This document shows positions 1-64,000 of a stretch of DNA of 64,000 nucleotides, piece by piece (the first letter of the stretch is position 1; each line of letters starts with the position of its first letter). A program made the position numbers and the translations under genes. The notes under the pieces are model-generated. The model was given only the letters and a program-made list of their open reading frames with translations, ran no database searches and was not told the origin of the DNA. Source of the stretch: an uncultured Gammaproteobacteria bacterium. Lineage in GTDB: Bacteria > Patescibacteriota > Microgenomatia > Daviesbacterales > UBA10151. Location of the stretch: positions 21,543-85,542 of the forward strand of contig CAYQAW010000004.1 of assembly GCA_964415615.1 (NCBI GenBank). Reading direction: 5' to 3'.

Positions 1-5
1 GTAAT

Positions 6-1130
6 TCATTTAAAATTACTTAAAAGGGTATTAACTATTATCTGTGATGGAGGAGTCTTAAGAACAATTCTTTTACTTTCCTTGCTTTTATATTTTGCTA
101 GGAAGTCTTTGACGATTTTCGGATCATCCTTGGCAAGGACAGCATTAGTATATAATCCCTCAATCTGTTCAGTGTATTTTCTAAGCAGGATGCAGGGTTT
201 TCCAAGGTAATATGCTTCTTGTTGATTGCCTCCTCCGTCAGTAGCTATAAATTCGCTCTTTGATAAAATCTTCATAAACTCTGCATAAGGAATTTTAGGA
301 ATAGTTATGATATTCGGATTCTCTTTTATCTGCTTTAATAAATTTTGATTTTTTAGAAATGTTTCTGTTACTGGGTGTAAAACAAAGACACATTTGAAAT
401 CAGGGCTGCATTTAGACAGAAGTAGGTCTATATACTTTTTGGTAAGATCTTTTTTAAACAGCATATGTTCTTGTCTATGTAAAACTAATAAAAAGAATTT
501 GGATTTGCTAACTCTGTTTAAGTATTTATTATCGGATTTCATTTTTAAGGCATTCATACAGATTTCGTAAACTGTATTTTGTCCAGTGCTAACTTTAATA
601 CCCTTATTTCTCTTAATATTATTTAAGCACCAATCATTTGGACAAAAATGGATATCAGAGAGTTGAGAAACTAAATACCTGGATAATTCTTCAGGAAATG
701 GTTCAAAAAAATTAAAAGATCTATATCCAGACTCAATATGAATTAATTTAAGGCCATAAATTTTGGCACTAATTGCTCCCAAAAAAGTAGAGACAGTATC
801 ACCAAGCACGATGAATAAAGAATTCTTTTTATCTATATTCCTAAATTCGTTCTTGAAGTAAACAAAATTATTTACAAATGTTTTTGCACTCCATGTAATA
901 AATCTAAAATAAATGTTAAGCGGAAACTTTATTGTTTTTAATTTTAGAGCATTGTAAGCTTGTTGCTTTCCGATGAAGGGTTCCAACGATTTAAAGTTTA
1001 CATAATCTTGTCCAGAGGTAATTATTTTGAAACTAATTTTCCGCCTTTTTAGTTCTTTTATAACATATGCAATTTTGATTAGTTCTGCTGTAGTACCAAT
1101 GTAAAAATATATCGTTTTCGCTTTTGCCAT
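6..1130 (-). CDS. UDP-N-acetylglucosamine 2-epimerase-like (non-hydrolysing, WecB family)
   Basis: 374 aa. The N-terminus 'IYFYIGTTAELIK' resembles the GTRPE..K motif. 'HIESGYRSFN' resembles the HVEAGLRT motif. The C-terminal 'TDGGGNQQEAYYLGKPCILLRKYTE' resembles DSGG.QEEAP.LGKP..V.R..TER of the epimerase family. Recognised by motif recall, not database search. Confidence 0.6.
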   Translation of the reverse strand: MAKAKTIYFYIGTTAELIKIAYVIKELKRRKISFKIITSGQDYVNFKSLEPFIGKQQAYNALKLKTIKFPLNIYFRFITWSAKTFVNNFVYFKNEFRNIDKKNSLFIVLGDTVSTFLGAISAKIYGLKLIHIESGYRSFNFFEPFPEELSRYLVSQLSDIHFCPNDWCLNNIKRNKGIKVSTGQNTVYEICMNALKMKSDNKYLNRVSKSKFFLLVLHRQEHMLFKKDLTKKYIDLLLSKCSPDFKCVFVLHPVTETFLKNQNLLKQIKENPNIITIPKIPYAEFMKILSKSEFIATDGGGNQQEAYYLGKPCILLRKYTEQIEGLYTNAVLAKDDPKIVKDFLAKYKSKESKRIVLKTPPSQIIVNTLLSNFK

Positions 1131-1284
1131 ATATGTTAAATGATGTAATTATTTATAATTTCCGAAATGGACTTTATTGATTCTATCATTTCTGGATAAT
1201 CTAACTCAATGGTCAGTACTTGACAAGTGTTCCTTTGATTTGGGATATTAAATAAAATTATTTTCTTTTTCTAATTTATAGCTG

Positions 1285-2268
1285 ATGAAATTTTATAAAC
1301 AAAGAATCATGGTTATTGGAGGGGCTGGTTTTATCGGAAGCCATCTTGTTGATACTCTAATCGACGAAAAACCTGAGGGAATCTATGTTGTGGATAACTT
1401 ATTTCTTGGTAACAAAGAAAATCTAGCAGGGGCTTTCCGCCGTTACCCCAAACTTAAATTCCATAAACTTGATGCGACCGATGGTAAAAGTATGCGCCGT
1501 TTAATTAGGAAGGAAAAAATCGGAATTATATTTAATCTAGCAACTAAACCGATTGGCTACTCTTTTGTGGATCCCACTGATGCATGTTTAGTAAATGTCC
1601 AGATTATTAGCCATCTATTAGAATCACTTAGGTATGGCGAGATCCAGCATTTAATTCATTTCTCTACTTCTGAAGTCTATGGCAGTGCTTTACATACTCA
1701 TATGAGAGAAGATCATCCACTAAATCCTCATACTACCTATGCAGCTGGTAAGGCTGCAGCTGATCTATTAATACGTTCATACCAACAAAGCTTTGGTACG
1801 CGTGTATTAATTATTCGCCCTTTCAATAACTATGGTCCTCGCCAGAATGAGGGTCTATATGCTGCTGTGATACCAATCACTATGAAGAAGTTGCTTGCAG
1901 GAGAGCCTCCTGTAATTGCCGATAATGGGTTGCAGACTAGAGATTTTATTTTTGTTAAAGATACAGTAAGGATAACACTAGCTCTTACTAAGAGGGATGA
2001 GCTCTACGGAAAAGCAATTAATGTTGCGACAGGCAGGGAGACGTCAATCCGCAAGATTATCTATAATCTTTGCAAACTTAGTGGTTTTGATATTAATCAG
2101 ATCAAGAAAGGACCGATGCGCCCGGGTGATGTAAGTCGCCACTGTGCTGATATAAATCTTTTGCGTTCGCTTGAAGATAGGTTGGTGTTTAAGGATATTG
2201 AAGAAGGCCTGGCTGAGACTTGGCAGTGGTATATTAACTTAAGGAATCTTACTAATAGCAGATTTTAA
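1285..2268 (+). CDS. NAD-dependent epimerase/dehydratase (extended SDR; UDP-sugar 4-epimerase / dTDP-glucose 4,6-dehydratase-like)
   Basis: Rossmann motif 'VIGGAGFIGSHL'. Catalytic 'YAAGKAAAD' (YxxxK). 'RPFNNYGPRQ' is typical of the GalE/RmlB/UXS clade. Confidence 0.7.
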   Translation: MKFYKQRIMVIGGAGFIGSHLVDTLIDEKPEGIYVVDNLFLGNKENLAGAFRRYPKLKFHKLDATDGKSMRRLIRKEKIGIIFNLATKPIGYSFVDPTDACLVNVQIISHLLESLRYGEIQHLIHFSTSEVYGSALHTHMREDHPLNPHTTYAAGKAAADLLIRSYQQSFGTRVLIIRPFNNYGPRQNEGLYAAVIPITMKKLLAGEPPVIADNGLQTRDFIFVKDTVRITLALTKRDELYGKAINVATGRETSIRKIIYNLCKLSGFDINQIKKGPMRPGDVSRHCADINLLRSLEDRLVFKDIEEGLAETWQWYINLRNLTNSRF

Positions 2269-3411
2269 AATATTATTTACATCAAATTCCTGAGAAAGTT
2301 TAACGGCGGCTTTTTTATATAACGAATACCGTTTTTTATTGCTTAGTAAGTAAGTAATTGCATCTGCCAAAGCTTTTTCAGAATAATCTATTATCAGTCC
2401 GGAACCTGTTTTTGATATCAAATTGGACATAGTGGTCATATCCGTTGTGATAACAGGTAAGCCACAGCACATATAGAGTTTAATTTTACTGGGATCTGAA
2501 TAATAACTAAAGCTTTCGGGAATAGGTTTATAAGGAGCAAGTCCAATACTTTTTGTGGCAAGTATTTCTGTCAAATCATAAAAATTTGCGATATATCCTT
2601 TAAAATCTACATATTTATTTAGTTTCAGTTTCTTAATCAAATCTTGCAGCTTATCACTATCTTTTCCGGAACCTATGACGGTTAACCTTATTTTTGGGTA
2701 TTTTTTAATCAGTAACTTCATGGTTTTGATAGCTAATTCCGGTCCTGTGGATTCTCTAAGTGCACCCGCATAAATAATATTGTGAAAAGCTATCTTTGTA
2801 GCAGGATAAGTATTGATTTTTTTATTGTCATAGCCAATTGGGACTATATCAACGAGGTTGCTGTTTGCCTGAGTAATACCGAAAACATCTCTTTTCTCAA
2901 ACTGTTCTTTGGTCATGACCCAGGCAGAATCTGAATATTTAAAACCTGATTTATCCATAAAATGGTAGATTTTGTCTAAAAAGATACTAGAAAAACGCTT
3001 AGGGACAAAATCTATGGAATAATAGACCAATCTTCTGACTAATTTTAAAAATCTCAAAGGATAAGTTGAAATGAAGGATAAATTCTCCATAGCAATACAT
3101 AAGTCAAAATTAACTCCTGTTTTGAAAATGAGTAGATAATAAAGAAGGAGTATATGATAAAGAAATTGCAGCCATGCCGGTCCTTTTAGTACGTAAAATC
3201 TAGAGTTTTGAATCTTTTTTCCATTATTAAAGATAGTCATATAAGTGTACCTATGGTTATATTCAGGAAACGGTTGAGCTATAAGAACAACTTTTTTTAC
3301 CTTATCCTTAAAGTAATTTGCTAACCTGGAATCAGTGTCCTCATTTTGTTCTGTTCTGTAATTAAAATGCGCTAAAATTAATATTTTAGTTTTATTTTTG
3401 ATAAGTTCCAT
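2239..3411 (-). CDS. Glycosyltransferase family 4 (GT-B, GT1/GT4-like)
   Basis: The C-terminal half has 'IIYAGALRESTGPELAIK' and 'GLPVITTDM', the E-x7-E-like donor-binding region of GT4 enzymes. I moved the start to the ATG at 3411 (MELIKNKTKILIL...). The upstream 52 codons of the ORF overlap the divergent gene and look non-coding. Confidence 0.65.
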   Translation of the reverse strand: MELIKNKTKILILAHFNYRTEQNEDTDSRLANYFKDKVKKVVLIAQPFPEYNHRYTYMTIFNNGKKIQNSRFYVLKGPAWLQFLYHILLLYYLLIFKTGVNFDLCIAMENLSFISTYPLRFLKLVRRLVYYSIDFVPKRFSSIFLDKIYHFMDKSGFKYSDSAWVMTKEQFEKRDVFGITQANSNLVDIVPIGYDNKKINTYPATKIAFHNIIYAGALRESTGPELAIKTMKLLIKKYPKIRLTVIGSGKDSDKLQDLIKKLKLNKYVDFKGYIANFYDLTEILATKSIGLAPYKPIPESFSYYSDPSKIKLYMCCGLPVITTDMTTMSNLISKTGSGLIIDYSEKALADAITYLLSNKKRYSLYKKAAVKLSQEFDVNNILKSAISKIP

Positions 3412-3469
3412 GAAGTATTGTTTTGGTGATAGAAATATAGTGTATAATTGGTATTTATTCAAGCACTTT

Positions 3470-5131
3470 ATGTTTAAGCAAACAATTAGATTGGCGATTG
3501 CCCAGATTTCAACAGATCCAGGACAAATTCCCCAAAATACACAAAAAATTATTGAGTATATAGACAAAGCAAAAAGAGCTGGTGCAGAAATAATAGTTTT
3601 TCCAGAACTTGCAATTCCAGGATATATGTCGTTAGACCTAATATTATCTAAAGATTTTGTTCAAGATAATTTAAGAGCGTTAGATAAGATAAAACAAAAT
3701 ACAAAGGATATTTTGGTGGTTGTGGGATTTATAGATCAAGATAAGACACAAATTGGGACTGATGGAGATTTGAAAAGATACAACTCTGCAGCGATTATAT
3801 TTAATGGGGAGCTTAAGATGGCGCAAGATAAGACATTATTACCTAATTATGATGTATTCTTTGAAAACCGGTATTTTGCTCAGGGAAGAGAGAAAAAGCT
3901 CATTGATTTTAGAGGGTTAAAGCTAGGTATCCAAATTTGTGAAGACCTTTGGGATGAAAACTATCCAGTTAAGATATCAGAGGATCTTACAAAAAAGGGA
4001 GCTGATATTTTGATAAATATCTCCTGTTCGCCTTTTTATCTGGGAAAGAGGGTAGATAGAGAAAGACTCATTAAGAAGGTTAGCGTTAGCTTTAAGACAC
4101 CTTTTATCTATGTAAATTGTATTGGTGTACAGGATGGCTATGATGGAGAATTAATATTTGATGGTGAGAGTATAGTTTGCGATTATCAGGGAAAGTTAAT
4201 TAGTTTAGGTAAAAAATTTGAAGAACAGCTTTTATATATTAATTCTAATGACTTATTTAATGAGTACAATCAGGCGGAGCAAACAGATTCTCTTACTCCA
4301 AGCGAAGAATTATTTAGTGCATTAGTGTTGGGCATTAGAGATTATTTCAGAAGAACTGAATTTACAAAAGCTTTTATTGGATTATCAGGTGGGATAGATT
4401 CAGCTGTAACAGCTGTTTTAGCTGTTAACGCATTAGGGGTTAAAAACGTGGTGGGTATTTATATGCCTTCGGTTTTCTCCAGCAAGGATAGCGAAAGGGA
4501 TTGCAGGCTTCTTGCTAAAAATTTAGGAATAAAACTAGAGGAAATACCGATAAATGATATATATAATCAAACTTTGACTACGTTAAGCAAGAAGTTTGAC
4601 AAATTACCATTTGATACTACAGAAGAAAATATTCAAGCTAGGATAAGAGGGATGGTTCTGATGGCACATGCCAATAAGTTTAACGGATTGGTCATAATCA
4701 CTGCCAATAAGACTGAGACTGCTTTGGGCTATACAACTTTATATGGAGATATGTGCGGAGCAATCGCTCCTATCTCTGATGTTAGTAAGATAAAGGTTTA
4801 TGAACTGGCAAACCTTATAAATGAAACAAGTAAAAAAGAGATCATCCCCCAAACAACTATTGATAGAAATCCAACTGCTGAGCTTAGGCCTAACCAAACA
4901 GATGAGGAATCTTTAGGAGGGTCTTACAAGTTAATTTCCCCTTTAGTTGATGAAATTATTGAAGAGAGAAAAACCATATTGGAGCTTGAAAAGCGGTATC
5001 CCAGAAAACTTGTTACGAAGGTAGTTAACTTAATTAATAAAAGTGAATATAAACGTAGACAAGCTGCTCCTGGCATTAAGACTACTAAGAAATCATTTGG
5101 TATTGGTAGAAGAATCCCCATTTCCTATTAG
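3470..5131 (+). CDS. nadE: Glutamine-dependent NAD(+) synthetase (N-terminal nitrilase/CN-hydrolase domain + C-terminal NAD synthetase domain)
   Basis: N-terminus 'IRLAIAQISTDPGQI...AEIIVFPELAIPGY' has the C-N hydrolase catalytic E, plus 'IQICEDLW'. The C-terminal domain carries the PP-loop 'GLSGGIDSAVTAVLAV'. Start moved to ATG 3470 (MFKQTIRLAIAQ). Confidence 0.8.
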   Translation: MFKQTIRLAIAQISTDPGQIPQNTQKIIEYIDKAKRAGAEIIVFPELAIPGYMSLDLILSKDFVQDNLRALDKIKQNTKDILVVVGFIDQDKTQIGTDGDLKRYNSAAIIFNGELKMAQDKTLLPNYDVFFENRYFAQGREKKLIDFRGLKLGIQICEDLWDENYPVKISEDLTKKGADILINISCSPFYLGKRVDRERLIKKVSVSFKTPFIYVNCIGVQDGYDGELIFDGESIVCDYQGKLISLGKKFEEQLLYINSNDLFNEYNQAEQTDSLTPSEELFSALVLGIRDYFRRTEFTKAFIGLSGGIDSAVTAVLAVNALGVKNVVGIYMPSVFSSKDSERDCRLLAKNLGIKLEEIPINDIYNQTLTTLSKKFDKLPFDTTEENIQARIRGMVLMAHANKFNGLVIITANKTETALGYTTLYGDMCGAIAPISDVSKIKVYELANLINETSKKEIIPQTTIDRNPTAELRPNQTDEESLGGSYKLISPLVDEIIEERKTILELEKRYPRKLVTKVVNLINKSEYKRRQAAPGIKTTKKSFGIGRRIPISY

Positions 5132-5211
5132 TACAAATTGCCTCAATAGATTAACTGCTATTGAAATTAGGATCATTACCAATTAAACTTTAAAAAGTCT
5201 AAAAATAAATT

Positions 5212-6519
5212 ATGAAAATTTCGGTAATTGGATTAGGCAAGCTAGGGCTGCCTTTGGCAACAACAATTGCTTCTAAAGGATTTCAAGTTATCGGAGTTGA
5301 TATCAATAAAAAGGTTATTGAAGATGTTAATAATGGGTGTACTAGTTTACAAGAGCCGAATCTGCTAGCTCTTATTAAAAAATATAAGTATAACCTTTCC
5401 GCAACTTTTGATGTCAAAGAGGCTGTTTTAGAGACAGAAATTACTTTTATTATAACTCCCACTCCAAGCCAAAAGAATGGTTATTTCTCATTAAAATACG
5501 TAAATGATGCAGCAAGGGAAGTAGCAAGCGCCTTGAAGGTAAAGCAGGGGTATCATCTGGTGGTGGTGGTAAGTACTGTTATGCCTGAGTCCACCGAGAA
5601 AATAAAAACTATACTGGAAAAAGATTCTGGAAAGAAATGTATAGAAGACTTTGGGTTGTGCTACAACCCTGAATTTATTGCTCTTGGTTCTGTAATTTAC
5701 AACCTCTTAAACCCAGATTTTATTTTAATTGGAGAATCAGACAAAAAAGCAGGAGATATTTTGCAAAAGTTTTATGAAAAATATTGTGACAACGAACCTG
5801 CTATTGCAAGAATGAATTTTGTGAATGCTGAACTGGCAAAGATTTCTGTAAATACATATGTTACTACCAAGATTTCCTATGCTAACATGCTTTCTGGGAT
5901 TTGTGAAAAGCTACCTGGAGGAGATGTAGATGTTGTGACTCAAGCAATTGGATTGGATTCGAGGATAGGAAAAAAATACTTAAAGGGGGGCACAGCGTTT
6001 GGAGGACCTTGTTTTCCGCGTGATAATATTGCTTTTGTCAGTTTATCGAGAAACCTTAGGGTTGCATCTTATCTTGCGAAGGCAACACACAGAATGAATC
6101 TAAGACAAATAGACCGATTGACAGAGATTGTATTGCAGTATAAAGATGATAATTCAACAGTAGGCATTTTGGGTTTATCTTATAAACCTTTCACAGATGT
6201 GATAGAAGAGTCGCCTGGATTTCTATTAGCACAGCAACTAATTAAAAAAAATATAACTGTTTGCCTCTGGGATCCTTTAGCTTTGGATAATGCGGAAAGG
6301 TCTTTAGGTAAAAGTGCTCGGTATGCAGGCAGTGTTAAAGAATGTATAGAAAATTCGCAGGTATTAGTAATAACTACTGAATGGTCGGAATATAAAAATA
6401 TCAATAGCAGTTGGTTTGAAGGGAAGCCGAAGGTAATAATCGATCCTTGGAGAATACTTAGCTCAAAGCAATTAACAGAAAAAGTAAAGTATCTTCCCTT
6501 AGGAACAAATAGCGGCTAG
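5212..6519 (+). CDS. Nucleotide-sugar dehydrogenase (UDP-N-acetyl-D-mannosamine dehydrogenase WecC/Cap5O-like)
   Basis: 'MKISVIGLGKLGLPLATTIASKGFQVIGVDIN' closely matches the WecC N-terminus (ISVIGLGYIGLP...VIGVDIN). A 'GGPCFPRD' catalytic Cys region is present. With the WecB-like gene at 6..1130 this gives a UDP-ManNAcA route. Confidence 0.7.
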   Translation: MKISVIGLGKLGLPLATTIASKGFQVIGVDINKKVIEDVNNGCTSLQEPNLLALIKKYKYNLSATFDVKEAVLETEITFIITPTPSQKNGYFSLKYVNDAAREVASALKVKQGYHLVVVVSTVMPESTEKIKTILEKDSGKKCIEDFGLCYNPEFIALGSVIYNLLNPDFILIGESDKKAGDILQKFYEKYCDNEPAIARMNFVNAELAKISVNTYVTTKISYANMLSGICEKLPGGDVDVVTQAIGLDSRIGKKYLKGGTAFGGPCFPRDNIAFVSLSRNLRVASYLAKATHRMNLRQIDRLTEIVLQYKDDNSTVGILGLSYKPFTDVIEESPGFLLAQQLIKKNITVCLWDPLALDNAERSLGKSARYAGSVKECIENSQVLVITTEWSEYKNINSSWFEGKPKVIIDPWRILSSKQLTEKVKYLPLGTNSG

Positions 6520-7664
6520 CGAGCAATCATCTTTTGATATATACCCAGTCTTTCCATGATAGCAACTGTTCGAAACATTACTTGATTAACTATAGGAACT
6601 TTGTAAAATGTACGGGCTATCAGCCGCATTGTTCGTCGTACTATCATATCCGGGATGAATCCTTTAGATGGATTGTATCTTGAAGGGGTATAGCCATACC
6701 TCCAGGCTAAAGTAGTAAACGAGGAATAAGGGTTGAATCTGATTATAAATCCTGCATCTCTTGTGCGGAAGCTAAAGTCTACATCCTCCAGGTTTACCCA
6801 ATATCTAGTTTCATCTAACAACACCTTTTCAAACATACTCTTTTTAATAATGACCATCTGTCCGGACAAATACATATAATAATCCCATTCTTTATAGTCT
6901 AAGGTAGCTATTTTATAAAGTTTATGGATCGGTCCACCAAAAGTTACCCAATCACCAGCTCTTGCACCAGTTTTCTCTTCTTGAATACAGCCTAATATTT
7001 CAAAAGCATTTCCATATTTTTTCATTCCTTTATACCAGTTGGAGTTGAAAATAAGGCGGTCGTGAATTAAACATAGGTTTTCAAACTGGGCTTTCTCAGC
7101 GATCAAGTTTTTCTTTTTTGTGATCCAGCCTTGATCCGATCTTTCGTTAAAATCTATATAAACGAAATTCTTCTCGGGCCGCTTTCTATATTTACCGCAC
7201 ACTATAATTTCATATTGAGGAATTTTCTGTTTCTTTATAGAAGTAATTATTGATTCTAGCCAATCATCACGTTGTCCGTTGGTGATAATCCCAAAAGACC
7301 ATTTGTTTATACTATCGTTAGGTAAAAAGATAGCTTTCTTCTTTTGAATTATCAGCTGACTTTTTTCTGCCTGGGTATGTTTTAAAATATTGTAATTTCC
7401 CTTAAATAGCCACCAAAAAAGATTTTCCATGGACTGAAAATTAATTTCCTTAGTCGGCTTATATTCAATTATAAGATAGCCTTTGGGCTTTAAAATAAAA
7501 AAAGCTTCCTTAAGAAGGATAGGGGCATACTGACTTTTTTTAAGAAAATTTGTTAGATAAACAAAGTCTAAGATTTCTTGTTTATATTTTGGGTTTAAGC
7601 GGAAAAGATTATCTATTTTTTCGGGGTGTAGTTTTAAACCTTTACCTTTTAGAAATTTTTTCAT
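6516..7664 (-). CDS. Hypothetical protein with GT2-like (GT-A) central domain
   Basis: 'WSFGIITNGQRDDWLESIITSIKKQKIPQYEIIVCG' and 'EDVDFSFR' resemble family-2 glycosyltransferase signatures. The N-terminal ~70 aa ('FFILKPKGYLIIEY') resembles the tail of a methyltransferase fold. No firm family assignment. Confidence 0.4.
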   Translation of the reverse strand: MKKFLKGKGLKLHPEKIDNLFRLNPKYKQEILDFVYLTNFLKKSQYAPILLKEAFFILKPKGYLIIEYKPTKEINFQSMENLFWWLFKGNYNILKHTQAEKSQLIIQKKKAIFLPNDSINKWSFGIITNGQRDDWLESIITSIKKQKIPQYEIIVCGKYRKRPEKNFVYIDFNERSDQGWITKKKNLIAEKAQFENLCLIHDRLIFNSNWYKGMKKYGNAFEILGCIQEEKTGARAGDWVTFGGPIHKLYKIATLDYKEWDYYMYLSGQMVIIKKSMFEKVLLDETRYWVNLEDVDFSFRTRDAGFIIRFNPYSSFTTLAWRYGYTPSRYNPSKGFIPDMIVRRTMRLIARTFYKVPIVNQVMFRTVAIMERLGIYQKMIAR

Positions 7665-7682
7665 GGAGTTATTCTACATTAA

Positions 7683-8531
7683 TCAGATCAATATTTGAAG
7701 CTCTGTTGGATAATCTGTACAGATGCCATCAGCAGTTCCCCAGTCAATAATCATTTGCCAAAGGGATTTTAATTTTGCCAGCTCTTTGGCCATTGGGTGG
7801 TGTTCATGATAATGTAGTTCAGGCGAGATGACATCAATTCTTCCGGGATATGCTGATTTAAATTTTTTAAACGTTTCTTCATTATAAATAGAACCGGGTA
7901 TTTTCCATTCATCTGCCCAGACCGAATTATATACTGAAGTGAATTCTCGTCTGAGAGCCTGGGTAGGGGTATAAATAGTAGGAGCATAGTTTTTTTCACC
8001 TACAGAGACTGAGAGATTAAGCCAGGGAAACTCTTGATGGAGTATTTTAGCTTCTTCTAAGGTTGCATCAAAGACAATGCAATTTTGAAGACTGTTTCGT
8101 TCAATGCCTCTGGCAATGGCTTGGCCCACTTTGACACCGCTTGCAGAATTACTTCCTCGCTTGACTTGGAAGGCAATAAAGGGAGGTTGTGCGGTATGGG
8201 AGTTAATTTTGGCAAGTTGGAAAAGTTCGTCAAGCGTGGGAATACTAAATTTGGGATTAGATATATATCTTATTACTTTAATCTGAGAAATTCCCGTTTG
8301 ATCTATGACTGTTGAGATATTTGAAAAGCGAACTACATCACTGTCATGTATGACTACAAAGTTGTTATCGCCAGTAAGCCTAACGTCAGTCTCGATCCCC
8401 CAGTCCTTTTTAAAGGCTCGTTCAAAGGCTTCTAAAGTATTTTCAGGAATTTGGTATTGTGGTATGGTGGGAATGGGACCTTCTGGCAAAAACCCTCCTC
8501 GGTGAGAAATAACTTTAGTTTTCTTCATCAA
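7683..8531 (-). CDS. Glycerophosphodiester phosphodiesterase (GDPD) family protein
   Basis: 'VISHRGG', 'ENTLEAFERA' and 'GIETDVRLTGDNNFVVIHD' are the canonical GDPD HR(G) / E.T.EAF / E.DV..T.D...V..HD motifs. Confidence 0.7.
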   Translation of the reverse strand: MMKKTKVISHRGGFLPEGPIPTIPQYQIPENTLEAFERAFKKDWGIETDVRLTGDNNFVVIHDSDVVRFSNISTVIDQTGISQIKVIRYISNPKFSIPTLDELFQLAKINSHTAQPPFIAFQVKRGSNSASGVKVGQAIARGIERNSLQNCIVFDATLEEAKILHQEFPWLNLSVSVGEKNYAPTIYTPTQALRREFTSVYNSVWADEWKIPGSIYNEETFKKFKSAYPGRIDVISPELHYHEHHPMAKELAKLKSLWQMIIDWGTADGICTDYPTELQILI

Positions 8532-8618
8532 CTGGATAATAGCATCCGGATTAATCTAAGACAATATATAGTTGATAATTAAGGATTTCTAATCTAAACT
8601 TAACAACTGAGATCAGTT

Positions 8619-9125
8619 ATGCAAAAAGTTGAACATCTAATATTTAATAATGGTACCCCAAGGAAAAATAAAATTATTCTTGGCTTGTTACTTTTGCGTT
8701 TTCCGCTATTTATTCCGTTAGTTAAATTTCTAATTAAGAGGAGTTTAAGGCATTGCAAAGATATAGATTTCTTACCGAGATTTGTTTATTACTTAGGAAA
8801 TATATATGCTGAAAAAGTACATTTTGGAGATGGCCTTTTTATGGATTATGCACCTATCTATATTGGAAAAGGATCTAGTTTTGGTTGGCAGTGCATGGTA
8901 GCCACTGGCTACCATGACCCAAAAGACTATAAAGTAGTTCATGCGAAATCCGTAATAATAGGAGAGAATGTGCAAATAAATTCCAGAACTATTATTTTAG
9001 GTGGAGTGAGAATTGGAAATAGGGCAGTTATAGGAGCAGGCAGCGTGGTAACAAAAGATGTCCCAGCAAACTGTTTTGCAGCCGGAAATCCAGCCAAAGT
9101 GATTAAACATCTTGCGAAAAGTTGA
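8619..9125 (+). CDS. Hexapeptide-repeat (LbH) sugar O-acetyltransferase
   Basis: The C-terminus has 'IIGENVQINSRTIILGGVRIGNRAVIGAGSVVTKDVPANCFAAGNPAKVIK', the left-handed beta-helix acetyltransferase signature (maltose/galactoside/WcaF-like). Confidence 0.65.
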   Translation: MQKVEHLIFNNGTPRKNKIILGLLLLRFPLFIPLVKFLIKRSLRHCKDIDFLPRFVYYLGNIYAEKVHFGDGLFMDYAPIYIGKGSSFGWQCMVATGYHDPKDYKVVHAKSVIIGENVQINSRTIILGGVRIGNRAVIGAGSVVTKDVPANCFAAGNPAKVIKHLAKS

Positions 9126-9157
9126 ACCACTACTATGTTTGTGTTAAGATCCAGCGC

Positions 9158-10204
9158 ATGGTAATAGATCGAGAACAAAGAATTCTAGCAGTTAGAGAAG
9201 TTATAGCCAACTATCCAACTGAACAACTGCCTCATCCGCAGATAGCTTTACTTGCCGAAGTAGGGATTAGGGCTGCCTTAGCTTCTGCAAAGATAGCGAG
9301 AGCTGTTTTTGAAGGAACCAACCCAACTAATCTGCAGATTGAATGGAAGCAAGATGCAACCGCACGTACAGTTGCAGACGTAGAAGGTGATATTGCTATA
9401 GTGAAAGTAATTCAGTCATTGAGGCCTCAGGATAACATTTATATTGAAGAATCAGGTTTCCATAAAGGGGTGGTAAGCCCTCAGCGGAATGGAGAAAGTG
9501 GGATCACCTGGGATGCAGATTCTTTAGACGGGACTCGTGCTTTTACCGAATTTAAACCTTGGTCTGTTTGTGCAGTCGGAGCACGTGATGATAAAGACTA
9601 TCTTCTGGGAGTGGTTGCTCATCCTTTTCGACAAAATTTAGCCTTTGCTATAAGAGGTATGGGAGCATATTCGGCTTCATATAAGGACAACTTAGGGTTA
9701 AAAGTACAACAAATGAGATTAAGGGATAAAGCTACTTTTGCTGGAGCAACTGTAGCAGTAGATTCTTATTGGGGGCCAGCAAACTATGATAGAAAAGCCC
9801 AAGTTCTTAGAGCAATAAACATGAATGCATTTATGAATGGTGGGTTTGTTTCACAAGACGCCGTTGCCAGCAACATTGCTTATCAACTTGATGTAGCTCA
9901 AGGCCTGACTGATTTTGGGATAACTGACTTTATACCAGCAGCTCAAGGTTCTTGGGATTGGAGAGTGGGAGAAGCTTTAATTATAGAAGCAGGAGGAGTA
10001 ATGGTTGATCCTATTACAGGCAATAGGCCTACCAATGTTTCACAAGTAGTGATATATGGTAATAAAAAGCTTGTGGACTTAATATTACCCACAGCGCAAG
10101 CAGCTTATGAAAATTATAAAGGGTTTATAGATTATGATTTTAATCAATGGAGGCAGACTCAAAGTATTCTACATCCTGAGGGGTACCAAGGCCCCAAACA
10201 GTAG
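9158..10204 (+). CDS. Inositol monophosphatase / FBPase / CysQ-family phosphatase
   Basis: 'WDADSLDGTRAF' resembles W.IDP(L)DGT. The C-terminal 'WDWRVGEALIIEAGGVMVD' resembles WD.AAG..I..EAGG. GC content is visibly higher than in neighbouring genes. Start placed at ATG 9158 because the ORF-track start at 9122 is a TTG. Confidence 0.55.
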   Translation: MVIDREQRILAVREVIANYPTEQLPHPQIALLAEVGIRAALASAKIARAVFEGTNPTNLQIEWKQDATARTVADVEGDIAIVKVIQSLRPQDNIYIEESGFHKGVVSPQRNGESGITWDADSLDGTRAFTEFKPWSVCAVGARDDKDYLLGVVAHPFRQNLAFAIRGMGAYSASYKDNLGLKVQQMRLRDKATFAGATVAVDSYWGPANYDRKAQVLRAINMNAFMNGGFVSQDAVASNIAYQLDVAQGLTDFGITDFIPAAQGSWDWRVGEALIIEAGGVMVDPITGNRPTNVSQVVIYGNKKLVDLILPTAQAAYENYKGFIDYDFNQWRQTQSILHPEGYQGPKQ

Positions 10205-10913
10205 GAGTAATAGCTGCTACTATCTTCATCCCCTTCTTAATGAGTCTTTGGTAAATAGGAGCAACATAAAATTCTTTCTTACCCTCATTCCCTGTTAAAT
10301 CATTTTCTGCGATTGCTTCTTCTACTTCCTTAACAAAGATATTTCCATGGCTAAAATAATACCCGCCGATATTTGCGAGAGCTCCTTGATCTGCCAAGGT
10401 TTTATCCTTTTCTCCAACAGCTATAATGACATCTCCTTTTTCAACTAAGGAAAAACTCCATTTAGGATCTTTATCTGGGGGAACAAATACCGGAATTATC
10501 CCTTGTGTTTGAGTATCATTATTAATGATCTTTTGATGTAGAAAGCTTCCGTCGAAGTAATGGTCTGAATCAGAGATGAGGATATCTTCATCTGAGTTGA
10601 TATACTCTTTTGCCTTCAAAACCGTCTCTGATGCGCCTCTTGTGATCTGGTCAATTAATATGATTTTAATATTATTACCGAAAAGGTCTTTTAAAGATTG
10701 GCAGATCCGAAAGTTGTTTTCATGCTCTTGTAGACAAATAAAAAGTAGATTACTGGGATCAATCTTGAATCCTTTTAAGGATTCAATTGCCCAGACAATC
10801 ATTGGTTTTCCTGAAACGTTTATCAAAGGTTTAGGCTTTTTATATTCAGGATTAGAATCAGCAGCAGCTAAAAATCTTGATCCTTTACCAGCCATCGGTA
10901 TGATAATTTTCAT
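10140..10913 (-). CDS. Sugar-phosphate/alcohol-phosphate nucleotidyltransferase (NTP_transferase, MobA-like fold)
   Basis: N-terminus 'MKIIIPMAGKGSRF...KPLINVSGKPMIVWAIE' is the G-x-G-x-R nucleotide-binding loop plus the K/PL substrate loop. Substrate unknown. The 3' end overlaps the convergent IMPase-like gene by 65 bp. Confidence 0.6.
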   Translation of the reverse strand: MKIIIPMAGKGSRFLAAADSNPEYKKPKPLINVSGKPMIVWAIESLKGFKIDPSNLLFICLQEHENNFRICQSLKDLFGNNIKIILIDQITRGASETVLKAKEYINSDEDILISDSDHYFDGSFLHQKIINNDTQTQGIIPVFVPPDKDPKWSFSLVEKGDVIIAVGEKDKTLADQGALANIGGYYFSHGNIFVKEVEEAIAENDLTGNEGKKEFYVAPIYQRLIKKGMKIVAAITPTVWGLGTPQDVEYFESASID

Positions 10914-10921
10914 CTGTTTTT

Positions 10922-11650
10922 TTACGAAGATAGATATTTACTCAGATCTTCAGGAGTTCCCAATCCATGCATTTGTGATTGTTTTATTTCCCAAATTACG
11001 ATTTTCTTTCCTGACAAAATCATCTCGTTAAAAATAGGACAGACATAAAAATCGTTGTTGAACCTAATGTCTTTAATAATCATAGAGAAAGCTGCTTCTA
11101 CAAAAAGAGTACCTTTTTTAAAATAGTAGATTCCTGCTGTGGCGTGATTGGAGATAACCTTTTTTTCGGCTGTTTCCAAGACCTGCCCCTTCTTATTCAC
11201 TCGGGCATAACTCCATTTTGGGTGCTGAGAGTTAAAGGTTAAAATTGCACCATCAGACTTAGATTTTCTAGCAAAGCTTATAAACTGATTGATGTCAGTA
11301 TCGAGTATTTGATCAGCATTGGCTACTATTAATTCATCATCGTTATCTATCAAATCAACTGCAGTAAGCACTGTACAGGCAGCTCCTTGAGTAGAAGCTG
11401 TTAACTGGACTGTTTGAAAATTGATTCCAGCAGCATTACGAAAAATTTGGTTCATCGAATAATTATCATAGTGATCTTTTTTGCATACTAAAATAAATTG
11501 ATGAGGAATCTTTGGTCTTAAGTTTTCAATCACTAATTGAATCATTGGTTTACCATTAATGTCAATTAAAGGTTTGGGGAAAGTATATCCTGCATTTTGA
11601 AAGCTATTTCCTGATCCAGATAATGGTATAACGATATTTAACTTCTTCAT
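10922..11650 (-). CDS. Nucleotidyltransferase, paralogue of 10140..10913
   Basis: 'NIVIPLSGSGNSF...KPLIDINGKPMIQLVIE' has the same architecture as the adjacent gene. A tandem pair suggests a hetero-oligomer or two activation steps. Confidence 0.6.
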   Translation of the reverse strand: MKKLNIVIPLSGSGNSFQNAGYTFPKPLIDINGKPMIQLVIENLRPKIPHQFILVCKKDHYDNYSMNQIFRNAAGINFQTVQLTASTQGAACTVLTAVDLIDNDDELIVANADQILDTDINQFISFARKSKSDGAILTFNSQHPKWSYARVNKKGQVLETAEKKVISNHATAGIYYFKKGTLFVEAAFSMIIKDIRFNNDFYVCPIFNEMILSGKKIVIWEIKQSQMHGLGTPEDLSKYLSS

Positions 11651-11655
11651 AAGCT

Positions 11656-12291
11656 TTAGACTAAATTTAGATCTGTAAACATTGACAAATTTACATCCTC
11701 TTGGCCTTTTACAGCAATGACTTTTGCTCCAGCTGTTTTTGCAGCTTGTATACCATGTAGAGCATCTTCAACAATGATAGTCTCGTTTGGTTTAACTTTA
11801 AGTAGTTTAAAGGTTGCCAAATAGATATCTGGTGAAGGCTTTGGTTTAAACCCTTCGTCGTTACCAATAATAAACTCAAAAAAATTGTCTAAATAGGCCC
11901 CTTTTAACATATTTAATACTGAATATTTTTGAGCATTACTACAACAGGCCAATTTATAGCCTGCCCTTTTAAGATTTGTCAGCAAAATTTGTTTTTCATG
12001 AGTCGGTTTGCAAAGTTGAATAACCTTTTCATCGGTATACTTTCTTTTTAAAGCTTTTATAACTTTATGCAACCCTTGCGGCAAGCCTTCTCTTTGGGTT
12101 AGCAGTTTTAATTTTTCCGCTGTAGGTAAACCATTATAAAGACTATCATGTTCCTCTCTGCTGATTTCATAACTAAATAACTTTAGGGCTTGGTTTAAGG
12201 CTTCGTAATGCCATTCAACAGCGTCGACTAGAACTCCATCTAGATCAAAAATGATTGCTTTAATCATAAGGCTTGTAATATTATATACCAT
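11656..12291 (-). CDS. HAD-superfamily hydrolase (beta-phosphoglucomutase / phosphatase subfamily IA)
   Basis: Motif I 'IIFDLDGVLVD'. Motif IV 'VEDALHGIQAAKTAGAKVIAV'. Confidence 0.7.
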   Translation of the reverse strand: MVYNITSLMIKAIIFDLDGVLVDAVEWHYEALNQALKLFSYEISREEHDSLYNGLPTAEKLKLLTQREGLPQGLHKVIKALKRKYTDEKVIQLCKPTHEKQILLTNLKRAGYKLACCSNAQKYSVLNMLKGAYLDNFFEFIIGNDEGFKPKPSPDIYLATFKLLKVKPNETIIVEDALHGIQAAKTAGAKVIAVKGQEDVNLSMFTDLNLV

Positions 12292-12294
12292 AAT

Positions 12295-15030
12295 ATGCTT
12301 CGGATTTCTTCTGTTAAACTTATTATAGTATTTTTATTAATACCCTTAATTTTAAATAGTATTTGGTTTAGTAATGGTTTATTGCACGGAGGAGGCGAAG
12401 AGGGAATTTTGTACTATAACCCTGAAAAAATCTTGCGTCTCTCAACTTCTGTTTGGGTTGATTTTACAGCTGGCGCTTCTGTGATGTTGTGGTTGCAACA
12501 AATGCCTGTGGCTTATCTTTCCATGGTATTTGAAAAATTTGGTTTACCGCATTTCCTTTTCCAAGCAATAATTTTTTATACCCTTATGACTATTGGGGTA
12601 TTTTCGACCTATTATTTAACGCTTACTGTACTGAAAAAAGACGAAGAGGATGATGCTGCAAGCAATAAAAATTCAAAGATTATTGCTTTTATTTCAGCCG
12701 TTTTCTATCTATTTAACCCTTTTACGATCAGTCAGATTTGGGGAAGAAGTCTATCTACGCAATACTTTGCATTTGCTCTTTTTCCATTGACTCTTTTGCT
12801 GTTTTACCTAGGCTTTAATAGAAAGAAATATATTTTTGGGCTTTTTGCTGTGTTAGCATCCTCTGCATTGGCTCTGGCGTATCAATTTTTGACTTTTATA
12901 ATTGTTTATTGGCTAGTAATATTAATTTTTTTCATCCATAGGTTAGTTATATCTAATAATAGAACTAAAGAAGCACTTTTTGGTATTAAGTTTTTTTTCT
13001 TAACCTCTATTTTCTGGTTTTTTCTAAATGCCTGGTGGTTTGTGCCGTTATTCTTATCTTTTGGGAATATTAACTCGGTTGGTACGCCTCACGCAGAAGA
13101 TAATTTAGGATCACTTTTAGGCGTAAGCAGGAATTATCCCTTAGAGGTAATTGTTAGGTTATTACATAAGGGGTATTTTTTTGATTTTACAGCATATAGC
13201 CAGATTTATTCTACAATCCCTTTCCAGCTTATAAGCCTTGTTCCATTTCTTCTGGTAATTTTGGGGCTTATTAAGATATTAAAAAACAAAGAACAGGTAA
13301 AGCTAAGGTTTTTTGTTATATTGCTTGTATTGGGTTGTATTATTTCAGCAGGAGCTAACCCGCCTTTTGGATGGTTGTTTGTATGGCTTTTCAAATCAGT
13401 ATTTGTACTACAAGCTTTTAGGAACCCTTTTGAGAAATTTGGCCTTGTTTACGCTTTAGGTTACAGTGTTATATTTGCCTATGGATTGGTTTATTTCTTA
13501 AATAACAAGAAATCTAAAAAATTCTTGCTTTTCTTAGTGCTTTTCTTAACCTGTATTGTTTATGCTTGGCCGATGTGGACTGGAAGGGTAATTGCCGGAT
13601 ATGACAAAAAGATCGGTCTGGATATACCTACATATTATAGCGATTTACGGAAGTGGTTGAGCGAGCGAGGAGAAGATTATAGAGTACTGATGACACCGAT
13701 ATGGGTAGGAGATTCAGCTTTCTACCAATGGAATGATGCAGCTAGATATCAGGGTAGCGATCCAATGATTTATATGTTAGACCAGGGGGTAATTTCAAAT
13801 AGCGCCCGTGGAGCTTATTATTCGGAGTTTATTACTTATGTAAGAAATCATATGCAAAGGGAGGATGTTGTTCCAGCGCTTTTCCTTCTTAGGACAAAAT
13901 TTCTAGTAGACAGAAAAGATGCAATTTTAGTTACTGATACAGAGAAAGAGCATTATAAGTTTTTGGCATCAAATATATATCCTCCTTTAGGGAAAGACAG
14001 TAATCTTAAAAGCATCTGCCAAAATAAAATCGCAGACGCTAAGCCTACTGGTGTGGCTTGGGTTACTTGTACTCTCAATAAGGAAAATACCGACTTAAGT
14101 AATATAAAGTATTTGCATATTAAAATAAAAACTGATGTTCCTGCTAGTGTGGAAGTATCATTGCGGGATACAAAAGATGCAGGGATTGTATGGCATGGAA
14201 GAGTGGACCCGGAATATAGTACAGATACTAATGACTGGCAGTATATAACTATTCCTTTAAGGAGTCCGGCTGACAACAATAGTAATATAGATTTATCTAA
14301 AAGTAACCTAATTGAGATATGGGCATATCTTAAGGATCATCCAGAAGTATCGGTTAATAAGATTGAAATTGCAGAGATTAAGCTTGATCCAGGGACAGAA
14401 AAACGGATAAATGAATTTAGACAAGTAGCGGAGCTTGGTAAGTTAACAGTTTTTGAACCAACTAATTTTAACTCTCCGCCTGAGTTTGGGAGTTTATCGT
14501 CAATTGCGAAAGTTCAAGGATTTAGTCAATTATTTGAGAAAGCAAATGAGGACAGAAGCCAAATTGACAAGAAGGGGTTTGTCTTAACTTCGCAGAATCT
14601 CCAGAAGGATCTGCAGAGTTTACCGGATGAAGTCCCTTTGAGAATTATTGATAAAAATAAGCTTTCTGAAACCAGGTATTGGTTGCAAGCTGCTAAGGAC
14701 CAAGGCGCAGGTTTATTACTGCTTAGTAAGACTTTTGATCCTAATTGGAAAGTTATTGCAGGAGTGAGTAAAGATAGACTTTCGGGTAATATCTTTGACG
14801 ATTTAAAGTTACTTAAACTAGCTACTTTACCAGAGGACAATCATTTCGTGGTTAATGGCTATGCTAATTTATGGAAGATTGATGGCAAGGATAATCAGTA
14901 TGCGATTGTATTTATCCCACAGATAATTGCAGAAATAAGCTTAAAGGTTTCGATATTCAGCTTGCTAATTATTTCTGGGCTTATTTTATTATGGGGAATC
15001 AAAAAACGTATAATTTCAAAATTCTATTAA
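12295..15030 (+). CDS. Giant polytopic membrane protein, putative GT-C glycosyltransferase (YfhO/AftD-like), paralogue family member 1
   Basis: 911 aa. About 14 predicted TM helices at the N-terminus ('GGGEEGILYYNPEK', 'FRNPFEKFGLVYALGYSVIFAYGL'). A large hydrophilic C-terminal domain ends 'FDPNWKV...VNGYANLWKIDG' and a final TM. It shares these motifs with 36357, 40289 and 43487. Confidence 0.6.
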   Translation: MLRISSVKLIIVFLLIPLILNSIWFSNGLLHGGGEEGILYYNPEKILRLSTSVWVDFTAGASVMLWLQQMPVAYLSMVFEKFGLPHFLFQAIIFYTLMTIGVFSTYYLTLTVLKKDEEDDAASNKNSKIIAFISAVFYLFNPFTISQIWGRSLSTQYFAFALFPLTLLLFYLGFNRKKYIFGLFAVLASSALALAYQFLTFIIVYWLVILIFFIHRLVISNNRTKEALFGIKFFFLTSIFWFFLNAWWFVPLFLSFGNINSVGTPHAEDNLGSLLGVSRNYPLEVIVRLLHKGYFFDFTAYSQIYSTIPFQLISLVPFLLVILGLIKILKNKEQVKLRFFVILLVLGCIISAGANPPFGWLFVWLFKSVFVLQAFRNPFEKFGLVYALGYSVIFAYGLVYFLNNKKSKKFLLFLVLFLTCIVYAWPMWTGRVIAGYDKKIGLDIPTYYSDLRKWLSERGEDYRVLMTPIWVGDSAFYQWNDAARYQGSDPMIYMLDQGVISNSARGAYYSEFITYVRNHMQREDVVPALFLLRTKFLVDRKDAILVTDTEKEHYKFLASNIYPPLGKDSNLKSICQNKIADAKPTGVAWVTCTLNKENTDLSNIKYLHIKIKTDVPASVEVSLRDTKDAGIVWHGRVDPEYSTDTNDWQYITIPLRSPADNNSNIDLSKSNLIEIWAYLKDHPEVSVNKIEIAEIKLDPGTEKRINEFRQVAELGKLTVFEPTNFNSPPEFGSLSSIAKVQGFSQLFEKANEDRSQIDKKGFVLTSQNLQKDLQSLPDEVPLRIIDKNKLSETRYWLQAAKDQGAGLLLLSKTFDPNWKVIAGVSKDRLSGNIFDDLKLLKLATLPEDNHFVVNGYANLWKIDGKDNQYAIVFIPQIIAEISLKVSIFSLLIISGLILLWGIKKRIISKFY

Positions 15031-16037
15031 GATAATAATTCTTCTTTACCCGAAGAAGCAGCTTTACTAATAGCATCAAGCACCTTAATAATGTTTACAG
15101 CCTCATCTATTCCTGGTAGTGGTTTAAAGGAAAGGTTTTTTCCAGATAAGTAATCATCAACAACCTTGACTTCTATTGCAGTTGTTAAAGTTTGATTATT
15201 TGCTAAATCTATCACTTGAGGAGTTTTGTTACTTTGTTGATGAAAAAGGAGAAGGTTAGATTTATTATGACTTCTCAGTTCTCCGCGTTCACACTCAACA
15301 ATTAGGTCTGTGCCGCTTTTGTTTCGGGAAGTAGTAGCATCTAATTCAACTTGGGCAAATAAGCCGGAAACGAAAGCTAGCTCTATATGATAACTAGCAG
15401 GATAGTTTTTGGTTTCTTGTTTTATGATTTGAGCTTTTAATTTTACAACTGGCTCGTTTGCAATCCAGCAAGCCAGATCAATAGCATGTGATCCAGCAAT
15501 ATAAAGGAAGTCTTCATTTTTTCTTAAAGGTTTTCTTTGTTGGTATTCATTTACATCATGGAAATAAGTTGTTTTAATGGTTTTTAGAGCTCCCAAGCCG
15601 CTTGAGGTAAGGAGTTTCTTAGTCTCTGTAAAGGTAGGAGTTAAGCGATAATTTTGTCCTACTATTATAGTAGCATTGTTTTGATGAGCAAGCTTTTGCA
15701 GGTACAAAGCATCTTTGAGACTTGTGGTAAAAGATTTTTCACACAAAACTGCTTTGTTATTTTTTATTGCCAAAGCAACATATTCTGTATGTTGGTCATC
15801 AGGGGTACAAACATGGACAAGGTTAGACCAATTAATTGCCTCTTCTAAATTATCAAAAATAATTACCTTAGCCTGGTTTTTTAATGTTTGTGCAGTCTCA
15901 GAGTTTTGAGTATATACACCAGCTTGAAATCCTAAATTTAGTTGTGCATCCAAATGCCTTTTTCCAGCAACACCTAAACCAATAATCAGTGGTTTAATAA
16001 TTTTGAATTCATCTGGCATTAATGTATTATACTGCAT
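15027..16037 (-). CDS. Gfo/Idh/MocA-family NAD(P)-dependent oxidoreductase (sugar dehydrogenase-like)
   Basis: 'IIGLGVAGKRHLD' Rossmann motif. 'VHVCTPDDQHTEYVALAIKNNKAVLCEKSF' contains the family EKP motif. Confidence 0.7.
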   Translation of the reverse strand: MQYNTLMPDEFKIIKPLIIGLGVAGKRHLDAQLNLGFQAGVYTQNSETAQTLKNQAKVIIFDNLEEAINWSNLVHVCTPDDQHTEYVALAIKNNKAVLCEKSFTTSLKDALYLQKLAHQNNATIIVGQNYRLTPTFTETKKLLTSSGLGALKTIKTTYFHDVNEYQQRKPLRKNEDFLYIAGSHAIDLACWIANEPVVKLKAQIIKQETKNYPASYHIELAFVSGLFAQVELDATTSRNKSGTDLIVECERGELRSHNKSNLLLFHQQSNKTPQVIDLANNQTLTTAIEVKVVDDYLSGKNLSFKPLPGIDEAVNIIKVLDAISKAASSGKEELLS

Positions 16038-16043
16038 AGATAT

Positions 16044-16904
16044 ATGACTGAAATAAGTGGTTTAAGAGATGTATTAATAGGTCAACAATTTGTTGATAGG
16101 GCAGTCACATATGCTGTTGCTCGCAATCCAGCTCTTTTAAAAATTGATCAGGAGAAGGTGTTTGGTTTAGCACGAAGAGCTGCTTCTGAGATGGTAACTT
16201 TTGAAGATTTAGCAAGGAATGAACCTTTGCGTATTCCAAACACTCCAGAGGAGTGCAAAAGAATAAAAGCAATTTACGATTTATCTTATGTGGGAACTTA
16301 CTTAAAAGGATATCGGGATGATCGATATCAAGGTACGCCTGGGACAGAATGGACAGATAGAAGAAGACTAAACTATACAGCCACTCTGATCAGGCGATTA
16401 ACTGAAACCATAACAGGTAACCGCTCCACAACTCCTTTAGGTATGAAGCTGAGTTCTCAGCAAATAGAACAATTAAGGTCAAATATTGAACAGTTTGGGC
16501 CTTATCTTATTTATGGTTCTACGTCAGAACAGAATGAAGATTTAGAGATAGCGCTTGAAGGACAAAATGTTATAATCCCCAAAAGTAAGGTCCATATTAT
16601 TGCTGATAGGCCTGTAAACACTAACACCTTAGATCAGGTACAGACTATTAGTTTGCCACCCCAGCTACGGGTGCAAAATGGTGATATTTTAGCAGTGGTC
16701 GCTCATGCTCCCCATTTGGTAAGATCCCTGCATATGTTAAATAGATACAAAACCTTGCCGAAAGGAATGATTGTTAAACCATACCCAATGCCAGCACCTT
16801 CTGTAGGCGGAGTAGATTTTGCTATTCGGGAAGTAAGTGGTTTATTGTACTATACATTTATCACTGAAGACGCTTCAGAAGAGATTTATCCTTATCAAAT
16901 TTAA
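16044..16904 (+). CDS. Hypothetical cytoplasmic protein (no recognisable family)
   Basis: 286-aa ORF with good coding potential and no TM segments. It lies 5 bp upstream of a histidine-phosphatase gene. GC is slightly above the window average. Confidence 0.5.
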   Translation: MTEISGLRDVLIGQQFVDRAVTYAVARNPALLKIDQEKVFGLARRAASEMVTFEDLARNEPLRIPNTPEECKRIKAIYDLSYVGTYLKGYRDDRYQGTPGTEWTDRRRLNYTATLIRRLTETITGNRSTTPLGMKLSSQQIEQLRSNIEQFGPYLIYGSTSEQNEDLEIALEGQNVIIPKSKVHIIADRPVNTNTLDQVQTISLPPQLRVQNGDILAVVAHAPHLVRSLHMLNRYKTLPKGMIVKPYPMPAPSVGGVDFAIREVSGLLYYTFITEDASEEIYPYQI

Positions 16905-16909
16905 CTGGA

Positions 16910-17581
16910 ATGGAAATATTACTTATACGACACGCGGAACAATTGTATCCATATAATGAGCAGGGCAAGAAAATGGTGAGTGGTGTTGATGCTCCGCTTG
17001 TTGAATTGGGCAGGCAACAAATGAGGGAATTAAGGGAAGAATTAAAAAGGCAAGGAAGAATTTTAAATGCAGTCTATAGGAGTCCGCTTTTAAGGGCTAG
17101 ACAATCAGCTGATGAATTAGTAGGTAACTCTGATGTACCTATCTATGAAGTTGATAATTTAAAAGAAGGCTATCCTAATAGCGCTGAGGGTCATGCCTAT
17201 GATGAGTTAGAAGAAAGAGGAGGGGATATATATGCCCATTCTTTTGGGGAGCAAGAAAGCTTAGACCATCTTGTTGAGAGATCCAGGCAAGCTGTAAAAG
17301 AAATTTTGGAAAATGCTAATAACCATGGCTTTGAATCAATAGCAATTGTTGGCCACGGAGATCCGCTTTGTGCTTTACAGTGGGGTTTACATAATGAGGG
17401 TTTGCCTACAAGCTATGCAGAGATGAAAAAAGACTTTTATCCGCAAAAGGGTAAAGCTTATTTGTATCCAGTTTCTCAGCAAGAGCCTTTTAGGGTAACA
17501 GGCGAAGGGAGAATTTTTACAACAAAGGCTGCAAATGAAACCATTGAAGGTTTGCGGTCTGCCAATAAGGAAGGGGTCTAA
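16910..17581 (+). CDS. Histidine phosphatase superfamily (phosphoglycerate-mutase-like) protein
   Basis: 'ILLIRHAEQ' is the RHG/RHA catalytic motif. A second 'VGHGDPL' histidine motif is present. Confidence 0.65.
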   Translation: MEILLIRHAEQLYPYNEQGKKMVSGVDAPLVELGRQQMRELREELKRQGRILNAVYRSPLLRARQSADELVGNSDVPIYEVDNLKEGYPNSAEGHAYDELEERGGDIYAHSFGEQESLDHLVERSRQAVKEILENANNHGFESIAIVGHGDPLCALQWGLHNEGLPTSYAEMKKDFYPQKGKAYLYPVSQQEPFRVTGEGRIFTTKAANETIEGLRSANKEGV

Positions 17582-17622
17582 AGACCTTATTTGTTTGCTT
17601 ACTGCTATAATCATAAGAAGAG

Positions 17623-19149
17623 ATGTCTAAGTCTAAAATTGGCTATTTTCTATTAATTATTTTATTGTCTTTTATCAGCTTTTATCCTGCTTTTAATTTT
17701 TCTTTTATTGTTGATGATTGGTACTTACTTTGGGGAGTATTTTTTGACAAGACCATTATTGCAGAATACCTTCGGACTCAACACCCAAACGTTGTTTATG
17801 AATTTTTACTACTAGCTCCAATTTTTAAATTTAATCCATTTTATTATCAAGTGGTGGGATATATTCTTAAGGTGGTAGATTCTTTTACTGTTGGCCTTTT
17901 AATATTGAGCGTTACAAAATCTCGCACTGCTGCTTTGTTTTCCAGTATCACTTTTGCTGCCTCAGAAATTGGAATAGAAGCGTTTACCCGCATAGGTGCG
18001 CAAAATTCTGCCCTGCTTATCCCGACTTTATCTTTAGGATTTTATTTTTGGTTTAAAGCCAAGGAAGGAAACTCAATTACCAAGTATTTGGTTTCTTTAA
18101 TGTTTATAGTCCTGGGTCTTTTAGGTGATCCAGGGACCGGGATAGTGATTGTACCGGTAATTGTTTTATGGGAAGTATTAAACCTTATCCAGAAGTACTC
18201 AAGACAAAACTTAAAACGGGTCCTTATTCATACAGGTTTACTATTTTTAACTATAATCTTTATTACGAGGATCTTCTTAGATTCTAAGATTTCTGATAGA
18301 CAAGATTATATCTCTAAACATTTAATATTTATTGCGAATAATCTATTCTTTACAACAGCTAATTTCCTGACGTCTATTGGAAACTTTTTAATGGGATGGG
18401 TTATCTCTTTTCCAGAGTACACTCATCTGGGAAGTCCAAGCATAGTGACAATGATTTTTGGAGGAGCTTTTGTTATCAGTATTGCAATTTTGGGGATGAT
18501 TTTTATTTTAAAGAAAAAGGAAAGCTCCAAAGTAGTATTATTTTTATCCATCTTTTCTCTATTATTTTATCTGCCAAGTTGGCTTACTCAAACCCACTAT
18601 GTGGAAGGGGGAGCTATTTCCGCAGCTTCAAACCGCTATTTTGCCATTTCTAGTATAGGTCTATTAGGACTAATTTCATATCTAATTACTATAATAAAGA
18701 GTACTAATTTCAGATTCATTGTGATTGCCTTGGTGGTTTTATTACAACTATGGAGTGCAAACAGGGTTTTGATACAAGAAGCCAAATATAGAACTACTAA
18801 AGTTCAAAATATACTCTATAGCCAAATTAATAAAGATGCTCCTAAAGGAAGCGAACAGAGAAGTCTTTATGTATTTTTAGGTAATAGTTGGCTGAGGATC
18901 GTGGGACTTGGGTGGAATGGTTTTTTCCCACTTGCTCTACAAAGAGGAATTATTAATATAAAGGAGTTTCCTGCAATTGTTAATAATTTGCAGCTTGCTA
19001 AAGAGGATATTTGCCCTTTAGATAAGTCTACGCCCAAATATAGCCTTGCTGATATGTATGCTTGGGAAGTTGACGAGCAGTCTATTTATAATGTCACAGA
19101 GCAAGCAAGAAAATTGGTTAATGACAGCTGTGCTGGTTTATCTAGGTAA
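17623..19149 (+). CDS. Polytopic membrane protein, possible GT-C-type glycosyltransferase
   Basis: 508 aa and highly hydrophobic with many predicted TM helices. An early acidic loop 'IVDDWYLLW' resembles the DE/DD motif of GT-C enzymes. No firm assignment. Confidence 0.5.
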   Translation: MSKSKIGYFLLIILLSFISFYPAFNFSFIVDDWYLLWGVFFDKTIIAEYLRTQHPNVVYEFLLLAPIFKFNPFYYQVVGYILKVVDSFTVGLLILSVTKSRTAALFSSITFAASEIGIEAFTRIGAQNSALLIPTLSLGFYFWFKAKEGNSITKYLVSLMFIVLGLLGDPGTGIVIVPVIVLWEVLNLIQKYSRQNLKRVLIHTGLLFLTIIFITRIFLDSKISDRQDYISKHLIFIANNLFFTTANFLTSIGNFLMGWVISFPEYTHLGSPSIVTMIFGGAFVISIAILGMIFILKKKESSKVVLFLSIFSLLFYLPSWLTQTHYVEGGAISAASNRYFAISSIGLLGLISYLITIIKSTNFRFIVIALVVLLQLWSANRVLIQEAKYRTTKVQNILYSQINKDAPKGSEQRSLYVFLGNSWLRIVGLGWNGFFPLALQRGIINIKEFPAIVNNLQLAKEDICPLDKSTPKYSLADMYAWEVDEQSIYNVTEQARKLVNDSCAGLSR

Positions 19150-19840
19150 AGTTATTTTTGGGTGAAAGTTCATTTAGTAAAACTTTAATATTCTCCCAGC
19201 CAGTTTTAAGGGACCGCATAGAAGTTTCATTGAATACTCGTTTGCCTTCTTTGGTAGGAAATTCGGTGATTTTGATCTTAAGCTTAAGAGCTCTTATTAC
19301 TTGCTCGTAATCGGGTGCAATTGCATTTGGAATCTTAATTCCCAATTTATTATATACAGATCTTGAAAATGCCCGATAACCTTGAGTTATATCAGTACAA
19401 AAGAATTCTTTATTCCCCCAAAAAGTGTTCGCCGCTTTGCCAAGGCCTTGGCAGAACCATTTTCTACTTTTTATTAATTGATCATCTTCTTCATTAATTG
19501 CTTTCTTGATCATTCTGCTGGCAATAATAAACCCAACTCCTTTTCTAAGCAGGGAAACAAACTTTAGAATAGCTTCTGGATCCATATTGCCATCCGGGTG
19601 GAAAAATATCAGACAATCTTCTTTGGTATTTCCGAAAGCAGACTCGTAAGCTCCTCCAACTCCCGGATATCTTTGCGAGAATACCTTAATTTTTTTACTT
19701 TGCCAAAATTTTCTGGTGCCATCGATCGAGTTTCCATCTATAATGTAGGTTTTATTAACTGCATGAAAGGGAATCTTATTGAAAATATATTCACAATTTT
19801 TCTTCTCGTTTTTGGTAAATATTACTAAGGCAATTTTCAT
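19142..19840 (-). CDS. Glycosyltransferase family 2
   Basis: 'MKIALVIFTKNEKKNCEYIFNKI...YIIDGNSIDGT' is a GT-A fold N-terminus (DPM1/GtrB-like). Start set at ATG 19840. Confidence 0.65.
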   Translation of the reverse strand: MKIALVIFTKNEKKNCEYIFNKIPFHAVNKTYIIDGNSIDGTRKFWQSKKIKVFSQRYPGVGGAYESAFGNTKEDCLIFFHPDGNMDPEAILKFVSLLRKGVGFIIASRMIKKAINEEDDQLIKSRKWFCQGLGKAANTFWGNKEFFCTDITQGYRAFSRSVYNKLGIKIPNAIAPDYEQVIRALKLKIKITEFPTKEGKRVFNETSMRSLKTGWENIKVLLNELSPKNNFT

Positions 19841-20558
19841 AGGAAAAAGTATATTAGAATCTAAGGTAATAAACAATTATCTGAGCATGGGTCATAATTA
19901 ATTTACCCATACTCTCCTTGTTGTTTGTAAACAACGTACAAAGATTGTATCATATGTGTTACTTAAGAATTGGTTCTTTAGTCAACACATTCAAAATTAC
20001 TGCTACCTGGTACAAAAAGATCACTGTTAGTAAATATCCTGCTACCTTTAACTCACCTCTAACAGATAAATGGTACTGAAAAGATTTTCATGAACTTTCA
20101 AAGAACTTACTGAGGCTAGAATTGGCAAGACCAATTTATCAATTGAAACAATCACATCCAATCCATAGCCAAAAACCCAGCCTCTGTGATGTGATTTACT
20201 CCTGAAGCATCTTTGTTAACCTACCTTAAGCCTTTTGGGATAATCCCCAGTTTTTGATCTTTTGAATGCCATAGTCTTCCTAAAGCAGCAAACGTCCTAC
20301 TTTCCACATCTAGTCTTCCCAGGTCAAAAAGGTGTTCCTAATAAACCACATTATTGCAGTTAGGATGTAAATTAAAACTGGCTTTCTCCACCCTGACAAT
20401 CTCCTATCAAAAGTCCTTCCGTTGGAAATATTACTATCAGGAAATTCAATAGTTTCTCTCAAACCATCTCCCCTTCTATCTTTTTTAGACAAGAAGATTT
20501 TAGAGGGTGATTTTTAATTTTGCAAATTCTTATTAAAGTGCTACAATATTAAAAGTAA

Positions 20559-20586
20559 GAATTATATCCCAACTTCAATTATATAA
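20559..20586 (+). promoter_or_regulatory. 28-bp conserved upstream element, copy 1 (gaattatatcccaacttcaattatataa)
   Basis: Exact repeat of the element at 22624..22650. Internal direct repeat AATTATAT-N9-AATTATATA. Lies 20 nt upstream of ATG 20607. Confidence 0.4.
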
Positions 20587-20606
20587 CTTGACAATCTATT
20601 AATTTA

Positions 20607-22484
20607 ATGAAAATAAAACGTTCTACATTTTTGATTTTTGTAGTGGCTATTGTAATTGTTATATTGACCCAATTTTTCTTGCTCAAACCTATCATTAATT
20701 ATCAATTATTTAGTTCTGATGATTGGATGTGGTTAACTATTTATCATTCGATACAATTACCGCTACCTTTGAAATTAGTCCGTATATGGACATCGCTGGG
20801 TATGTATGAAGGAAGTTATCTTTCTTATATAGGGATACTAAGTGACTTACTCGGTAAAAACTATCAAGCTTATCAATATTTAAATATTTTTTTGAAGATA
20901 CTTGCAACAATAACTTTATTTCCCATGTTAATAATTCTCTTTAGGAATCGGCTTTTAGCATTTTTAACAACGATCCTTTATGGGATTAATGCAGCATCTA
21001 TAGGATCCTTTCCATGGTTTTTTAAGGGAGGAGTGTTTGCATCGATTACTTTCATGAATTTATTCTTTATCTCCTATTACTATACAATTATTAAAAAATC
21101 AAAATCTCTACTAACTTTATCTTCAATTCTGGTCTTTCTGTCTTTCTTATCGTCACCTACAAGGATATACCCTTTATTTTTTTTAATAATATTATTTGAA
21201 GCATTCTGGTTTTATATGAACCGATCGTTAAACAATATAAAGTTTTCCCTTATTAGAGTTTTGTGTTTTTTTCTGCCTACTATCTTTGTTATTACCCATG
21301 CTGGAGTTACCCCAGATCATACTGTAGCTCGAGAACCTTTAATTCTTCTCAACGATATTTTAAAAAGTGGTTGGTATAACTTGCTTTCACCTCTAAATGG
21401 AATTGGTTTTTCTTTAGTTAATAATGAAGTTTTCAGATATTTTGGTTCAATAAGCATTAATAGTTTGAGCTCCTTGAGTAACTACTTACTTTTTCTCTTG
21501 CAAGGTTGTTTATGGATTTTATTAATCTGTACAATGATTTTATCAGCAATTCTTTCAAGAAGGTATTTCCGATTTTTCCTATCGGTATTTGTGTTCAATT
21601 TTATCTTTGAAATTCTCATGTTTTTTGTAGCCACTAAACATCTTAATATATTTCCCCCTTATAATGTATCTTATGATCCCAATTTATTTTTTATAACTAT
21701 ATATGCTTCCCTCATTGGTATTTATGTTCTTACGACCTCATTAGAATCCTTCTTAGAATGGAAGAGAGAAACAACTAATAGCCTACTTGCTGCAGTTTGG
21801 TTAGGACCTTTATTTTCATTAGTATTTACATTCTTAATGTGGTTTCCTCTGGGTTATGCATTAAATGGTTATAATAGCACACATTATTATTTCCAAATTC
21901 CAGCTATTGGTATGGCGTTATTTTTATCCGCAGTTTTGGCGATGATGTATGAAAAATGTAAGAACACAAAAATAACAAGATTTTTTGCTATCTTTCTTAT
22001 ATGCATGTTTGTTTTAACTTTTTATCAGTCTAGCAAGAGAGTAATTTATCATGACTTTATACGCTCCAACCAAATGAGAGTCAAAATTAATGATCAACAG
22101 ATTCTCCATGATAAGTTATGGGATAAATTGGGCGATAGAGGTAAAAGTGGAGATATTTTAATTTATATAGAACTTCCACAAGACAAAGAATTGGCTAATT
22201 ACTATAAAGAAGCTTTACTTTTTAATGGCCAATCTCTAGCAGCGATTATTAATTGGAGAAGAGATCCTAAAAACAGTAATGGTTGTGTAGAGATTGTTAA
22301 TGATAAAAATATTCTTAAATCAACTTTTTCCAAGATAGATAACCATATCATCTTCAACATTACTAAGGCTTACTGTGTCAGCAAAGCTCTATCTCCCTAT
22401 GAAATAAAAAGTCTTTATGCCTTTAAAATTGAAAATGGAGACTTTGTGGATATTAAAGATGATCTCTTGAAGGAATTCAGATGA
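20607..22484 (+). CDS. Polytopic membrane protein (unknown function; possible glycan-processing GT-C)
   Basis: 625 aa. More than 12 hydrophobic segments in the first ~450 aa, followed by a hydrophilic C-terminal ~170 aa. Confidence 0.5.
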   Translation: MKIKRSTFLIFVVAIVIVILTQFFLLKPIINYQLFSSDDWMWLTIYHSIQLPLPLKLVRIWTSLGMYEGSYLSYIGILSDLLGKNYQAYQYLNIFLKILATITLFPMLIILFRNRLLAFLTTILYGINAASIGSFPWFFKGGVFASITFMNLFFISYYYTIIKKSKSLLTLSSILVFLSFLSSPTRIYPLFFLIILFEAFWFYMNRSLNNIKFSLIRVLCFFLPTIFVITHAGVTPDHTVAREPLILLNDILKSGWYNLLSPLNGIGFSLVNNEVFRYFGSISINSLSSLSNYLLFLLQGCLWILLICTMILSAILSRRYFRFFLSVFVFNFIFEILMFFVATKHLNIFPPYNVSYDPNLFFITIYASLIGIYVLTTSLESFLEWKRETTNSLLAAVWLGPLFSLVFTFLMWFPLGYALNGYNSTHYYFQIPAIGMALFLSAVLAMMYEKCKNTKITRFFAIFLICMFVLTFYQSSKRVIYHDFIRSNQMRVKINDQQILHDKLWDKLGDRGKSGDILIYIELPQDKELANYYKEALLFNGQSLAAIINWRRDPKNSNGCVEIVNDKNILKSTFSKIDNHIIFNITKAYCVSKALSPYEIKSLYAFKIENGDFVDIKDDLLKEFR

Positions 22485-22623
22485 AACAAAGAATTGGCTC
22501 ATTGATCTGGATAATACACCCAATTTCGAACCAAACTTCACTCAGTTAGCAACAATGAGGGCAATATTTCTTAAAAAGTTGACTGGAAATGAATTGAAGA
22601 TTGGTATACTATATTAATAGTGG

Positions 22624-22650
22624 GAATTATATCCCAACTTCAATTATATA
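22624..22650 (+). promoter_or_regulatory. Conserved upstream element, copy 2, abutting ATG of 22651..23637
   Basis: Identical 27-28 nt to 20559..20586. A TTGACT (22578) ... TATACT (22604) promoter-like pair lies just upstream. Confidence 0.4.
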
Positions 22651-23637
22651 ATGGATAAGGCTATCGTAATTACCACTATAAACTCTCCCAGAGAAGAAAT
22701 AAAAAAATTTTCAAGAATAAAGGATTGGCAACTTGTTTGTATAGGCGATACAAAAACACCTGAAAATTGGTTCCAAAAAGGTGTTTGTTATCTATCTCCA
22801 AAAGACCAAGATAAACTTTTTAGCCAGTTTTCCCAGGTTTTACCTTGGAGAAAATATGCAAGGAAAAATATTGGCTTTTTATACGCAATTAAACAAGGAG
22901 CCAGTATTATCGGCGAAACAGACGATGATGTATTTCCTTACGATAACTTCCCTCCAGACTTGAGTAAGAAAAGGAGAATAAAGATTTTGAAAGGAGAGCA
23001 GTTTATCAACATATATAAGATATTTAATAAGAATATTAATAGCTGGCCGAGAGGGTTTCCGTTAAACTACATTAAGAAACAAGATAAAGTTAAAGTTCAT
23101 GAGGGACAAGTTAAAACTTTAATGATTAACTCACTTATTGATAAGGATGGAGACTTTGATGCGATATACCGGTTTTTGTTTAACGATTGGGTAAGCTTTG
23201 ACAAGAAAGGACAATTTGCTCTTGAAAGGGGTTGTTATTGTCCTGTTAACACCCAGAATACCTTCACACATAAAGAAGCGTTTGTACTTTTATATATTCC
23301 TTCTTTTGTTAATCCTCATGTAGAGGATATTTGGCGGGGTTATATTGCACAAAGAGTTTTATGGGAAATGGGAAGCAAAATAGTATTTACCTATCCGACC
23401 GCATATACTAGTAATAGGAATAGCCATGATTATTTGAGGGATTTTGAGCATGAGCTGCCTTTGTATTTGCAGACTAATAAGTTAATCCAGTTGCTGGATA
23501 ATATTAAACTTTCAAAAGATCCCTCAAGGTCACTTATTAAAGTATATAAACAGTTAATCAAAGAAGGATTAGTTCAAAAAGAAGAGCTTGAGATATTGCA
23601 AGCTTGGGTTAAACTAGTTGAGAAGCTATCTTCCTAA
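22651..23637 (+). CDS. Hypothetical soluble protein (unknown family)
   Basis: 328 aa with no TM. N-terminus 'AIVITTINSPREEIKKFSRIKDWQLVCIGDTKTP' is Rossmann-like (putative nucleotide-binding). No confident family assignment. Confidence 0.5.
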   Translation: MDKAIVITTINSPREEIKKFSRIKDWQLVCIGDTKTPENWFQKGVCYLSPKDQDKLFSQFSQVLPWRKYARKNIGFLYAIKQGASIIGETDDDVFPYDNFPPDLSKKRRIKILKGEQFINIYKIFNKNINSWPRGFPLNYIKKQDKVKVHEGQVKTLMINSLIDKDGDFDAIYRFLFNDWVSFDKKGQFALERGCYCPVNTQNTFTHKEAFVLLYIPSFVNPHVEDIWRGYIAQRVLWEMGSKIVFTYPTAYTSNRNSHDYLRDFEHELPLYLQTNKLIQLLDNIKLSKDPSRSLIKVYKQLIKEGLVQKEELEILQAWVKLVEKLSS

Positions 23638-23649
23638 ATAAATCTTAAA

Positions 23650-24930
23650 TTAAAGACTCGAGTTTTTTACTATTTTGAAGTCAGGAAGGGGGATAATGAA
23701 ATCTGACTTTAATCCTCTGGCTTTTAGTTGTTCCATAATAGGCTTTGCATAGTGCCAGGCGAGGATTACTACATAATTTGGTTGTTCGTCAATTAGCCTT
23801 TGATTGTTAACAATAGGGATATGTTTGCCGGGTAAATACTTATTTAATTTTAAGGAAGTTGGCTGTTCGGCTAAGTACGGTAATAATTCTTGATCAACTC
23901 CATAATAATTTAATAAAGTTGAACTACGGGCTGGGCAAGAGTTTCCCACAATTGATTTGCCTTTCTTTTTAGTTTGGAATAAAAAGTCCATAAATTCAAA
24001 TCTAGCTTTTTTAACCCTGTTGGCAAAATTTATAAATGTTTCTAATTTATTAAGGCCAAATTCTTTTTCAAGTTGTAATAAATCCTTGACTGCTGGGCTG
24101 ATTTTTTTACCTTTGCCTTTGGTGGCATAAACGCGGATATTTCCTCCATATCTGTCCCCTCTTTCGGCATCAGTGATGGTAAAGTCGTATTGATTAAATA
24201 ACCTTATATAAGCTTGCAGGGAGTATGTTCTTAGATGCTCATGGTAGATAGTATCAAATTGTCCGCCTTTTATGACATCTAATAAATAATGGGTTTCATT
24301 GATAAAGACACCATCTTTTTTCAGTAAATTATGTGCCCCAACTATAAATTCTCCTAAAGTCTGCATATGGGCAAAAGTGTTGGTAGTGATAACTGCTGAG
24401 GCCTCACCGTATTTATCTTTTATTTTTTGGGAAGTCTTAATATCAAAAAATGCTTGAACAGTATCAATTCCATTTGACTTAGCAATTTTTGCAATATTAG
24501 TTGGTTCTACCCCCAAAACCCTAATGCCTTGAGCTTTAAAACCACTAAGCAGGGTTCCGTCATTAGAGCCAATATCAATGACTAAATCCTTGGAAGTTAG
24601 GTTAAACTTCTTAATCAAAGAATCACTGATCTTTTTTTGGTATTCAGCCAGTTCTTTGGTAATACCGCTTCTATAAGGATAATCTGGGTGATAAACTTCT
24701 TCACCGGAAACTGCATAGTCAAGCTGAACGCAGGTGCAGTTTTTGCACCAGATCATTCTTAAGGGATAGGTTTTTTCTGGTAATTTGAGGGTTTCTTCTG
24801 TTAGCAGAGTATCACAAAGGGGTTGGTGACCTAAGTCCAAAATAGTGTAAAGATTGTTGCTATTGCATATTTGGCAGGCAGAAATAGGTCCGGTTTTGAT
24901 TAGATGATATTTTGGATAAGTTAATTTCAT
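23650..24930 (-). CDS. NDP-hexose C-methyltransferase-like SAM-dependent methyltransferase (TylCIII family architecture)
   Basis: The N-terminal Cys cluster 'CQICNSNN...LGHQPLCD' is the putative Zn-ribbon found in sugar C-methyltransferases. The central class-I MTase region is 'VIDIGSNDGTLL'. 'DTIYHEHLRTYSL' matches the conserved HEH motif of the C-methyltransferase C-terminal domain. Confidence 0.6.
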   Translation of the reverse strand: MKLTYPKYHLIKTGPISACQICNSNNLYTILDLGHQPLCDTLLTEETLKLPEKTYPLRMIWCKNCTCVQLDYAVSGEEVYHPDYPYRSGITKELAEYQKKISDSLIKKFNLTSKDLVIDIGSNDGTLLSGFKAQGIRVLGVEPTNIAKIAKSNGIDTVQAFFDIKTSQKIKDKYGEASAVITTNTFAHMQTLGEFIVGAHNLLKKDGVFINETHYLLDVIKGGQFDTIYHEHLRTYSLQAYIRLFNQYDFTITDAERGDRYGGNIRVYATKGKGKKISPAVKDLLQLEKEFGLNKLETFINFANRVKKARFEFMDFLFQTKKKGKSIVGNSCPARSSTLLNYYGVDQELLPYLAEQPTSLKLNKYLPGKHIPIVNNQRLIDEQPNYVVILAWHYAKPIMEQLKARGLKSDFIIPLPDFKIVKNSSL

Positions 24931-26283
24931 TTAGAGTCCAATTCCTTTATAAACTATACCAGCTTTGGTAAACGATGTTTTATCATATATTCTTCTGGCA
25001 TCAATAACAATAGACTTATGCATATTTTTTAAGAAAAACTGAGTGGGTAATTTTTTATAATCCTGCCAGGCTGTTACAACTATTACTGCATCAGCATTTT
25101 TAATCGCTTCTTCTGCAGTGTTTGTTAAACCGATCCGTAGATCTGCTAATTGTTTTGGTATGCCGTTTTGATAGGCCATTGGATCATGGGCTGTAACATC
25201 TGCTTTTTCTAAAAGCAGGTTTTCAATAATGGGAAAAGCTGGTGATTCTCTCAAGTCATCAGTATCTGGTTTAAACGAAAGCCCTAATATTGCAATCTTT
25301 TTATTTTGTAGGTTATCCCCCAACGCTTGTTTTAGTAATAGAATTGTTCTTAAAGGTTGGGTATTGTTGATGGTAATAACGCTTTTTAGAAGCTCCGGGT
25401 TTACCCCTTGTTCGGTTGCAAAGCTTAATAAGGCTTTAACATCTTTTGGGAAACAACTTCCTCCAAAACCACAGCCTGAAAAAATGTAACTTAATATACC
25501 AGGAGATATTCTTTTATTACCAATAATAGGACTTAATCTTTTGTCCAGATGGACACCGTTCCAGACATCTAAGACATCTACTTTACCAGTACTTTCAGAA
25601 ATTTTTGAAATTTCATTAGAGAAGCTGATTAAGGTAGCAAATAGAGAATTGGCAGTATATTTAATCATTTCAGCTGTCCAAAGGTTTGTGATAATAATTG
25701 GAGCTGATACTTTGGCATAGATCTTTGCAAATGCTTTTCCGCTTTTTTCATCTATTTTGCCAATAACAATTCGGTCAGGATTCAAAGCATCTTCTAAAGC
25801 ACAGCCCTCCCTTAGGAATTCTGGATTCATACATAAACCAAATTGTCCAACTTTTAAACCAGAGAACCTTTCTATAGTTGGTTTTACAACTTGTTCCGTA
25901 GTGCCTGGTAAAACCGTAGATTTAACAGCGATAACATGGTATTTATTGGTGCCTTTTAAAGCTTTGCCAATTTGTCCAGCAGCATTTTTTATATACGAAA
26001 GGTCGATTTTGTTATTTACAGTTGGAGTGCCAACAGCGATTATGGTTATTTCGGAGTCTTTAACAGCTTTTGCCAGGTCTTCGGTAGAATAAAACTTCTT
26101 TTCTTTTAAATTTTTTTTAAGCAGCTTATCAACATCAGGTTCATAAAATGGGGATTGTCCCTGATTAATTTTTAAAACTTTATTTTTATCATTATCAATA
26201 CAAACAACTGTATGCCCAAGACTAGCAAGGTAAGTCCCGGTGATTAGCCCCACATAACCCGTGCCGACAATTGAAATTTTCAT
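24931..26283 (-). CDS. ugd: UDP-glucose 6-dehydrogenase
   Basis: 'MKISIVGTGYVGLITGTYLA' Rossmann motif. 'GFGGSCFPKD' is the catalytic Cys motif. 450 aa, typical length. Confidence 0.75.
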   Translation of the reverse strand: MKISIVGTGYVGLITGTYLASLGHTVVCIDNDKNKVLKINQGQSPFYEPDVDKLLKKNLKEKKFYSTEDLAKAVKDSEITIIAVGTPTVNNKIDLSYIKNAAGQIGKALKGTNKYHVIAVKSTVLPGTTEQVVKPTIERFSGLKVGQFGLCMNPEFLREGCALEDALNPDRIVIGKIDEKSGKAFAKIYAKVSAPIIITNLWTAEMIKYTANSLFATLISFSNEISKISESTGKVDVLDVWNGVHLDKRLSPIIGNKRISPGILSYIFSGCGFGGSCFPKDVKALLSFATEQGVNPELLKSVITINNTQPLRTILLLKQALGDNLQNKKIAILGLSFKPDTDDLRESPAFPIIENLLLEKADVTAHDPMAYQNGIPKQLADLRIGLTNTAEEAIKNADAVIVVTAWQDYKKLPTQFFLKNMHKSIVIDARRIYDKTSFTKAGIVYKGIGL

Positions 26284-26285
26284 CT

Positions 26286-27413
26286 TTATTTGGCCTTAGT
26301 TTTTGGTGGCAGATTGGTTTCATACCAGATTAGCGTATTTAACAAGCCTCGATCTAAGCTAATTTCAGGGTTATAGCCTAAGTTTTTTTTGGCTTTAGCA
26401 ATTTGCGGACAGCGGCGGTTCGGGTTATCTGTTAAATAATCGGAGTCTTTGCTTTTTTCCTTAATTATTTTTCCAGAATAACCAAATTCTTTGGCAGCAA
26501 GCTTCTTCATTTTTTCTGCCAAATCAATCATAGATATCTCTGGATTTTCAACGCCGATGTTATAGCTTTCTGCGGGAAGCCCTTTAATTAAAATCTTAAT
26601 ATATCCAGCAAGGGCATCAGTTATATAACAAAAGGTACGGGTTGGTGAACCTTGAGACAAAAGTACAATGTTGTTGTTTGCCAAAATATTTTTTGCAAAA
26701 TCTGGGATAACCCTTTTATCATCAATTTTCAAACCAGGTCCATAATTATTAAAGGGCCGGGCTATCTTAATAGGAAGGCCGTAGACTCTTGAATAATTGA
26801 CACAGAGAGTTTCGCCAAACCGTTTGGATTCATCGTAGCAAGCCCTGGGGCCAGTGCAAGAAACATTACCTCGGTAAGTTTCTGGAGTAGGTATATTATC
26901 AGGGGTAGGATCGCCGTAGATTTCGCTTGAGGAAAAGAATAATAATCCCCTGACAGGCCTCTTTGTTTTTTTTCTGGCCACAGTATAATTTAAAACATGA
27001 TAAAGCCCTTGTATATTGGCATTAATTGTCTCAATAGGGAATTGGCGATAAAAAGTTGGCGAGGCAATAGAGGCAGCATGAATGATGTAATCAAATGTTT
27101 GATTGGGAGAAAGCTTGAATTTTGTGACATCTGCTTTGAGTATTTCAATTTTTTTTTCGCTTAATAACCATTCTGGTATGCCTTTGGGGAAGTTATCTAA
27201 AGCATACAATTTTATTTTCTTTTCTGGATATTTTCTATTCCAAGCGAAAATCGACTTAATAAAGTAATATCCTAAAAAGCCGTTGGCTCCTGTAAACAAA
27301 ATAGTGTTTCCAGCCAGAGTTTCAAATTCCTCTTTAGCTTTAGCTATAATATAATTTAGATCCTTCTCTTCGATAGAGTTCTTACCTAATTCCATTACTT
27401 CCAGACTTTCCAC
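26286..27413 (-). CDS. UDP-glucuronate decarboxylase (UDP-xylose synthase)-like extended SDR
   Basis: 'GPRACYDESKRFGETLCVNY...KIARPFNNYGPG' is near-identical in pattern to the UXS 'GPRACYDEGKRVAETMCYAY...RVARIFNTFGPR'. 'SPTRTFCYITD' resembles 'SQTRAFQYVSD'. It sits directly next to ugd. Confidence 0.65.
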   Translation of the reverse strand: MESLEVMELGKNSIEEKDLNYIIAKAKEEFETLAGNTILFTGANGFLGYYFIKSIFAWNRKYPEKKIKLYALDNFPKGIPEWLLSEKKIEILKADVTKFKLSPNQTFDYIIHAASIASPTFYRQFPIETINANIQGLYHVLNYTVARKKTKRPVRGLLFFSSSEIYGDPTPDNIPTPETYRGNVSCTGPRACYDESKRFGETLCVNYSRVYGLPIKIARPFNNYGPGLKIDDKRVIPDFAKNILANNNIVLLSQGSPTRTFCYITDALAGYIKILIKGLPAESYNIGVENPEISMIDLAEKMKKLAAKEFGYSGKIIKEKSKDSDYLTDNPNRRCPQIAKAKKNLGYNPEISLDRGLLNTLIWYETNLPPKTKAK

Positions 27414-28171
27414 TTAGGATCTTCACTCCAAAGCTTATTAAGGTTATCAACATCTGGGTATGTATCCATAGAGTGCCAAAAATCATCATGGACATAAACA
27501 GATAACTGTCTTTCGTTGATTAATTTCTTTATGGCGTTATGTTCAAATTCACCTTTATTGAGATATGAGAAGAATTGCTTTTTGAAAACCATAAAACCGC
27601 CATTTACCCATTCTGTGAGAACTGGTTTTTCAACAAATCTTTGGACAGTATAATTGCCATCAATTGTCAAAAGGCCATATTTGCTTCTAGGGTGAACGCC
27701 CGTAACCGTGCCAATTAGTCCATGAGATTTATGGAACTTAACTAATTTTCCGATATCTACGTTGGCTACTCCATCACCGTATGTAACCATAAAGTCTTCA
27801 TCGCCTTCTGGTATATAATCCTTAACTCGTAAAATACGTTCACCTGGCAATGTATCTTGGCCAGTGTCAACTAATGTAATTTTGAAATCATCTTTGGTAT
27901 CTTCAGAGTTTCTTAATAGTTTAACTGCCCCGCTTTTAGTATTAAGGGTAAAATTATCTTCGAGGTATTTTTGATTGAGGAAATAATTTTTAATATAGTC
28001 ACCTTTATAGCCCAAGGCAATTATAAAATCATTGAAACCGTAGTAGGCATAAATCTTCATAATATGCCACAGTATTGGTTTGTTGCCGACGAAAACCATT
28101 GGTTTTGGTTTAAATTCAGTTTCTTCTTTAAGCCTGTATCCTATGCCACCACAAAGTATAATGACTTTCAT
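27395..28171 (-). CDS. rfbF: Glucose-1-phosphate cytidylyltransferase
   Basis: 'MKVIILCGGIGYRLKEETEFKPKPMVFVGNKPILWHIMKIYAYYGFNDFIIALGYKG' is collinear with RfbF/DdhA (MKAVILAGGLGTRLSEET..KPKPMV.IGGKPILWHIMK.Y...G..DFII..GYKG). Confidence 0.75.
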   Translation of the reverse strand: MKVIILCGGIGYRLKEETEFKPKPMVFVGNKPILWHIMKIYAYYGFNDFIIALGYKGDYIKNYFLNQKYLEDNFTLNTKSGAVKLLRNSEDTKDDFKITLVDTGQDTLPGERILRVKDYIPEGDEDFMVTYGDGVANVDIGKLVKFHKSHGLIGTVTGVHPRSKYGLLTIDGNYTVQRFVEKPVLTEWVNGGFMVFKKQFFSYLNKGEFEHNAIKKLINERQLSVYVHDDFWHSMDTYPDVDNLNKLWSEDPKWKVWK

Positions 28172-28249
28172 ATTTAATTCCTAAATATTAGACTAACTTT
28201 TACTGGTAGTCAACATGACTAAAATTCCTTGGTGTGATTTTACTTAAGT

Positions 28250-29254
28250 TTAATTATTCCAACCTTGAGGATGTTCCTTGTACCAGCTAACTGAGGACTT
28301 GATTGAGTCGTCGAGACTATGTTGTGGTTTCCAAGCCAATATTTTGTTAGCCTTGTTGATTGAAGCAATTATTTTGCTATATTCTCCAGCCCGGGTATTG
28401 CCTACGTTAATATCGAATTTGACTCCTGTAGCTTTTTGTACAGATTTGATAATTTCTAAGACAGAGTTTCCTTTACCTGTTCCTAGGTTGATAATTTCAC
28501 TTTGGCCTTTATTGATTAAATATTCAACTGCTTTCAGATGAGCTTTTGCCAGATCAACTACATTAACATAATCACGGATAGGAGTTTTATCGGGTGTAAT
28601 TACTTTTGGGCAAGTCAATAAAAAGTTCTCAATTCCTAAAGCTGCTCTAACTGCATTTTGGACAAGATGTGGTGAAGGGTTCTTTGAATCACCTATCAGT
28701 CCATCAGTACTTGCCCCGCAAACATTAAAGTAACGCAAGATTACATAATTTAATCCAAGTAATTTACCATACCATTTAATGATTTCTTCGATCATTTTTT
28801 TGGACTCACCGTATGGGTTAGTAGGGTTGGTAGGGTAATTTTCATCTACTGGGGTATGATCAATCTCGCCATATACCGCGCAGGTGGAAGAGAAAACTAT
28901 ATTCTTTAGGTTATTTTTTAACATCGAGGTTAATAGGTTTTGCGAGCAGCAGACATTATTTTGAAAATACTTTTGGGGATTTTTCATAGAATCATCGACT
29001 AAACAAAATGCTGCAAAATGAACGACTGCTGCAATATTGTTCTCCTTTTCAAGAATTTGATTTAGTTCTTCAGCTAAGCCTATTTCGTAGAATCGGAATT
29101 TATCCTTGCTGAATTTTTCCTGCAAAATCTGAAGCGGTTTTCTGAAACCAGTGGTAAAATTATCGATAGCTATTACTTCGAAACCTCTTTGTAAGAATAA
29201 GTACGTAGTAACCGAACCAATGTATCCGCCTGCTCCTGTTATGAGTACTTTCAT
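28250..29254 (-). CDS. galE: UDP-glucose 4-epimerase
   Basis: 'MKVLITGAGGYIGSVTTYLFLQRGFEVIAIDNFTTG'. Catalytic 'YGESKKMIE'. 'NLGTGKGNSVLE'. 334 aa. Confidence 0.75.
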   Translation of the reverse strand: MKVLITGAGGYIGSVTTYLFLQRGFEVIAIDNFTTGFRKPLQILQEKFSKDKFRFYEIGLAEELNQILEKENNIAAVVHFAAFCLVDDSMKNPQKYFQNNVCCSQNLLTSMLKNNLKNIVFSSTCAVYGEIDHTPVDENYPTNPTNPYGESKKMIEEIIKWYGKLLGLNYVILRYFNVCGASTDGLIGDSKNPSPHLVQNAVRAALGIENFLLTCPKVITPDKTPIRDYVNVVDLAKAHLKAVEYLINKGQSEIINLGTGKGNSVLEIIKSVQKATGVKFDINVGNTRAGEYSKIIASINKANKILAWKPQHSLDDSIKSSVSWYKEHPQGWNN

Positions 29255-29270
29255 ATTTTGAAATTATCTT

Positions 29271-29921
29271 TTATTTCTTCTCAACAAAAAAGAAAACTTC
29301 CATCCCCAGGTGGGAAAATTTTTTACTGATAATATTAAAGCCGCATTCCTTAATTAATTGTTCTAAATTATTCGGATCATAAGGGTGAAGATGGGAATCT
29401 TGCCAAACTTTCCCCCGAGTCTTAGTCCAAACCATCCAGATTATTTTAAAAAGTAAATTATCTGTATCTTGGCCAATTAAGGCGTTGCCTTTACTTTTTA
29501 AGCAACGGTGTATTTCACAAATTGCTGTTTTTGGGTTTTCAAGATGCTCTATAGTTTCTATGCAGGTGATCAGGTCAAAACTGCCACTGTCAAAAGGAAG
29601 TTTATGAGCATCAGCAAATTTAAACTTAATATTTGGATAAGCTCTTTGTCCAAACTTAAGAGCCTTTTCGTAAGAATCAACAGCGAAAACTACTGAGGGG
29701 AGAAAGAAGGTGGCAATCTGAGATGTAAGCGAGCCAGAGGCGCATCCAATATCAAGCAGTTTCGATGGTTTCTTATCTGATTGCTTAAGGATTTCCTTCA
29801 TGGAATGCCATTTCCAAGTATGCCAAATTTTTTGGAACAAGTTATTCTTAATACCTATTTGATAGTAGTCAGGTGGTACTTGTGCCCAAATATCTTTTAG
29901 AGCTTTAGAACTTTTTTTCAT
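29271..29921 (-). CDS. Class I SAM-dependent methyltransferase
   Basis: Motif I 'LLDIGCASGSLT'. Motif post-II 'FDLITCIETIEHL'. Confidence 0.65.
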   Translation of the reverse strand: MKKSSKALKDIWAQVPPDYYQIGIKNNLFQKIWHTWKWHSMKEILKQSDKKPSKLLDIGCASGSLTSQIATFFLPSVVFAVDSYEKALKFGQRAYPNIKFKFADAHKLPFDSGSFDLITCIETIEHLENPKTAICEIHRCLKSKGNALIGQDTDNLLFKIIWMVWTKTRGKVWQDSHLHPYDPNNLEQLIKECGFNIISKKFSHLGMEVFFFVEKK

Positions 29922-29989
29922 TGTTGAAACTTTATTAACATATCACAATTTGAATTACATTAGTTTATCACACACCCGTAATTAGGGGA

Positions 29990-32407
29990 TTAGATCTTCT
30001 TTAGGACTTTCCAAACAACGATAAAGTCATCAAATCCTTTCCATATTATTTGTGCGTTGCAACTGCAAACGTCTTCTGGTTTATTAATGTAGGATAAAGC
30101 TAGATAATCGTAGTCGATGGATTTTGATGGTTCGCTACCAGAAACTTTTGTTTCTTGGTGAGTATAGAATTGATTATTATATCCTGGAAGGGCGTTGTCA
30201 AAATACAAGCTTCTATCTTTTAGGGTAGTTACCAAAGCCCTTTTTAAAGCTTCCCATTTAGACCAGTTCTCAATACCTTTGGAGGAGATATTTACGTAAA
30301 CTTTAGCTTCTCTTGGTATTACAGATTGGCTAAGTTCTGCAAAAGTTCCCGGCAGGTCTGAAGCCTCGTCAATATATGCATCATTTATTTTATATATTCT
30401 TTCCTCGCTTTGATTAGATAAATCATTTGTTGTTGAGAAAATAGGAGAAAAATATTTGTTAGATTTTAGTTGTTCTTTCCTAATTTCTGGCAGCTTTTGG
30501 AAGTCTTGATAATCTATCAGTAGATAAGTAATCTTAAATTTGTTAAACATTGTTGGATTAAGAGTATAAATAAGATCAAAATATTGAGGTGATTTATCTA
30601 TTGAGTAATCTTTATAATCTCCCAACCAAATAGGAGTAAAAACTCCGACATGAATTAAAGGAGAGGTAATGCTAGAACTTAACTGAAGTAATCTAGCGTT
30701 GAAGGGTAAATTATTATATAGCCAGTTTTCTGTAGAATTAAGAAGGTAAGTATCTGGAGAAATTAGTTTATTGTTTTTCTCACCTATTGAAAGAAGCCAG
30801 GCCATATTTGGAAAGAGGGATGGAATAGCTAAACAGATTATTAGGGTGAGTATTATGAATTTATATACTCTGCTTTTCTTTAGATCTTCTAACGTCCATA
30901 TAAGGAAAAGAGCAAGATTGATTCCCAAGAAAGTGTAGGTAAGAGCCAGTAACCTACTGGAGTAATTACTAAGAGAGAATGTTAAATTATACAGCAAGCT
31001 TGTAGTAATCGCAGGCGTAAGTAAGCTTATGAAGATTAACAACCTAAGCCTTTGTCTAGAGAGTAATAAGAATAGGAAGATAAAAAAGTTGGCTAAATAA
31101 AAATAAATGACTCCTGGATGAAACCAGATAAAAGGCAGCCATTTTTCCCTTGTGGGAAGAAATAACCTGGAAGATTGTTGTTGGAGTTGATAAGTTTGTA
31201 GATCAGTATTTTCCAGACGGACAAGTTCGTTGTAATTATCATAAATTGCATTATGGACAAAGGTCTTCTTTTTATCTGGAAAAAATTGTAGAGTAGGGTA
31301 TTCTGATTTCTTTCCTGTTAATAAGCCAGTAGGAACTCCACCTTGGAAGATAATTATAATAGGAAGCAGTAGAGAGAGGATTATTAAGGATAGTACATTT
31401 TTTTTGGTAACAAGAGATCTAAAAGGAAATTCTTTGCAAAGTATTATAAGGCACATTGATGGAAAAGCTAAAAGCACAAACGCCTCGTTTATTATTGATA
31501 GTGCAGCTACGCTAAATGTTAAAATTGTCCAACTTAAGATTCTGCGATTCTTATCGTAAGTAAAACTTAGCCAAAGGATCCAAACAAATGATGCTACCGC
31601 AACTAGCTCGTGATAGAAAAAAATTAAGCCTTGTAAAGAAATAATTGCCCCTCCATATGTCGAGAAGGCTTTTTCTACAGAGGGCATCTTGGAGAGCCAA
31701 TCAAGTATTCCTGTGAAATTTGGTGGGAGCTCAAAAGGAAACTTTGGGACGGCAATCATCCAGTTACCCAAACTAATCAGGATAATAAGAGGTATTAGTT
31801 GATAGGCAATTAAAGACTTGATGGTTAAATGTCTTTTAAACACCCATGATAGAAAAGTTGAGAGCATGAGGAGTATTACAAAAGCAGTAGATCTTTGGAT
31901 TAGATCGAAAGAGCTACCAGAAAATAGGTGAAATACCCCCATAAATATTGAGGGTCCGTAGTGATATGCAAGTTGAATATCTGGTTGCCAAGGTGAGTAA
32001 ATCGGGAAATTTCCTCTAGTAAATGATTTAGCGATCAAGGTATAAAGAGTTGGGTCGCCTGAAAGGCTGACGTGTCCTACAACCCGAAAAAGAAGGATGG
32101 CCCAAATAAGGATTGATAAAAGAAGTAATTTTTTTGAAATGCTATTTGGCAGATTGATTCCAGTAATAGGTTTTTTGAGACGCAAAAGAATTAGGCCAGT
32201 TAAGAAGAAAATGATATAAGCAATATAAATACCCAATGTAGGATGAAATATATATGATGTCAAGTTTAAAAAAAGAATAAATAAAGCAGTACTGCCAAAT
32301 AGTGAGACAGGGACAATTACTTCTAGTCTGTTTTCGGAAGATATTAATCTAGTTAATTTAAAACCCACGAACCAAATAGGTAGTATAAGAAGGAGTATAA
32401 GTAGCAT
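29990..32407 (-). CDS. Large polytopic membrane protein (unknown; possible GT-C glycosyltransferase)
   Basis: 805 aa. The N-terminal ~560 aa are highly hydrophobic with many TM helices. The C-terminal ~250 aa are hydrophilic. Confidence 0.5.
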   Translation of the reverse strand: MLLILLLILPIWFVGFKLTRLISSENRLEVIVPVSLFGSTALFILFLNLTSYIFHPTLGIYIAYIIFFLTGLILLRLKKPITGINLPNSISKKLLLLSILIWAILLFRVVGHVSLSGDPTLYTLIAKSFTRGNFPIYSPWQPDIQLAYHYGPSIFMGVFHLFSGSSFDLIQRSTAFVILLMLSTFLSWVFKRHLTIKSLIAYQLIPLIILISLGNWMIAVPKFPFELPPNFTGILDWLSKMPSVEKAFSTYGGAIISLQGLIFFYHELVAVASFVWILWLSFTYDKNRRILSWTILTFSVAALSIINEAFVLLAFPSMCLIILCKEFPFRSLVTKKNVLSLIILSLLLPIIIIFQGGVPTGLLTGKKSEYPTLQFFPDKKKTFVHNAIYDNYNELVRLENTDLQTYQLQQQSSRLFLPTREKWLPFIWFHPGVIYFYLANFFIFLFLLLSRQRLRLLIFISLLTPAITTSLLYNLTFSLSNYSSRLLALTYTFLGINLALFLIWTLEDLKKSRVYKFIILTLIICLAIPSLFPNMAWLLSIGEKNNKLISPDTYLLNSTENWLYNNLPFNARLLQLSSSITSPLIHVGVFTPIWLGDYKDYSIDKSPQYFDLIYTLNPTMFNKFKITYLLIDYQDFQKLPEIRKEQLKSNKYFSPIFSTTNDLSNQSEERIYKINDAYIDEASDLPGTFAELSQSVIPREAKVYVNISSKGIENWSKWEALKRALVTTLKDRSLYFDNALPGYNNQFYTHQETKVSGSEPSKSIDYDYLALSYINKPEDVCSCNAQIIWKGFDDFIVVWKVLKKI

Positions 32408-32546
32408 ATTGATTTATATCTTTATTAAGGCAGTAGATATGTTCAAACTATAACACAGGTTAAGTTGAGGGGACAAGGTTGATTGAGCAATATCCATACA
32501 AGTTTAAAGATAAGCTTTTTTATTGTATGATTGACTGAATCTAAGT

Positions 32547-33737
32547 ATGGAAAAGAAAAACATTTATATATTTGCTTTAGCTGCTTCTGGTTTAGGAATT
32601 TCTGGAGGAGATAGAATCTTTATTGAAACCTCAAGAGTTTTATCTGAAAACAATAAAATTAAAATATTTGTTTGGAGTGAGGGGTTTGCAATGTGCAAAA
32701 GGCATGATCTTAAAAAGCCTAATATAGAATATCATGTTTCAGAAATGTGGCCTTTTAAAAACTTTGGTTTTGCAATAAATTACTTTGCTAGAATTATTGA
32801 GGGGATAAGATTAGGATTAACAACAGAAGTGGAAAACAATAAAGATACTGTTGTTTATTCTGCCTCAGAATTTTGGATGGATTGCTTGCCAGGATTTATC
32901 TTAAAGATGCGTTTTAAAGACATCAAATGGGTAACAGCTTGGTTTCAGACTGCTCCAAACCCTCTTAAGGGATTTACTGAGGGAGGAAGAAGAGATAGAT
33001 ATCGTTTAAGCGCTCTGCCATATTGGTTAGCGCAGCTTTTTATGAAACCTCTGATTAAGAAGGCTGCTGGTTTAATATTAGTTAATAACCAGACGGAAAT
33101 AAATCAGTTTAATAACCTAAAGAACAATCAGAAAGTGATGGTTTTTTTTGGTGCTTTAGACCTTGATAAAATTGAGTACTTCAAAAATGAATACAGAGAT
33201 ATCAAAAAGAAATATGATGCTGTTTTTCAGGGTAGATTTCATCCACAAAAAGGCGTTTTGGAACTTGTGGATATTTGGAAAAATATAGTTAATGTTAAGT
33301 CTAATGCTTGTTTGGTAATGATTGGAGACGGACCGTTAAAGAGGGATGTAGAGTTAAAAATTAAGAGTTTAGACTTACAGAAGAATATCATTTTGACAGG
33401 ATATTTGTTTGATGGAGAAGATAAATATAAGATCTTTGCCCAAAGCCGGGTAGTAGTCCATCCAGCATTTTACGATTCAGGCGGAATGGCGTCGGCTGAG
33501 GCGATGGCATTCGGTCTTCCTTGTGTTGGCTTTAATCTAGAAGCTTATAAATCTTATTACCCTAAAGGGATGGTTAAGGTGGAAGTTGGTAATTTGGAGG
33601 AATTTTCAAACCAGATTTTAAATCTGCTTAGTGATAAGAAGTATTACGGAGATATTGCTGTACAGGCGACAAATATGATACAAAATAACTGGTCTTTTAA
33701 GACTAGGACAAAACAGTTATTAAAGGAGATAAATTAA
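32547..33737 (+). CDS. Glycosyltransferase family 4
   Basis: 'GRFHPQKGVLELVDIW' and 'GMASAEAMAFGLPCVGFN' form the GT4 E-x7-E region. It is the first gene of a roughly 31-kb co-directional block. Confidence 0.7.
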   Translation: MEKKNIYIFALAASGLGISGGDRIFIETSRVLSENNKIKIFVWSEGFAMCKRHDLKKPNIEYHVSEMWPFKNFGFAINYFARIIEGIRLGLTTEVENNKDTVVYSASEFWMDCLPGFILKMRFKDIKWVTAWFQTAPNPLKGFTEGGRRDRYRLSALPYWLAQLFMKPLIKKAAGLILVNNQTEINQFNNLKNNQKVMVFFGALDLDKIEYFKNEYRDIKKKYDAVFQGRFHPQKGVLELVDIWKNIVNVKSNACLVMIGDGPLKRDVELKIKSLDLQKNIILTGYLFDGEDKYKIFAQSRVVVHPAFYDSGGMASAEAMAFGLPCVGFNLEAYKSYYPKGMVKVEVGNLEEFSNQILNLLSDKKYYGDIAVQATNMIQNNWSFKTRTKQLLKEIN

Positions 33738-34651
33738 TGAATAAAAATAATGTAGGCGTTAGTGTGGTAATACCAAGTTATAATTGCAAGAAAATATTAT
33801 TTAGGTTGCTGGATTCATATAAGAAGTCTTCATATAAAAACTTAGAGATTATAGTAGTTGATAACGGATCTAAAGATGCTAGTTTAGAAGAGGGGAAAAG
33901 AAAATATCCCCATATTAGATGGATAGATGCAGGGGAACACAATATCGGCCAGACTGGTTGTTACAACTTAGGGTTTGCCAGCGCGAAAAAGGGAAACCAT
34001 ATCTTATTTAATGATTCTGACGTTGTGGTTGAAAAAGATATGGTGAAGAGCCTGGTAAAAAGCCTTGATCAAAATAAGAAGATCGGTATTGTTACGCCGA
34101 TGATACTCTATTTATCAGATATAAATTGGGTTAACCAGGCAGGGTCATATGTTGATTTAACAACAGGTAAAGTTAATATAGGCTGGGGTCCGAAGAAAGA
34201 TTTTCTGGTTGGGAAAGAGGTGCAAAACTCCGGAACTTTGATGTTGTTTAGGAATAAAGTTTTGGAAAAGATTGGCGGTTTTGATAATTGGTTTATGTGC
34301 TATTTTGACCCAGATTATTGCCTGAGGGCTAAAAAAGCTGGTTTTATTACCTGGTATAATCCTGAAGCGGTTGCTTATCACGATCAGTCAAAAGACGAGC
34401 GAGTGTGGAGGCCAAGGGTTTTATCTAGAGCTTATTTACTTGGAAGGAATAGAGTGCTTTTTATGAGAAAACATGGCAATATAATCAGTTTTAGTTTATT
34501 CTTGCCCTTACTCTTAGGGTATTATCTGATTGAGGCTTTGCGTTTTAATAAAATGAAGAAATTCTTAGAATTAGTGTGGGGTACAATAGTGGGATATTTT
34601 TATCCAGTAAATAGAAATCTGTATATTCCCCTGCCGAGGTTAAGCAAATGA
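33737..34651 (+). CDS. Glycosyltransferase family 2
   Basis: 'VSVVIPSYNCKKILFRLLDS...EIIVVDNGSKD' and a DxD-type 'NDSDVVV'. Its ATG overlaps the upstream stop (ATGA). Confidence 0.7.
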   Translation: MNKNNVGVSVVIPSYNCKKILFRLLDSYKKSSYKNLEIIVVDNGSKDASLEEGKRKYPHIRWIDAGEHNIGQTGCYNLGFASAKKGNHILFNDSDVVVEKDMVKSLVKSLDQNKKIGIVTPMILYLSDINWVNQAGSYVDLTTGKVNIGWGPKKDFLVGKEVQNSGTLMLFRNKVLEKIGGFDNWFMCYFDPDYCLRAKKAGFITWYNPEAVAYHDQSKDERVWRPRVLSRAYLLGRNRVLFMRKHGNIISFSLFLPLLLGYYLIEALRFNKMKKFLELVWGTIVGYFYPVNRNLYIPLPRLSK

Positions 34652-35304
34652 AAATACTCGATCGCCTGAAGCTAACTTTACCGTTTTCTTATATGTGGTT
34701 ATTAAGAATTTCTATTGGAGATTGTAAAACAGTTTTAGACTTAGGTTGTGGTGATGGGTCGTTAATGGGCCTTCTTTCGCAAAACAATAAGTGGCAGATC
34801 ACGGGAGTTGATATTTATAAGCAATCAATTGAAAGAGCTAAGAGAAGTAATATTTATCATGAATTGTTCCAAGGTGATTTGCTCAAGACTATTAAAAACA
34901 ATAAATTAAAGCCTAGATATGATGTAGTATTCTTTTCCCAGGTAATAGAGCATATAACAAGAAGCCAGGGTGAACAGATCCTTGATGAAATTGAAACACT
35001 AGCAAGAAAAAGGATTGTCGTGGGAACTCCTCGTGGATTCATGGAGCAGCCACATGAGTTTTTGGATGGAAATCCTTATCAGGTCCACAAATCAGGATGG
35101 AGTATTGAGGACTTTAGTTCAAGAGGATATAAAGTTTATGGAGTGGGGTTTTGGCCGATTTGGTCTTATCATGGATTGGGGCGGAATGCTGGCATTTTTG
35201 GCAAGATTGTCTCTAACCTGATTTCCTATATGATGTCACCTGTTGTCTATTATTTTCCTCAACTGGCTGCAGGTGTTATTGCCATAAAAGAAAAGAGCAG
35301 GTAA
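34648..35304 (+). CDS. Class I SAM-dependent methyltransferase
   Basis: 'VLDLGCGDGSLM' and 'YDVVFFSQVIEHI'. Confidence 0.65.
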   Translation: MKILDRLKLTLPFSYMWLLRISIGDCKTVLDLGCGDGSLMGLLSQNNKWQITGVDIYKQSIERAKRSNIYHELFQGDLLKTIKNNKLKPRYDVVFFSQVIEHITRSQGEQILDEIETLARKRIVVGTPRGFMEQPHEFLDGNPYQVHKSGWSIEDFSSRGYKVYGVGFWPIWSYHGLGRNAGIFGKIVSNLISYMMSPVVYYFPQLAAGVIAIKEKSR

Positions 35305-35310
35305 AAATAA

Positions 35311-36363
35311 ATGCTTACAGGAAAGCTTCCTTTTATATCCATAGTTATTGCTAACTATAATGGTAGAGCGTATCTCCGTACGTGCCTAACTGCGCTTCTT
35401 AGATCTTCTATAACAAAATACGAGATTATAGTTATTGACAATAATTCCACTGATGAGAGTGCTGAGATTGTAAAGGAATTTATAGTTCGTGACCCAAGAA
35501 TTTCATTATTAAGAAATAAGGTTAATATAGGAGTGCCTGCCAGCAGAAACAGGGCTATTAAGAGTTGCAAGGGTGATATTGTTATCTTGTTAGATAATGA
35601 TACTCAAGTAAAGCCTGATTCCTTAAAACAGCTGATAGAGCCTTTATTAGAGGATAAAGAAGTGGGTGCAGCTCAAGCATTGTTAATCGATTTCGAGAAT
35701 AGAGATTTAATACAAATGGCCGGGGGCCATTTAATCCCTCAAGCTATTTGGTTGATGGGCTTTTACGAAAGAAGCAAGTTTAAAGAGGTAAGATCTGAGC
35801 TTGGACTCTCGAATATAATAGCAATATCAGCAGCGCTAGCTGTTAAAAAAGAGGTGTTGGATAAGATTGGCGGATATGATGCTTTGCTTTATAATTACAC
35901 TGACGACCTGGACCTTTCCTGGCGAATTTGGATTGCAGGTTATAGAGTAGTTCTTGCCAATAAAGCAATTGTATTTCATTACACAAAGTCAGTGGCAAGG
36001 CGTGCCAATATTGGTGCTAATAATTTTGATATTTACTTTCAACTTGCTAAAAACTCTTTTCGTTCAATGCTAAAAAACTATGAGATGACAAACGTGATCA
36101 GGTATTTGCCAATTAGTCTTTTTGTGAACTTATCCCGAGCGACTCTAGTGCTTGTGAAAAGAGGCGATTTTTCTGCTTTTTTGGCAACTCTTTATAGTAT
36201 ATGGTGGAGTTTTAAGAATTTACAGAATAGCTTACAAAGCCGTGCATTAACTCAAAAAACAAGGAAATTGAGTGATAAGCAAATAATGGAGGAAGTCTTT
36301 GTTAAGGGTGGATTAATAGATATTTATAATAGGAATTACAGAAGTTCTAAGCTTTTATGGTAA
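35311..36363 (+). CDS. Glycosyltransferase family 2
   Basis: 'ISIVIANYNGRAYLRTCLTALLRS...EIIVIDNNSTDES' and 'LLDNDTQV'. Confidence 0.7.
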   Translation: MLTGKLPFISIVIANYNGRAYLRTCLTALLRSSITKYEIIVIDNNSTDESAEIVKEFIVRDPRISLLRNKVNIGVPASRNRAIKSCKGDIVILLDNDTQVKPDSLKQLIEPLLEDKEVGAAQALLIDFENRDLIQMAGGHLIPQAIWLMGFYERSKFKEVRSELGLSNIIAISAALAVKKEVLDKIGGYDALLYNYTDDLDLSWRIWIAGYRVVLANKAIVFHYTKSVARRANIGANNFDIYFQLAKNSFRSMLKNYEMTNVIRYLPISLFVNLSRATLVLVKRGDFSAFLATLYSIWWSFKNLQNSLQSRALTQKTRKLSDKQIMEEVFVKGGLIDIYNRNYRSSKLLW

Positions 36364-39300
36364 AAAAAGCATACTCAATTACACTCCTTTTTCTGGTACT
36401 CTCGGCAATATTAATAATTTGCTGGTTTAGGTTTGGACTGATGTATGGTGGTGGTGATACTGGCCTACCGACATACAATCCGAAGGTCATGGCTGGTATT
36501 GCCAGTAATATTTGGTGGGATTCATTGGCACCTGGTATACCTGTAGCCCAGGGTTTAACTTCAGTCCCCATGCTTTTTCTTTTATCTATACCGCAAATTT
36601 TAGGGGCAGGTCCAGTTTTAATACAGGAATTGTTGTTTTTTAGCCTGCTTTTTTTAATGGGTTATGGCATGTATCTTTTGGCCTTAAGTATTTTTGGCAA
36701 ATCAAATTATTTGATGGCAATTGCTTCAGGAGTGTTTTATATGTTCAACCCTTATATGATGGTTCAAATTTGGCACCGGTTTATCCACAACTCAATGTTT
36801 TTTGTTTCATTTGTACCTTTTTTGGTCATGAGTTGGCTAAGGTGGATTAGAGAGCGTAAGCCTATATCATTGTTGGTTTTCCTGCTACTGAACTTTTTGG
36901 CTGTCTATATCTTTGGCACTATTGCTTTTATAGTTGGTTTTTGGCTATTCCTTTTTCTGCTGACTGTACTTGAGGGAGTAATACCATGGAAAGGGAAAAA
37001 GGCAATGATAGAGTTATCTTTGGCTTTTGTGATCGGACTAGTTTTTTGGCTTTTAACCAACAGCTGGTGGATTATTCCTACTTTCAATATCAGTCCAACT
37101 CTATTTGCTGAGCAGCATACAACCAATGATAGTTTGGCCACACTAATGGATCTTTCTGCACAAACAATCTTGCCATATACACTTCGTCTTATTAACCCTT
37201 TTTATTTATATTGGCATGCTGATTGGGGAGACATTTATCAAAATATCATTTTCTTATCAATTTCCTGGCTGTTTGTACTGGTAGTATTTATTGGTTTTTT
37301 AAAAGGTTTAAAACAGAGGCAATATGTCAAATGGAGTTTACTTTTTTTAATATTCATTATCTTAGGAAAAGGAGCAGCACCACCATTTGGTTTCCCCTAT
37401 ATTTGGGGTTTTTCCAACTTCTTTCCACTGGGGGTGATTAGGAATCCTTTTGAAAAACTGGGGATTTTACTGCCTTTAATTTATGCCATTCTTTTTGCTT
37501 ATGGCTTGAAGATCTTAATGTCTTATTTAAACAACCGTATTGGTAAAGGCAAGGCAAGCTTTATTTTGGTAGTTTTTATTATCTCAAATTTAGCTTTCTT
37601 GTGGCCTATGTTTGCTGGTAAGCTATTTGGTACTTTAGATAAACAAAACTTTGTGCAAGTACCACCAGATTATGGTTTGGCAGATAATTGGATTCGAAAA
37701 GATCTCGCTGGTACAAAAGAAGGTAGAATCTTGCACCTGCCACTCTCAAGGTCTGAAAGCATTACATATAATTGGCAGAATGGTTACAATGGAGTTGAGC
37801 CATCTGCTGCTTTATTTACCTCTCTTCCTTCTATAGCTAGGAATCTAGATATCCCCAAGGTTAGTGGTGCTATTTCTGCCCTATCTTTAATATTCCATAA
37901 ACCATATGCCAAAGACCCTGCAGTAATACTAAAGCTGTTACAGGATTTTAGTATCAAATATATTATCATACATAATGATGTAGATTGGTTAAAAAACGAA
38001 CTATCTAATCCTCGAGAGGTTGAAGAAGTTTTGGCAAAATTAGATTTCCTGGAAAAAGAAATTAGTTTTGGAAGCTTATCAATCTATAAAATAAAAGATC
38101 AATTTTTTCAGAGAGAAATAACTATTTCAGATAACTTGCAATTACTTTATAACACAGATGACAAAGTGTTTTGGCCTTGGATGGTAAGTACTCCATCAGC
38201 AGAGATGGTGAGTATATATAACGGCCAAGAGGGCAACATTTTAAATCAAGCCAATAAAATTATAGTTTTCCCAGATCGGCAAATATCAGTTAAGGATATA
38301 CAGGTGCCAAAGTTCAGGGGCAATTTAGATGACTTTGTTGCTGTTAGAGCTCTGCCAAATAACCCCTTATATTTTCTATTCCAAGCAAAAGAGTGGCTAA
38401 GCCTTATAGGTAAAAAACTTGATGAAGAGCAAAAAGATATTTTCGTTCTTGCTGAGAAAAGGTTGATTGAGATGTATAAGATTAAAAGAATGAGGGAAAT
38501 GGGAGCGATAAACCAAAAAGAAGGAAATGAAATTATTCTATCATTGATTAACAGATATCAAGACGTGTTAAACAAAATTTTCCAGTCTGAGGCTGGTTTT
38601 AATAACTTTTTGGTTGCAACTCCAAGATTTAGTACGACAGATACTTTCCTCAAGCACATTAGCCTGCTAAAGGAGCTGAGCGAGAGCACCACTGAACCAA
38701 GCGAAAAGAATATTGCTGAAGAAGCGATAGAGCTGATTAACAGAAACTTAATAAGGGCAAACTTCTTCCCTAAATACCCTCAGATATCTCAGCTAAGTGA
38801 AAATAAGTTAGATAAGAATTATGGCAGCGAGCTATATAGGTTCAACGTTCCTATAAAATCAAACTACGAAATCTTTATGACTAATCCCCAAGTTAGGAGC
38901 ATATATCCGAATGGTTTATCTCAAATTAATTTCCAAATAAACGACCATTACAAGAGTGTGCCGTTAAACGAGAAAAATGGAATGATTTATTTAGGGGAAG
39001 AGAAAATGAATGTAGATGAATATCAGACAGTGATGCCAAGATTGTCCTCTGTTAATTTGGCGCCCAGCATAAATGATTGGCAGACGTCAGGTGATGTGGT
39101 TGTTTCCGAGCAGGCAGGTACTATAGAGTTGTCGTCTGATAAGAAAAATTCTGCCTATATTGAAAGCGATATTAAACCTTTGTTTGGGCAGGATTTGTTT
39201 CTAGTTGCCTTTGATACAAAACTAGTATTAGGAAAAAGGATTAGGGTGCAGTTAACTCAGGATATAGATCCATTTGATAAACTCTTAAATAAAACAATAT

Positions 39301-39941
39301 ATCGTTATGATAATTATTTCACACCGGTCGATAAAGATGGATGGAATCAGTTTAGTGTAATGTTGGATTTACATTTTATCGCTCAAAAAGCCAAGCTAAA
39401 GATTCAGGTGGAACCTTGGGATGATTGTTTAGTGGTTTTAGCTGATAAGAAAAGTTGCGAAGATACGAAAAAAAGACAACAATATAATCGGCCTTCTAAA
39501 TTCTTGATCAAGAATATAAGTGTGGATAGAGTATTAAACAACGTCATCCTCCTTAGCAGTAATTTACCAGCAACTCCTTCTGCTGCTACTGCTGGCGATG
39601 TAGTACAGCGAAATAAACAAAATTCAAGTCTATATACGGGTAAAATAAGTATGAAACATCCAGGATTACTACTTTTTAAGCAATCGTTTAGCCCTGATTG
39701 GCAACTAAACCTTACCAAGGATAATAACATTTATCAGCCTACAGAGCATTTAATTGGGAACTTGTTCGCCAATGCTTGGTGGATAGATGAGGCAGGTGAC
39801 TATGATTTTACCTTAAGCTATCTTCCGCAAAAAAATATTCAGGCTGGTCTATTGTCTGCTGGACTGGGATGGGTTATATTAATCTTAATGTTAATGGTTA
39901 ATGAAAGGCATAAGTTGCGGAGGCTTGTAAAAATTAAGTGA
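36357..39941 (+). CDS. Giant polytopic membrane protein, putative GT-C glycosyltransferase (YfhO/AftD-like), paralogue 2
   Basis: 1194 aa. N-terminal membrane module with 'GGGDTGLPTYNPKV' and 'IRNPFEKLGILLPLIYAILFAYGL'. Residues ~10-566 are identical to 40289..43339. It has a unique ~630-aa C-terminal hydrophilic domain ending 'FSPDWQLNL...ANAWWIDEAGDYDFTLSYLPQ' plus a terminal TM. Confidence 0.6.
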   Translation: MVKKAYSITLLFLVLSAILIICWFRFGLMYGGGDTGLPTYNPKVMAGIASNIWWDSLAPGIPVAQGLTSVPMLFLLSIPQILGAGPVLIQELLFFSLLFLMGYGMYLLALSIFGKSNYLMAIASGVFYMFNPYMMVQIWHRFIHNSMFFVSFVPFLVMSWLRWIRERKPISLLVFLLLNFLAVYIFGTIAFIVGFWLFLFLLTVLEGVIPWKGKKAMIELSLAFVIGLVFWLLTNSWWIIPTFNISPTLFAEQHTTNDSLATLMDLSAQTILPYTLRLINPFYLYWHADWGDIYQNIIFLSISWLFVLVVFIGFLKGLKQRQYVKWSLLFLIFIILGKGAAPPFGFPYIWGFSNFFPLGVIRNPFEKLGILLPLIYAILFAYGLKILMSYLNNRIGKGKASFILVVFIISNLAFLWPMFAGKLFGTLDKQNFVQVPPDYGLADNWIRKDLAGTKEGRILHLPLSRSESITYNWQNGYNGVEPSAALFTSLPSIARNLDIPKVSGAISALSLIFHKPYAKDPAVILKLLQDFSIKYIIIHNDVDWLKNELSNPREVEEVLAKLDFLEKEISFGSLSIYKIKDQFFQREITISDNLQLLYNTDDKVFWPWMVSTPSAEMVSIYNGQEGNILNQANKIIVFPDRQISVKDIQVPKFRGNLDDFVAVRALPNNPLYFLFQAKEWLSLIGKKLDEEQKDIFVLAEKRLIEMYKIKRMREMGAINQKEGNEIILSLINRYQDVLNKIFQSEAGFNNFLVATPRFSTTDTFLKHISLLKELSESTTEPSEKNIAEEAIELINRNLIRANFFPKYPQISQLSENKLDKNYGSELYRFNVPIKSNYEIFMTNPQVRSIYPNGLSQINFQINDHYKSVPLNEKNGMIYLGEEKMNVDEYQTVMPRLSSVNLAPSINDWQTSGDVVVSEQAGTIELSSDKKNSAYIESDIKPLFGQDLFLVAFDTKLVLGKRIRVQLTQDIDPFDKLLNKTIYRYDNYFTPVDKDGWNQFSVMLDLHFIAQKAKLKIQVEPWDDCLVVLADKKSCEDTKKRQQYNRPSKFLIKNISVDRVLNNVILLSSNLPATPSAATAGDVVQRNKQNSSLYTGKISMKHPGLLLFKQSFSPDWQLNLTKDNNIYQPTEHLIGNLFANAWWIDEAGDYDFTLSYLPQKNIQAGLLSAGLGWVILILMLMVNERHKLRRLVKIK
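36384..38057 (+). repeat. 1674-bp direct repeat, copy A (identical to 40322..41995)
   Basis: Translations in three different frames and on both strands are identical between the copies, at a constant offset of 3938 bp (e.g. ORFs 36905..37141 and 40843..41079). Identity stops abruptly at 38058/41996. Confidence 0.8.
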
Positions 39942-40282
39942 AAAATAATATCTACTTATTATCCAGAATTACAATATTTTTTATTGTTTTACTGGGAGTA
40001 CTTTATATTTTGGAATATGGCTTTGTTTTTGATTCACCACATAAATTATTGAATGTCTTTCTGCTGGCTGGGCTTACTACAATAATATTTTTTAATTTAC
40101 GCCTCAGACGCTATGCTTTGATTCTTGCGATTGTTTGTTTGGCGATAATGGTTTTAACCTATATTCTATATATGCCCTACATGTTTTTACCGACTGGAGA
40201 TTTTGGTTTTAGTTTACTTATTATTACAATTGTTTCATATCTCCCTAAAATTATCAAAAAAGGTTATATCGAAAGATTTTAA
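39938..40282 (+). CDS. Small membrane protein (3 predicted TM), unknown
   Basis: 114-aa hydrophobic ORF between the two duplicated giant genes. Its start overlaps the upstream stop (ATGA-type). Confidence 0.4.
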   Translation: MKNNIYLLSRITIFFIVLLGVLYILEYGFVFDSPHKLLNVFLLAGLTTIIFFNLRLRRYALILAIVCLAIMVLTYILYMPYMFLPTGDFGFSLLIITIVSYLPKIIKKGYIERF

Positions 40283-40288
40283 TTTATA

Positions 40289-43200
40289 TTGATAATGAAA
40301 AAAACTACTATTGCCCCTTTGCTCCTTTTTCTGGTACTCTCGGCAATATTAATAATTTGCTGGTTTAGGTTTGGACTGATGTATGGTGGTGGTGATACTG
40401 GCCTACCGACATACAATCCGAAGGTCATGGCTGGTATTGCCAGTAATATTTGGTGGGATTCATTGGCACCTGGTATACCTGTAGCCCAGGGTTTAACTTC
40501 AGTCCCCATGCTTTTTCTTTTATCTATACCGCAAATTTTAGGGGCAGGTCCAGTTTTAATACAGGAATTGTTGTTTTTTAGCCTGCTTTTTTTAATGGGT
40601 TATGGCATGTATCTTTTGGCCTTAAGTATTTTTGGCAAATCAAATTATTTGATGGCAATTGCTTCAGGAGTGTTTTATATGTTCAACCCTTATATGATGG
40701 TTCAAATTTGGCACCGGTTTATCCACAACTCAATGTTTTTTGTTTCATTTGTACCTTTTTTGGTCATGAGTTGGCTAAGGTGGATTAGAGAGCGTAAGCC
40801 TATATCATTGTTGGTTTTCCTGCTACTGAACTTTTTGGCTGTCTATATCTTTGGCACTATTGCTTTTATAGTTGGTTTTTGGCTATTCCTTTTTCTGCTG
40901 ACTGTACTTGAGGGAGTAATACCATGGAAAGGGAAAAAGGCAATGATAGAGTTATCTTTGGCTTTTGTGATCGGACTAGTTTTTTGGCTTTTAACCAACA
41001 GCTGGTGGATTATTCCTACTTTCAATATCAGTCCAACTCTATTTGCTGAGCAGCATACAACCAATGATAGTTTGGCCACACTAATGGATCTTTCTGCACA
41101 AACAATCTTGCCATATACACTTCGTCTTATTAACCCTTTTTATTTATATTGGCATGCTGATTGGGGAGACATTTATCAAAATATCATTTTCTTATCAATT
41201 TCCTGGCTGTTTGTACTGGTAGTATTTATTGGTTTTTTAAAAGGTTTAAAACAGAGGCAATATGTCAAATGGAGTTTACTTTTTTTAATATTCATTATCT
41301 TAGGAAAAGGAGCAGCACCACCATTTGGTTTCCCCTATATTTGGGGTTTTTCCAACTTCTTTCCACTGGGGGTGATTAGGAATCCTTTTGAAAAACTGGG
41401 GATTTTACTGCCTTTAATTTATGCCATTCTTTTTGCTTATGGCTTGAAGATCTTAATGTCTTATTTAAACAACCGTATTGGTAAAGGCAAGGCAAGCTTT
41501 ATTTTGGTAGTTTTTATTATCTCAAATTTAGCTTTCTTGTGGCCTATGTTTGCTGGTAAGCTATTTGGTACTTTAGATAAACAAAACTTTGTGCAAGTAC
41601 CACCAGATTATGGTTTGGCAGATAATTGGATTCGAAAAGATCTCGCTGGTACAAAAGAAGGTAGAATCTTGCACCTGCCACTCTCAAGGTCTGAAAGCAT
41701 TACATATAATTGGCAGAATGGTTACAATGGAGTTGAGCCATCTGCTGCTTTATTTACCTCTCTTCCTTCTATAGCTAGGAATCTAGATATCCCCAAGGTT
41801 AGTGGTGCTATTTCTGCCCTATCTTTAATATTCCATAAACCATATGCCAAAGACCCTGCAGTAATACTAAAGCTGTTACAGGATTTTAGTATCAAATATA
41901 TTATCATACATAATGATGTAGATTGGTTAAAAAACGAACTATCTAATCCTCGAGAGGTTGAAGAAGTTTTGGCAAAATTAGATTTCCTGGAAAAAAAAGC
42001 CATCTTTGGTGATTTATCCCTATACAAGATAAAAGACAATTATTTTAAGCCTAAAATTACTATATCAGATAATATGGCATTATTGTCATTTCCTAAGTCT
42101 TCTCCAGAGGTGACATCATTTTGGCCTTGGGTTATTGTTGGGCCATCAGACTTAATTTCAATTGTTAGCTCAGAGGATAAGCAGTTTAGTATTAAAAGCC
42201 AAGAAAACTTACTTGTCCCTAGAGTAACCTTCAATAGCAGTGAAGCTTCTCCAAGTGGATTTAAGACTATTTTTGAAGTACAAAAAAAAGCTAAATATGA
42301 ACTACTAATGTCTGACGCCCAGACGAGTGACTTTTACTTAAACAACCTTTCTTCTTTAAAAGTCTCAGTAAATGGTCAAACAAATGTTTTTAATAGTAAT
42401 AAAACAGGAAGTATATTATCTTTCGGTCCAGTTGAGCTTAATCCAGGATTAAATGAGATTAATTATGGCCCGATATTATCAAAAGATTTGTTACCTGATT
42501 TTGATATATGGAATAAGATAGGAGATGTCAAAAGAATAGACCAATCTGTTTTCCAGATGAATTCTGGAGACAAAGGTTACGCTTATGTTGAAGGTAATTT
42601 AAAAGAGGGTGTGTATAGTGGAGGAGTATTAAGAGTATCTCTTGATATTTTAAATAGCTCTGAAGTATTGATGTTTATACAAATACTGCAAGATTCTGAT
42701 TTGGATGAGAAGAGTGACCATAACGGATTAAAAGGTGCTGGAGTCAGAGATATCCCAGCCATTCAATATTTCAAAGTAAATACAATGAATAATTGGCGGA
42801 GTATTAGCTTTGCTTTGCCAACTCTTCGGCAAACTACTCAAAAAGCAAGATTTCGGTTGATTATAATATCTCCTTACCAAGCTACTTTATTTCAAAGCTC
42901 AGGAGATGTATCTATTAAGAATTTTAAGGTCCAACGGCTGCTTAGTAACGCTTTGTTTCTACACAGCATAAACACTGATAATACGCCTCTTACTTCTGCT
43001 GGTGAGATGTTATTAGAGCATGAAAACAGTAGCTCTCAGTACACAGGAAAAATAAAATTAAGTAGGCCAGCCTGGTTGATATTTAAAGAGACATTTCATC
43101 CTGACTGGGAACTGAAGATTTCAGATAGCCAAGGTGAAGATATTCCAGAAAGTCATTATTTGGCTGGTTCGTTTGCGAACGCTTGGTATGTAGATAAAGC

Positions 43201-43339
43201 AGGTGAGTATAATTTTAAAATCAGCTTTAAACCACAAGACAATCTTAATATTGGATTATTTACATTAGGTTTTTCTATAATTGTGTTGCTGGGTTATATG
43301 TTTTGGACTGGAGTATATAATCTTAACAAAAAGAGATGA
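40289..43339 (+). CDS. Giant polytopic membrane protein, putative GT-C glycosyltransferase (YfhO/AftD-like), paralogue 3
   Basis: 1016 aa. The N-terminal ~557 aa are identical to 36357. It has a distinct C-terminal domain ending 'FHPDWELKI...ANAWYVDKAGEYNFKISFKPQ' plus a terminal TM. Confidence 0.6.
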   Translation: MIMKKTTIAPLLLFLVLSAILIICWFRFGLMYGGGDTGLPTYNPKVMAGIASNIWWDSLAPGIPVAQGLTSVPMLFLLSIPQILGAGPVLIQELLFFSLLFLMGYGMYLLALSIFGKSNYLMAIASGVFYMFNPYMMVQIWHRFIHNSMFFVSFVPFLVMSWLRWIRERKPISLLVFLLLNFLAVYIFGTIAFIVGFWLFLFLLTVLEGVIPWKGKKAMIELSLAFVIGLVFWLLTNSWWIIPTFNISPTLFAEQHTTNDSLATLMDLSAQTILPYTLRLINPFYLYWHADWGDIYQNIIFLSISWLFVLVVFIGFLKGLKQRQYVKWSLLFLIFIILGKGAAPPFGFPYIWGFSNFFPLGVIRNPFEKLGILLPLIYAILFAYGLKILMSYLNNRIGKGKASFILVVFIISNLAFLWPMFAGKLFGTLDKQNFVQVPPDYGLADNWIRKDLAGTKEGRILHLPLSRSESITYNWQNGYNGVEPSAALFTSLPSIARNLDIPKVSGAISALSLIFHKPYAKDPAVILKLLQDFSIKYIIIHNDVDWLKNELSNPREVEEVLAKLDFLEKKAIFGDLSLYKIKDNYFKPKITISDNMALLSFPKSSPEVTSFWPWVIVGPSDLISIVSSEDKQFSIKSQENLLVPRVTFNSSEASPSGFKTIFEVQKKAKYELLMSDAQTSDFYLNNLSSLKVSVNGQTNVFNSNKTGSILSFGPVELNPGLNEINYGPILSKDLLPDFDIWNKIGDVKRIDQSVFQMNSGDKGYAYVEGNLKEGVYSGGVLRVSLDILNSSEVLMFIQILQDSDLDEKSDHNGLKGAGVRDIPAIQYFKVNTMNNWRSISFALPTLRQTTQKARFRLIIISPYQATLFQSSGDVSIKNFKVQRLLSNALFLHSINTDNTPLTSAGEMLLEHENSSSQYTGKIKLSRPAWLIFKETFHPDWELKISDSQGEDIPESHYLAGSFANAWYVDKAGEYNFKISFKPQDNLNIGLFTLGFSIIVLLGYMFWTGVYNLNKKR
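40322..41995 (+). repeat. 1674-bp direct repeat, copy B
   Basis: See copy A. Confidence 0.8.
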
Positions 43340-43503
43340 TTATTCTTTTAGCGAGTGAAATTGGATTTATAATAAGCGGTTTAATGATTCTACTGGGTCA
43401 TACTGGTTTAGCAGATAAGAGTTTAATAGGAGTATTCTTTATTACTTTATTTGGTGTGATGGTTTATAGTTTTAAACTTTTTAAAAATGATCAAAAACAG
43501 TAA
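43336..43503 (+). CDS. Possible small membrane protein (55 aa), translationally coupled
   Basis: The ATG overlaps the TGA of 40289..43339 (ATGA). The hydrophobic sequence is 'MIILLASEIGFIISGLMILLGHTGLADKSLIGVFFITLFGVMVYSF...'. It is below the ORF-track length cutoff and weakly supported. Confidence 0.25.
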   Translation: MIILLASEIGFIISGLMILLGHTGLADKSLIGVFFITLFGVMVYSFKLFKNDQKQ

Positions 43504-46192
43504 AACAGTGTATTATAAGCATCCCCTATTAGCAACTTGTATCATTATACTAAGCTGTTTCTGGATTTTTTGGTCTCCTGGAATCAGAGTAGCAACTGAT
43601 TACCATCTGTCTTCCAAAGTAGGTTTGCTAAGTATTTTTCCTTGGAGCTGGAGAGAATTTGAGGTGGGGGATGGATTAGGAGAGTATACCGCTGTGACTT
43701 TATGGAGCCAGCCGCTTTTGTCATTATCTTCCTTATTAAATTTTACTTTTGTTGGTGACGAGGTTCCAACAAAAATAATAGGAGCGATTATACTAATAGG
43801 TGGCATACTGGGTATCTGGAAATTGTTAGATTATTTTAAGCTTGGAAATTGGGGAAAATGCTTAGCTTCGGTATTCTTTATTTTGAACAGCTTTTTTTTA
43901 TTAATGTTTGATGGAGGGCAATTTTCACTTAATTTAGCCTATGTTAGTATTCCTTATGCCTTGTTAGCCTTTATAAAACTGGTAGAGTCTGGTCTCTGGC
44001 AGGATAGAGTTAAGTTTACTATTACTATCTTACTAATATCCTCTCTTGATATAAGAATATTATTTTTGTCGGTAATTATTTTAGGATTATACCTTTTGGG
44101 TAAGATTCTAGTTAAGTTTAAAGCGAGAGAAACGGTCAAACTATTTAAAAATTTGTATTTATCCGTTTTGTTTACTGGCGTTATTTTAGTTGGATTCCAT
44201 GCTTATTGGTTATTACCTTCTTTCATTGCTAAGTCTCCTAGTTTACCCTTAACTTATGATCGCTTAGATCAAGTAAGATTTTTAAGCTTTTCTTCTATAG
44301 CCCATTCTTTATTCTTACAGCAACCTCACTGGTATAAAAATATTTTTGGTCACATTAGCCAGCCTCAATTTGAGTTTATATTGATACCAATACTAGTATT
44401 TCTATCTCCGATATTAATTAAAAGGAATCGTTGGATAACCTTTTGGTTAGGTGTGGCTTTGCTAGGAGTGTTTTTGAGCAAGGGTTCACAAGATCCTTTG
44501 TCTGGTATATATTTGTGGTTATTTAGTTATTTTCCTTTCTTCTCTGTTTTTAGAGATCCAGTTAAGTTCTATTTTTTAACAGCTTTAGCCTACAGTGTGT
44601 TAATAGGTTTTACTACTGATGCTATTACCAAACTTCAAAGGATCAATCGGATTACTAGTCTGAGTATTAAATTAGCGCCTAAATTAATTTTACTTTACCT
44701 GATTATATTGATCAATCCAATGTATTTAGGCCAAATGCTGGGTATGATCTCACAACCAGTAAATTTAGAAAAATATAGAGGTATGGCAAATATCTTAAGG
44801 GCTGACTCATCGTTTTCCCGAGTTTTATGGTTACCATTTAGCCAACCACTTAGCTATTCTAGTCTTGCGCACCCTTTACTTGAGGCCTCCAGACTATCTA
44901 CTAAAAGACCCTTTGCAATAGGAACAGTTGGGACATATGAGACAAATAACTTCCTGAGAGAAGCTCCATATATGGGTGAAATCTTTGATGTGGCAGGGAT
45001 TGGTTATATTGTAAATCCTTATCTTGATCCAAGAAGGGATGATATGCATCCTGATAATATTAAGTATTACTATACTTTTTTGGATCAGCTTTCAAGAAGG
45101 CCCTGGCTTACAAGATTAGAGAACCCTTACATACCTGTTTTAAAGACGAAGCAACATCAAGATAAATTTTTTGTTTCCTCTAATACTTGGTGGGTTATTG
45201 GATCAGACAATATCTATAATCAGGCAACGACAAGCGCGAATTTAAGACTTGCCAACAATGCCATGATATTTGTTGAAGAATCACCAGGTTTGGGTAATAG
45301 AATTGATGAGTTATCAGATGTTAAGGTGATACTAAACAATAAGACTAATACAGACTTTGCAGCAAGCTTTATCGATCCTTTAAAACTAATTTTTCCAGCG
45401 AAGAGTTTAAACTTTAGTCCTGATAAATCTGGCTGGTGGAAGAGGGAAGCAGCAGATTTAGTTTCTTGGAGAGCTTTTTTACGCAGTAAATACAATATTG
45501 ATAACCTGGATTTTGATTTAGGCGGCGGATGGGCAATAGGAGAAGGAAAATTAGAATTAAGAATTATGAATTATGAATTAAGGCAAGACAAGATATTACT
45601 AGCAAGGGTGATGGAGAGTTCAAGAAGTGGAGAATTAAAATATTATCAGGATGGGAAATTACTTGGTCAGATAAATACTAAGAATCAAGAGAACAATGTG
45701 AGATGGTTTGAGGTAGGTAGATTAAATTCTGATAGGGCATTAACAATTGTTTCAGAGGGAGATATTAATGTGGTGAATGCTTTAGCGGTTTTAGATAAAA
45801 ACGAATGGTTAGGTTATCAAGATAAAGCTAAGGAGCTGCAGGAAAGGGTTGTAACTTTTGATGAGAAGAATGCTCAAAATATCTCACAACCTGCAGTTAG
45901 ATATGAACAGATAAATCCTACTAAATATAAAGTAATTATAAGTAATTTGACTCAATCTGCATTTTTGGTATTTTCTCAGAATTATGATGGTTTATGGAAA
46001 ATAGATAATCAACCTTCTCTGCCAGTATATAGTCTGCTAAATGGGTTTAGAGTAGATAAAAATGGGGAATATACAGTTGAATTTGAGCCTCAAAAATATA
46101 TAATTCCAGGGTTAATAGTAACAGCTATTACTTGTTTCTCTTTAATTTTTATCTTAGTTTTCACCACAAAAAAATTCAAATCTAGGCTATAA
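43487..46192 (+). CDS. Giant polytopic membrane protein, paralogue 4 of the YfhO/AftD-like family
   Basis: 901 aa. 'FRDPVKFYFLTALAYSVLIGF' corresponds to the 'RNPFEKLGILLPLIYAILFAYGL' motif. It has a hydrophilic C-terminal domain ending 'NGFRVDKNGEYTVEFEPQ' plus a terminal TM. Confidence 0.6.
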   Translation: MIKNSKTVYYKHPLLATCIIILSCFWIFWSPGIRVATDYHLSSKVGLLSIFPWSWREFEVGDGLGEYTAVTLWSQPLLSLSSLLNFTFVGDEVPTKIIGAIILIGGILGIWKLLDYFKLGNWGKCLASVFFILNSFFLLMFDGGQFSLNLAYVSIPYALLAFIKLVESGLWQDRVKFTITILLISSLDIRILFLSVIILGLYLLGKILVKFKARETVKLFKNLYLSVLFTGVILVGFHAYWLLPSFIAKSPSLPLTYDRLDQVRFLSFSSIAHSLFLQQPHWYKNIFGHISQPQFEFILIPILVFLSPILIKRNRWITFWLGVALLGVFLSKGSQDPLSGIYLWLFSYFPFFSVFRDPVKFYFLTALAYSVLIGFTTDAITKLQRINRITSLSIKLAPKLILLYLIILINPMYLGQMLGMISQPVNLEKYRGMANILRADSSFSRVLWLPFSQPLSYSSLAHPLLEASRLSTKRPFAIGTVGTYETNNFLREAPYMGEIFDVAGIGYIVNPYLDPRRDDMHPDNIKYYYTFLDQLSRRPWLTRLENPYIPVLKTKQHQDKFFVSSNTWWVIGSDNIYNQATTSANLRLANNAMIFVEESPGLGNRIDELSDVKVILNNKTNTDFAASFIDPLKLIFPAKSLNFSPDKSGWWKREAADLVSWRAFLRSKYNIDNLDFDLGGGWAIGEGKLELRIMNYELRQDKILLARVMESSRSGELKYYQDGKLLGQINTKNQENNVRWFEVGRLNSDRALTIVSEGDINVVNALAVLDKNEWLGYQDKAKELQERVVTFDEKNAQNISQPAVRYEQINPTKYKVIISNLTQSAFLVFSQNYDGLWKIDNQPSLPVYSLLNGFRVDKNGEYTVEFEPQKYIIPGLIVTAITCFSLIFILVFTTKKFKSRL

Positions 46193-46200
46193 TAATTAAT

Positions 46201-47475
46201 ATGCTTAGATCTATTTTTAAAACCGCAACATTTAAGCAATCGCAAATCACAACGGTAGGGACTGTTCTAAATGGAGGACTGGGGGCTCTTTTTTATGTTT
46301 TGCTAGCCAGATTTATGGGGCCTGCTGAGTTTGGGTTGCTGACCATCTCCATAACTACATTAGTGCTTATAGCAGATATTGCGGATATAGGTACAAATAC
46401 AGGTTTGATTCGCTTTGTTTCCTTAAATATGGCGCAAAATAGAGAAAAGGGCTTAAAGTTTTTAAAATTAAGTTTAGAAATAAAGCTAGTAGCATGGCTT
46501 TTAGCGTTTATAACCATCTTTCTATTGTCTCCATTTTTGGCAAATCAAATTTTCCATAAGCCTGAGCTAATTTGGCCACTTAGGCTTGTGGGGTTTGGTG
46601 TGGGAGGAGCATTGCTTTTTAGTTTTGTTACCTCTAGCTTGCAGGCGTTCCAGAGGTATTTTATGTGGAGTATGGTAAATATTGTCACTAACGCTTTACG
46701 TCTGGTTTTGGTTTTTGTTTTGGGCTATTACCTGCTGATCAATGTTGAAAGTGTTTTATTTGTGTATGTTCTCTTACCTTTTTTTGGGTTTTTTTTGACA
46801 CTTTTTATTCTGCCAAGCAGGGATGTATTTAGAGCAAAAGATGAATTCAATTTACTTCAGGAACTTCTAAAGTATAATATGTCGGTAGCTCTTTTTTCGA
46901 TTTTTGCCGCATTTTCCGCTAGATTAGATACTTTTCTAAATGCAGCTTTGCTTTCCAGCAGAGAAGTGGGTATTTATGGAGCGGCGAATCAGTTGGTTCA
47001 AATTATGCCTCAACTAGTGTCAGCCTTGGGATTAGTTTCAGCTCCCAAATTTGCCTCCTTTCAAAAAAATAATCAAATGCTGGTTTACTTTAAAAAGTTT
47101 CAGCTTTTTGTCTTAGGGCTGTGTTTGGTTGGGCTTTTAACCATTCCTATTTCAGCTTATCTGATTCCAATGCTTTTTGGTTCATCTTACCGTGAGGCGG
47201 TAACACCCTTTGTATATTTATTTTTAGGGCAGCTAATTTTTCTTTTCTCAATACCAGTGCATCATAGTATCATCTTTTATTTCGGTAGGCCAGATATTTT
47301 TATCTGGGTGGCTTTAGGGAATCTTGCGATAATTGGTGGTTTAGGATATTGGATGATTTCAAATTTTGGGATTATAGGTGCTGCTGTTACCGTACTTGTG
47401 GGCATGCTTTTTAATTTTGTATGTCCTTTAATTTGGTTATTTATTAAATTACGGAAATCAGGAGATAAAACATGA
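46201..47475 (+). CDS. Polysaccharide/O-unit flippase, MOP superfamily (Wzx-like)
   Basis: 424 aa with about 12 TM. The N-terminus 'VLNGGLGALFYVLLARFMGPAEFGLLTISITTLVLIADIADIGTNTGLIRF' is typical of the Polysacc_synt/Wzx family. Confidence 0.7.
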   Translation: MLRSIFKTATFKQSQITTVGTVLNGGLGALFYVLLARFMGPAEFGLLTISITTLVLIADIADIGTNTGLIRFVSLNMAQNREKGLKFLKLSLEIKLVAWLLAFITIFLLSPFLANQIFHKPELIWPLRLVGFGVGGALLFSFVTSSLQAFQRYFMWSMVNIVTNALRLVLVFVLGYYLLINVESVLFVYVLLPFFGFFLTLFILPSRDVFRAKDEFNLLQELLKYNMSVALFSIFAAFSARLDTFLNAALLSSREVGIYGAANQLVQIMPQLVSALGLVSAPKFASFQKNNQMLVYFKKFQLFVLGLCLVGLLTIPISAYLIPMLFGSSYREAVTPFVYLFLGQLIFLFSIPVHHSIIFYFGRPDIFIWVALGNLAIIGGLGYWMISNFGIIGAAVTVLVGMLFNFVCPLIWLFIKLRKSGDKT

Positions 47476-48269
47476 AAATCTGGGCTAATACAATTGTGCA
47501 TAATGAGGAAAATTTTATTTGGTTTGCTATCATGAGTGTTATAGATTATGTAGATAAAATTTTAGTTTGGGATACAGGCTCGACTGATCAAACAGTCGAA
47601 ATTATTAAAGAGATAATTAAGAAAAAGGGTGATAAGATTGAGTTTAAGGAGGTTGGTCTTACTGATAAATACGAATTTACTAAAATGCGCCAGGCTATGC
47701 TTGAGCAATCAAAGTGTGATTGGATCTTAGTTTTAGATGGAGATGAGATTTGGTGGGAAGATTCAATTAAACAACTAGCTAAAGAAATCAATAGCAAGGG
47801 AAAGAGTATTGAGGGGATAGTAGTGCCAATGGTTGTGCCGGTTGGAGATATTTATCATTTCCAAGAAGAGTTAGCTGGTAGGTATAAGTTATTAGGGAAA
47901 ATGGGTCATTATAACCTGAGGGTCATCAACAGGAATATTCCTGGTTTACATGTAGCTTTTCCATATGGGAGAGAAGGTTATTTTGATATTGATGGAAATG
48001 AGGTTCAAAAAAGAAAGAAGATAATTTTTTCTGATACGCCTTATCTTCATCTTACTCACTTGGTGAGATCAAAAAAGAAAAGAATAAACAATAAGCATAA
48101 ATTAGAGTTAGGGAAAAGCTGTTCTAATGATTTTAAATATCCAGGTGTTTTGTTAGCCTCTTGCCCTGCAATTGTTCCTAATCCTTGGAGAAAAATATCT
48201 AGAGCGGATTTGATAATTGCTAAAATGATGACTCCGTTTAGAATAGTTAAAAGAAAGATTTTATTTTAA
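47472..48269 (+). CDS. Glycosyltransferase family 2-like
   Basis: 'IVHNEENFIWFAIMSVIDYVDKILVWDTGSTDQT' and 'DWILVLDGDEIWWE' (DxD). Confidence 0.6.
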   Translation: MKIWANTIVHNEENFIWFAIMSVIDYVDKILVWDTGSTDQTVEIIKEIIKKKGDKIEFKEVGLTDKYEFTKMRQAMLEQSKCDWILVLDGDEIWWEDSIKQLAKEINSKGKSIEGIVVPMVVPVGDIYHFQEELAGRYKLLGKMGHYNLRVINRNIPGLHVAFPYGREGYFDIDGNEVQKRKKIIFSDTPYLHLTHLVRSKKKRINNKHKLELGKSCSNDFKYPGVLLASCPAIVPNPWRKISRADLIIAKMMTPFRIVKRKILF

Positions 48270-48413
48270 TAGTTCCCCTTAAGAGGCGATACAGCTATAA
48301 AAGTACTATAATGGATTGTGGGGTAGTTTATTTGACCGAGGTGATCGGTTAAGAAAATATTTTTAGTTTTCATTACTTAATCATACCATCATGTCTTATG
48401 ATAATATTAATTA

Positions 48414-49952
48414 GTGAAAACAAGTTTTTTATACACTAAAGCTGAGTTTTTTTTGCTGTTTATCTTTGTTTCCCTTTCCGTTATAAAAATTGACAAGCCA
48501 GGTGTGAATACTGATCAATTACTTTTTGTAAATGCTGCTATTGGGCCGCTGGATTCCAGTTATATATATAAAGCAATACATGGAATTCCCGTGTTAATAA
48601 TGATTTATATAGGAGCACTGAAGGCCTATCTTTTCAAGCCAATCTTTTACTTATTCGGTGTTTCTATTTACTCAATTAGATTACCGATAATTGTAATTAT
48701 GACTTTTTCTTTATACCTATTGCATAAATGTATTTCCTTAGTAGACAAAAAAATAGCAATATTTACATTGATAATTCTAGCAACAGATCCAAGTTTTATT
48801 GCTTTTTCCAGAATAGATTACGGGCCGGTTGTTTTAGAATTCTTTTTTAAGGTAATCTCTTTACTTTTTTTTTATTACCTCGTTAATACAAAAAAACAAA
48901 AATATCTACTTCTTTTGTTAGCTTCGTTAGCATTGGGGCTATTTAACAAAACCAATTTTATTTGGTTTATTAATAGTTTATTATTTGCTACAGTTTTTAT
49001 CTTTAGACATGAAATTTTAGAAAAGAAGAGATTTATCTCTAGTAAACAAATATTAATAATATTTGTTTCGTATATATCATTTTTGTTTTATGGATTTTGG
49101 ATTTATAGAAAAGCTACAGTAGAGTATTCTGCAGAAGCTATCTCACTGTCTTTTTCTAAAATCTTAAACAATACTTCTATAGTCACTACTAATTTTATTA
49201 ATCTTATAAATGGTGAATCTCTTTTTAGACTAATTTACAATAAACCGCTACATGAATTTGCTACGTATTATTCGTACGTACTTATCTTGATTGTTATTCT
49301 TGGGGTTTTCTATATTATCAAAAATAGAAAACAGATTAATAATAAATTTACAAGATTTAATCTCTTTATTCTGATGCTTACTATATGTGTGTTTGTTCAG
49401 CTGTCTTTAACCTCAATTGCATTTTCGGCTTGGCATACATATTCTATTTATCCTTTTTTCGCAATACTTATTGCAATATCTTTAACTAGGATAAGGTTTT
49501 CCTATTTATTAGTAAGTGCCATAGTGCTATATAATTTGTTTTCATATTATAAATATATAAGTTATTACGATAAGCCGGTAAGCGACCTTAAATGGAGTAG
49601 TCAATTTTATGAACTTGTTAAGTTCACAGATTCTTTTTCTGGATTAGTATTGTCTACGGATGTTGGCATTCAAGCTAACTTTCTGGCTTTTTCAAATAAT
49701 TACAGTAAGTATACGCCTATAGAATGGATGGTTGATATACAATCCTATGAATCATATAAAAGTGTTCTGCAGGGATATTTTAAAAAGGATAGTAATATCT
49801 TAGTGGTTGTTCCCAATAACGAAAGCGTTATTTTTAAAGGAATACAACCTTATTTTGTCAGATTTATTAAGGACTACAGAATAAATTTAATAAAAATTAG
49901 AGAATTTAAGGATGGAGATAAAATTGCCTATACTGTTTATAAAGTAAAATAA
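48414..49952 (+). CDS. Polytopic membrane protein, possible GT-C (GT39/ArnT-like) glycosyltransferase
   Basis: 512 aa with a GTG start. Many TM helices. Related in architecture to 53814 and 57622. Assignment weak. Confidence 0.5.
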   Translation: MKTSFLYTKAEFFLLFIFVSLSVIKIDKPGVNTDQLLFVNAAIGPLDSSYIYKAIHGIPVLIMIYIGALKAYLFKPIFYLFGVSIYSIRLPIIVIMTFSLYLLHKCISLVDKKIAIFTLIILATDPSFIAFSRIDYGPVVLEFFFKVISLLFFYYLVNTKKQKYLLLLLASLALGLFNKTNFIWFINSLLFATVFIFRHEILEKKRFISSKQILIIFVSYISFLFYGFWIYRKATVEYSAEAISLSFSKILNNTSIVTTNFINLINGESLFRLIYNKPLHEFATYYSYVLILIVILGVFYIIKNRKQINNKFTRFNLFILMLTICVFVQLSLTSIAFSAWHTYSIYPFFAILIAISLTRIRFSYLLVSAIVLYNLFSYYKYISYYDKPVSDLKWSSQFYELVKFTDSFSGLVLSTDVGIQANFLAFSNNYSKYTPIEWMVDIQSYESYKSVLQGYFKKDSNILVVVPNNESVIFKGIQPYFVRFIKDYRINLIKIREFKDGDKIAYTVYKVK

Positions 49953-49959
49953 ACGTAAA

Positions 49960-50661
49960 ATGAAAAATTCTAATTTTTATACTGGTACAAAGACTTTAGA
50001 AAGTATGAATGGAGCAAAATTTTATAATAGGTGGATCTTAAATAAATTTAAACATTTTTTAAAAGGAGATATTCTTGAAGTTGGTTGTGGGATAGGGAAT
50101 TTTTCTTCTGAATTATCCAAACACGGAAAAGTAACTGCTATTGATATAGATGTAGTTTTGATAAAAGAAATTAAAAATGAAAAAGAGTTTCAAATAGATG
50201 CTGGGTGGGGAGACATAGAAAAGGGTAAATATTTTTTTCAAGGAAAAACTTTTGATACAATTGTATGTTTAAATGTTTTGGAGCATATTAATCAAGATGT
50301 GCAAGCTTTAGAAAATATATTGAAGCTTATTAAAAAAGGAGGTAACTTGATTATCATAGTTCCGATTTATCAATTCTTATATGGAGAAATAGACAAAAAT
50401 ATTGGTCATTATCGGCGATATAACCCGCAGAGTATTATAAATCAGATTAAGAGTTTAGGATTGGAAATCATTTTATATAGAAAATTAAATTTCCTAGGTG
50501 CTATTGGATGGTTTTGTGCAGGCAGAGTTCTTAAAGATAAACATGTTGAGGCAGATAGGTTGTACTTATTTAATATTTTAGCACCGTTTTTTCTGGCCAT
50601 GGAAGATTTGATAGAACCACCAGTAGGTACTTCTATTATGATTATTGCGGAGAAGAAATAG
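49960..50661 (+). CDS. Class I SAM-dependent methyltransferase
   Basis: 'ILEVGCGIGNFSSEL' and 'DTIVCLNVLEHI'. Confidence 0.65.
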   Translation: MKNSNFYTGTKTLESMNGAKFYNRWILNKFKHFLKGDILEVGCGIGNFSSELSKHGKVTAIDIDVVLIKEIKNEKEFQIDAGWGDIEKGKYFFQGKTFDTIVCLNVLEHINQDVQALENILKLIKKGGNLIIIVPIYQFLYGEIDKNIGHYRRYNPQSIINQIKSLGLEIILYRKLNFLGAIGWFCAGRVLKDKHVEADRLYLFNILAPFFLAMEDLIEPPVGTSIMIIAEKK

Positions 50662-51381
50662 ATGAAACTTTCAATAATAATTCCTGTTTATGATGAAGAA
50701 AAAACAATAATGCAAATGATAAATAAAGTGAGCAAGATTAAACTGCAAGGCGCTATAAAAAAAGAGATTATAGTAGTGGATGATGGGTCGACCGATAACA
50801 CCGCAAAGGCATTATCAAAATTTAAAATTAAAAATAGCGGACAATTTAAATCTCTAAGACATGAAAAAAATAAAGGTAAAGGTGCAGCAATTAGAACGGG
50901 CATAAAAAATTCATCGGGTGATTTCATAATAATTCAGGATGCGGATTTAGAATATGATCCAGATGATTATTCAAAGCTTTTAGAGAAGATTATTAAAAGA
51001 GACGCTTTAGTGGTATATGGTTCGAGGTTGATGAATTATCCATTAAACTTATGGGGAAAAGATAAAACGGTTTTACCAACCCATTTAATAGCTAATAAGT
51101 TTTTGACATTCCTAACAAATCTTTTATTTCAAAGTCATTTAACAGACATGGAGACAGGGTATAAACTTTTTAATAGAAAGATTTTAGAAGATTTAAATTT
51201 AAAATCCAATAATTTTGATTTTGAAGCTGAAATAACTGCTAAAATATTAAAGCATAAAATTTCTATTTATGAAGTCCCTATTGTAACTTGCCCTAGAACA
51301 TATCAAGAAGGTAAGAAGATTGGATGGAAAGATGGACTTACGGCAATTTGGACATTACTTAAGTTTCGCTTTGTTGAATGA
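50662..51381 (+). CDS. Polyprenyl-phosphate glycosyltransferase (GT2; DPM1/CsbB/GtrB/ArnC-like)
   Basis: '[14 protein letters not shown]', '[13 protein letters not shown]', '[11 protein letters not shown]' and '[12 protein letters not shown]' are collinear with dolichyl/undecaprenyl-phosphate sugar synthases. Confidence 0.8.
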
Positions 51382-51385
51382 TTTT

Positions 51386-52330
51386 ATGAAAGTATTATTT
51401 TTAAGCAGATACCAGAATAGTGTGGAAAGAGGCGCAGAGGTTTTTGTCAGTGAGCTTACTCAAAGATTAGCAGTAAATCATACTGTAGAGATTTTTTCCG
51501 ATAAAAAAGCAGATTCCTTAAAAGATGTATTAACAGCGAAGGCTGATGTAGTTATCCCTATAAATGGAAGGATACAAAGTTTAAAAGTTTCTTTAGGTAG
51601 ATTTATTGGAAGATATAAAATATTAATTTCAGGTCATAGCGGTAAAGGTTGGGATGATATTTGGAATATAGCAATTGTCAAACCAGATGTATTTGTGGCA
51701 TTAACAGATGAGATGAGCAATTGGGTAAAGAGATGGGCTTGGGGAAATAAGGTAGTTAAGATCCCAAACGGCGTGGATTTAAATAAATTTTCACCCAAAG
51801 GAGAAAAGATTGAACTTAACTTGAAAAAACCGATTATTTTATCGGTTGGAGCCTTGGCTTGGTATAAGCATCATGAATTGGAAATAAAGGCGGTAAGTAA
51901 ATTGAATGTAGGTTCACTACTGATAGTTGGAAAGGGGGAAGGGAAACCTGTCTTGGAAAGTTTGGGGAGACAGTTATTGGGTGATAGATTTAAAATAATG
52001 GATTTCTCCTATCAGGATATGCCTAAAGTCTACAGGTCTTGTGAAATTTTCACGCTGCCTTCCTGGAATAGGGAAGCTTTTGGAATTGCATATATTGAGG
52101 CGCTTGCTTCTGGTCTCGGAGTGATCGCTCCAGACGACCTACAGAGAAAAGAGATAATCGGTGGAGGGGGATTGTTTACTGATGTTAACGACTCGGTTCG
52201 ATATGCAGAAACAATAAAAAGAGCTTTAGAAATTGATTGGTCACAAAAAGCCAGGACGCAATCTGAAAAGTTTTCTTGGGAAAAGATCGCTTTGGAATAT
52301 GAAAAATTGATTTTGGATATGGTAGGATAA
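51386..52330 (+). CDS. Glycosyltransferase family 4
   Basis: 'EAFGIAYIEALASGLGVIAPD'. Start set at ATG 51386 (MKVLFLSRYQN). Confidence 0.65.
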   Translation: MKVLFLSRYQNSVERGAEVFVSELTQRLAVNHTVEIFSDKKADSLKDVLTAKADVVIPINGRIQSLKVSLGRFIGRYKILISGHSGKGWDDIWNIAIVKPDVFVALTDEMSNWVKRWAWGNKVVKIPNGVDLNKFSPKGEKIELNLKKPIILSVGALAWYKHHELEIKAVSKLNVGSLLIVGKGEGKPVLESLGRQLLGDRFKIMDFSYQDMPKVYRSCEIFTLPSWNREAFGIAYIEALASGLGVIAPDDLQRKEIIGGGGLFTDVNDSVRYAETIKRALEIDWSQKARTQSEKFSWEKIALEYEKLILDMVG

Positions 52331-52331
52331 A

Positions 52332-53105
52332 TTGATTATGAAATTGGATCTAACTTCCTTTTATGAAAGCTCGGAAAGGCTGGAGTATCATCCCAGCTCT
52401 TTGATGATGAAAAAGAGGACTGGAATTAAAAGATTGATTGCTTTTGATGATAGGTTTGAAAGAGTAAAAAAAGAATTAGAAAAACTGATTACACAAAATG
52501 CAAACCTGCCTGTAAAAATATTAGATATTGGGATAGGGGACGGAGTATATGAGTTTAGTTTGAATGAAGAGATTAAGGCAAAATGTGAGTTTTTCGGAGT
52601 TGATATAAGCGAAAAACAGATGGCAAGAGTACGTAAGTTATTAAAAGAATCAAAAGTAGTAGATCTAAACTTGCAGAAATTACCATATCAGGCTAATAGT
52701 TTTGATATTGTTATTGTATCTGAGATTTTAGAACATGTTTTCTATCCAGAAAAAATACTTCAGGAAGCGCAAAGAGTCTTAAAGATAAATGGATTTATCA
52801 TTTTAACCTTTCCTAACTCTTCCTGTTTGCAGCTCAGACTGGGATTGCTATTTAAGGGTAGCTCACCGCTCTTAAATTACCCGGAAAATAAGGAACATAT
52901 CAGGTTTTTCTCAAGCTCTAATATTCAAAGCTTGCTAGATAATAGTGTCAAGCTTGTAAATAAAATAGGGGTAGGATCTTTTCTTTTTGACAAATGGAAT
53001 TTTATTTCCAAAATTCCTATGCCAAGACTAATACAGGTTGTGGGGAATAAATTTTTTCCTTCTTTGGCTTTAGGAAACATACTTATTTTACAGAAAAATG
53101 ATTAG
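52332..53105 (+). CDS. Class I SAM-dependent methyltransferase
   Basis: 'ILDIGIGDGVYE' and 'FDIVIVSEILEHV'. Confidence 0.6.
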   Translation: MIMKLDLTSFYESSERLEYHPSSLMMKKRTGIKRLIAFDDRFERVKKELEKLITQNANLPVKILDIGIGDGVYEFSLNEEIKAKCEFFGVDISEKQMARVRKLLKESKVVDLNLQKLPYQANSFDIVIVSEILEHVFYPEKILQEAQRVLKINGFIILTFPNSSCLQLRLGLLFKGSSPLLNYPENKEHIRFFSSSNIQSLLDNSVKLVNKIGVGSFLFDKWNFISKIPMPRLIQVVGNKFFPSLALGNILILQKND

Positions 53106-53838
53106 CGCAACAATTATCACATTAAATGAACAGGAAAAAATTGGCAAAGCTCTTGGAAGTCTAAAGGGTCTTGCTCAGGAAGTGATAGTGGTAGATTCGG
53201 GTAGCGATGACAGCACCTTAAGTATTTGTAAAGATTTTAAGGTGCAGATCTTTATACGCAAATTCGACAATTTCGCAAATCAAAAAAATTATGCGTTATC
53301 AAAAACAAAAGGGGATTGGATTATCTCTTTGGATGCTGATGAGGAAATATCACCTGCTTTAGCAAATGAGATTCGAGAGGCGATTAAAAGCAGTGAATAT
53401 GCAGCGTATTTAATCCCAAGGAGAAATTTTATTCTAGGCGCGGAAATAAAATATTCGAGGTGGAGTCCAGACAGGCATATCTGGTTATGGAAGAAGAATA
53501 GCGGTAAATGGGTAGGAGGCGTTCATGAGGAGGTGGTTGTCAGTGGTAAAATAGGTAAGCTTGTACATAGCAAGATACATAATTCGCATAAAACATTAAA
53601 TGAATTTATCGAGACGAATAATCTATACTCTTCTTTAGAAGCAGAAAATTGGATAAAAAATAACAAAAAATTTTCTGCCTGGAATATGTTTTCAGATGCG
53701 CTACTTGAGTTTTTCTTAAGATTTTTATATAAAAAGGGATTTTTGGATGGAAGCAAGGGGTTTGCGCTTGCATATATGATGGGAATTTATAAATTAACAG
53801 TCTGGATTAAACTTTGGGAGCTGGAGAGAAGAAAATGA
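53098..53838 (+). CDS. Glycosyltransferase family 2
   Basis: 'ISATIITLNEQEKIGKALGSL...EVIVVDSGSDDST' and 'ISLDADEEI' (DxD). Confidence 0.7.
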   Translation: MISATIITLNEQEKIGKALGSLKGLAQEVIVVDSGSDDSTLSICKDFKVQIFIRKFDNFANQKNYALSKTKGDWIISLDADEEISPALANEIREAIKSSEYAAYLIPRRNFILGAEIKYSRWSPDRHIWLWKKNSGKWVGGVHEEVVVSGKIGKLVHSKIHNSHKTLNEFIETNNLYSSLEAENWIKNNKKFSAWNMFSDALLEFFLRFLYKKGFLDGSKGFALAYMMGIYKLTVWIKLWELERRK

Positions 53839-55253
53839 TATGGTTTATTTTGGGAATTGGTTTAATCCTCCGCCTTATTAGTTTAAATCAGAGCTTATGG
53901 CTGGATGAGGCCATTAATATTGTTGCTTCACAGAAATTTTCCTTTTTGGGGATAATAACTCAATATGCTGTTGCTGATTTTCATCCACCCGGATGGTTTG
54001 CTATTCTATGGATTTGGGGGAGAACTTTTGGTTATTCAGAGATTGCAATGAGATTGCCTTCTGTCATTTTTGGCGTAGTAACAATATATGTAACTTATCT
54101 TCTTGGTAAAAAGTTAATCTCTAAAAATCTAGGACTTTTGGCAGCATTACTTATTGCTATTAACCCTTTGCATATTTATTACAGCCAAGAGGCAAGAATG
54201 TATGCATTGGCAACGCTTGCTGTTGCTATAAATATTTTCCTGTGGGTTAAAATATTGAAGGATGAAAAAGTTAGTATATGGTTACTGGTATCAAGCAACT
54301 TGTTAGTTTTGTCTTCAGACTATGTGTCATATTTAATTTTTCCCGCCCAATTTATATTGCTTATTTCTTCTAAGAGAAAGTTCATTAAGATATGGGTTAT
54401 AGGGTTGCTTGGCGCTGTATTGCTGATGATTTGGTGGTTACCTATATTTTTGAAACAATTATCAGTAGGGTCTGTGGCATCTGCTAATTTACCAACTTGG
54501 AAGTTTGTAGTGGGAGGATTTGATCTAAAGGCTATTCCTCTAACTTTTGTAAAATTCATTATAGGTAGAATTAGCCTGGCTGATAAATTTCTATACTTAC
54601 TGTTTTTAGCGCCGGTCTGTTCGTTATTTTTGTTTCTTTTATTTAGAGGAATTAAATTAATAAAAGGTATTAACCGCTTTCTTTTAATATTATGGATTAG
54701 CATCCCTGTTCTCTTGGCTAGCCTGAGTTCACTGATAATACCTATCTACAGCTATTTTAGGTTGATGTTTACTCTGCCGATATTCTTACTTTTGACTGCT
54801 TTAGGCGTTATCTCTTTTAAATCTAAATTAAGATATTTATTTTTGGGAACAGTAGTATTTATTCAATTACTATCTGTTTTATTGTATCTTTTCAATGGTG
54901 CATACCAAAGAGAAGATTGGCGGGGATTAGTGAGTTATCTCAAATCAGTTAATCAGGAGCCAATAGTATTGTTCGAGAGTTCGGGAACTTTACCTCCGTT
55001 TGATTATTATGCTAAAAATGAGATAAATGCGATAGGAGCTCTTAAAGACTTTCCTGCTAAAAATATAGGGGATGTAATTGATTTAAAAACAGCATTAAAA
55101 GGATCAACTGATATTTTTCTGGTTAATTACTTAATTGATATTAGTGATCCTAATAGATTGGTTGCTCAAATGCTAGATGAGTCAGGATATAGTTTGTTTG
55201 ACACAAAAGACTTTAACGGAGTAGGCTTTGTGTACCATTATGTTAGGAAATAA
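53814..55253 (+). CDS. GT-C membrane glycosyltransferase, family 39/83 (ArnT/PMT-like)
   Basis: 'LWLDEAINIVASQ' (DE motif), 'DFHPPGWF', 'RLPSVIFG', 'NPLHIYYSQEARMYAL' and about 11 TM helices. Confidence 0.7.
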   Translation: MGAGEKKMIWFILGIGLILRLISLNQSLWLDEAINIVASQKFSFLGIITQYAVADFHPPGWFAILWIWGRTFGYSEIAMRLPSVIFGVVTIYVTYLLGKKLISKNLGLLAALLIAINPLHIYYSQEARMYALATLAVAINIFLWVKILKDEKVSIWLLVSSNLLVLSSDYVSYLIFPAQFILLISSKRKFIKIWVIGLLGAVLLMIWWLPIFLKQLSVGSVASANLPTWKFVVGGFDLKAIPLTFVKFIIGRISLADKFLYLLFLAPVCSLFLFLLFRGIKLIKGINRFLLILWISIPVLLASLSSLIIPIYSYFRLMFTLPIFLLLTALGVISFKSKLRYLFLGTVVFIQLLSVLLYLFNGAYQREDWRGLVSYLKSVNQEPIVLFESSGTLPPFDYYAKNEINAIGALKDFPAKNIGDVIDLKTALKGSTDIFLVNYLIDISDPNRLVAQMLDESGYSLFDTKDFNGVGFVYHYVRK

Positions 55254-56586
55254 AATAGCAGTAATTTTTTTGACATTGATAATAATATCTCATGCTTTTA
55301 TCTTAACAAAGATAATTTTCTTTCCGTATCCAGAACTTTTTATATATCCATATTTGACTAATCATGGACTTAAGCCCTATGCACAAATTTTAGATCAACA
55401 TTTTCCAGGACTAATGTTTTTACCTCTCAACTTTGATAATTTGGGAATGAATAATGAGGTAGCAGCACGGGTATGGTTGATAGGTATAGTAATTATAACC
55501 CAAGTCCTATTATTTTTTATTGCGAGGCATTTTATAAAGAGTAACTATAAAGCCCTGCTGGTAAATGTACTGTATCTGGCTTGGCAGCCGTTTTTTGAAG
55601 GATGGAACTTATGGATAGACAATTTTTTACCTATTGTTTTATTGCCAGCTTTTTACTCTGTATATAAAAAGAAATTCATTTTTACAGGAGTACTTATAGG
55701 GATGGGAGTAATATTTAAGCAGACTCTTATTCCTTTATCTATTTTAGTTTTATTCTATATATTTTGGTCAGAAAGAAATCTAAAAATGGGATTAAAGTAT
55801 CTTTTGGGAGTAATTCCACCGGTAGCTTTAATGGTCTTATATTTTGTTGATATTGGTGTATTTCCGGATTTCTGGTATTGGACTGTTGTTTTTAATCTGA
55901 CTATTTATGCTGCAGCTGGTACACAAATACCTACCAGTATCGGTTTCATTTCCCGAGTTTTGTTTGTTTACGCAGCTTCTTTATTTTCTATTTTTTTCAA
56001 ACATAAACGACTTGTAATTATTTTCTTAATGTTTTTAACAGGTTCTTTAGTTGGAGCATTTGATCGGGCAAATTTTGTACATTTTCAGCCATCTTTGCCT
56101 CTTGCTATTTTGGGAACAGTTCTGGGTTTTTTCTCACTTCCCAAAAAGAAAATGATCTTATCGTTTGGCTTGTATTTAGTAGTGTTAATATGGTGGCAGA
56201 ACATTTTCTATAAAGGGCATATTTCTAATAAAGTGTTATTCTTTGATCAACAAACTTATGCCTTGGCAAATAAGATCAAAAAATACACTAAGCCTGGTGA
56301 GAAGATCTTTGTGTTTGGAGCTGCTCCTCATTTGTATCAAATGTCGCAAACTTTACCTGCTGGTAATGTTTTTGTTTTTCAGTTTCCCTGGTTTTTGAAA
56401 GTAGCGCAGGAGAGGATACTTGAGGGAATTAAACTAGATCAACCGGAAATTATAGTAGCAGATAGAACAGCGGAAACTGAGAACATTAAGATTACTGATT
56501 TTGCTAAGGATCTTGATCAATATATTCAAAAAAATTATCAAGTAATTGATAGTGTTGGAACTGCAGAGATTTTGCATAGGAGGTAA
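55240..56586 (+). CDS. Polytopic membrane protein (unknown; possible GT-C)
   Basis: About 450 aa, hydrophobic. Start set at ATG 55240 (MLGNKIAV), which overlaps the upstream gene by 14 bp. Confidence 0.5.
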   Translation: MLGNKIAVIFLTLIIISHAFILTKIIFFPYPELFIYPYLTNHGLKPYAQILDQHFPGLMFLPLNFDNLGMNNEVAARVWLIGIVIITQVLLFFIARHFIKSNYKALLVNVLYLAWQPFFEGWNLWIDNFLPIVLLPAFYSVYKKKFIFTGVLIGMGVIFKQTLIPLSILVLFYIFWSERNLKMGLKYLLGVIPPVALMVLYFVDIGVFPDFWYWTVVFNLTIYAAAGTQIPTSIGFISRVLFVYAASLFSIFFKHKRLVIIFLMFLTGSLVGAFDRANFVHFQPSLPLAILGTVLGFFSLPKKKMILSFGLYLVVLIWWQNIFYKGHISNKVLFFDQQTYALANKIKKYTKPGEKIFVFGAAPHLYQMSQTLPAGNVFVFQFPWFLKVAQERILEGIKLDQPEIIVADRTAETENIKITDFAKDLDQYIQKNYQVIDSVGTAEILHRR

Positions 56587-56595
56587 AATAATTAC

Positions 56596-57621
56596 GTGGA
56601 TAAAAAAATACGAGTTGGAATGGATATATCACAACTAGCTCATCAGGGAGGGGTTATTAGTTATACTAAGCAAATTGCTGAAGGACTAGGCCATATTAGC
56701 AATTTAGATATGGTCTATTTTTATTCTTCCTTAAGACAGATCTATAAAGGCAATCTAAAAAATGTGAAATCTTTTAGATTGCCTCCGACTTTTTTTGAAA
56801 TGCTTTTTAATAGCTGGAGGAATGTTAATATTGAAAGATTTATTGGCCCGATTGATATTTTCCATAGTTCTGATTGGGTCCAGCCTCCAAGTAAAGCAAA
56901 AAAGGTTACTACTTATCATGATGTGGTACCTTTAAAATACCCTCAATGGTCACACCCTAAAATAGTGGCCGTACATAAAGAAAGATTGAAAATAGTTGAA
57001 GAAGAAATTGATATGGTGATAGCTGTTTCAGAATCTACAAAGAGAGATTTGTTGGAAATTTCTACAATACCTGAAGAAAAAATAATAGTAATTTATGAAG
57101 GAGTAGGAGAACAATTTAAACCACAATCCGAAGATGATATAAAACTATTTAGACAAAAGTACAATTTGCCAGAAAAATTTATTTTAGCTATAGGTGGAGT
57201 TGGCGAAAGGAAAAACTTAACGAGAGTCAAGAAAGCAGCTGGGAAATATAATTTAGTTATTGCTGGAGTAACTATTCCTTGGGTATCATCTGATGAGTTA
57301 CCACTTCTTTACAGCTCAGCTGAGATGTTATTGTATCCATCATTATATGAAGGTTTTGGTTTGCCAGTTTTGGAGGCAATGGCTTGTGGTATACCGGTTA
57401 TTACATCAAATGTATCAAGTATGCCAGAAGTTGGTGGAGATGCAGTGATTTATGTTGATCCATTAAATACTGATGATATATCGGAGAAATTAAAAGAACT
57501 CTTAATAAGAAGAGACTTAACGAAGGACGTGATAATAAAGGGATTCGAACAAGTCAAAAAATTCTCCTGGGAGAAAGCTACTGAAGAAATGTACTCAGTT
57601 TATAGGAAACTTATCAGTTAA
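56596..57621 (+). CDS. Glycosyltransferase family 4
   Basis: 'EGFGLPVLEAMACGIPVITSNVSSMPEVGGDA'. GTG start in the ORF track; ATG at 56620 is an alternative. Confidence 0.7.
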   Translation: MDKKIRVGMDISQLAHQGGVISYTKQIAEGLGHISNLDMVYFYSSLRQIYKGNLKNVKSFRLPPTFFEMLFNSWRNVNIERFIGPIDIFHSSDWVQPPSKAKKVTTYHDVVPLKYPQWSHPKIVAVHKERLKIVEEEIDMVIAVSESTKRDLLEISTIPEEKIIVIYEGVGEQFKPQSEDDIKLFRQKYNLPEKFILAIGGVGERKNLTRVKKAAGKYNLVIAGVTIPWVSSDELPLLYSSAEMLLYPSLYEGFGLPVLEAMACGIPVITSNVSSMPEVGGDAVIYVDPLNTDDISEKLKELLIRRDLTKDVIIKGFEQVKKFSWEKATEEMYSVYRKLIS

Positions 57622-59148
57622 ATGATTAAATTACTTTGGAAAAGGAAAATATTGTTTTTTATTATTGTTTTAATTTGCTTTGCAGCTTTTCTCAGATTTT
57701 ATAATCTTTCAAATATTTATATATTTAACTTTGATGAAGAATATCAAGCTACGTATGCAATGACATTGGTAAAACATTTGCATCCGATTTGGATAGGTGT
57801 AAGCGCAGGGTTTGTGGATTTTTACATGGGTCCTTATTTTACTTACTTTACCGCTTTTTTTCTTTGGCTTTCTAAAGGAGATCCTTTAATTACAGCATAT
57901 GTTGCAGGTCTAACCGGAGTAGTAACATCGGTAGTTGTATTTTTAGTGGGAAGGAAGTTTTTTAATTTGACTACTGGAGTTATTGGTTCGCTGCTTTATG
58001 CAGGATCACCACTGATAGTTTTTTATGATCAAAAATATTGGAATCCAATGTTTGTTCAGCTAATAGTACTTTTGATGTTTGTATCAATTATGCTTATAAG
58101 GAAATCTGCCTGGTGGTGGGTTTTGTATGCAGCTTTGGTTGGTGTTATTTTTGAGACTGATTTGTTGCCGATACCGCTAGTATTAATCGGTATCTGGCTT
58201 TTCATAAAAGGAAAATATTTTTTGAACAAAAAGTTAGTTTTGGCTTGTGTAATGATTTTTATATTACTCTATTGGCCTCTTCTAGTATTTGACTATGTTC
58301 ATAACTTTAGCAATTTAACTATTTTGGGCCGTTATAGCGAGCAAGCAAAAAAAGTTGGGGCAAAAATTGAACCCCAGAAAAAAATACTTTCAATTGTAGA
58401 TACTATGGGGAGGTTATGGTATTTAAAACCAGGAAGTTCAAATGCTGATGAAATAAGTACAGCTTGTTATGCATTATCAGCAAAGCCAGAGGCTAGTTTT
58501 ATAACAAAATATACCCAAAGGACAGTTCCCAATTTGGGATTAATAATATTATCTATTGGTTTGCTTTTATCCTTTTTATTCATTAGTTTTAAGGTTAAGA
58601 ATAAAGCTTATCATCTTTTGGCGTGTTTTATATTACTCTCGCTTGGATTTTACATATTTTATTCCGGAGGTTCATTTGAGTATTATCTTCATGGTTTTGT
58701 GACATTATTCATCTTTACTCCGGGGATTGTTATTAGTCAGGTATATAAAAAATACAGGCCATTATTTTACCCTTTAGTAGGAATTGTATTAATATTGGGA
58801 ATCTATACAGTATTAAATACTTCAGATAGTTTTAGTTTAGGCGCTAAAAAGAAATTAATTACGAAAGTTATGAATGTGGTATCAGATCAAAAGTTTTCAA
58901 TTGATGGACGAGGTGCTTGTCATAATTGGGAAGGGTGGAGATATCTATTTAAGGTTTACGGAAAGACACCTGCCAGCAGCTATACTGATCAAAATTTTGA
59001 ATGGTTGTATCCTCAAGAAGTTTATAAAGGTAAAGTTTCTTATGAGGTGATTCTTGCGGAATCAAGAATACCTTTTGATAAAGATATGAGTGGATACGAT
59101 AGAATAGACGAAGGAGGCTATTCGGCTTATATCAGAAAAACTCAATGA
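57622..59148 (+). CDS. GT-C membrane glycosyltransferase, GT39-like
   Basis: 'NFDEEYQATYAMTL' (DE motif in first loop). Multiple TM helices. Hydrophilic C-terminal ~150 aa. Confidence 0.55.
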   Translation: MIKLLWKRKILFFIIVLICFAAFLRFYNLSNIYIFNFDEEYQATYAMTLVKHLHPIWIGVSAGFVDFYMGPYFTYFTAFFLWLSKGDPLITAYVAGLTGVVTSVVVFLVGRKFFNLTTGVIGSLLYAGSPLIVFYDQKYWNPMFVQLIVLLMFVSIMLIRKSAWWWVLYAALVGVIFETDLLPIPLVLIGIWLFIKGKYFLNKKLVLACVMIFILLYWPLLVFDYVHNFSNLTILGRYSEQAKKVGAKIEPQKKILSIVDTMGRLWYLKPGSSNADEISTACYALSAKPEASFITKYTQRTVPNLGLIILSIGLLLSFLFISFKVKNKAYHLLACFILLSLGFYIFYSGGSFEYYLHGFVTLFIFTPGIVISQVYKKYRPLFYPLVGIVLILGIYTVLNTSDSFSLGAKKKLITKVMNVVSDQKFSIDGRGACHNWEGWRYLFKVYGKTPASSYTDQNFEWLYPQEVYKGKVSYEVILAESRIPFDKDMSGYDRIDEGGYSAYIRKTQ

Positions 59149-60233
59149 AAATAGCGCTAGATGGATATGAGGCAAATGTTTCTCAAAGACTGGGGTCATC
59201 TCGGGTGGCTTTTGAGTTGCTAAAAAGTCTGGAAAAAATTGACAGTAAAAATGACTATACATTTTTGTTACCTACTCCCCCGCTTGCAGATTTACCAAAG
59301 GATAGAGAAGGTTGGAAGTACAAAATTTTAAAGCCCAAAAAGCTTTGGACAAGGATTGCGCTGCCTATATTTTTATATACAGCAAAACAAAAACCAGATA
59401 TATTTTTTTCTCCGACACACTATATTCCAAGATTTGTGCCAGCATCAATTAAAAAGGTTGTCACAATATTTGATTTGTCTTTTTTGCACTTTCCGGAGAT
59501 GTTTACAAGCCGCGATTTATGGCAGCTTACAAACTGGACTAAATTTTCTGCAAGTCAAGCTGATCATATAATTACAATTTCTGAGTTTTCTAAACAGGAT
59601 ATTATTTCCCAATACAAAATAGATAAAAATAAAATTACAGTTGCTTATCCTGGTTTTGATAAAGAAAATTACAAGCCTAAAGGTAAAAAACCAGGTAATT
59701 ACATAATATATATAGGGACTATTCAGCCAAGAAAAAATTTAATCAGACTGATGGAGGCTGTTTCCAGGATAGAAAATCTCAATTTAATTATTGTTGGTAA
59801 GACTGAAGGTGAAGGTAGGCAGGGGTGGATGTATGAGGATATTTTACAGACTCCTAAAAAATTAGGCATAGAGGATAGGGTAAAATTTTTAGGGTTCATA
59901 CCAACTGCAGAATTAAAAATACTTTTGTCAGGAGCAGCAGCTTATATACAGCCTTCTTTATGGGAAGGATTTGGTATTCCAGTGGTGGAAGCGATGGCTA
60001 CAGGTGTACCAGTTCTTGTTTCTAATGATTCATCTTTGCCTGAGGTGGTAGGGAAGGCGGGATTACTCTTTGATCCATATTCTGTTGATCAAATAGAGCA
60101 GGCAATCAGAACTATTGTGGCTGATAATAAATTAAGAGAGAAATATTCAAAAGCAGGAATCATTCAGGCCCAAAAATTTTCCTGGGATAAAATGGCAGAG
60201 ATAGTTTTAAAAGTGTTTGGAGATACGGTATAA
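59145..60233 (+). CDS. Glycosyltransferase family 4
   Basis: '[33 protein letters not shown]'. Confidence 0.7.
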
Positions 60234-60240
60234 TCAATCC

Positions 60241-60843
60241 ATGGCTTTATTTGAAGATAGAATGGGTAAATCTTTGAGTGTCAGCGAAGCTTTGAGAAAA
60301 ATTGCTAACAGATTATTTAATTGGGTTTTAGATTTGGAGTTGTTAATTGTTGCTTTATCAGGATGCGTGCCTTCTCATTTATTCCGTCTACTTATATACA
60401 GGTTGGCTGGAATAAAAATAGGGAAAGATTCCAGGATTCATATGGGAGCCAGATTCTTTTATCTTGCAAATATACAAATAGGGACTGGAACAATTATTGG
60501 CGATCATGTTTTTTTGGATGGCAGGGATAAATTAACAATTGGTGATCATGTGGATATTGCATCTGCTGTGATGATTTACAGCAGTGAGCATAATGTAAAT
60601 TCAGAAGATTTTCATGCAATCTCCGCGCCTGTTGAAATAGAGGACTATGTTTTTATTGGCCCCAGAGCAATAATTCTGCCTGGAGTCAGGATTGGTAAAG
60701 GAGCTGTGGTTGGAGCAGGCGCGGTCGTGACTAAAAATGTTGATGAATACCAGATCGTTGGAGGTGTACCAGCTCAAGTTATAGGTGAAAGGAAATTGAA
60801 AAATCCGCATTATAAATTAGGACGGGCAAGACTTTTTCAATGA
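60241..60843 (+). CDS. Hexapeptide-repeat sugar O-acetyltransferase
   Basis: 'IGTGTIIGDHVFLDG...IGDHVDIASAVMIYSSEH...FIGPRAIILPGVRIGKGAVVGAGAVVTKNV' is the LbH acetyltransferase signature. Start set at ATG 60241. Confidence 0.7.
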   Translation: MALFEDRMGKSLSVSEALRKIANRLFNWVLDLELLIVALSGCVPSHLFRLLIYRLAGIKIGKDSRIHMGARFFYLANIQIGTGTIIGDHVFLDGRDKLTIGDHVDIASAVMIYSSEHNVNSEDFHAISAPVEIEDYVFIGPRAIILPGVRIGKGAVVGAGAVVTKNVDEYQIVGGVPAQVIGERKLKNPHYKLGRARLFQ

Positions 60844-61388
60844 TTAAAAAAAAATTATTCGTAGCTTTTTCGGTACTGCTTTTTGTTTATATGCTTTGGC
60901 CGGGGCCAAGCAAGATTTCCGATTTTAAATCACTTCCTTCCTCATATAAGTCAACACTGGAAGGAGATACGGTACAGATACCTAATGTGGCAGGGTATTT
61001 TTCAAATAATTTTAGAGGGTTTGTAGTTCCTTTCTATTTAAAGGATTATCAAAGTGTAAGCCATTTTCCATTTCCTCCACTAAGATTAAACCGCCCTCCA
61101 GAATACTCATGGATAGCTATAAAAAAACATACAGACAGCACTTATATAGAAGAATTAGTTTATCCCTTGAGAGATTCATTATATGTTAATGGTTTTGAAC
61201 CATTTTACTCAGACGGAAAACCAAAATTTTGGGGTTCAACTATGTTTCCAATTTCAGGTCAGAATTGGTTTACTAAAACTACAATCCGATTTTATCCATC
61301 TGGGCTGATTGTAAGACTTGTAGTGTGGTTTGGAATTACAGCTTCAATTTATTTGTTATTTAAAATGGGAAGGAAAATTTTAAACTAA
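60840..61388 (+). CDS. Hypothetical protein with N- and C-terminal TM anchors
   Basis: 182-aa ORF in the operon with overlapping start/stop. No recognisable family. Confidence 0.45.
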   Translation: MIKKKLFVAFSVLLFVYMLWPGPSKISDFKSLPSSYKSTLEGDTVQIPNVAGYFSNNFRGFVVPFYLKDYQSVSHFPFPPLRLNRPPEYSWIAIKKHTDSTYIEELVYPLRDSLYVNGFEPFYSDGKPKFWGSTMFPISGQNWFTKTTIRFYPSGLIVRLVVWFGITASIYLLFKMGRKILN

Positions 61389-61389
61389 A

Positions 61390-62808
61390 ATGTTCAAATT
61401 TTTAACCCTGTCTAATATATTGCTAATTTTGATAATTTTCCTTTTTATCTTTATCCCACTGTACCCAAAATTTCCATTGCTTAATATTGCAGGAACTTTT
61501 GTGGCGATTAGGATTGAGGACTTACTAATTGGTCTAACAGTCTTTCTCTGGGGGGTTTATATGGTGTTATCAAATCAGTTAAGAGATCTTTTGCGAGATA
61601 AATTGACTAAGGCTATATTATTATTTTTCTTTATTGGCGCTGTTTCTACTTTCTCAGCTATTTTTTTGACTCATACGGTAATTTCTCACATCAGCTTTCT
61701 ACATTTTTTCAGGAGAATTGAATTTATGATGTTGTTGCCTATTGTGGCCAGTGTGATCAAAACTAAAAAACAACTGATTGGAATTTTAGTTATCTTATTC
61801 TTGACAGTTTTATTGGTTAATTTATATGCTTTAGGCCAGCAGTATTTGGACTGGCCGGTTATTTCTACAACTAATTCTGAATTTTCAAAAGGATTAATTT
61901 TAAGTTTAACCCCTGGCGCCAGGGTCAATTCAACTTTTGCCGGACATTATGATTTGGCAGTATTTTTGGCGATGACTATTTCAATACTGACAGCTCTATT
62001 TTTTGCAGTTAAAAAGAGGATAAAAATATTGATTGTTATGTTGGGACTGTTAACTCTTCTTATTTTGATAATGACAGCAGCCAGACTTTCTTTTGTGGCT
62101 GCTTTTATCGGGATTATTTTTGCGCTTATTTTTACAAAGAAAACAAAGTATATTCTATTTATTCTTGTCGGAGTAGCAGTTATTTTAATATATCCTTCCC
62201 AGCTTAGAGACCGTTTTATTTCAACTATTACTGTTAATCTTTTTTCTCAGGGACAAAGATATGTAGGACAAACACAGGATCAGCAAGTTAGGAGTCAGCT
62301 TAATATTCCAACACTTGCAGTGAAAACTTCAAGTACATCTGCGTCTACTTCTGCTTTTGCCAGTCCTTCCGGTAAGACAGCAACAGATATTACGCCTGGT
62401 GAACCAATTGATACTACAGAGCTGGGAGTTTACCGGTCTTTTCAAATTAGATTAAATATTGAATGGCCAAGAGCTGTAACTGCTTTTATGAAAAATCCAT
62501 TCCTGGGAACAGGCTATTCTTCTTTGGATATAGCAACGGATAATGATTTTTTAAGATCTTTGGGAGAAGTTGGATTTTTAGGAACTGCGGGATTTGTTTT
62601 AGTTCTTATAGAAATTGCAAAAAGAATATTCTCCTGCCTAAAAAATGAAGATAAACTGATTAGATTTTTTTCCGCGGGAGTATTATCTATGTTTGTCGCG
62701 TTTATTGTTAATGGATTATTTATAGATGTATTTGAGGCATCAAAAGTGGCCTCACTTTTTTGGATGATGTTAGGATTAAATCTTGCGGTATTTAAAATAA
62801 AATCATGA
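61390..62808 (+). CDS. O-antigen ligase/polymerase-like (Wzy_C-type) polytopic membrane protein
   Basis: 472 aa with about 10 TM. An interior Ser/Thr-rich hydrophilic loop is followed by further TM helices, the Wzy/WaaL-like architecture. Assignment tentative. Confidence 0.45.
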   Translation: MFKFLTLSNILLILIIFLFIFIPLYPKFPLLNIAGTFVAIRIEDLLIGLTVFLWGVYMVLSNQLRDLLRDKLTKAILLFFFIGAVSTFSAIFLTHTVISHISFLHFFRRIEFMMLLPIVASVIKTKKQLIGILVILFLTVLLVNLYALGQQYLDWPVISTTNSEFSKGLILSLTPGARVNSTFAGHYDLAVFLAMTISILTALFFAVKKRIKILIVMLGLLTLLILIMTAARLSFVAAFIGIIFALIFTKKTKYILFILVGVAVILIYPSQLRDRFISTITVNLFSQGQRYVGQTQDQQVRSQLNIPTLAVKTSSTSASTSAFASPSGKTATDITPGEPIDTTELGVYRSFQIRLNIEWPRAVTAFMKNPFLGTGYSSLDIATDNDFLRSLGEVGFLGTAGFVLVLIEIAKRIFSCLKNEDKLIRFFSAGVLSMFVAFIVNGLFIDVFEASKVASLFWMMLGLNLAVFKIKS

Positions 62809-64000
62809 AAATATTCAAAATCTTTACAAATCAATATTTCTGGGTTTTACTGATAATTATAGGAGGCCTGCTGGTCAGGCTTTATAAAATTGACTCGCCA
62901 ATTGCAGATTGGCATTCCTGGAGACAGGCAGATACGGCAGCTGTAACCAGAAATTTTATAAAAGAGGGTTTTAATCCCTTTTTCCCGAAATATGATGATA
63001 TGACAGGAGTATCTGAACATCCAGTTGTAAATCCTGCGAGATTCCGTTTTGTGGAGTTTCCCTTATATAATATTTTTGTTTATCCGTTTTATTTAGTGTT
63101 TGGCATAAATGATCAATTTCACCGGTTAGTATCTGTTCTATTCTCTCTGGGCAGCACAGCTATTTTATTTTTTATTGTAAGAAAATATACAAGTGTTTTT
63201 GTAGGTTTAGCTTCTGCTTTTGTGTTTGCCTTTTTACCCTTTAATGTTTTTTTTAGCAGAACAACTTTGCCTGAGCCAACTTTTATCTTTTTTGCATTAG
63301 GGATGATTTATTTTGTAGGGAATTGGATTGAGAAGGGTCGGGGAATTTTGGGAATTCAGGGAATTTGGGGATTTATCTTTACAGCAATTGCATTTTTGAT
63401 AAAACCGTGGGCGATATTTTTCTTTTTACCTTTAATATATTCAGTTTTTGTTACAAAGAATACTGGAAGATTTTGGATTAAATTTATTCTATTTACAACT
63501 CTTGCTTTGCTACCCTTTATTTTATGGAGGCTTTGGATATTGCAGCAACCTCAAGGGATTCCGGCCTCAAGTTGGTTAGTAAATAGTGATGGAATACGTT
63601 TTAGACCCGCATTTTGGTGGTGGATAGTTTCCGAACGGATGGGGCGGGAAATACTTGGAGCAACAGGGCTAGTATTATTTTTTATTGGATTTCTCAGCAG
63701 ACCAAAGAACGGAAAATACTTTTTGCATATTTGGGCTTTATCTTCTTTTCTATTTATAGTAATTTTTGCAACAGGCAATGTTAGACACAATTATTACCAA
63801 TCACAATTTATCCCTATTGGTAGTATTTTTTTCTCTTTAGGTTTTGTGCAGCTTTTAAAAGGAAGCAATCAATTTATTGCAAGAATATGGACAATACTTA
63901 TTGCATTAATTTTGTTCCCGCTGTCTTTTTACTTTGGATTTAAAATTGTTAAAGAATTTTATAATATAAACAATCCTGTGATTGTTGAGGCAGGTAAGAA
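62805..64000 (+). CDS. GT-C membrane glycosyltransferase, GT39/ArnT-like (partial, continues beyond window)
   Basis: I translated it by hand from ATG 62805 and found no stop through 64000. 'DSPIADWHSWRQADTAAVTRNF' is the characteristic first periplasmic loop of bacterial GT39/GT83 enzymes. Multiple TM helices. Confidence 0.65.
   Translation, partial: MKIFKIFTNQYFWVLLIIIGGLLVRLYKIDSPIADWHSWRQADTAAVTRNFIKEGFNPFFPKYDDMTGVSEHPVVNPARFRFVEFPLYNIFVYPFYLVFGINDQFHRLVSVLFSLGSTAILFFIVRKYTSVFVGLASAFVFAFLPFNVFFSRTTLPEPTFIFFALGMIYFVGNWIEKGRGILGIQGIWGFIFTAIAFLIKPWAIFFFLPLIYSVFVTKNTGRFWIKFILFTTLALLPFILWRLWILQQPQGIPASSWLVNSDGIRFRPAFWWWIVSERMGREILGATGLVLFFIGFLSRPKNGKYFLHIWALSSFLFIVIFATGNVRHNYYQSQFIPIGSIFFSLGFVQLLKGSNQFIARIWTILIALILFPLSFYFGFKIVKEFYNINNPVIVEAGK

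Follow-up and report, generated by a model that had tools for sequence, protein, structure and literature searches.

The closest studied relatives of NT2, one of two tandem nucleotidyltransferases (NTs) considered here, belong to the 4evw/K4 clade, which is about 30% identical to it and has family-specific motifs in common with it. Members of this clade always occur in a trio that consists of a small HAD protein, a kinase-like protein of 520-560 aa and the NT, and such trios lie in region 2 of the E. coli K4 locus, in the E. coli O20 galF-gnd cluster, on plasmids and in the wav cluster of V. cholerae, where WavE directly follows the trio. Fructose is a constituent of the core oligosaccharide of V. 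cholerae, and BcbE is presumably the NT-like protein of the locus to which it belongs. Within the E. coli K4 capsule locus, kfoE is needed for K4 fructosylation (PMC10609508, PMC3673904). The NTs of these trios form a sister clade of those described below, and the trios and these background points are the basis on which we link the latter to fructose.

Composition and conservation of the gene cluster

The stretch of DNA analysed (64,000 nucleotides, hereafter the window) is as a whole a 64-kb run of glycan genes. The initial annotation had singled out six ORFs in it; their positions and strands were confirmed, as were their folds, each with a score above the curated Pfam cut-off (Table 1). Its statement that none of them matches a canonical enzyme also held, as the NCBIfam equivalog models (TarI/IspD, HddC, IPCT, GlmU, RmlA, beta-PGM, SuhB) are passed by none of the genes and all of these scores are far below their thresholds. 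The GT-C gene said to abut the cluster encodes a protein that has no Pfam match of its own and was recognized through its AftD-like similarity, being 28% identical (E 2e-56) to a 1016-aa protein of the window (40289-43339) that passes PF11847 (GT-C_AftD) and 32% identical (E 1e-89) to a PF11847 (AftD)-annotated neighbour in the related locus L001.

Table 1. Genes of the cluster and its flanks (window positions).
Gene	Position	Strand	Remarks
p382, candidate GT-A-like transferase	6516-7664	-	directly downstream of the GDPD gene; outside the segment initially annotated
GDPD (glycerophosphodiester phosphodiesterase)	7683-8531	-	PF03009, 53.5 bits (cut-off 23.6); match limited to N-terminal third
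Hexapeptide acetyltransferase	8619-9125	+	PF00132, 41.1 bits (cut-off 27)
IMPase (inositol monophosphatase) family	9158-10204	+	PF00459, 81.1 bits (cut-off 27)
NT1, paralog	10140-10913	-	PF00483, 37.0 bits (cut-off 21.2); motif PMAGKGSRF
NT2	10922-11650	-	PF00483, 60.7 bits (cut-off 21.2); motif PLSGSGNSF
HAD-IA, beta-phosphoglucomutase type	11656-12291	-	PF13419, 130.7 bits (cut-off 23.8)
911-aa polytopic membrane protein, AftD-like GT-C	12295-15030	+	divergent from the HAD gene

Using NT2, we collected 82 related loci and counted partner genes within 7 kb of NT2. The loci span 10 or more phyla, among them Patescibacteria, DPANN archaea, Bdellovibrionota, Firmicutes, Acidobacteriota and, on plasmids, Proteobacteria; their counts are not phylogenetically independent. 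A HAD family member was present in 71 of the 82 loci, mostly directly upstream, and a GDPD family member in 60, typically directly downstream, while 40 had a small cupin and 46 a WavE-family or p382-type GT-A transferase. Gene order is stereotyped across the sample, and P. aeruginosa, Scandinavium and Azospirillum have complete modules on plasmids. In addition, eight or more loci encode a fusion of HAD with an intact NT2, the cupin is fused to NT2 in P0107, P0108, P0112 and L012, and two NTs are fused to each other in Azospirillum. The window has neither cupin nor WavE, though many other loci have them, and the closest relatives (L001, L003, L007) have no GDPD within 7 kb. The minus-strand genes for HAD, NT2, NT1, GDPD and p382 form one conserved module; it takes in only part of the flagged cluster, four of its six genes, together with p382.

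A large glycan island is expected to place carbohydrate enzymes side by side, and the IMPase and acetyltransferase genes are indeed not conserved partners. We nonetheless give almost no credence to a chance juxtaposition of unrelated housekeeping genes, which is contradicted for the core genes by the cross-phylum gene order and the three kinds of fusion that tie HAD, NT, GDPD and cupin together, and which applies to the IMPase and acetyltransferase alone. Over the 82 loci, co-localisation exceeds chance for HAD, NT2, NT1 and GDPD and does not for the other two. Neither NT is orthologous to a known single-substrate family and co-localisation with HAD and GDPD is conserved across phyla; this is the opposite of what would have refuted the initial proposal, and a dedicated, apparently uncharacterised activation pathway is therefore supported.

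The IMPase and NT1 genes converge, sharing 65 nt at their 3' ends, and the IMPase product scores far below the HisN, SuhB, CysQ and FBPase/IMPase equivalog cut-offs. Membership in the pathway is not borne out, as the gene adjoins the module in only six of the 82 loci (five close relatives plus L015; those named are L001, L003, L007, L008, L015 and the window's own copies) and its products are 28-31% identical between loci whose HAD and NT proteins are 66-78% identical. The acetyltransferase is a maltose/WcaF/WbbJ-like hexapeptide-repeat O-acetyltransferase, with its best NCBIfam matches all below cut-off; homologs lie near the module in only four other loci. It is an occasional neighbour whose membership in the core is not supported, and it could serve to O-acetylate the glycan. 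The pair is a lineage-specific insertion on the opposite strand between the module halves.

The tandem nucleotidyltransferases

NT1 and NT2 are paralogous to each other (31% identity, E 4e-39), and NT1 starts 8 nt downstream of the NT2 stop; in L001 and L003 there is instead a 4-nt overlap between the two genes. Although such a pair had been considered rare, it is not so inside this NT family, where 32 of the 82 loci possess one. Exactly one copy retains an intact GxGxR[FL] NTP-binding motif in 31 of these 32 pairs, and in none are both copies degenerate. Unpaired NTs are intact in 34 of 37 cases, with two of the three exceptions at contig ends. Which copy is degenerate varies between clades, and in several it has lost the entire Gly-rich loop as well as the C-terminal motif. 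In Patescibacteria the NT1 motif is always intact where that of NT2 is lost. The window conforms to this pattern, with GxGxR intact in NT1 and Ser at the Arg position in NT2 (S16, at the alignment position where GMPP, 7x8j, has the Arg of GFGTRL and UGPase, 8x7s, that of GKGTRV).

NT2 retains K26, D113, W146-S147, E162-K163 and GLGTPED, and its identity to the NT2 proteins of close relatives (L001, L003, L007 and L008) is 68-77%, indicating purifying selection. It has 5958 homologs, many of them 60-83% identical, and forms one tight orthologous clade; NT1-clade members adjoin NT2 in Patescibacteria and Micrarchaeota. NT2 is orthologous to the sugar-1-phosphate nucleotidyltransferase that stands alone in the module. 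We predict that NT1 is the catalytic subunit and NT2 a non-catalytic or regulatory one. The complementarity of the motif (31 of 32 pairs) and the near absence of degenerate copies on their own support a heteromer in which one subunit is catalytic and the other is not, and the heteromeric enzyme suggested in the initial annotation gains further from the natural Azospirillum fusion, whose N-terminal half is degenerate and whose C-terminal half is intact. GMPPA/GMPPB work in this mode, a catalytic subunit with a non-catalytic or regulatory partner, and so does ADP-glucose pyrophosphorylase with its large and small subunits.

Loss of Arg16 does not by itself prove that NT2 is inactive. Two active, independent enzymes serving different head groups or different nucleotides would accord with the residues and C-terminal motif that NT2 keeps, with only Arg16 set apart, with the presence of both p382-type and WavE-type transferases in some modules, and with the Lys that replaces Arg in some degenerate copies (5 of 20 NT2 orthologs scored degenerate, the window's NT2 not among them). 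We consider this very unlikely given the complementary motifs, the near absence of solitary degenerate copies, the more extensive decay in several clades and the composition of the natural fusion. The alternative offered initially, activation of two head groups, is accordingly disfavoured, as one copy per pair, bar one pair, has lost the NTP-binding motif.

Among known families, the NTs match RmlA, archaeal GlmU, AglF, GMPP and UGPase best, and they have conserved E-K and C-terminal GLGTPxD motifs. Both NTs bear the hallmarks of sugar-1-phosphate NTs and resemble these rather than the cytidylyltransferases to which they had been likened. They do not belong to the IspD/TarI, LicC, HddC, IPCT, GlmU or MobA families.

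Accessory enzymes and candidate transferases

The GDPD matches a module-specific HMM (E 2.5e-63) and, with no signal peptide visible at its N-terminus, is a cytoplasmic member of a module-specific subfamily in which H10, R11, E47, D49, H62 and K124 are invariant. Its AlphaFold2 model (pLDDT 96) has as top PDB match B. subtilis GlpQ with glycerol-3-phosphate (E 2e-14, TM 0.69-0.74). It is thus closest to true glycerophosphodiesterases, and a glycerol-phosphate pathway accounts for it no less well than sugar-phosphate repair does. Such a pathway, along the lines of the initial proposal, would make a CDP-activated polyol phosphate, such as CDP-glycerol or CDP-2-glycerol, for teichoic-acid-like phosphodiester decoration; GDPD would free glycerol phosphate from scavenged glycerophosphodiesters, HAD would shift or trim the phosphate and the NT pair would form the CDP-alcohol. 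Patescibacteria depend on scavenged lipids, and PF00483-type NTs can use glycerol-2-phosphate, as in S. pneumoniae Gtp2. The pathway is mentioned in PMC1391919. Also in line with the proposal are the core position of GDPD, a 2H-phosphoesterase-like gene beside it in four loci, and the weak similarity of NT1 to IspD (E 3.5e-4) and IPCT (E 2.5e-5).

However, the IspD, LicC and IPCT scores are marginal and fail their thresholds, and both NTs match hexose-1-phosphate NT models best. The partnering CDP-alcohol phosphotransferase that the initial annotation suggested seeking was absent from the 44 window ORFs scanned against Pfam, as were TagF and LicD. Moreover, the co-occurring transferases are GT-A-like (p382) or of the WavE family, the cupin partner resembles a sugar-phosphate isomerase, which is of no use to a polyol route, and the related trios occur in fructose-bearing rather than glycerol-phosphate glycans. 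A CDP-polyol product is therefore weakly supported, and we regard it as unlikely.

The HAD gene is the first of a HAD-NT2-NT1 operon, with a probable start at M9 (12267; 203 aa according to gene callers). Its product passes TIGR01509 (HAD-IA) and fails TIGR01990 (bPGM; 95 against a cut-off of 189). Aligned with L. lactis beta-PGM it keeps S114 and K117 and carries the replacements R49 to T, S116 to Q and N118 to Y; mutase activity is uncertain, since R49 of the distal phosphate site is missing. HAD is predicted to supply the sugar phosphate used by the NT, as a mutase or as a phosphatase.

A mutase role is part of another scheme, in which non-orthologous parts would yield a common NDP-hexose (e.g., GDP-mannose), with the cupin as isomerase in place of PMI, HAD in place of phosphomannomutase and the NT in place of a guanylyltransferase. 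Eukaryotic phosphomannomutase is a HAD enzyme, and the cupin-NT fusions have a parallel in the type II PMI/GMP enzymes, which are known to be bifunctional. The best PDB matches of NT2 include GMP enzymes, SDR dehydratase/epimerase genes are frequent neighbours, and the top structural matches of the cupin are Thermococcus phosphomannose isomerases of 105 aa, although the cupin matches are weak (E about 1e-5 with a model of pLDDT 77) and scattered across many cupin families. We find the scheme quite unlikely, as the window has no cupin, a true GDP-mannose 4,6-dehydratase is found in only nine of the 82 loci, and the GDPD and the tight WavE/p382 association are left unexplained. Furthermore, E. 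coli and V. cholerae, where the sister-clade trio is found, both already possess canonical ManB and ManC.

The p382 protein combines a vestigial methyltransferase-like N-terminal region with a GT-A/GT2-like C-terminal domain (93.8% probability in an hhalign comparison of its family with a GT2 family). The family occurs in 16 of the 82 loci; homologs of 569-591 aa lie within the complete modules on the Scandinavium and P. aeruginosa plasmids, and a 61% identical counterpart occupies the same position in L008. The p382 protein is the candidate transferase for the activated product. The WavE-like proteins encoded beside NT2 modules share 31-37% identity with WavE of V. cholerae, and the Patescibacteria locus L057 contains both module types and three WavE genes.

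Predicted pathway and sugar identity

In the pathway we propose, HAD would produce an anomeric sugar phosphate, acting either as a mutase via a bisphosphate intermediate or as a phosphatase on a bisphosphate. NT1, within the NT1/NT2 heteromer, would then catalyse NTP + sugar-P -> NDP-sugar + PPi; as suggested by the sequence pattern, NT2, which lacks the Arg, retains the residues on the sugar side and is strongly constrained by purifying selection, would be the non-catalytic or regulatory partner. The GT-A-like p382 would transfer the sugar, a step for which other lineages may use a WavE-family protein, alone or beside p382. Finally, and speculatively, the GDPD-fold enzyme may handle a phosphodiester side-product or precursor; for example, it could hydrolyse a cyclic sugar phosphate formed by the breakdown of a labile NDP-furanose.

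We judge it somewhat probable that the product of the module is a nucleotide-activated sugar, which is then added to a glycan of the cell surface. Because the related trio modules sit in fructose-bearing glycans, a fructofuranose-like ketose is the best lead to the sugar, a tentative guess by analogy.

Organization and conservation of the module

The six open reading frames of the initial annotation are all present at the positions it assigned (see table), and each scores above the Pfam gathering threshold for its stated fold. On the minus strand, 5 nt separate the HAD and NT2 genes and 8 nt the NT2 and NT1 genes, and the GDPD gene lies 18 nt from the gene for p382, a candidate transferase whose C-terminal domain is GT2/GT-A-like (hhalign, 93.8%). 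The acetyltransferase and IMPase genes form a plus-strand pair between the HAD-NT2-NT1 and GDPD-p382 halves, and the 3' ends of the IMPase and NT1 genes overlap by 65 nt. In scans of positions 6300-12500, predicted promoters (22, with 20.1 expected) and terminators (4, with 4.6 expected) were no more frequent than chance would give. The window has a G+C content of ~34%, and its closest relatives are Patescibacteria/Microgenomates, e.g., Candidatus Daviesbacteria.

Positions of genes in the window and in related loci (L numbers)
Feature	Sequence	Position	Strand	Remark
p382	window	6516-7664	-	gene next to GDPD
GDPD	window	7683-8531	-	Pfam gathering score passed
Hexapeptide acetyltransferase	window	8619-9125	+	Pfam gathering score passed
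IMPase family	window	9158-10204	+	PF00459, 81 bits
NT1	window	10140-10913	-	PF00483, 37.0 bits (cut-off 21.2)
NT2	window	10922-11650	-	PF00483, 60.7 bits (cut-off 21.2)
HAD-IA	window	11656-12291	-	PF13419, 130.7 bits
Large polytopic membrane proteins	window	12295-15030, 17623-19149, 20607-22484, 29990-32407, 36357-39941, 40289-43339		
Large polytopic membrane proteins (continued)	window	43487-46192, 48414-49952, 53814-55253, 55228-56586, 57622-59148		
GFO/IDH/MocA oxidoreductase	window	15027-16037		
286-aa protein, then histidine phosphatase	window	16044-17581	+	EboE-like TIM, E 0.002; PF00300
Small polyprenyl-phosphate-type GT2	window	19142-19876, 50662-51381		
328-aa protein	window	22651-23637	+	PF03385, E 8e-13
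Sugar C-methyltransferase with zinc-binding domain	window	23650-24930	-	
UDP-glucose/GDP-mannose dehydrogenase	window	24931-26283	-	
SDR 4,6-dehydratase-like	window	26286-27413	-	
Third NT	window	27395-28171	-	PF00483, 76.7 bits
IMPase family	L001	9950-10879		
IMPase family	L003	10230-11156		
IMPase family	L008	around 11459		
230-aa 2H-like family	L010	11847-12548		
230-aa 2H-like family	L027	13132-13827		
230-aa 2H-like family	L035	13673-14428		
230-aa 2H-like family	L036	8377-9042		
KfoE-like	L093	9300-10868		K4 region 2
KfoE-like	L092	8415-10004		
KfoE-like	L087	7383-8993		
KfoE-like	L095	8421-10004		
Trio	L092	8044-10756		E. coli O20 galF-gnd cluster

A search with NT2 detected 5958 homologs, of which many are 60-83% identical to it, and the NT subfamily spans at least 10 phyla. 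A locus scan with one genome per species yielded 80 loci; among their sources are many classes of Patescibacteria as well as Micrarchaeota, Bdellovibrionota, Butyrivibrio, Anaerovibrio, Prochlorococcus, Acidobacteriota, Gemmatimonadota and Elusimicrobia. With the related loci L001 and L003 the set comprises 82 loci. To count partners, ORFs were called within 7 kb of NT2 and clustered, and each cluster gave an HMM with which the loci were searched. The co-localisation of the cluster genes is kept across phyla for the beta-PGM-type HAD (71/82 loci) and the module-specific GDPD (60/82). A 107-aa cupin with an HxH...E metal motif was found near NT2 at 40 loci, a WavE family gene (PF07507) at 32 and a p382 family gene at 16, with one or the other of the last two at 46 of the 82; all partner counts are lower bounds, since 21 loci end at a contig edge within 3 kb. 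The usual gene order is HAD-(NT)-(cupin)-NT2-GDPD-(WavE or p382). Plasmids of P. aeruginosa PA83, Scandinavium goeteborgense and Azospirillum lipoferum 4B carry complete modules with GDPD-like, HAD, NT, cupin, p382-like and WavE genes. Fusions join HAD to NT2 in at least eight loci, cupin to NT2 in P0107, P0108, P0112 and L012, and two NTs in Azospirillum. No relationship between p382 and WavE was found by hhalign (probability 0.1%), the cupin and WavE HMMs had no match in the window, and a Pfam search with a 591-aa P. aeruginosa protein found nothing. An association with neighbours named 'GDP-mannose dehydratase' was rejected, a true GMD being present at only 9/82 loci.

The IMPase and acetyltransferase genes, which the initial annotation had counted as cluster members, do not belong to this core. 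Among the 82 loci, an IMPase gene adjoins the module only in five close relatives and L015, and acetyltransferase homologs occur near the module in only four other loci. The IMPase is only 28-31% identical among close relatives, compared with 66-78% for the neighbouring HAD and NTs. We treat both genes as lineage-specific neighbours, and chance adjacency, as an explanation for the clustering, holds for these two alone. The IMPase family assignment itself was confirmed by the metal-binding motifs IEESG, DSLDGT and WDWRVGEALIIEAGG in the translation, with scores below the equivalog cut-offs of HisN (65 vs 275) and SuhB (46 vs 332). IMPase-family genes occupy the same convergent position beside NT1 in L001, L003 and L008, and the window protein has 348 aa as against about 308 aa in relatives; the gene at this position is either fast-evolving or has been replaced.

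Two observations concern database naming. PGAP labels members of the NT subfamily 'glycosyltransferase family 2 protein' or 'capsular biosynthesis protein', although their fold and motifs are those of nucleotidyltransferases, which looks like a systematic misannotation. In addition, several MAGs with Patescibacteria-like modules (among L020-L086) are titled 'uncultured Gammaproteobacteria', 'Planctomycetia' or 'Candidatus Saccharibacteria', and some of these labels look unreliable.

The gene that abuts the cluster and was described as that of a GT-C transferase encodes a putative AftD-like protein of 911 aa. It has no Pfam match of its own, but its homology to AftD-type GT-C proteins is clear from two PF11847-matching proteins (E 2e-56 and 1e-89). 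The 64-kb window as a whole is a glycan island rich in large polytopic membrane proteins, including at least two AftD-like GT-C proteins, four PMT_2/ArnT-like GT-C proteins and several others of 500-1194 aa without a Pfam match, with two small polyprenyl-phosphate-type GT2 genes among them. Positions 23650-28171 on the minus strand hold a separate branched deoxysugar pathway that includes a third NT. Next to it, the C-terminal 100 residues of a 328-aa protein match the STELLO glycosyltransferase family, which is best known from plants. Elsewhere, a 286-aa protein with only a marginal EboE-like TIM match precedes a histidine phosphatase, and both adjoin a GFO/IDH/MocA oxidoreductase; a similar oxidoreductase lies near the module in L001.

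Enzyme families and the type of substrate

Both NTs belong to the sugar-1-phosphate nucleotidyltransferase superfamily (PF00483, GT-A-like NT fold). They carry the E-K motif typical of such enzymes, and their best matches are models of hexose-1-phosphate NTs (RmlA_long, archaeal GlmU, AglF, GMPP and UGPase). The initial annotation had found no match to a canonical Tar/Lic/Hdd enzyme by motif, and indeed none of the six cluster genes reached the NCBIfam equivalog cut-off for TarI/IspD, HddC, IPCT, GlmU, RmlA, MurU, MobA, beta-PGM, SuhB, HisN or CysQ. NT scores relative to the cut-offs were 32/300 for HddC, 23.5/580 for IPCT, 32-39/367 for GlmU, 42-59/320 for RmlA_long, 25/250 for MurU and 22/379 for the MobA type. 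Against the IspD/TarI models, NT1 scored 20.8 bits vs 27 (PF01128) and 15.7 vs 181 (TIGR00453) and NT2 had no match; the similarities to IspD, IPCT and KdsB are marginal. The module shares its logic with the GmhB/HddA/HddC (GDP-heptose) and MupP/AmgK/MurU (UDP-MurNAc) pathways, in which a HAD phosphatase and an NT turn a sugar phosphate into an NDP-sugar, but its scores are far below the cut-offs for HddC, MurU and MupP (33/359 for the last). Since no equivalog is reached and co-localisation is conserved, the idea of a dedicated, apparently uncharacterised pathway is supported.

The HAD protein is a HAD-IA hydrolase (TIGR01509, 61 vs 29; FDLDGV invariant) that resembles sugar phosphatases as closely as it does beta-phosphoglucomutases, with E values of 1e-15 to 1e-17 to solved beta-PGMs and the TM1254 sugar phosphatase. 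With the L. lactis PgmB-type beta-PGM it shares its fold and its catalytic motifs (DxDG, S/T, K and ED), but it falls below the beta-PGM cut-offs (95 vs 189 for TIGR01990; 107 vs 153 for TIGR02009), and the distal phosphate site is altered (R49 to T, S116 to Q and N118 to Y, with K117 kept). A conserved cap motif of its own, nGLPTxxK, further sets the family apart from beta-PGM. The enzyme could be either a mutase or a phosphatase.

The window GDPD matches the module-specific GDPD HMM with an E value of 2.5e-63 and PF03009 with 53.5 bits. The top PDB matches of its predicted model (pLDDT 96) are all GDPDs, the best being B. subtilis GlpQ with bound glycerol-3-phosphate, and H10, R11, E47, D49 and H62 are invariant. 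The TIM-barrel fold (TM about 0.7-0.8) and the HR, ExD and HD residues are common to GlpQ, UgpQ and the window protein; however, identity is 15-22%, the Pfam match covers the first third only, and the equivalog models give 18-33 bits against cut-offs of 254-450. Unlike GlpQ and UgpQ, the window GDPD is cytoplasmic and lies within a nucleotide-sugar module. The third metal-ligand Glu (E-x-K motif of GDPDs) is unconserved in the module GDPD, where the consensus, read by eye, is AFHxK. In four Patescibacteria loci a gene of a 230-aa family without a Pfam match stands beside the GDPD-like gene; its two conserved H-x-T-[IL] motifs are the signature of 2H cyclic phosphodiesterases, and, speculatively, such a neighbour would agree with cyclic-phosphate chemistry.

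A CDP-polyol or glycerol phosphate product, as first proposed, retains some support from the core GDPD and its GlpQ-like model. This polyol-phosphate chemistry is nevertheless disfavoured by the NT type, the type of the associated transferases, the cupin partner and the glycans that bear a related gene trio described below, and we consider it unlikely. The partner CDP-alcohol phosphotransferase that the initial annotation suggested looking for was not found among the 44 window ORFs searched against Pfam, nor was a TagF or LicD. Three other routes were rejected: a DIP or CDP-inositol pathway (IMPase with IPCT; no MIPS, no CDP-alcohol phosphotransferase and an unconserved IMPase), a CMP-Kdo-like route (no synthase, marginal KdsB scores) and PRPP-dependent ribofuranosylation (no phosphoribosyltransferase). 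A search of the CDP-2-glycerol literature returned no domain information on Gtp2 or Gtp3.

The cupin of a cupin-NT2 fusion was modelled (pLDDT 77) and best matched 105-aa Thermococcus phosphomannose isomerases, followed by many cupins, which weakly suggests a sugar-phosphate isomerase. A non-orthologous GDP-mannose-like route, with the cupin as PMI, the HAD as PMM and the NT as GMP, would neatly explain these three parts. It leaves the GDPD, WavE and p382 unexplained, however, meets no evident need in E. coli and V. cholerae, and sits poorly with a window that lacks the cupin, making it a rather improbable account.

The tandem nucleotidyltransferases

NT1 and NT2 are 31% identical. In a neighbour-joining tree, NT2 forms one tight orthologous clade and the second NT copies form at least three separate clades, that of the window NT1 including Patescibacteria and Micrarchaeota sequences. 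The NTP-binding loop GxGxR[FL], the Arg of which contacts the NTP phosphates in RmlA and GlmU-type enzymes, was scored in every NT copy. Exactly one copy is intact in 31 of 32 pairs and both are degenerate in none, L055 being the sole pair with two intact copies. Among unpaired NT2 orthologs the loop is intact in 34/37; in two of the other three, L023 and L075, the locus is at the end of its contig, and the third, L069, is close kin of a paired locus. The association between a degenerate NT2 and the presence of a partner is significant (Fisher p = 2e-6), although the loci are phylogenetically non-independent and the clade-level pattern therefore outweighs the p-value.

In the window, the NT1 loop (PMAGKGSRF...PKPL) has both GxG[ST]R and the Lys, whereas in NT2 (PLSGSGNSF) Ser replaces the Arg and the following Lys is kept. 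In alignments with mannose-1-phosphate guanylyltransferase (7x8j, GFGTRL) and with a UGPase (8x7s, GKGTRV), S16 of NT2 falls on the Arg of the loop. This arrangement, an intact NT1 and an NT2 ortholog without Arg, is that of the Patescibacteria. NT2 is also degenerate in Acidobacteriota, Gemmatimonadota and Elusimicrobia, where its partner arose by a later duplication. The reverse holds for Butyrivibrio, Bdellovibrionota, Micrarchaeota and the P. aeruginosa plasmid, where it is the partner that lacks the loop and the C-terminal GLGTPxD. In the Azospirillum NT-NT fusion the N-terminal half is degenerate and the C-terminal half intact. The Arg position is occupied by Lys in 5 of the 20 'degenerate' NT2 orthologs. 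Since the window NT2 is 68-77% identical to the NT2 of its closest relatives and retains K26, D113, W146-S147, E162-K163 and GLGTPED, it is a conserved functional protein rather than a decaying gene.

The simplest reading of these alignments is that NT1 and NT2 form a putative heteromer of a catalytic and a non-catalytic subunit, and the heteromeric enzyme raised as an option in the initial annotation thus appears likely. Catalytic and non-catalytic NTs are paired in GMPPA/GMPPB and in the large and small subunits of ADP-glucose pyrophosphorylase; in these, in the plant enzyme as in eIF2B gamma/epsilon, one of two paralogous NT-fold subunits is likewise conserved but loop-less, and a PDB search with NT2 matched GMPPB (7d72), among others. 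The predicted NT1-NT2 heteromer differs in its short proteins (240-260 aa), in lacking the C-terminal left-handed beta-helix domain and in its independent origin; unlike in those heteromers, pairing arose repeatedly and the degenerate ortholog differs between clades. That NT1 and NT2 are instead two independent NTs runs counter to the complementary motif pattern, and we regard this as highly doubtful. We conclude that the module is a widespread one that probably serves nucleotide-sugar synthesis, with a predicted pseudoenzyme partner.

Related trio loci and the candidate product

In PDB searches both NTs matched best to 4evw, a structural-genomics protein from V. cholerae (E 3.7e-9 for NT1 and 5e-17 for NT2), on which our literature search found only a crystallisation-server paper. 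NTs of the 4evw clade are about 30% identical to NT2, share the PxWS[FY], FY[VI]xP and EK motifs with NT1 and NT2, and form an outgroup in the tree; we treat this 4evw/E. coli K4 clade as sister to the window NTs and not as the same clade. Its members always occur in a trio with a capless ~125-aa HAD and a 520-560-aa protein. The trio was found on E. coli ST131 and Aeromonas plasmids, where its neighbours are a TagF-like polymerase and KpsC/KpsS, in capsule region 2 of E. coli K4 (by position, kfoI-kfoE-kfoH) and a further kps locus, in the galF-gnd cluster of E. coli O20, and in the V. cholerae wav core-oligosaccharide cluster, with a WavE gene directly after the NT. The K4 region was recognised from its gene content (galE (kfoA), the 686-aa KfoC, an IS element, ugd (kfoF) and others), and its 522-aa protein we take to be KfoE from the gene order of the published K4 map. 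The trio is probably the counterpart of P. multocida bcbE/F/G, BcbE being presumably the NT-like member, given the CDD name 'GT2_BcbE_like' and the NCBI naming 'glycosyltransferase family 2 protein'. The V. cholerae core oligosaccharide contains fructose.

Trio and window module have in common a HAD gene beside the NT and a surface-glycan locus, and trio and NT2-type modules share WavE-family neighbours, V. cholerae WavE having 31-37% identity with the WavE-like proteins that adjoin NT2 modules. They differ in that the trio has the small HAD and an APH/choline-kinase-like domain, so that an anomeric kinase joins the HAD and NT logic, whereas the window module has a 200-aa beta-PGM-type HAD and a GDPD instead (plus a cupin in other lineages); the window contains no kinase, SIS isomerase, KfoE-like gene or small HAD. 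In L057, a locus from Patescibacteria, both types meet: HAD-cupin-NT1-NT2 is accompanied there by a KfoE-like gene, a small HAD and three WavE genes. Published work makes kfoE responsible for K4 fructosylation (PMC10609508, PMC3673904). A genetic tie to fructose exists for the trio type only (kfoE; bcbE and bcbG).

NCBI labels KfoE-like proteins either 'aminoglycoside phosphotransferase family' or 'nucleotidyltransferase family'. Their N-terminal domain is NT-like but degenerate (hmmsearch 1e-7 for the copy in L057, 9e-5 for a second one), and an HGDxxxxN kinase signature lies at the C-terminus, so that the combination of an intact NT and a degenerate NT-like domain recurs in the trio. Pfam searches with KfoE, KfoD, KfoB and the 2H-like c24 protein found nothing. 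KfoE of K4, the gene for which always lies between the small HAD and NT genes, has an APH/choline-kinase-like C-terminal domain with HGDLCFSN. It is reportedly the K4 fructosyltransferase; because of its degenerate NT-like and kinase-like domains, it may act in donor synthesis rather than transfer. The O20 cluster with the trio is an O-antigen cluster of the O20/O137 type. According to a review of E. coli O-antigens, the O20 structure is at odds with its galF-gnd cluster and thus gives no clue to the trio product; loss of an acid-labile sugar in mild acid hydrolysis could be one reason for the mismatch.

From the likeness to the 4evw/K4 trio, kfoE fructosylation, the kinship of the WavE proteins and L057, we infer that NT2-type modules and trios are alternative routes to an activated sugar that is identical or similar in the two. 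In the NT2-type module, the beta-PGM-type HAD would replace the kinase and small HAD, with GDPD and cupin as possible extra parts. The leading candidate for the product, put forward tentatively, is a fructofuranose-like ketose. In a more specific scheme, the module would make a nucleotide-activated ketofuranose, a donor like NDP-fructofuranose, by a hitherto unrecognised pathway that needs no kinase. The HAD would move the O6 phosphate to the anomeric O2 via a 2,6-bisphosphate, replacing the kinase and small-HAD steps of K4 and V. cholerae; an obligate heteromer of catalytic NT and pseudo-NT would form the labile NDP-sugar; the GDPD-fold enzyme would, speculatively, salvage by hydrolysis the cyclic phosphate arising from decay of the labile NDP-furanose; and GT-A-like or WavE-family enzymes would transfer the sugar. 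With all four steps taken together, this scheme is a long shot.

Nucleotide-sugar pathways are well known, and yet an NT subfamily with thousands of members lacks an assigned substrate. The rule that tandem NTs comprise one active and one degenerate copy, with the roles swapped between clades, would represent repeated evolution of pseudoenzyme partners. The kinship described here also ties a cluster from an uncultivated lineage to tractable systems in E. coli K4, the V. cholerae wav cluster and the P. aeruginosa and Azospirillum plasmids. If the sugar is fructofuranose or a related one, the pathway to its donor would be an addition to present glycan pathway maps, which lack it, and if the proposed scheme is true, the fructofuranose side chains of E. 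coli K4, P. multocida B and the V. cholerae core would gain a defined donor, and CPR bacteria, DPANN archaea and many other phyla would share a common undescribed surface-glycan decoration.

Follow-up and report, generated by a model that had tools for sequence, protein, structure and literature searches.

Four genes in a cell-surface glycan locus of an uncultured Candidatus Daviesbacteria bacterium (Patescibacteria/CPR) encode AftD-like (PF11847) GT-C enzymes and not enzymes of the YfhO type. The genes, referred to below as A, B, C, and D, lie in a 64-kb stretch of DNA that was analyzed as a whole (the window). Our overall account, which comprises four AftD-like GT-C paralogues, sugar transfer at the outer face of the membrane, and gene conversion between B and C, is in our judgment likely to be correct.

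Four paralogous genes in a surface-glycan locus

Glycan-synthesis genes take up almost the whole window. They encode GT2 and GT4 glycosyltransferases, methyltransferases, sugar-nucleotide enzymes, a Wzx flippase, a Wzy_C-like protein, and five PMT_2 GT-C proteins; with the four AftD-like genes, the window thus holds at least nine GT-C enzymes. No tRNA or Rfam elements were found in it. The features considered here are listed in Table 1.

Table 1. Positions of the AftD-like genes, the exact repeat, and associated genes in the window.
Feature	Position	Strand	Remarks
Gene A, A-type AftD-like GT-C	12295..15030	+	911 aa; GT-C module, ectodomain, C-terminal beta-sandwich and TM
GT2, AglJ/dolichyl-P-hexose synthase type	19142..19876	-	adjoins a PMT_2 GT-C gene; NCBIfam similarity
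GT2 glycosyltransferase	35311..36363	+	directly 5′ of B, 7-nt overlap with B start; Pfam Glycos_transf_2, E 3.6e-33
Gene B, B-type AftD-like GT-C	36357..39941	+	1194 aa; longer ectodomain with helical insert
Exact repeat, copy 1	36384..38057	+	1674 bp; B codons ~10–567; TM bundle and most of the soluble GT-C domain
Small protein	39938..40282	+	114 aa, 3–4 TM by hydropathy; between the B- and C-type genes
Gene C, C-type AftD-like GT-C	40289..43339	+	1016 aa from TTG
Exact repeat, copy 2	40322..41995	+	1674 bp; in C
Gene D, divergent D-type AftD-like GT-C	43487..46192	+	901 aa; family without Pfam model
Wzx/MOP-type flippase	46201..47475	+	directly 3′ of D; Pfam Polysacc_synt, E 7.9e-22; NCBIfam MOP flippase
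GT2, nearest to polyprenyl-phosphate sugar synthases	50662..51381	+	NCBIfam AglJ (E 1.3e-30), PgfS, PpgS, ArnC-type

An earlier note on this DNA had described four open reading frames for paralogous membrane proteins of common architecture. All four are present (the database entry for C starts at ATG 40295 and has 1014 aa), and their relatedness was borne out by pairwise and profile-profile comparisons. A is 28 to 29% identical to B and C over ~500 aa (E 1e-56), and D is 23 to 24% identical to A, B, and C (E ~1e-7). When family profiles were compared using hhalign, A matched the BC family over 523 columns (E 2.3e-81), and the D family matched the BC family over 407 columns (99.9%, E 5.8e-36). 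Similarity of this order is far above chance and, at the level of sequence, confirms A to D as true paralogues. Two other large membrane proteins were considered as further members of the family: the one at 29990–32407 on the minus strand showed no relation on comparison, and the one at 20607–22484 gave a weak hint only (54%, E 1.3e-4).

The set of four genes had been called unusual; it is syntenic and conserved across Daviesbacteria genomes and is not specific to the window. The gene order around A to D is kept in other Daviesbacteria, the GT2-MT-GT2-B order recurs in relatives, and the Wzx/MOP flippase keeps its position after D. In the related loci L001 and L002, homologues of the 114-aa protein occupy the same place, and in L002 and L003 paralogues of it follow C. 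This protein, a candidate flippase or accessory subunit, has no Pfam or NCBIfam match, including no GtrA match. The GT2 at 50662 is a candidate synthase of the lipid-linked donor; all NCBIfam similarities of this GT2 and of the one at 19142 (AglJ, PpgS, ArnC-type) lie below the curated cut-offs. Since these candidate polyprenyl-P-sugar synthases adjoin PMT_2 genes, they may serve the PMT_2 enzymes instead.

A to D share one plan: an N-terminal GT-C module, made up of ~11 TM helices and a soluble alpha/beta domain, leads into an ectodomain that is rich in beta structure and varies between the proteins, and the chain closes with a homologous beta-sandwich and one TM helix. In C, the 11-TM bundle occupies roughly aa 1–420, the soluble GT-C domain 421–600, CBM-like beta-sandwiches 600–895, the C-terminal beta-sandwich 896–980, and the TM anchor 981–1013. 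Where 12 to 14 N-terminal TM helices had been proposed, the AF2 models of C (pLDDT 89.9, pTM 0.88) and D (pLDDT 93.2, pTM 0.90) suggest ~11 plus juxtamembrane helices; the model of C has 11 TM helices plus the last one. The N and C termini of all four proteins are basic, and the single C-terminal TM helix that had been described is present in 4/4, followed by a few basic residues. The size given for the hydrophilic domain, 350 to 630 aa, also needs revision: for the extracytoplasmic part, the C and D models give ~445 to 560 aa, and hydropathy gives ~450 aa for A and 740 aa for B. The conserved soluble GT-C domain is included in these lengths, and the middle part alone is truly variable.

A structural check of the ectodomains, which had also been proposed, returned CBM-type beta-sandwiches. 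Local Foldseek matches of the C and D models were to the EngBF C-terminal region, CBM4, CBM61, CBM6, and CBM35 (E 1e-7 to 1e-2), those of the D ectodomain being CBM6/35-like. The predicted ectodomains are therefore consistent with a CBM fold, and glycan binding by them is putative. The helical insert of the B ectodomain is DUF5667 in orthologues; PF18915 and PF11847 are both found in B orthologues. Weak Pfam matches to CBM30 in A (13.9 bits), HepT-like in C, Rrp40_N in B, and DUF6541 in D were dismissed as chance.

The exact repeat shared by B and C

Not described in the earlier note is a 1674-bp stretch of DNA that is 100% identical in B and C. Alignment of the two copies with MAFFT revealed zero differences and an abrupt divergence on both flanks. 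The repeat covers almost the whole GT-C module and ends near the module end. At the protein level, the first ~625 aa of B and C are 93% identical, compared to 28% for the last ~350 aa and ~28% for the ectodomains; the ectodomains of B-type orthologues are 40 to 48% identical. N-terminal modules cluster by genome (97%, 83%, 83%, and 78% within versus 65 to 75% between genomes), while ectodomains cluster by type across genomes. Judged from these sequence comparisons, recent gene conversion between the tandem paralogues best accounts for the identity of B and C over 1674 bp.

Identical N-terminal halves could also arise as an assembly artefact, i.e., a repeat collapsed or copied in the MAG. Exact repeats of 1.7 kb are hard for short-read assemblers, and full-length B and C proteins were found on a single contig only. 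However, two independent Logan assemblies from different runs, both 100% identical to the window, begin at position 41966, which is 30 nt (k-1) inside the repeat end, as at a true branch of the read graph. Such a break at the repeat edge indicates that the 1674-bp repeat is real. In addition, the B/C pairs of other genomes have shorter 100%-identical protein tracts, and their DNA identity ranges from 83% over 1758 bp in one genome to no tract. We consider an artefact very unlikely and retain gene conversion as the explanation.

Relationship to AftD and candidate catalytic residues

Comparison to the DUF3367/AftD family, which the earlier note had suggested, proved informative. The current Pfam model, PF11847 (GT-C_AftD, formerly DUF3367), has a gathering score of 26 bits; C exceeded it with 30.9 bits, A scored 12.3 bits and remained under it, and B and D had no PF11847 match in the direct Pfam scan. 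Since the N terminus of B is 100% identical to that of C over aa ~10–567, the missing match of B is, on this sequence evidence, a filter or score effect. Of 21 diverse relatives of the A, BC, and short types, 20 matched PF11847 (E ≤ 0.1; best 2.9e-19), and A-type orthologues carry this domain. D-type homologues have no PF11847 match, and ten distant D-type members are without any Pfam match. The D-type family profile collected 1843 cluster representatives (50% identity) at E ≤ 1e-30, and, as delineated by these profile searches, D belongs to a large sister family beyond any Pfam model.

The only NCBIfam match of A to D was to MmpA for D (NF053599, 32 bits, residues 296–466). With a cut-off of 210, this score is far too low; membership of D in MmpA was rejected, and we take the match to reflect the AftD-like 11-TM module. 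MmpA (Cgp_3165) of Corynebacteriales is reported in a preprint to be homologous to the first 11 TM helices of AftD. In contrast to D, it is ~540 aa long, lacks a large CBM ectodomain, and acts in mycomembrane biogenesis, which is absent from CPR bacteria.

When PDB sequences were searched with single sequences or with three single-family profiles, AftD was not reached, and noise alone was returned. A profile broadened with short PF11847-type relatives (A4) matched AftD (6W98/6WBX) with an E value of 7e-8, and its positions 36–565 aligned to AftD 45–570, i.e., the whole GT-C superdomain. The structure predictions lead to the same protein. AftD was the best PDB match in Foldseek for the models of both C (6W98, E 1.6e-19, TMq 0.51) and D (E 1.1e-12, TMq 0.43), with 6W98, 6WBY, and 6WBX ranking ahead of STT3, PglB, AftA, Emb, and ArnT. 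A and B are linked to the AftD-like fold by their homology to the modeled C. The agreement between sequence profile and structure predictions supports the GT-C fold and, with it, the earlier proposal of GT-C-type extracytoplasmic transferases with diversified ectodomains; the HMM searches assigned no transporter family to these proteins.

AftD, an arabinofuranosyltransferase of Mycobacteriales (PDB 6W98), resembles A to D in devoting its first ~600 residues to a GT-C superdomain of 11 TM helices with a soluble alpha/beta domain. Common to both are an acid just past TM1, the R-x-P loop, and, within the soluble domain, an acid of the (D/E)-P type. In the periplasm, AftD has CBM-type beta-sandwiches, and the predicted ectodomains of A to D are consistent with such folds; next in both come a beta-sandwich and a TM helix that leads back through the membrane. 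AftD differs in sequence (~12% identity) and in length (~1400 aa versus 900 to 1200 aa). Instead of the one C-terminal TM of A to D, it has TM12 and a TM13–16 four-helix bundle that binds acyl carrier protein. A to D also differ from AftD in belonging to a CPR bacterium and in being present as four paralogues per locus.

The earlier note had likened the four proteins to YfhO (PF09586), which would make them GT-C enzymes that add single sugars from C55-P-sugar to teichoic-acid-like wall polymers. The plan described for YfhO is indeed the same: a GT-C module with many TM helices precedes a large extracellular domain, and a TM helix stands at the C terminus (PMC8035078). The locus also fits a three-component logic in which GT2, flippase, and GT-C work together, and NCBI gives one A-type orthologue, P0277, the name “YfhO family protein.” However, A to D have no PF09586 match at E ≤ 1, and none of the 21 relatives, P0277 included, matched PF09586 (0/21 at E ≤ 0.1), compared to 20/21 for PF11847. 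Neither a precomputed YfhO domain among the 351 homologues listed nor a YfhO-named entry among the PDB matches listed for the C and D models was seen. The C-terminal signature on which the comparison drew is real and homologous across the three families (local hhalign 97.7 to 99.6%, E 1e-12 to 1e-24). With AftD as the best structural match, we give a YfhO-type identity little credence.

Assignment to the AftD-like enzymes directs attention to the residues that are essential in AftD, namely K39, D41, E251, K361, and D474 (AftD paper). The motif RNPFEK/FRDP, pointed out in the earlier note, is conserved in 90 to 119 homologues per family. All 119 BC-type and all 90 A-type homologues carry RNPFEK without change (R376-N-P-x-E-K381 in A). 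In the D-type version, F-R-D-P-x-K-F, F355 and D357 are found in 118/118 sequences, and R356 and K360 in 117/118. The R-N-P of RNPFEK aligns with AftD R367-L-P. AftD K361 falls on a nonconserved column 6 residues before the R-x-P motif, and the invariant family K367 of RNPFEK aligns with a hydrophobic AftD residue, not with K361. No clearly conserved counterpart of AftD E251 was found, the acids of that region being partly conserved.

A second motif that had been proposed, GGG(D/E)xG..YNP, holds in A, B, and C; D is without the GGG context, and its D38 stands at the place equivalent to the acid of the motif. Wherever a homologue has a residue at this column after TM1, it is acidic, D or E (BC D34: 108 D, 10 E; A E35: 69 E, 21 D; D D38: 117/117). 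The acid is located 3 residues before L-x-x-x-N-P, which aligns with AftD L42-A-I-N-P, and would correspond in position, within 2 residues, to AftD D41. The acid of the soluble domain is similarly conserved (BC E481: 105 E, 14 D; A D489: 89/90; D E485: 118/118). E481 and D489 belong to a G-x-(E/D)-P motif aligned with D474-E475-P of AftD; in the profile alignment, the family G-V-E-P falls on AftD R-D474-E475-P. Y484-E485, invariant in D-type proteins, occupies a position similar to that of the G-x-(E/D)-P acid, as judged by position and not by direct alignment to AftD. D142-G-G-Q is also invariant in the D-type.

These patterns bear on the suggestion, also made in the earlier note, that A to D are glycan-binding proteins on a transferase-like anchor, i.e., noncatalytic scaffolds or pseudo-enzymes. 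AftD itself scaffolds, forming a complex with TmaT (preprint), AftD K361 and E251 are without clear counterparts, and the activity of A to D is putative. Yet the acids matching AftD D41 and D474/E475 and the R-x-P loop are invariant in 90 to 119 homologues per family, a pattern difficult to account for unless they serve catalysis or bind substrate, and the GT-C module, not the CBM part, is the most conserved region. A purely noncatalytic role therefore seems scarcely probable. It is likewise scarcely probable that A to D act like oligosaccharyltransferases, with proteins such as S-layer or pilin and not glycans as acceptors: STT3 and PglB form the second tier of structural matches and a nearby GT2 is most like AglJ of archaeal S-layer N-glycosylation (NCBIfam), but AftD is a far better match (E 1e-19 versus 1e-6), the ectodomains match carbohydrate-binding folds of the CBM type, which are also present in AftD, an enzyme with a glycan acceptor, and the sole WW pair (NSWW, C 235–238) aligns with the AftD membrane segment WWIV, not with the OST WWDxG loop.

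Proposed function and significance

As AftD-like GT-C enzymes, A to D would probably act outside the cell and attach sugars carried on lipids to a glycan of the cell surface. Cytoplasmic GT2 enzymes would load a sugar on polyprenyl phosphate, and the lipid-linked sugar would be flipped across the membrane. The catalytic superdomain, formed by the N-in bundle of ~11 TM helices and the soluble alpha/beta GT-C domain, is predicted to lie at the outer face of the membrane, with the CBM-like beta-sandwiches and the terminal beta-sandwich following it and the last TM helix returning the chain to the cytoplasm. Each GT-C enzyme would then pass the sugar on to a surface glycan, either still growing or complete, that its CBM-like ectodomain holds. 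Catalysis would involve three invariant elements: the post-TM1 acid (close to AftD D41, within two residues), the (D/E)-P acid of the soluble domain (aligned with E475 of the AftD D474/E475 pair), and the R-(N/D)-P..K loop. No families of the decaprenyl-phospho-arabinose (DPA) pathway were seen among the window genes, and the transferred sugar is therefore probably not arabinofuranose.

Joint action of a GT-A enzyme, a flippase, and a GT-C enzyme is a general scheme (PMC8035078). The locus resembles such multicomponent transmembrane glycosylation systems in having candidate GT2 synthases of a lipid-linked sugar (C55-P-sugar in those systems), a flippase (GtrA/Wzx in those systems), a GT-C enzyme with an extracellular domain, which there decorates a wall polymer, and a small 3- to 4-TM candidate accessory protein. 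It differs in that A to D have no PF09586/PMT_2 match, the 114-aa protein is not recognized as GtrA, and many GT-C genes, of two kinds, are present.

Since the paralogues differ mainly in the ectodomain, we infer that they differ in acceptor or linkage context. By the same reasoning, B and C, with their DNA-identical catalytic module, would share donor and chemistry and act on different acceptors. Tentatively, and with somewhat less than even confidence, we suggest a modular locus in which the catalytic GT-C module is homogenized by recurrent gene conversion and the CBM-type ectodomains stay distinct, together with a D-type that constitutes a large GT-C family beyond Pfam and NCBIfam models. 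If this is true, a CPR bacterium with a tiny genome applies one donor chemistry to several acceptors.

CPR bacteria (Patescibacteria) have genomes of ~1 Mb and live attached to other cells, and their surface glycans therefore probably mediate this lifestyle. Literature searches for PF11847 and for GT-C enzymes in CPR returned nothing; to our knowledge, work on AftD-type enzymes has dealt almost exclusively with mycobacteria, where the enzymes are of interest as drug targets. Shorter, ACP-independent relatives of AftD with interchangeable CBM ectodomains are possible simpler models of acceptor recognition, and the B/C pair is a natural domain-swap experiment, in which one identical catalytic half is joined to two ectodomains. 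A profile model of its own for the D-type family would allow thousands of “hypothetical proteins” to be annotated as GT-C.

Relatedness and family assignment of the four membrane proteins

The four paralogous ORFs proposed in the earlier note, here A to D, were confirmed in the translated window (see table). In BLASTP, A aligned with B and C at 28 to 29% identity over ~500 N-terminal residues (E 1e-56), and D aligned with A, B, and C at 23 to 24% identity over ~280 to 370 residues (E ~1e-7). Profile-profile comparison of family alignments made from database homologues matched the D family to the B/C (BC) family with 99.9% probability (E 5.8e-36, 407 columns) and A to BC with an E value of 2.3e-81 over 523 columns; these values leave no doubt about either homology. 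The C-terminal ~100 residues (a beta-sandwich and a TM anchor), aligned separately, were homologous in all three families (hhalign 97.7 to 99.6%, E 1e-12 to 1e-24). The C-terminal signature noted earlier is therefore real.

The suggested likeness to YfhO has to be replaced by a likeness to AftD. No YfhO (PF09586) match was found in A, B, C, or D at E ≤ 1 or in any of 21 diverse relatives, including an A-type orthologue named "YfhO family protein" by NCBI. PF11847 (GT-C_AftD, formerly DUF3367) was detected in C (30.9 bits, cut-off 26) and in 20 of the 21 relatives (best E 2.9e-19); A reached only 12 bits, and B and D gave no match. Searches with single sequences and single-family profiles reached no solved structure. 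A broader profile, A4, matched mycobacterial AftD (6W98/6WBX) with an E value of 7e-8, profile positions 36 to 565 covering AftD 45 to 570, i.e., the entire GT-C superdomain. The sole match of D among curated models, below threshold, was MmpA, which is reported to be similar to the first 11 TM helices of AftD. A search of 1.84 billion cluster representatives returned 9508 D-type members at E ≤ 1e-3 and 1843 at E ≤ 1e-30; no Pfam model was present in 120 homologues with precomputed domains or in 10 distant members that were scanned.

For AlphaFold2 modelling, the family alignments served as input; both models were of high confidence, with pLDDT 89.9 and pTM 0.88 for C and 93.2 and 0.90 for D. 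In Foldseek searches of the PDB, AftD was the top match of both (C, E 1.6e-19, TMq 0.51; D, E 1.1e-12, TMq 0.43), followed by STT3, PglB, AftA, EmbA/B, and ArnT. Local matches of the beta-rich ectodomains were to carbohydrate-binding modules (CBMs), namely, for C, the EngBF C-terminal region, CBM4, and CBM61, and for D, CBM35 and CBM6. The secondary-structure strings of the models are consistent with a bundle of 11 TM helices and juxtamembrane helices, which is followed by a soluble alpha/beta domain reaching residue ~600 and, after that, by beta-sandwiches and a single TM helix at the C terminus. AftD (bioRxiv 10.1101/2019.12.22.885152) has the same architecture except at its C-terminal end: It is longer, shares ~12% sequence identity, and carries TM12 and an ACP-binding TM13-16 bundle, whereas the four proteins have a single terminal helix. 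No genes of an arabinose-donor pathway were seen within the window. Pfam, profile search, and Foldseek thus support the general reading of diversified extracytoplasmic GT-C transferases.

Conserved motifs and active-site counterparts

The central-loop motif holds throughout: RNPFEK is present in 119 of 119 BC-type and 90 of 90 A-type homologues, and its D-type counterpart, F-R-D-P-x-K-F, has F355 and D357 in 118/118 and R356 and K360 in 117/118. The N-terminal GGG(D/E)xG..YNP motif, also described as shared, stands for A, B, and C, its acid being D or E wherever a homologue has a residue at that column, but not for the D-type, which lacks the glycines and has an invariant Asp (D38) right after TM1.

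Correspondences were read from the alignment of AftD with the profile (chain numbering is native numbering + 3). AftD D41 directly precedes "LAINP," and the invariant acid of the family lies three residues before the aligned "L-P-x-Y-N-P." The R-N-P of RNPFEK aligned with AftD R367-L-P, and G-V-E481-P (C) and G-S-D489-P (A) with D474-E475-P. The latter acid is E in 105 and D in 14 BC-type proteins and is conserved in 89 of 90 A-type proteins; in the D-type, Y484-E485 is invariant at a comparable place. AftD K361 and E251 had no clear conserved counterparts. The residues that do correspond probably cluster in space.

Synteny and an exact repeat shared by B and C

Nearly all homologues of A to D are from metagenome-assembled genomes of Patescibacteria (CPR), namely Candidatus Daviesbacteria and Microgenomates. 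The proteins encoded in the window are themselves on record at NCBI, on a 99.7-kb contig. In other genomes, A-, B-, C-, and D-type genes occur together on single contigs, with the conserved local order GT2, methyltransferase, GT2, B, small membrane protein, C, sometimes a second small protein, D, Wzx, GT2. The four-gene set, earlier considered unusual, is therefore a lineage feature rather than a local oddity.

The small 3- to 4-TM protein (102 to 114 aa) is encoded 3′ of the B-type gene; some genomes have one 3′ of the C-type gene as well. It has a conserved C terminus, "SYLPxIIKKGYxEKF," and no Pfam or NCBIfam match, and may be a flippase or GacJ-like accessory of AftD-like enzymes. The 148-bp C-D spacer holds a 55-aa ORF (Logan gene calls) overlapping both genes; this ORF may be what is left of the gene for a 102-aa small membrane protein that relatives carry in the same place.

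B and C are 100% identical in DNA over 1674 bp, from codon ~10 to ~567, with abrupt divergence at either edge. The tract thus stops near the C-terminal boundary of the GT-C superdomain (residue ~600); past it, the ectodomains are only 28% identical. Two independent short-read Logan assemblies from different runs (SRR4343430 and SRR4343428) match the window at 100% identity, and their contigs both begin at 41966, exactly 30 nt short of the end of the repeat. A genuine repeat branch in the k-mer graph of the reads would produce such a start, which argues against an assembly artefact.

In five genomes, the N-terminal modules reach 97, 83, 83, 78, and 78% within a genome, above the 65 to 75% seen in most comparisons between genomes, and other B/C pairs contain 100%-identical protein tracts of 150 to 200 residues. 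Ectodomains group by type across genomes (46 to 50% identity to orthologues for C-type and 40 to 48% for B-type). In other genomes, the DNA of B and C in this region varies between 83% identity over 1758 bp and mere scattered patches of 66 to 74%, so the probable gene conversion is sporadic.

Coordinates of features in the window and in loci from related genomes (L001 to L003)
Feature	Sequence	Coordinates	Strand	Remark
A	window	12295-15030	+	911 aa
B	window	36357-39941	+	1194 aa
C	window	40295-43339	+	1014 aa; ORF from 40289
D	window	43487-46192	+	901 aa
B/C repeat	window	36384-38057 = 40322-41995		
PMT_2 (ArnT/PMT-like) GT-C genes, five	window	17623-19149, 48414-49952, 53814-55253, 55228-56586, 57622-59148	+	
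Polyprenyl-phosphate sugar synthase-like GT2s	window	50662-51381, 19142-19876		AglJ, PpgS, ArnC-like; below curated cut-offs
Small membrane protein	window	39938-40282	+	
Small membrane protein	L001	6445-6789		
Small membrane protein	L002	5854-6186, 9470-9778		
Small membrane protein	L003	9470-9778		
C-D spacer ORF	window	43336-43503	+	55 aa
Large membrane protein	window	29990-32407	-	805 aa
Membrane protein	window	20607-22484	+	625 aa
Nucleotidyltransferases	window	10140-10913, 10922-11650	-	tandem
UDP-glucose/GDP-mannose dehydrogenase	window	5212-6519	+	
UDP-glucose/GDP-mannose dehydrogenase	window	24931-26283	-	

A putative transmembrane glycosylation locus

Glycan genes make up nearly the whole window. 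They encode sugar-nucleotide enzymes, numerous GT2 and GT4 enzymes, methyltransferases, acetyltransferases, a Wzy_C-like protein, and a Wzx flippase directly 3′ of D. Together, A to D and the five PMT_2 genes, two of which adjoin the candidate polyprenyl-P-sugar synthases, bring the number of GT-C genes to at least nine within this 64-kb stretch of a CPR genome. In multi-component transmembrane glycosylation (PMC8035078), a polyprenyl-P-sugar is synthesized by a GT-A and translocated by a flippase before a GT-C transfers the sugar outside the membrane; CBM domains of large GT-Cs such as AftD hold the acceptor polymer. The gene content of the locus fits this scheme. Here, too, GT2-made polyprenyl-P-sugar would be flipped and transferred by GT-Cs outside the membrane, and by analogy the CBM-like ectodomains of A to D may hold the acceptor polymer.

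The uncharacterized 805-aa protein (~15 hydrophobic segments) gave only a faint TMEM260-like (protein O-mannosyltransferase) Pfam match and showed no relationship with the AftD-like profile. The 625-aa protein (~11 TM helices, no Pfam match) aligned weakly with that profile over 253 columns (hhalign 54%, E 1.3e-4); it may represent a fifth GT-C that has diverged very far. The locus holds further paralogue pairs: the tandem nucleotidyltransferases are 31% identical and the two dehydrogenases 34%. Duplication thus appears to be how the region has expanded in general.

Overall, sequence comparisons and predicted models suggest that the four proteins are new members of an already known kind, the AftD-like GT-Cs. 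Their interest is modest and lies in the single-anchor, ACP-independent architecture, the large D-type sister family without a profile model, and probable gene conversion limited to the catalytic module.

Follow-up and report, generated by a model that had tools for sequence, protein, structure and literature searches.

Three methyltransferase–GT2 gene pairs in a putative envelope-glycan locus of a Daviesbacteria-like bacterium

Gene content of the locus

The window, i.e. the whole 64,000-nucleotide stretch of DNA that was analysed, contains a ~40 kb locus whose core is the region studied here. We consider it reasonably probable that this is an envelope-glycan biosynthesis locus, and that its host is a Daviesbacteria-like (CPR/Patescibacteria) bacterium. 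Besides sugar-nucleotide genes and enzymes of the GT4 and GT2 families, the locus encodes a Wzx flippase, a Wzy_C protein and at least six unambiguous GT-C membrane transferases, two of them AftD-like and four of PMT_2 type, together with further GT-C-like polytopic membrane proteins; the genes annotated between 23 and 63 kb of the window include no ABC transporter. Five methyltransferases are present: four mutually distant class I SAM-dependent enzymes, small proteins of 216-257 aa that exceed the gathering scores of class I Pfam families, and one sugar C-methyltransferase. The plus-strand operon comprises 24 genes, including five GT2 and three methyltransferase (MT) genes, and its intergenic gaps range from -62 to +9 nt with two exceptions. 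The features discussed are:

23650..24930, minus: gene of NDP-sugar C-methyltransferase type, fifth methyltransferase in the locus (Methyltransf_13 and Methyltransf_14, 147 bits)
29271..29921, minus: MT0, fourth class I SAM-methyltransferase (Methyltransf_11, 75 bits)
32547..33737, plus: GT4 glycosyltransferase opening the operon (Pfam Glycos_transf_1, 85.8 bits)
33737..34651, plus: GT2a, 304-aa GT2 with one C-terminal hydrophobic segment (PF00535, 80 bits)
34648..35304, plus: MT1, class I SAM-dependent methyltransferase, 218 aa (Methyltransf_25/31/12/23/11 above cutoffs)
35311..36363, plus: GT2b, 350-aa GT2 of Glyco_tranf_2_3 type (PF00535, 115 bits)
36357..39941, plus: AftD-like GT-C paralogue 1, 1194 aa, about 11 TM (by likeness to the PF11847-matching paralogue)
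39938..40282, plus: 114-aa protein with four hydrophobic segments (TM count), between the two AftD-like genes
40289..43339, plus: AftD-like GT-C paralogue 2, 1016 aa (PF11847 GT-C_AftD, 30.9 bits vs cutoff 26)
43487..46192, plus: 901-aa polytopic membrane protein, remotely AftD-like, nine hydrophobic segments
46201..47475, plus: Wzx-type flippase (Polysacc_synt, 78 bits)
47472..48269, plus: GT2c, 265-aa GT2 of Glyco_tranf_2_4 type (PF00535, 57 bits)
48414..49952, plus: PMT_2-family GT-C, 512 aa, about 10 TM (PF13231, 42 bits)
49960..50661, plus: MT2, class I SAM-methyltransferase, 233 aa, of a distinct many-phyla family (Pfam)
50662..51381, plus: GT2d, 239-aa soluble GT2 of polyprenyl-phosphate sugar synthase type (DPM synthase/ArnC/GtrB-like)
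51320..52330, plus: GT4 glycosyltransferase between pairs 2 and 3 (Glycos_transf_1, 77.8 bits)
52332..53105, plus: MT3, class I SAM-methyltransferase, 255-257 aa, lineage-restricted accessory gene (Pfam)
53098..53838, plus: GT2e, 246-aa GT2 of Glyco_tranf_2_4 type (PF00535, 66 bits)
53814..55253, plus: PMT_2-family GT-C after pair 3 (PF13231, 53 bits)
55228..56586, plus: second PMT_2-like polytopic membrane protein, 7 TM (PF13231, 24.2 bits, just under the cutoff of 26.1)
61390..62808, plus: membrane protein of Wzy_C type (O-antigen ligase/polymerase-like), close to the end of the operon (PF04932, 35.6 bits vs cutoff 31.7; 10 TM)

Gene callers place the start of the second GT4 at 51332 rather than 51320, and that of MT3 at 52338 (255 aa).

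The two AftD-like paralogues are 93% identical over 625 aa, and a 1.75 kb DNA repeat is common to their genes. The 114-aa protein between them, for which no Pfam match was found even at E<=5, has orthologues in ORFs of 110-117 aa in the related loci L086, L089 and L092; the same three loci keep the first GT4 upstream of GT2a, and L086 also has the NDP-sugar C-methyltransferase-type gene. The 901-aa protein, likewise without a Pfam match, shares 23-26% identity with each AftD-like paralogue across stretches of about 240-370 aa.

A threefold order of unrelated pairs

An earlier note on this DNA had reported a small methyltransferase followed by a GT2 three times in one operon. All six ORFs are found at the positions it gave, and Pfam confirms a class I SAM-methyltransferase followed by a PF00535 (Glycos_transf_2) protein in each case. 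Within-operon permutation gives P=0.005 for a GT2 directly after all three methyltransferases, and P=0.047 if GT2 adjacency on either side counts. MT0 is indeed alone on the other strand at 29271..29921, with an epimerase/dehydratase gene on one side, an 805-aa 13-TM protein on the other, and no adjoining GT2. The overlapping or near-abutting pair boundaries are also present, but the same tightness is seen operon-wide, so that it is uninformative about the pairs specifically. A GT-C gene, which had been placed after each pair, follows pairs 1 and 3 only; pair 2 is followed by the second GT4, while its PMT_2 GT-C stands directly upstream of MT2.

The order, its permutation P value of 0.005 and the GT-C genes after pairs 1 and 3 would fit a single "make-and-methylate" module of methyltransferase and GT2, duplicated three times with each copy feeding the GT-C after it, as the earlier note had proposed. 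Pairwise alignment argues otherwise. The motifs read as a sign of kinship among the methyltransferases correspond to motif I and the post-motif II/III region, which are generic to class I enzymes; the four enzymes are 21-30% identical over the SAM core, while the GT2s are 23-36% identical over partial lengths only, i.e. at superfamily level. Neither set is closer mutually than the superfamily background, and there is no congruent pairing. Moreover, the operon carries five GT2 genes and not three, and the three partners differ in type (Glyco_tranf_2_3 for GT2b, DPM-synthase/ArnC/GtrB for GT2d, Glyco_tranf_2_4 for GT2e). The methyltransferase families also diverge in size and taxonomic spread, with more than 900 members for MT2, 278 for MT1 and 69 for MT3. 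The GT4 after pair 2 and the fusion proteins that couple MT1 to an upstream GT2a-type enzyme (see below) are further points against a repeated module, which the pairwise comparisons had already largely refuted and which we regard as improbable.

A different possibility is that the genes adjoin simply because the operon is packed and rich in GT2 genes, while the methyltransferases serve unrelated steps or modify substrates other than glycans, for example quinones, rRNA or proteins. With five GT2 genes among 24, chance adjacency is non-negligible (hence the P value of 0.047), junctions are tight everywhere in the operon, and there are weak NCBIfam matches to UbiG, UbiE, BioC and rRNA methyltransferases. 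These matches are, however, far under their cutoffs (e.g. UbiG 54.8 vs 102.95). The earlier note had held that a lack of conserved GT2 adjacency in relatives would speak against coupling; instead, relatives keep the adjacency for all three pairs, to a depth that varies among them, and this conservation, together with the gene fusions and, for MT2, the enrichment over control methyltransferases described below, contradicts the by-product explanation, to which we give very little credence. We lean towards the view that the threefold order represents three different, independently conserved couples rather than one module repeated.

Conservation of pairs 1 and 3

A GT2 gene adjoins MT1 on each side, with the end of GT2a overlapping the MT1 start by 4 nt. 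The MT1 family has 278 members, mainly in Daviesbacteria, and the block GT4-GT2a-MT1-GT2 is kept in three lineages (L086, L089, L092) at 54-72% identity. In L089 and L092, GT2a-like and MT1-like domains are fused into a single GT2::MTase protein that is 34-36% identical to GT2a vs 27-29% to GT2b; GT2b itself reaches none of the NCBIfam equivalog cutoffs. Because of this fusion in relatives, the true partner of MT1 is likely, judging by sequence, the upstream GT2a, and not GT2b as the earlier note had paired it. We thus favour, with some confidence, a GT2a-MT1(-GT2b) block at the level of Daviesbacteria.

All MT3 orthologues with at least 51% identity (5/5) lie in the order GT4-MT3-GT2e-PMT_2. 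GT2e has orthologues in L093, L095 and L096 (52-68% identity), and the GT2e-PMT_2 order is conserved in relatives. In 11 related loci, however, no MT3 separates GT4 from GT2e, and the two most distant homologues of MT3 (48-49%) have no adjoining GT2; both observations count against our best explanation. On balance, we see MT3-GT2e-PMT_2 as an accessory insertion found in some lineages only.

MT2 and GT2d

Within MT2's family, 236 representative clusters are obtained at E<=1e-30. SAM motif I is invariant, as are NVLEH, GHxRRY, N177, W184 and G223/S225, and the AF2 model (pLDDT 79) has an intact Rossmann methyltransferase fold. A fold search returned generic class I methyltransferases only (TM 0.57-0.67), which counts against our best explanation; the matches mix sugar O-methyltransferases (RebM, AtmM) with BioC and prenyl-diphosphate C-methyltransferases, so that the fold does not demonstrate a sugar substrate.

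The best solved relatives of GT2d are Pyrococcus DPMS (5mlz, E 7e-17, residues 1-218), ArnC and GtrB, with which its DADLxxxP motif aligns. Two further observations weigh against our reading: the top NCBIfam matches (AglJ, PgfS, PpgS, ArnC) are all below cutoff, and GT2d has 0 TM segments and no anchoring domain. As GT2d is the only one of the five operon GT2s with polyprenyl-phosphate sugar synthases as top matches, both in NCBIfam and among solved structures, the earlier suggestion that the partner GT2s feed extracytoplasmic transferases is plausible for GT2d alone.

GT2d lies immediately 3' of MT2 in 10/10 syntenic Daviesbacteria-like loci. In other phyla it adjoins MT2 in 28/63 loci and lies at most three genes away in 35/63, including loci of Gemmatimonadota, Thermodesulfobacteriota, Curtissbacteria and archaea. 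A GT2 is found directly 3' of the methyltransferase in 22/56 distant MT2 loci vs 2/63 for control class I methyltransferases (Fisher P=5e-7), an enrichment of about 12-fold. Fusions occur in 15 of the best 150 MT2-family representatives; eight are full-length GT2d-type::MT2 proteins, in both domain orders, and there is one each with a GT2c-type enzyme (P0389), a GT87 GT-C (P0383) and a B12-radical SAM protein. GT2c has no methyltransferase before it here; in many relatives one (MTx) follows it, with the order GT2c-MTx-MT2 in L004, L006, L010, L013, L016, L179 and L180.

Large polytopic proteins are found at most three genes from MT2 in 45/73 loci, and the GT-C-type neighbours of MT2-GT2d in other phyla include YfhO, PMT_2 and DUF2079 proteins. 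In Gemmatimonadota, profile comparison of the three ~500-aa membrane proteins after the pair with PMT_2 proteins gave no significant match. Beside MT2-GT2d, loci of other phyla yielded no GtrA-like small flippase (4 of about 60). Both results weigh against our explanation, as does the lack of a family match for the 114-aa protein of the window.

Of the couplings that the earlier note had put forward, the one between MT2 and GT2d is thus strongly backed by cross-phylum adjacency and repeated fusions, while that of pair 1 probably involves a different partner. Gene content, gene families, conservation of adjacency and the fusions are established here. With the same moderate confidence as above, we take MT2-GT2d to be an ancient couple spread over many phyla.

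The two enzymes might nevertheless be co-regulated without a common substrate: MT2 could methylate a sugar of the Und-PP-linked repeat unit or of the completed polymer precursor, while GT2d gives the GT-C enzymes an unmethylated polyprenyl-phosphate sugar. AglP and WsaE are precedents for glycan methyltransferases acting on lipid-linked oligosaccharides or polymer termini, many other glycosyltransferases of the operon could supply the acceptor, and about 40% of distant MT2 homologues have no GT2d within three genes, which also counts against our own explanation. Recurrent full-length fusions in both domain orders and the GT87 fusion speak against separate substrates. In addition, there are self-contained contexts, such as those of Gemmatimonadota and Thermodesulfobacteriota, with only GT2d and polytopic membrane proteins as glycosylation genes around MT2, so that the neighbourhood encodes no further cytoplasmic lipid-linked glycan. 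We therefore consider separate substrates a rather unlikely but serious alternative to MT2 and GT2d working on one donor.

Comparison with known systems

AglP is a SAM-dependent methyltransferase of Haloferax volcanii N-glycosylation, where the glycan is assembled on dolichol phosphate, and its product is the methyl ester of a hexuronic acid inside the oligosaccharide, a precedent for methyl transfer to lipid-linked glycans (PMC3871713). We liken AglP to the methyltransferases here by its pathway role: as with MT2-GT2d, a SAM-methyltransferase is combined with a GT2, AglJ, the first glycosyltransferase of the pathway. AglJ is the best NCBIfam match of GT2d, yet at 107 bits vs a cutoff of 325.

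WsaE, from S-layer glycan synthesis in Geobacillus stearothermophilus, is a methyltransferase and GT2 fusion (PMC2943079). In WsaE and in E. coli O8/O9a WbdD, the methyltransferase domain is physically coupled to GT2-type domains and methylates the sugar added by the coupled glycosyltransferase, a precedent for the fusions in relatives; the genes in the window are separate. WsaE and WbdD terminate chains by capping their non-reducing end, in ABC-transporter-dependent pathways, whereas this locus has Wzx and Wzy_C.

NodC/NodS and MftF/MftM each combine a GT2 with a small class I methyltransferase that works on the same saccharide; NodS and MftM act on the oligosaccharide product of the partner GT2. 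MT2 matches NodS and MftM, and GT2a and GT2b match MftF, all weakly in Pfam/NCBIfam and far under the family cutoffs, and, unlike in those systems, nothing around these genes is tied to nodulation or mycofactocin.

Three-component systems (GtrA/GtrB/Gtr*, ArnC/ArnT with ArnD, CsbB/YfhO and the pentofuranose systems) likewise have a GT2 polyprenyl-phosphate sugar synthase beside GT-C transferases. Differences are that GT2d has no counterpart of the C-terminal membrane domain that GtrB, ArnC and archaeal DPMS carry, and that no GtrA-like flippase was identified here. Known donor-remodelling auxiliaries of such systems include a deformylase and a deacetylase. In the pentofuranose systems, auxiliary epimerases remodel the lipid-linked (polyprenyl-P-sugar) donor before use (Kelly et al. 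2024, PMC11127046). The conserved auxiliary partner here is, in contrast, a SAM methyltransferase, for which we found no description in the literature as a partner in a three-component system.

A possible methylated sugar donor

We suggest, from sequence comparison, that the probable role of MT2 and GT2d is to produce or alter a polyprenyl-phosphate sugar donor that is methylated. In the mechanism that we propose, soluble GT2d would charge polyprenyl phosphate with a sugar, and MT2 would methylate, at the cytoplasmic face, either this lipid-linked sugar or the product formed directly from it; the methylated donor would then be flipped and used by neighbouring GT-C enzymes. MT3 may provide an extra methylation step beside the GT2e-type transferase in some lineages only. 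That the methyltransferases would methylate sugars, which sugar or intermediate each would take, and in which order the steps would run, we infer. Taken as a whole, an envelope-glycan locus with three distinct methyltransferase-GT2 couples, of which MT2-GT2d would supply a methylated donor, is the explanation that we favour, with moderate confidence. If it is true, MT2 would be an auxiliary donor-remodelling enzyme in a glycosylation system of the three-component type.

Layout of the envelope-glycan locus

The region is a large envelope-glycan locus, in which MT0-MT3 denote small class I SAM-methyltransferases (MTases) and GT2a-GT2e the five family 2 glycosyltransferases of a plus-strand operon. 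This operon (32.5-62.8 kb) opens with GT4, GT2a, MT1, GT2b, an AftD-like polytopic membrane glycosyltransferase (GT-C) of 1194 aa and a 114-aa protein with four transmembrane (TM) segments; these are followed by a second AftD-like GT-C (1016 aa), a 901-aa polytopic protein, Wzx, GT2c, PMT_2, MT2, GT2d and GT4, then by MT3, GT2e, PMT_2, a PMT_2-like protein, GT4, PMT_2 and GT4, and the operon ends with a hexapeptide acyltransferase, a 182-aa protein and a Wzy_C protein. Between 23.6 and 32.4 kb, the minus strand carries a sugar C-methyltransferase (Methyltransf_13/14), a UDP-glucose dehydrogenase, two epimerase/dehydratases, a nucleotidyltransferase, MT0 and an 805-aa 13-TM protein. The genes of main concern here, with Pfam assignments above gathering score for the four MTases and for GT2b, GT2d and GT2e, are:

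29271..29921, minus strand: MT0, class I SAM-MTase
33737..34651, plus strand: GT2a, family 2 glycosyltransferase, uncounted in the earlier note
34648..35304, plus strand: MT1, class I SAM-MTase
35311..36363, plus strand: GT2b, Glycos_transf_2
47472..48269, plus strand: GT2c, family 2 glycosyltransferase, uncounted in the earlier note
48414..49952: PMT_2, the GT-C nearest to MT2-GT2d, on its upstream side
49960..50661, plus strand: MT2, class I SAM-MTase
50662..51381, plus strand: GT2d, Glycos_transf_2
51320..52330: GT4, directly after MT2-GT2d
52332..53105, plus strand: MT3, class I SAM-MTase
53098..53838, plus strand: GT2e, Glycos_transf_2

The window's proteins are also present on Logan contigs from SRR4343428 and on one NCBI contig, and the closest homologues of MT1, MT2 and MT3 (55-82% identity) come from metagenome-assembled genomes of Candidatus Daviesbacteria and other Patescibacteria; the assignment to Daviesbacteria is based on what homologues at 55-78% identity are called. 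Outside the flagged region there are four more glycosylation genes, namely a weak PMT_2-like protein (17623..19149, plus strand), a sixth GT2 (19142..19876, minus strand), a STELLO-like glycosyltransferase (22651..23637, plus strand) and the 805-aa, 13-TM protein, which has a faint TMEM260-like match (29990..32407, minus strand); the glycan locus thus reaches well upstream of 34.6 kb. The Methyltransf_13/Methyltransf_14 protein (23650..24930, minus strand) is of the NDP-hexose C-methyltransferase type, stands first in the sugar-nucleotide operon and is kept in an independent Daviesbacteria genome (locus L086); the glycan may therefore contain a C-methyl branched sugar as well.

A direct repeat of 1.75 kb (36357..38100 and 40289..42030, spacing 3938 nt) is common to the two AftD-like genes; its copies agree to 98.6% over the whole length and to 100% over about 1.65 kb. 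The repeat encodes the N-terminal polytopic GT-C domain, in which the two proteins share 93% of their amino acids over 625 aa; identity between their C-terminal domains is only 28%. In L086 the two paralogues are mutually 100% identical over 900 nt, yet only about 74% identical to those of the window, which indicates gene conversion and not an assembly artefact; in L092 the paralogues are only 67% identical. The pattern resembles that of continuing gene conversion in the catalytic domain, next to extracytoplasmic domains that have diverged. Between the two genes lies the 114-aa protein with its four hydrophobic segments (39938..40282, plus strand), which has orthologues of 110-117 aa in L086, L089 and L092 and is a candidate for either a small flippase or an accessory subunit of a GT-C.

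The three pairs are not copies of one module

The earlier note had proposed a single module, an MTase followed by a GT2, reiterated three times and followed each time by a GT-C. All the open reading frames it named were found where it had placed them, and the MTase-then-GT2 order does occur three times on the plus strand (MT1-GT2b, MT2-GT2d and MT3-GT2e), each assignment exceeding its Pfam gathering score. When the 24 operon genes (five GT2, three MTase) were shuffled, a GT2 came directly after each of the three MTases with P=0.005, and MTase-GT2 adjacency on either side had P=0.047. A GT-C does follow the first pair (AftD-like) and the third (PMT_2), but the second is followed by a GT4. The junctions within the pairs overlap or abut as described, but such junctions are the rule across the whole operon and are not specific to the pairs.

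Duplication of a module did not survive pairwise BLASTP comparison, in which the MTases are 21-30% identical in the SAM-binding core only and the GT2s 23-36%. Most GT2 pairs align over only 47-116 residues of the N-terminal nucleotide-binding part, GT2a and GT2b being the only two that align over about 290 residues. The motifs taken as a sign of kinship among the MTases turned out to be only the generic class I motif I and the acidic/hydrophobic motif that follows it. Other genomes contain a separate family of orthologues for each MTase, at 50-80% identity, and these families differ greatly in size (MT2 has more than 900 homologues, MT1 278 and MT3 69) and in taxonomic spread. The GT2 partners differ in subtype too: GT2b is a 350-aa protein of the Glyco_tranf_2_3 type, and GT2e, like GT2c, is of the Glyco_tranf_2_4 type. 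On these grounds (low identities over partial lengths, separate MTase families, differing GT2 subtypes) we rejected a tandem paralogous MTase-GT2 module. The adjacency itself is kept in relatives for all three pairs, to differing depth, as gene-neighbourhood comparison showed.

MT1 lies between two GT2s, overlapping GT2a by 4 nt and preceding GT2b, so that the operon has five GT2 genes in total. The block GT4-GT2a-MT1-GT2, followed by a membrane protein of ~1000-1170 aa and a protein of ~115 aa, is kept in three Daviesbacteria lineages (MT1 identity 72%, 57% and 54%). In the two more distant of these lineages a GT2::MTase fusion of 519-534 aa stands directly after MT1, at the position of GT2b (L089 6653..8212; L092 6657..8261). 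Its N-terminal domain is 34-36% identical to GT2a versus 27-29% to GT2b, and its C-terminal domain is MT1-like across the full length (29-33%). The fusion of a GT2a-type to an MT1-type domain, GT2 first, suggests that MT1 works with the upstream GT2a and not with GT2b; in effect, the fusion is a second GT2a-MT1 pair, duplicated in tandem, whose two members have since joined.

For the third pair, all five MT3 orthologues of at least 51% identity sit exactly between a GT4 and a GT2e orthologue, with PMT_2 next (L093, L095, a JGI contig, L179 and L180), while homologues at 48-49% identity are directly followed by PMT_2 or lie in an unrelated context. A metagenome scan with the MT3 alignment gave no MT3 orthologues among the matches listed, only remote generic MTases (≤40% identity). 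Eleven related loci have GT4-GT2e-PMT_2 without an MTase in between, and MT3 is thus an accessory insertion. Many relatives carry an extra MTase (MTx) between GT2c and MT2, 33-36% identical to MT0 or MT3; the order in L179 and L180 is GT2c-MTx-MT2-GT2d-GT4-MT3-GT2e. We rejected MTx as a displaced MT3 orthologue, given this low identity and its coexistence with a true MT3 in L093, L179 and L180.

Methyltransferase family membership

MT0, MT1, MT2 and MT3 each exceed the cutoffs of several Pfam models of the Methyltransf_11/12/23/25/31 group, and the glycine-rich motif I (E/DxGxGxG) is legible in all four and invariant across the MT2 family. None of MT1, MT2 and MT3 reaches an NCBIfam equivalog cutoff. 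A role as a quinone, biotin or rRNA methyltransferase (UbiE, UbiG, BioC, RlmA) was rejected, since the best match, to UbiG, scores 54.8 against a cutoff of 102.95, the rest fall further below, and the operon context also speaks against it. The AF2 model of MT2 (pLDDT 79) has a seven-stranded Rossmann-like class I MTase fold, with a lower-confidence helical hairpin at residues 178-215 that bears the family-invariant N177, G180 and W184. All top Foldseek matches of this model are class I MTases, mixing the sugar O-methyltransferases RebM and AtmM with BioC and prenyl-diphosphate C-methyltransferases; such fold matches to a predicted structure do not discriminate the substrate of MT2 among class I types.

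MT2 and GT2d are coupled across phyla

We collected 80 MT2 loci by scanning one genome per GTDB species with the MT2 alignment, called their open reading frames and classified these by phmmer against the window's proteins. In 10/10 syntenic Daviesbacteria-like loci, MT2 is immediately followed by a GT2d-type gene. In other lineages it adjoins MT2 in 28 of 63 loci and is at most three genes away in 35; these 63 include Curtissbacteria, Woesebacteria-level CPR, Gemmatimonadota, Thermodesulfobacteriota, Acidobacteriota, Planctomycetota and DPANN archaea, at 30-47% identity. As a control we took 80 loci around generic class I MTases (≤40% identity, among the matches listed in the metagenome scan with the MT3 alignment). 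A GT2 is directly downstream of 22/56 distant MT2 homologues versus 2/63 control MTases (Fisher P=5e-7).

An exhaustive profile search placed 236 representative clusters in the MT2 family at E≤1e-30, and 15 of the best 150 representatives are long fusion proteins. Eight of these join a full-length GT2d-type domain (38-51% identical to GT2d) to an MT2-type domain, in both orders (for example P0313 with the MTase first and P0439 with the GT2 first); by Pfam and BLASTP, others are one GT2c-type::MT2, one GT87::MT2, one B12-radical-SAM::MT2 and two MTase::MTase. The GT87 partner, fused in P0383 (721 aa), is a polyprenyl-P-mannose-dependent GT-C type. Large polytopic proteins occur within three genes of MT2 in 45/73 loci, and the membrane-protein neighbours of the pair in other phyla are YfhO, PMT_2 and DUF2079. 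In bacteria and archaea alike, genes of a specific class I MTase family thus go together with, and are often fused to, those of a soluble DPM-synthase-like GT2, usually with a GT-C nearby.

Some loci have additional partners. The fusion to a B12-binding radical SAM enzyme is P0419 (701 aa), an archaeal locus has a B12-radical-SAM gene between GT2d and MT2 (L021, 6844..8932), and radical SAM homologues occur in eight MT2 loci, which points to a second methylation, of the radical kind, alongside the couple in some cases.

In at least 13 Gemmatimonadota loci (L083, 2154..15929; also, for example, L040-L044, L063, L080 and L084), pilS/pilR-like genes lie immediately upstream of MT2-GT2d and pilB and pilC further upstream; the regulators are a PilS-like kinase and a sigma-54 PilR-like protein, among type IV pilus genes. 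There the couple is followed by three ~500-aa proteins with 7-9 TM segments and no known family. In two Thermodesulfobacteriota genomes (L023, L032) it follows a YfhO-type membrane protein (~830-850 aa), and of the pil genes only pilB is nearby. Profile-profile comparison of the three ~500-aa proteins and YfhO with the window's PMT_2 profiles gave no significant match (probability <10%). The position of the couple beside pil genes hints at pilin or pilus-associated glycosylation.

GT2d resembles lipid-phosphate-sugar synthases

All five GT2s score 57-125 bits against PF00535 (cutoff 23.3), with DSD, DND, DGD, DAD and DAD motifs legible in their sequences. Only for GT2d (239 aa) are polyprenyl-phosphate sugar synthases the top matches in NCBIfam and among solved structures. 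Its nearest solved relatives are the Pyrococcus dolichol-P-mannose synthase 5mlz (E 7e-17, residues 1-218), then ArnC and GtrB, and its DADLxxxP catalytic motif aligns with that of solved polyprenyl-P glycosyltransferases. Its top NCBIfam matches are AglJ, PgfS, PpgS and ArnC, all below the equivalog cutoffs (AglJ 106.8 vs 325, PpgS 72.5 vs 370, ArnC 64.7 vs 529), as is DPhHxTase. GT2d has no C-terminal TM or interface anchor helices, with 0 hydrophobic segments in 239 aa. Soluble, catalytic-only polyprenyl-P sugar synthases do exist, such as human DPM1 and Ppm1 of M. smegmatis, so the lack of an anchor is still compatible with synthase activity.

As for the other parts of a three-component system, GT2d is encoded together with GT-C enzymes, one PMT_2 gene being directly upstream of MT2-GT2d and more PMT_2 genes downstream. 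A GtrA-like small flippase was not recognised: even at E≤5 Pfam gives no match for the 114-aa 4-TM protein, and small multi-TM reading frames occur near MT2 in only 4 of ~60 other loci, with no consistent one among them. Wzx is present in the operon.

A possible role for MT2

The most economical reading of the locus is that the MTases would methylate sugars of the glycan assembled here, each with its adjacent GT2. For MT2 we tentatively hold it possible, judging by protein families, adjacency and fusions, that the substrate is the polyprenyl-P-sugar made by GT2d, before flipping. GT2d would make this lipid-linked sugar at the cytoplasmic face of the membrane, MT2 would methylate it on the same side ahead of flipping, and the flipped, methylated donor would then be used by GT-C enzymes. 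The main rival, which we consider unlikely, is that MT2 methylates a lipid-linked oligosaccharide, as AglP does (PMC3871713), or a chain terminus, as WsaE does (PMC2943079). In several phyla GT2d and polytopic membrane proteins are the only glycosylation genes around MT2, and these sparse contexts, the synthase-type matches of GT2d and the fusions of MT2 to GT2d-type and GT-C domains together favour action on the polyprenyl-P-sugar. Besides epimerases, ArnD and NaxD are donor-remodelling enzymes of this kind. If MT2 does act on the polyprenyl-P-sugar it would, by analogy, be an auxiliary donor-remodelling enzyme like the epimerases of three-component systems (PMC11127046).

A wider proposal, which we regard as rather doubtful, is that MT2 and GT2d, with their fusions in many phyla, form an undescribed two-enzyme unit making a methylated polyprenyl-P monosaccharide that PMT_2, YfhO or GT87 enzymes use to decorate envelope polymers or proteins with O-methyl sugars. 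Under this proposal the methylated monosaccharide would be a new class of lipid-linked donor, and the target in Gemmatimonadota and Thermodesulfobacteriota may be type IV pilins.

Relation to known systems and significance

MTases in polysaccharide clusters, MTase-GT2 fusions (WsaE) and three-component systems of GT2 and GT-C are already known. The first of these being routine, the finding as first stated is mostly ordinary CPR envelope-glycan annotation. The WsaE and WbdD terminators, in which an MTase is combined with polymerising glycosyltransferases, belong to the ABC-transporter (Wzm/Wzt) pathway; the window differs in having Wzx and Wzy_C, and no ABC transporter is among the genes annotated at 23-63 kb. 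In the literature, which we covered incompletely, we came across no account of a class I MTase family coupled to a soluble, DPM-synthase-like or DPM1-like GT2, of methylated polyprenyl-P-monosaccharide donors or of CPR glycan methylation; given that coverage, this is weak evidence of novelty.

The part of the finding worth keeping is the MT2-GT2d couple, whose natural fusions offer simple single-polypeptide targets for biochemistry. If the MTase acts on a lipid-linked monosaccharide, methylation would join epimerisation, deformylation and deacetylation as a donor-remodelling step of three-component glycosylation, and the couple would, if this is true, serve as a marker by which methylated surface glycans could be recognised from the genomes of uncultivated lineages.
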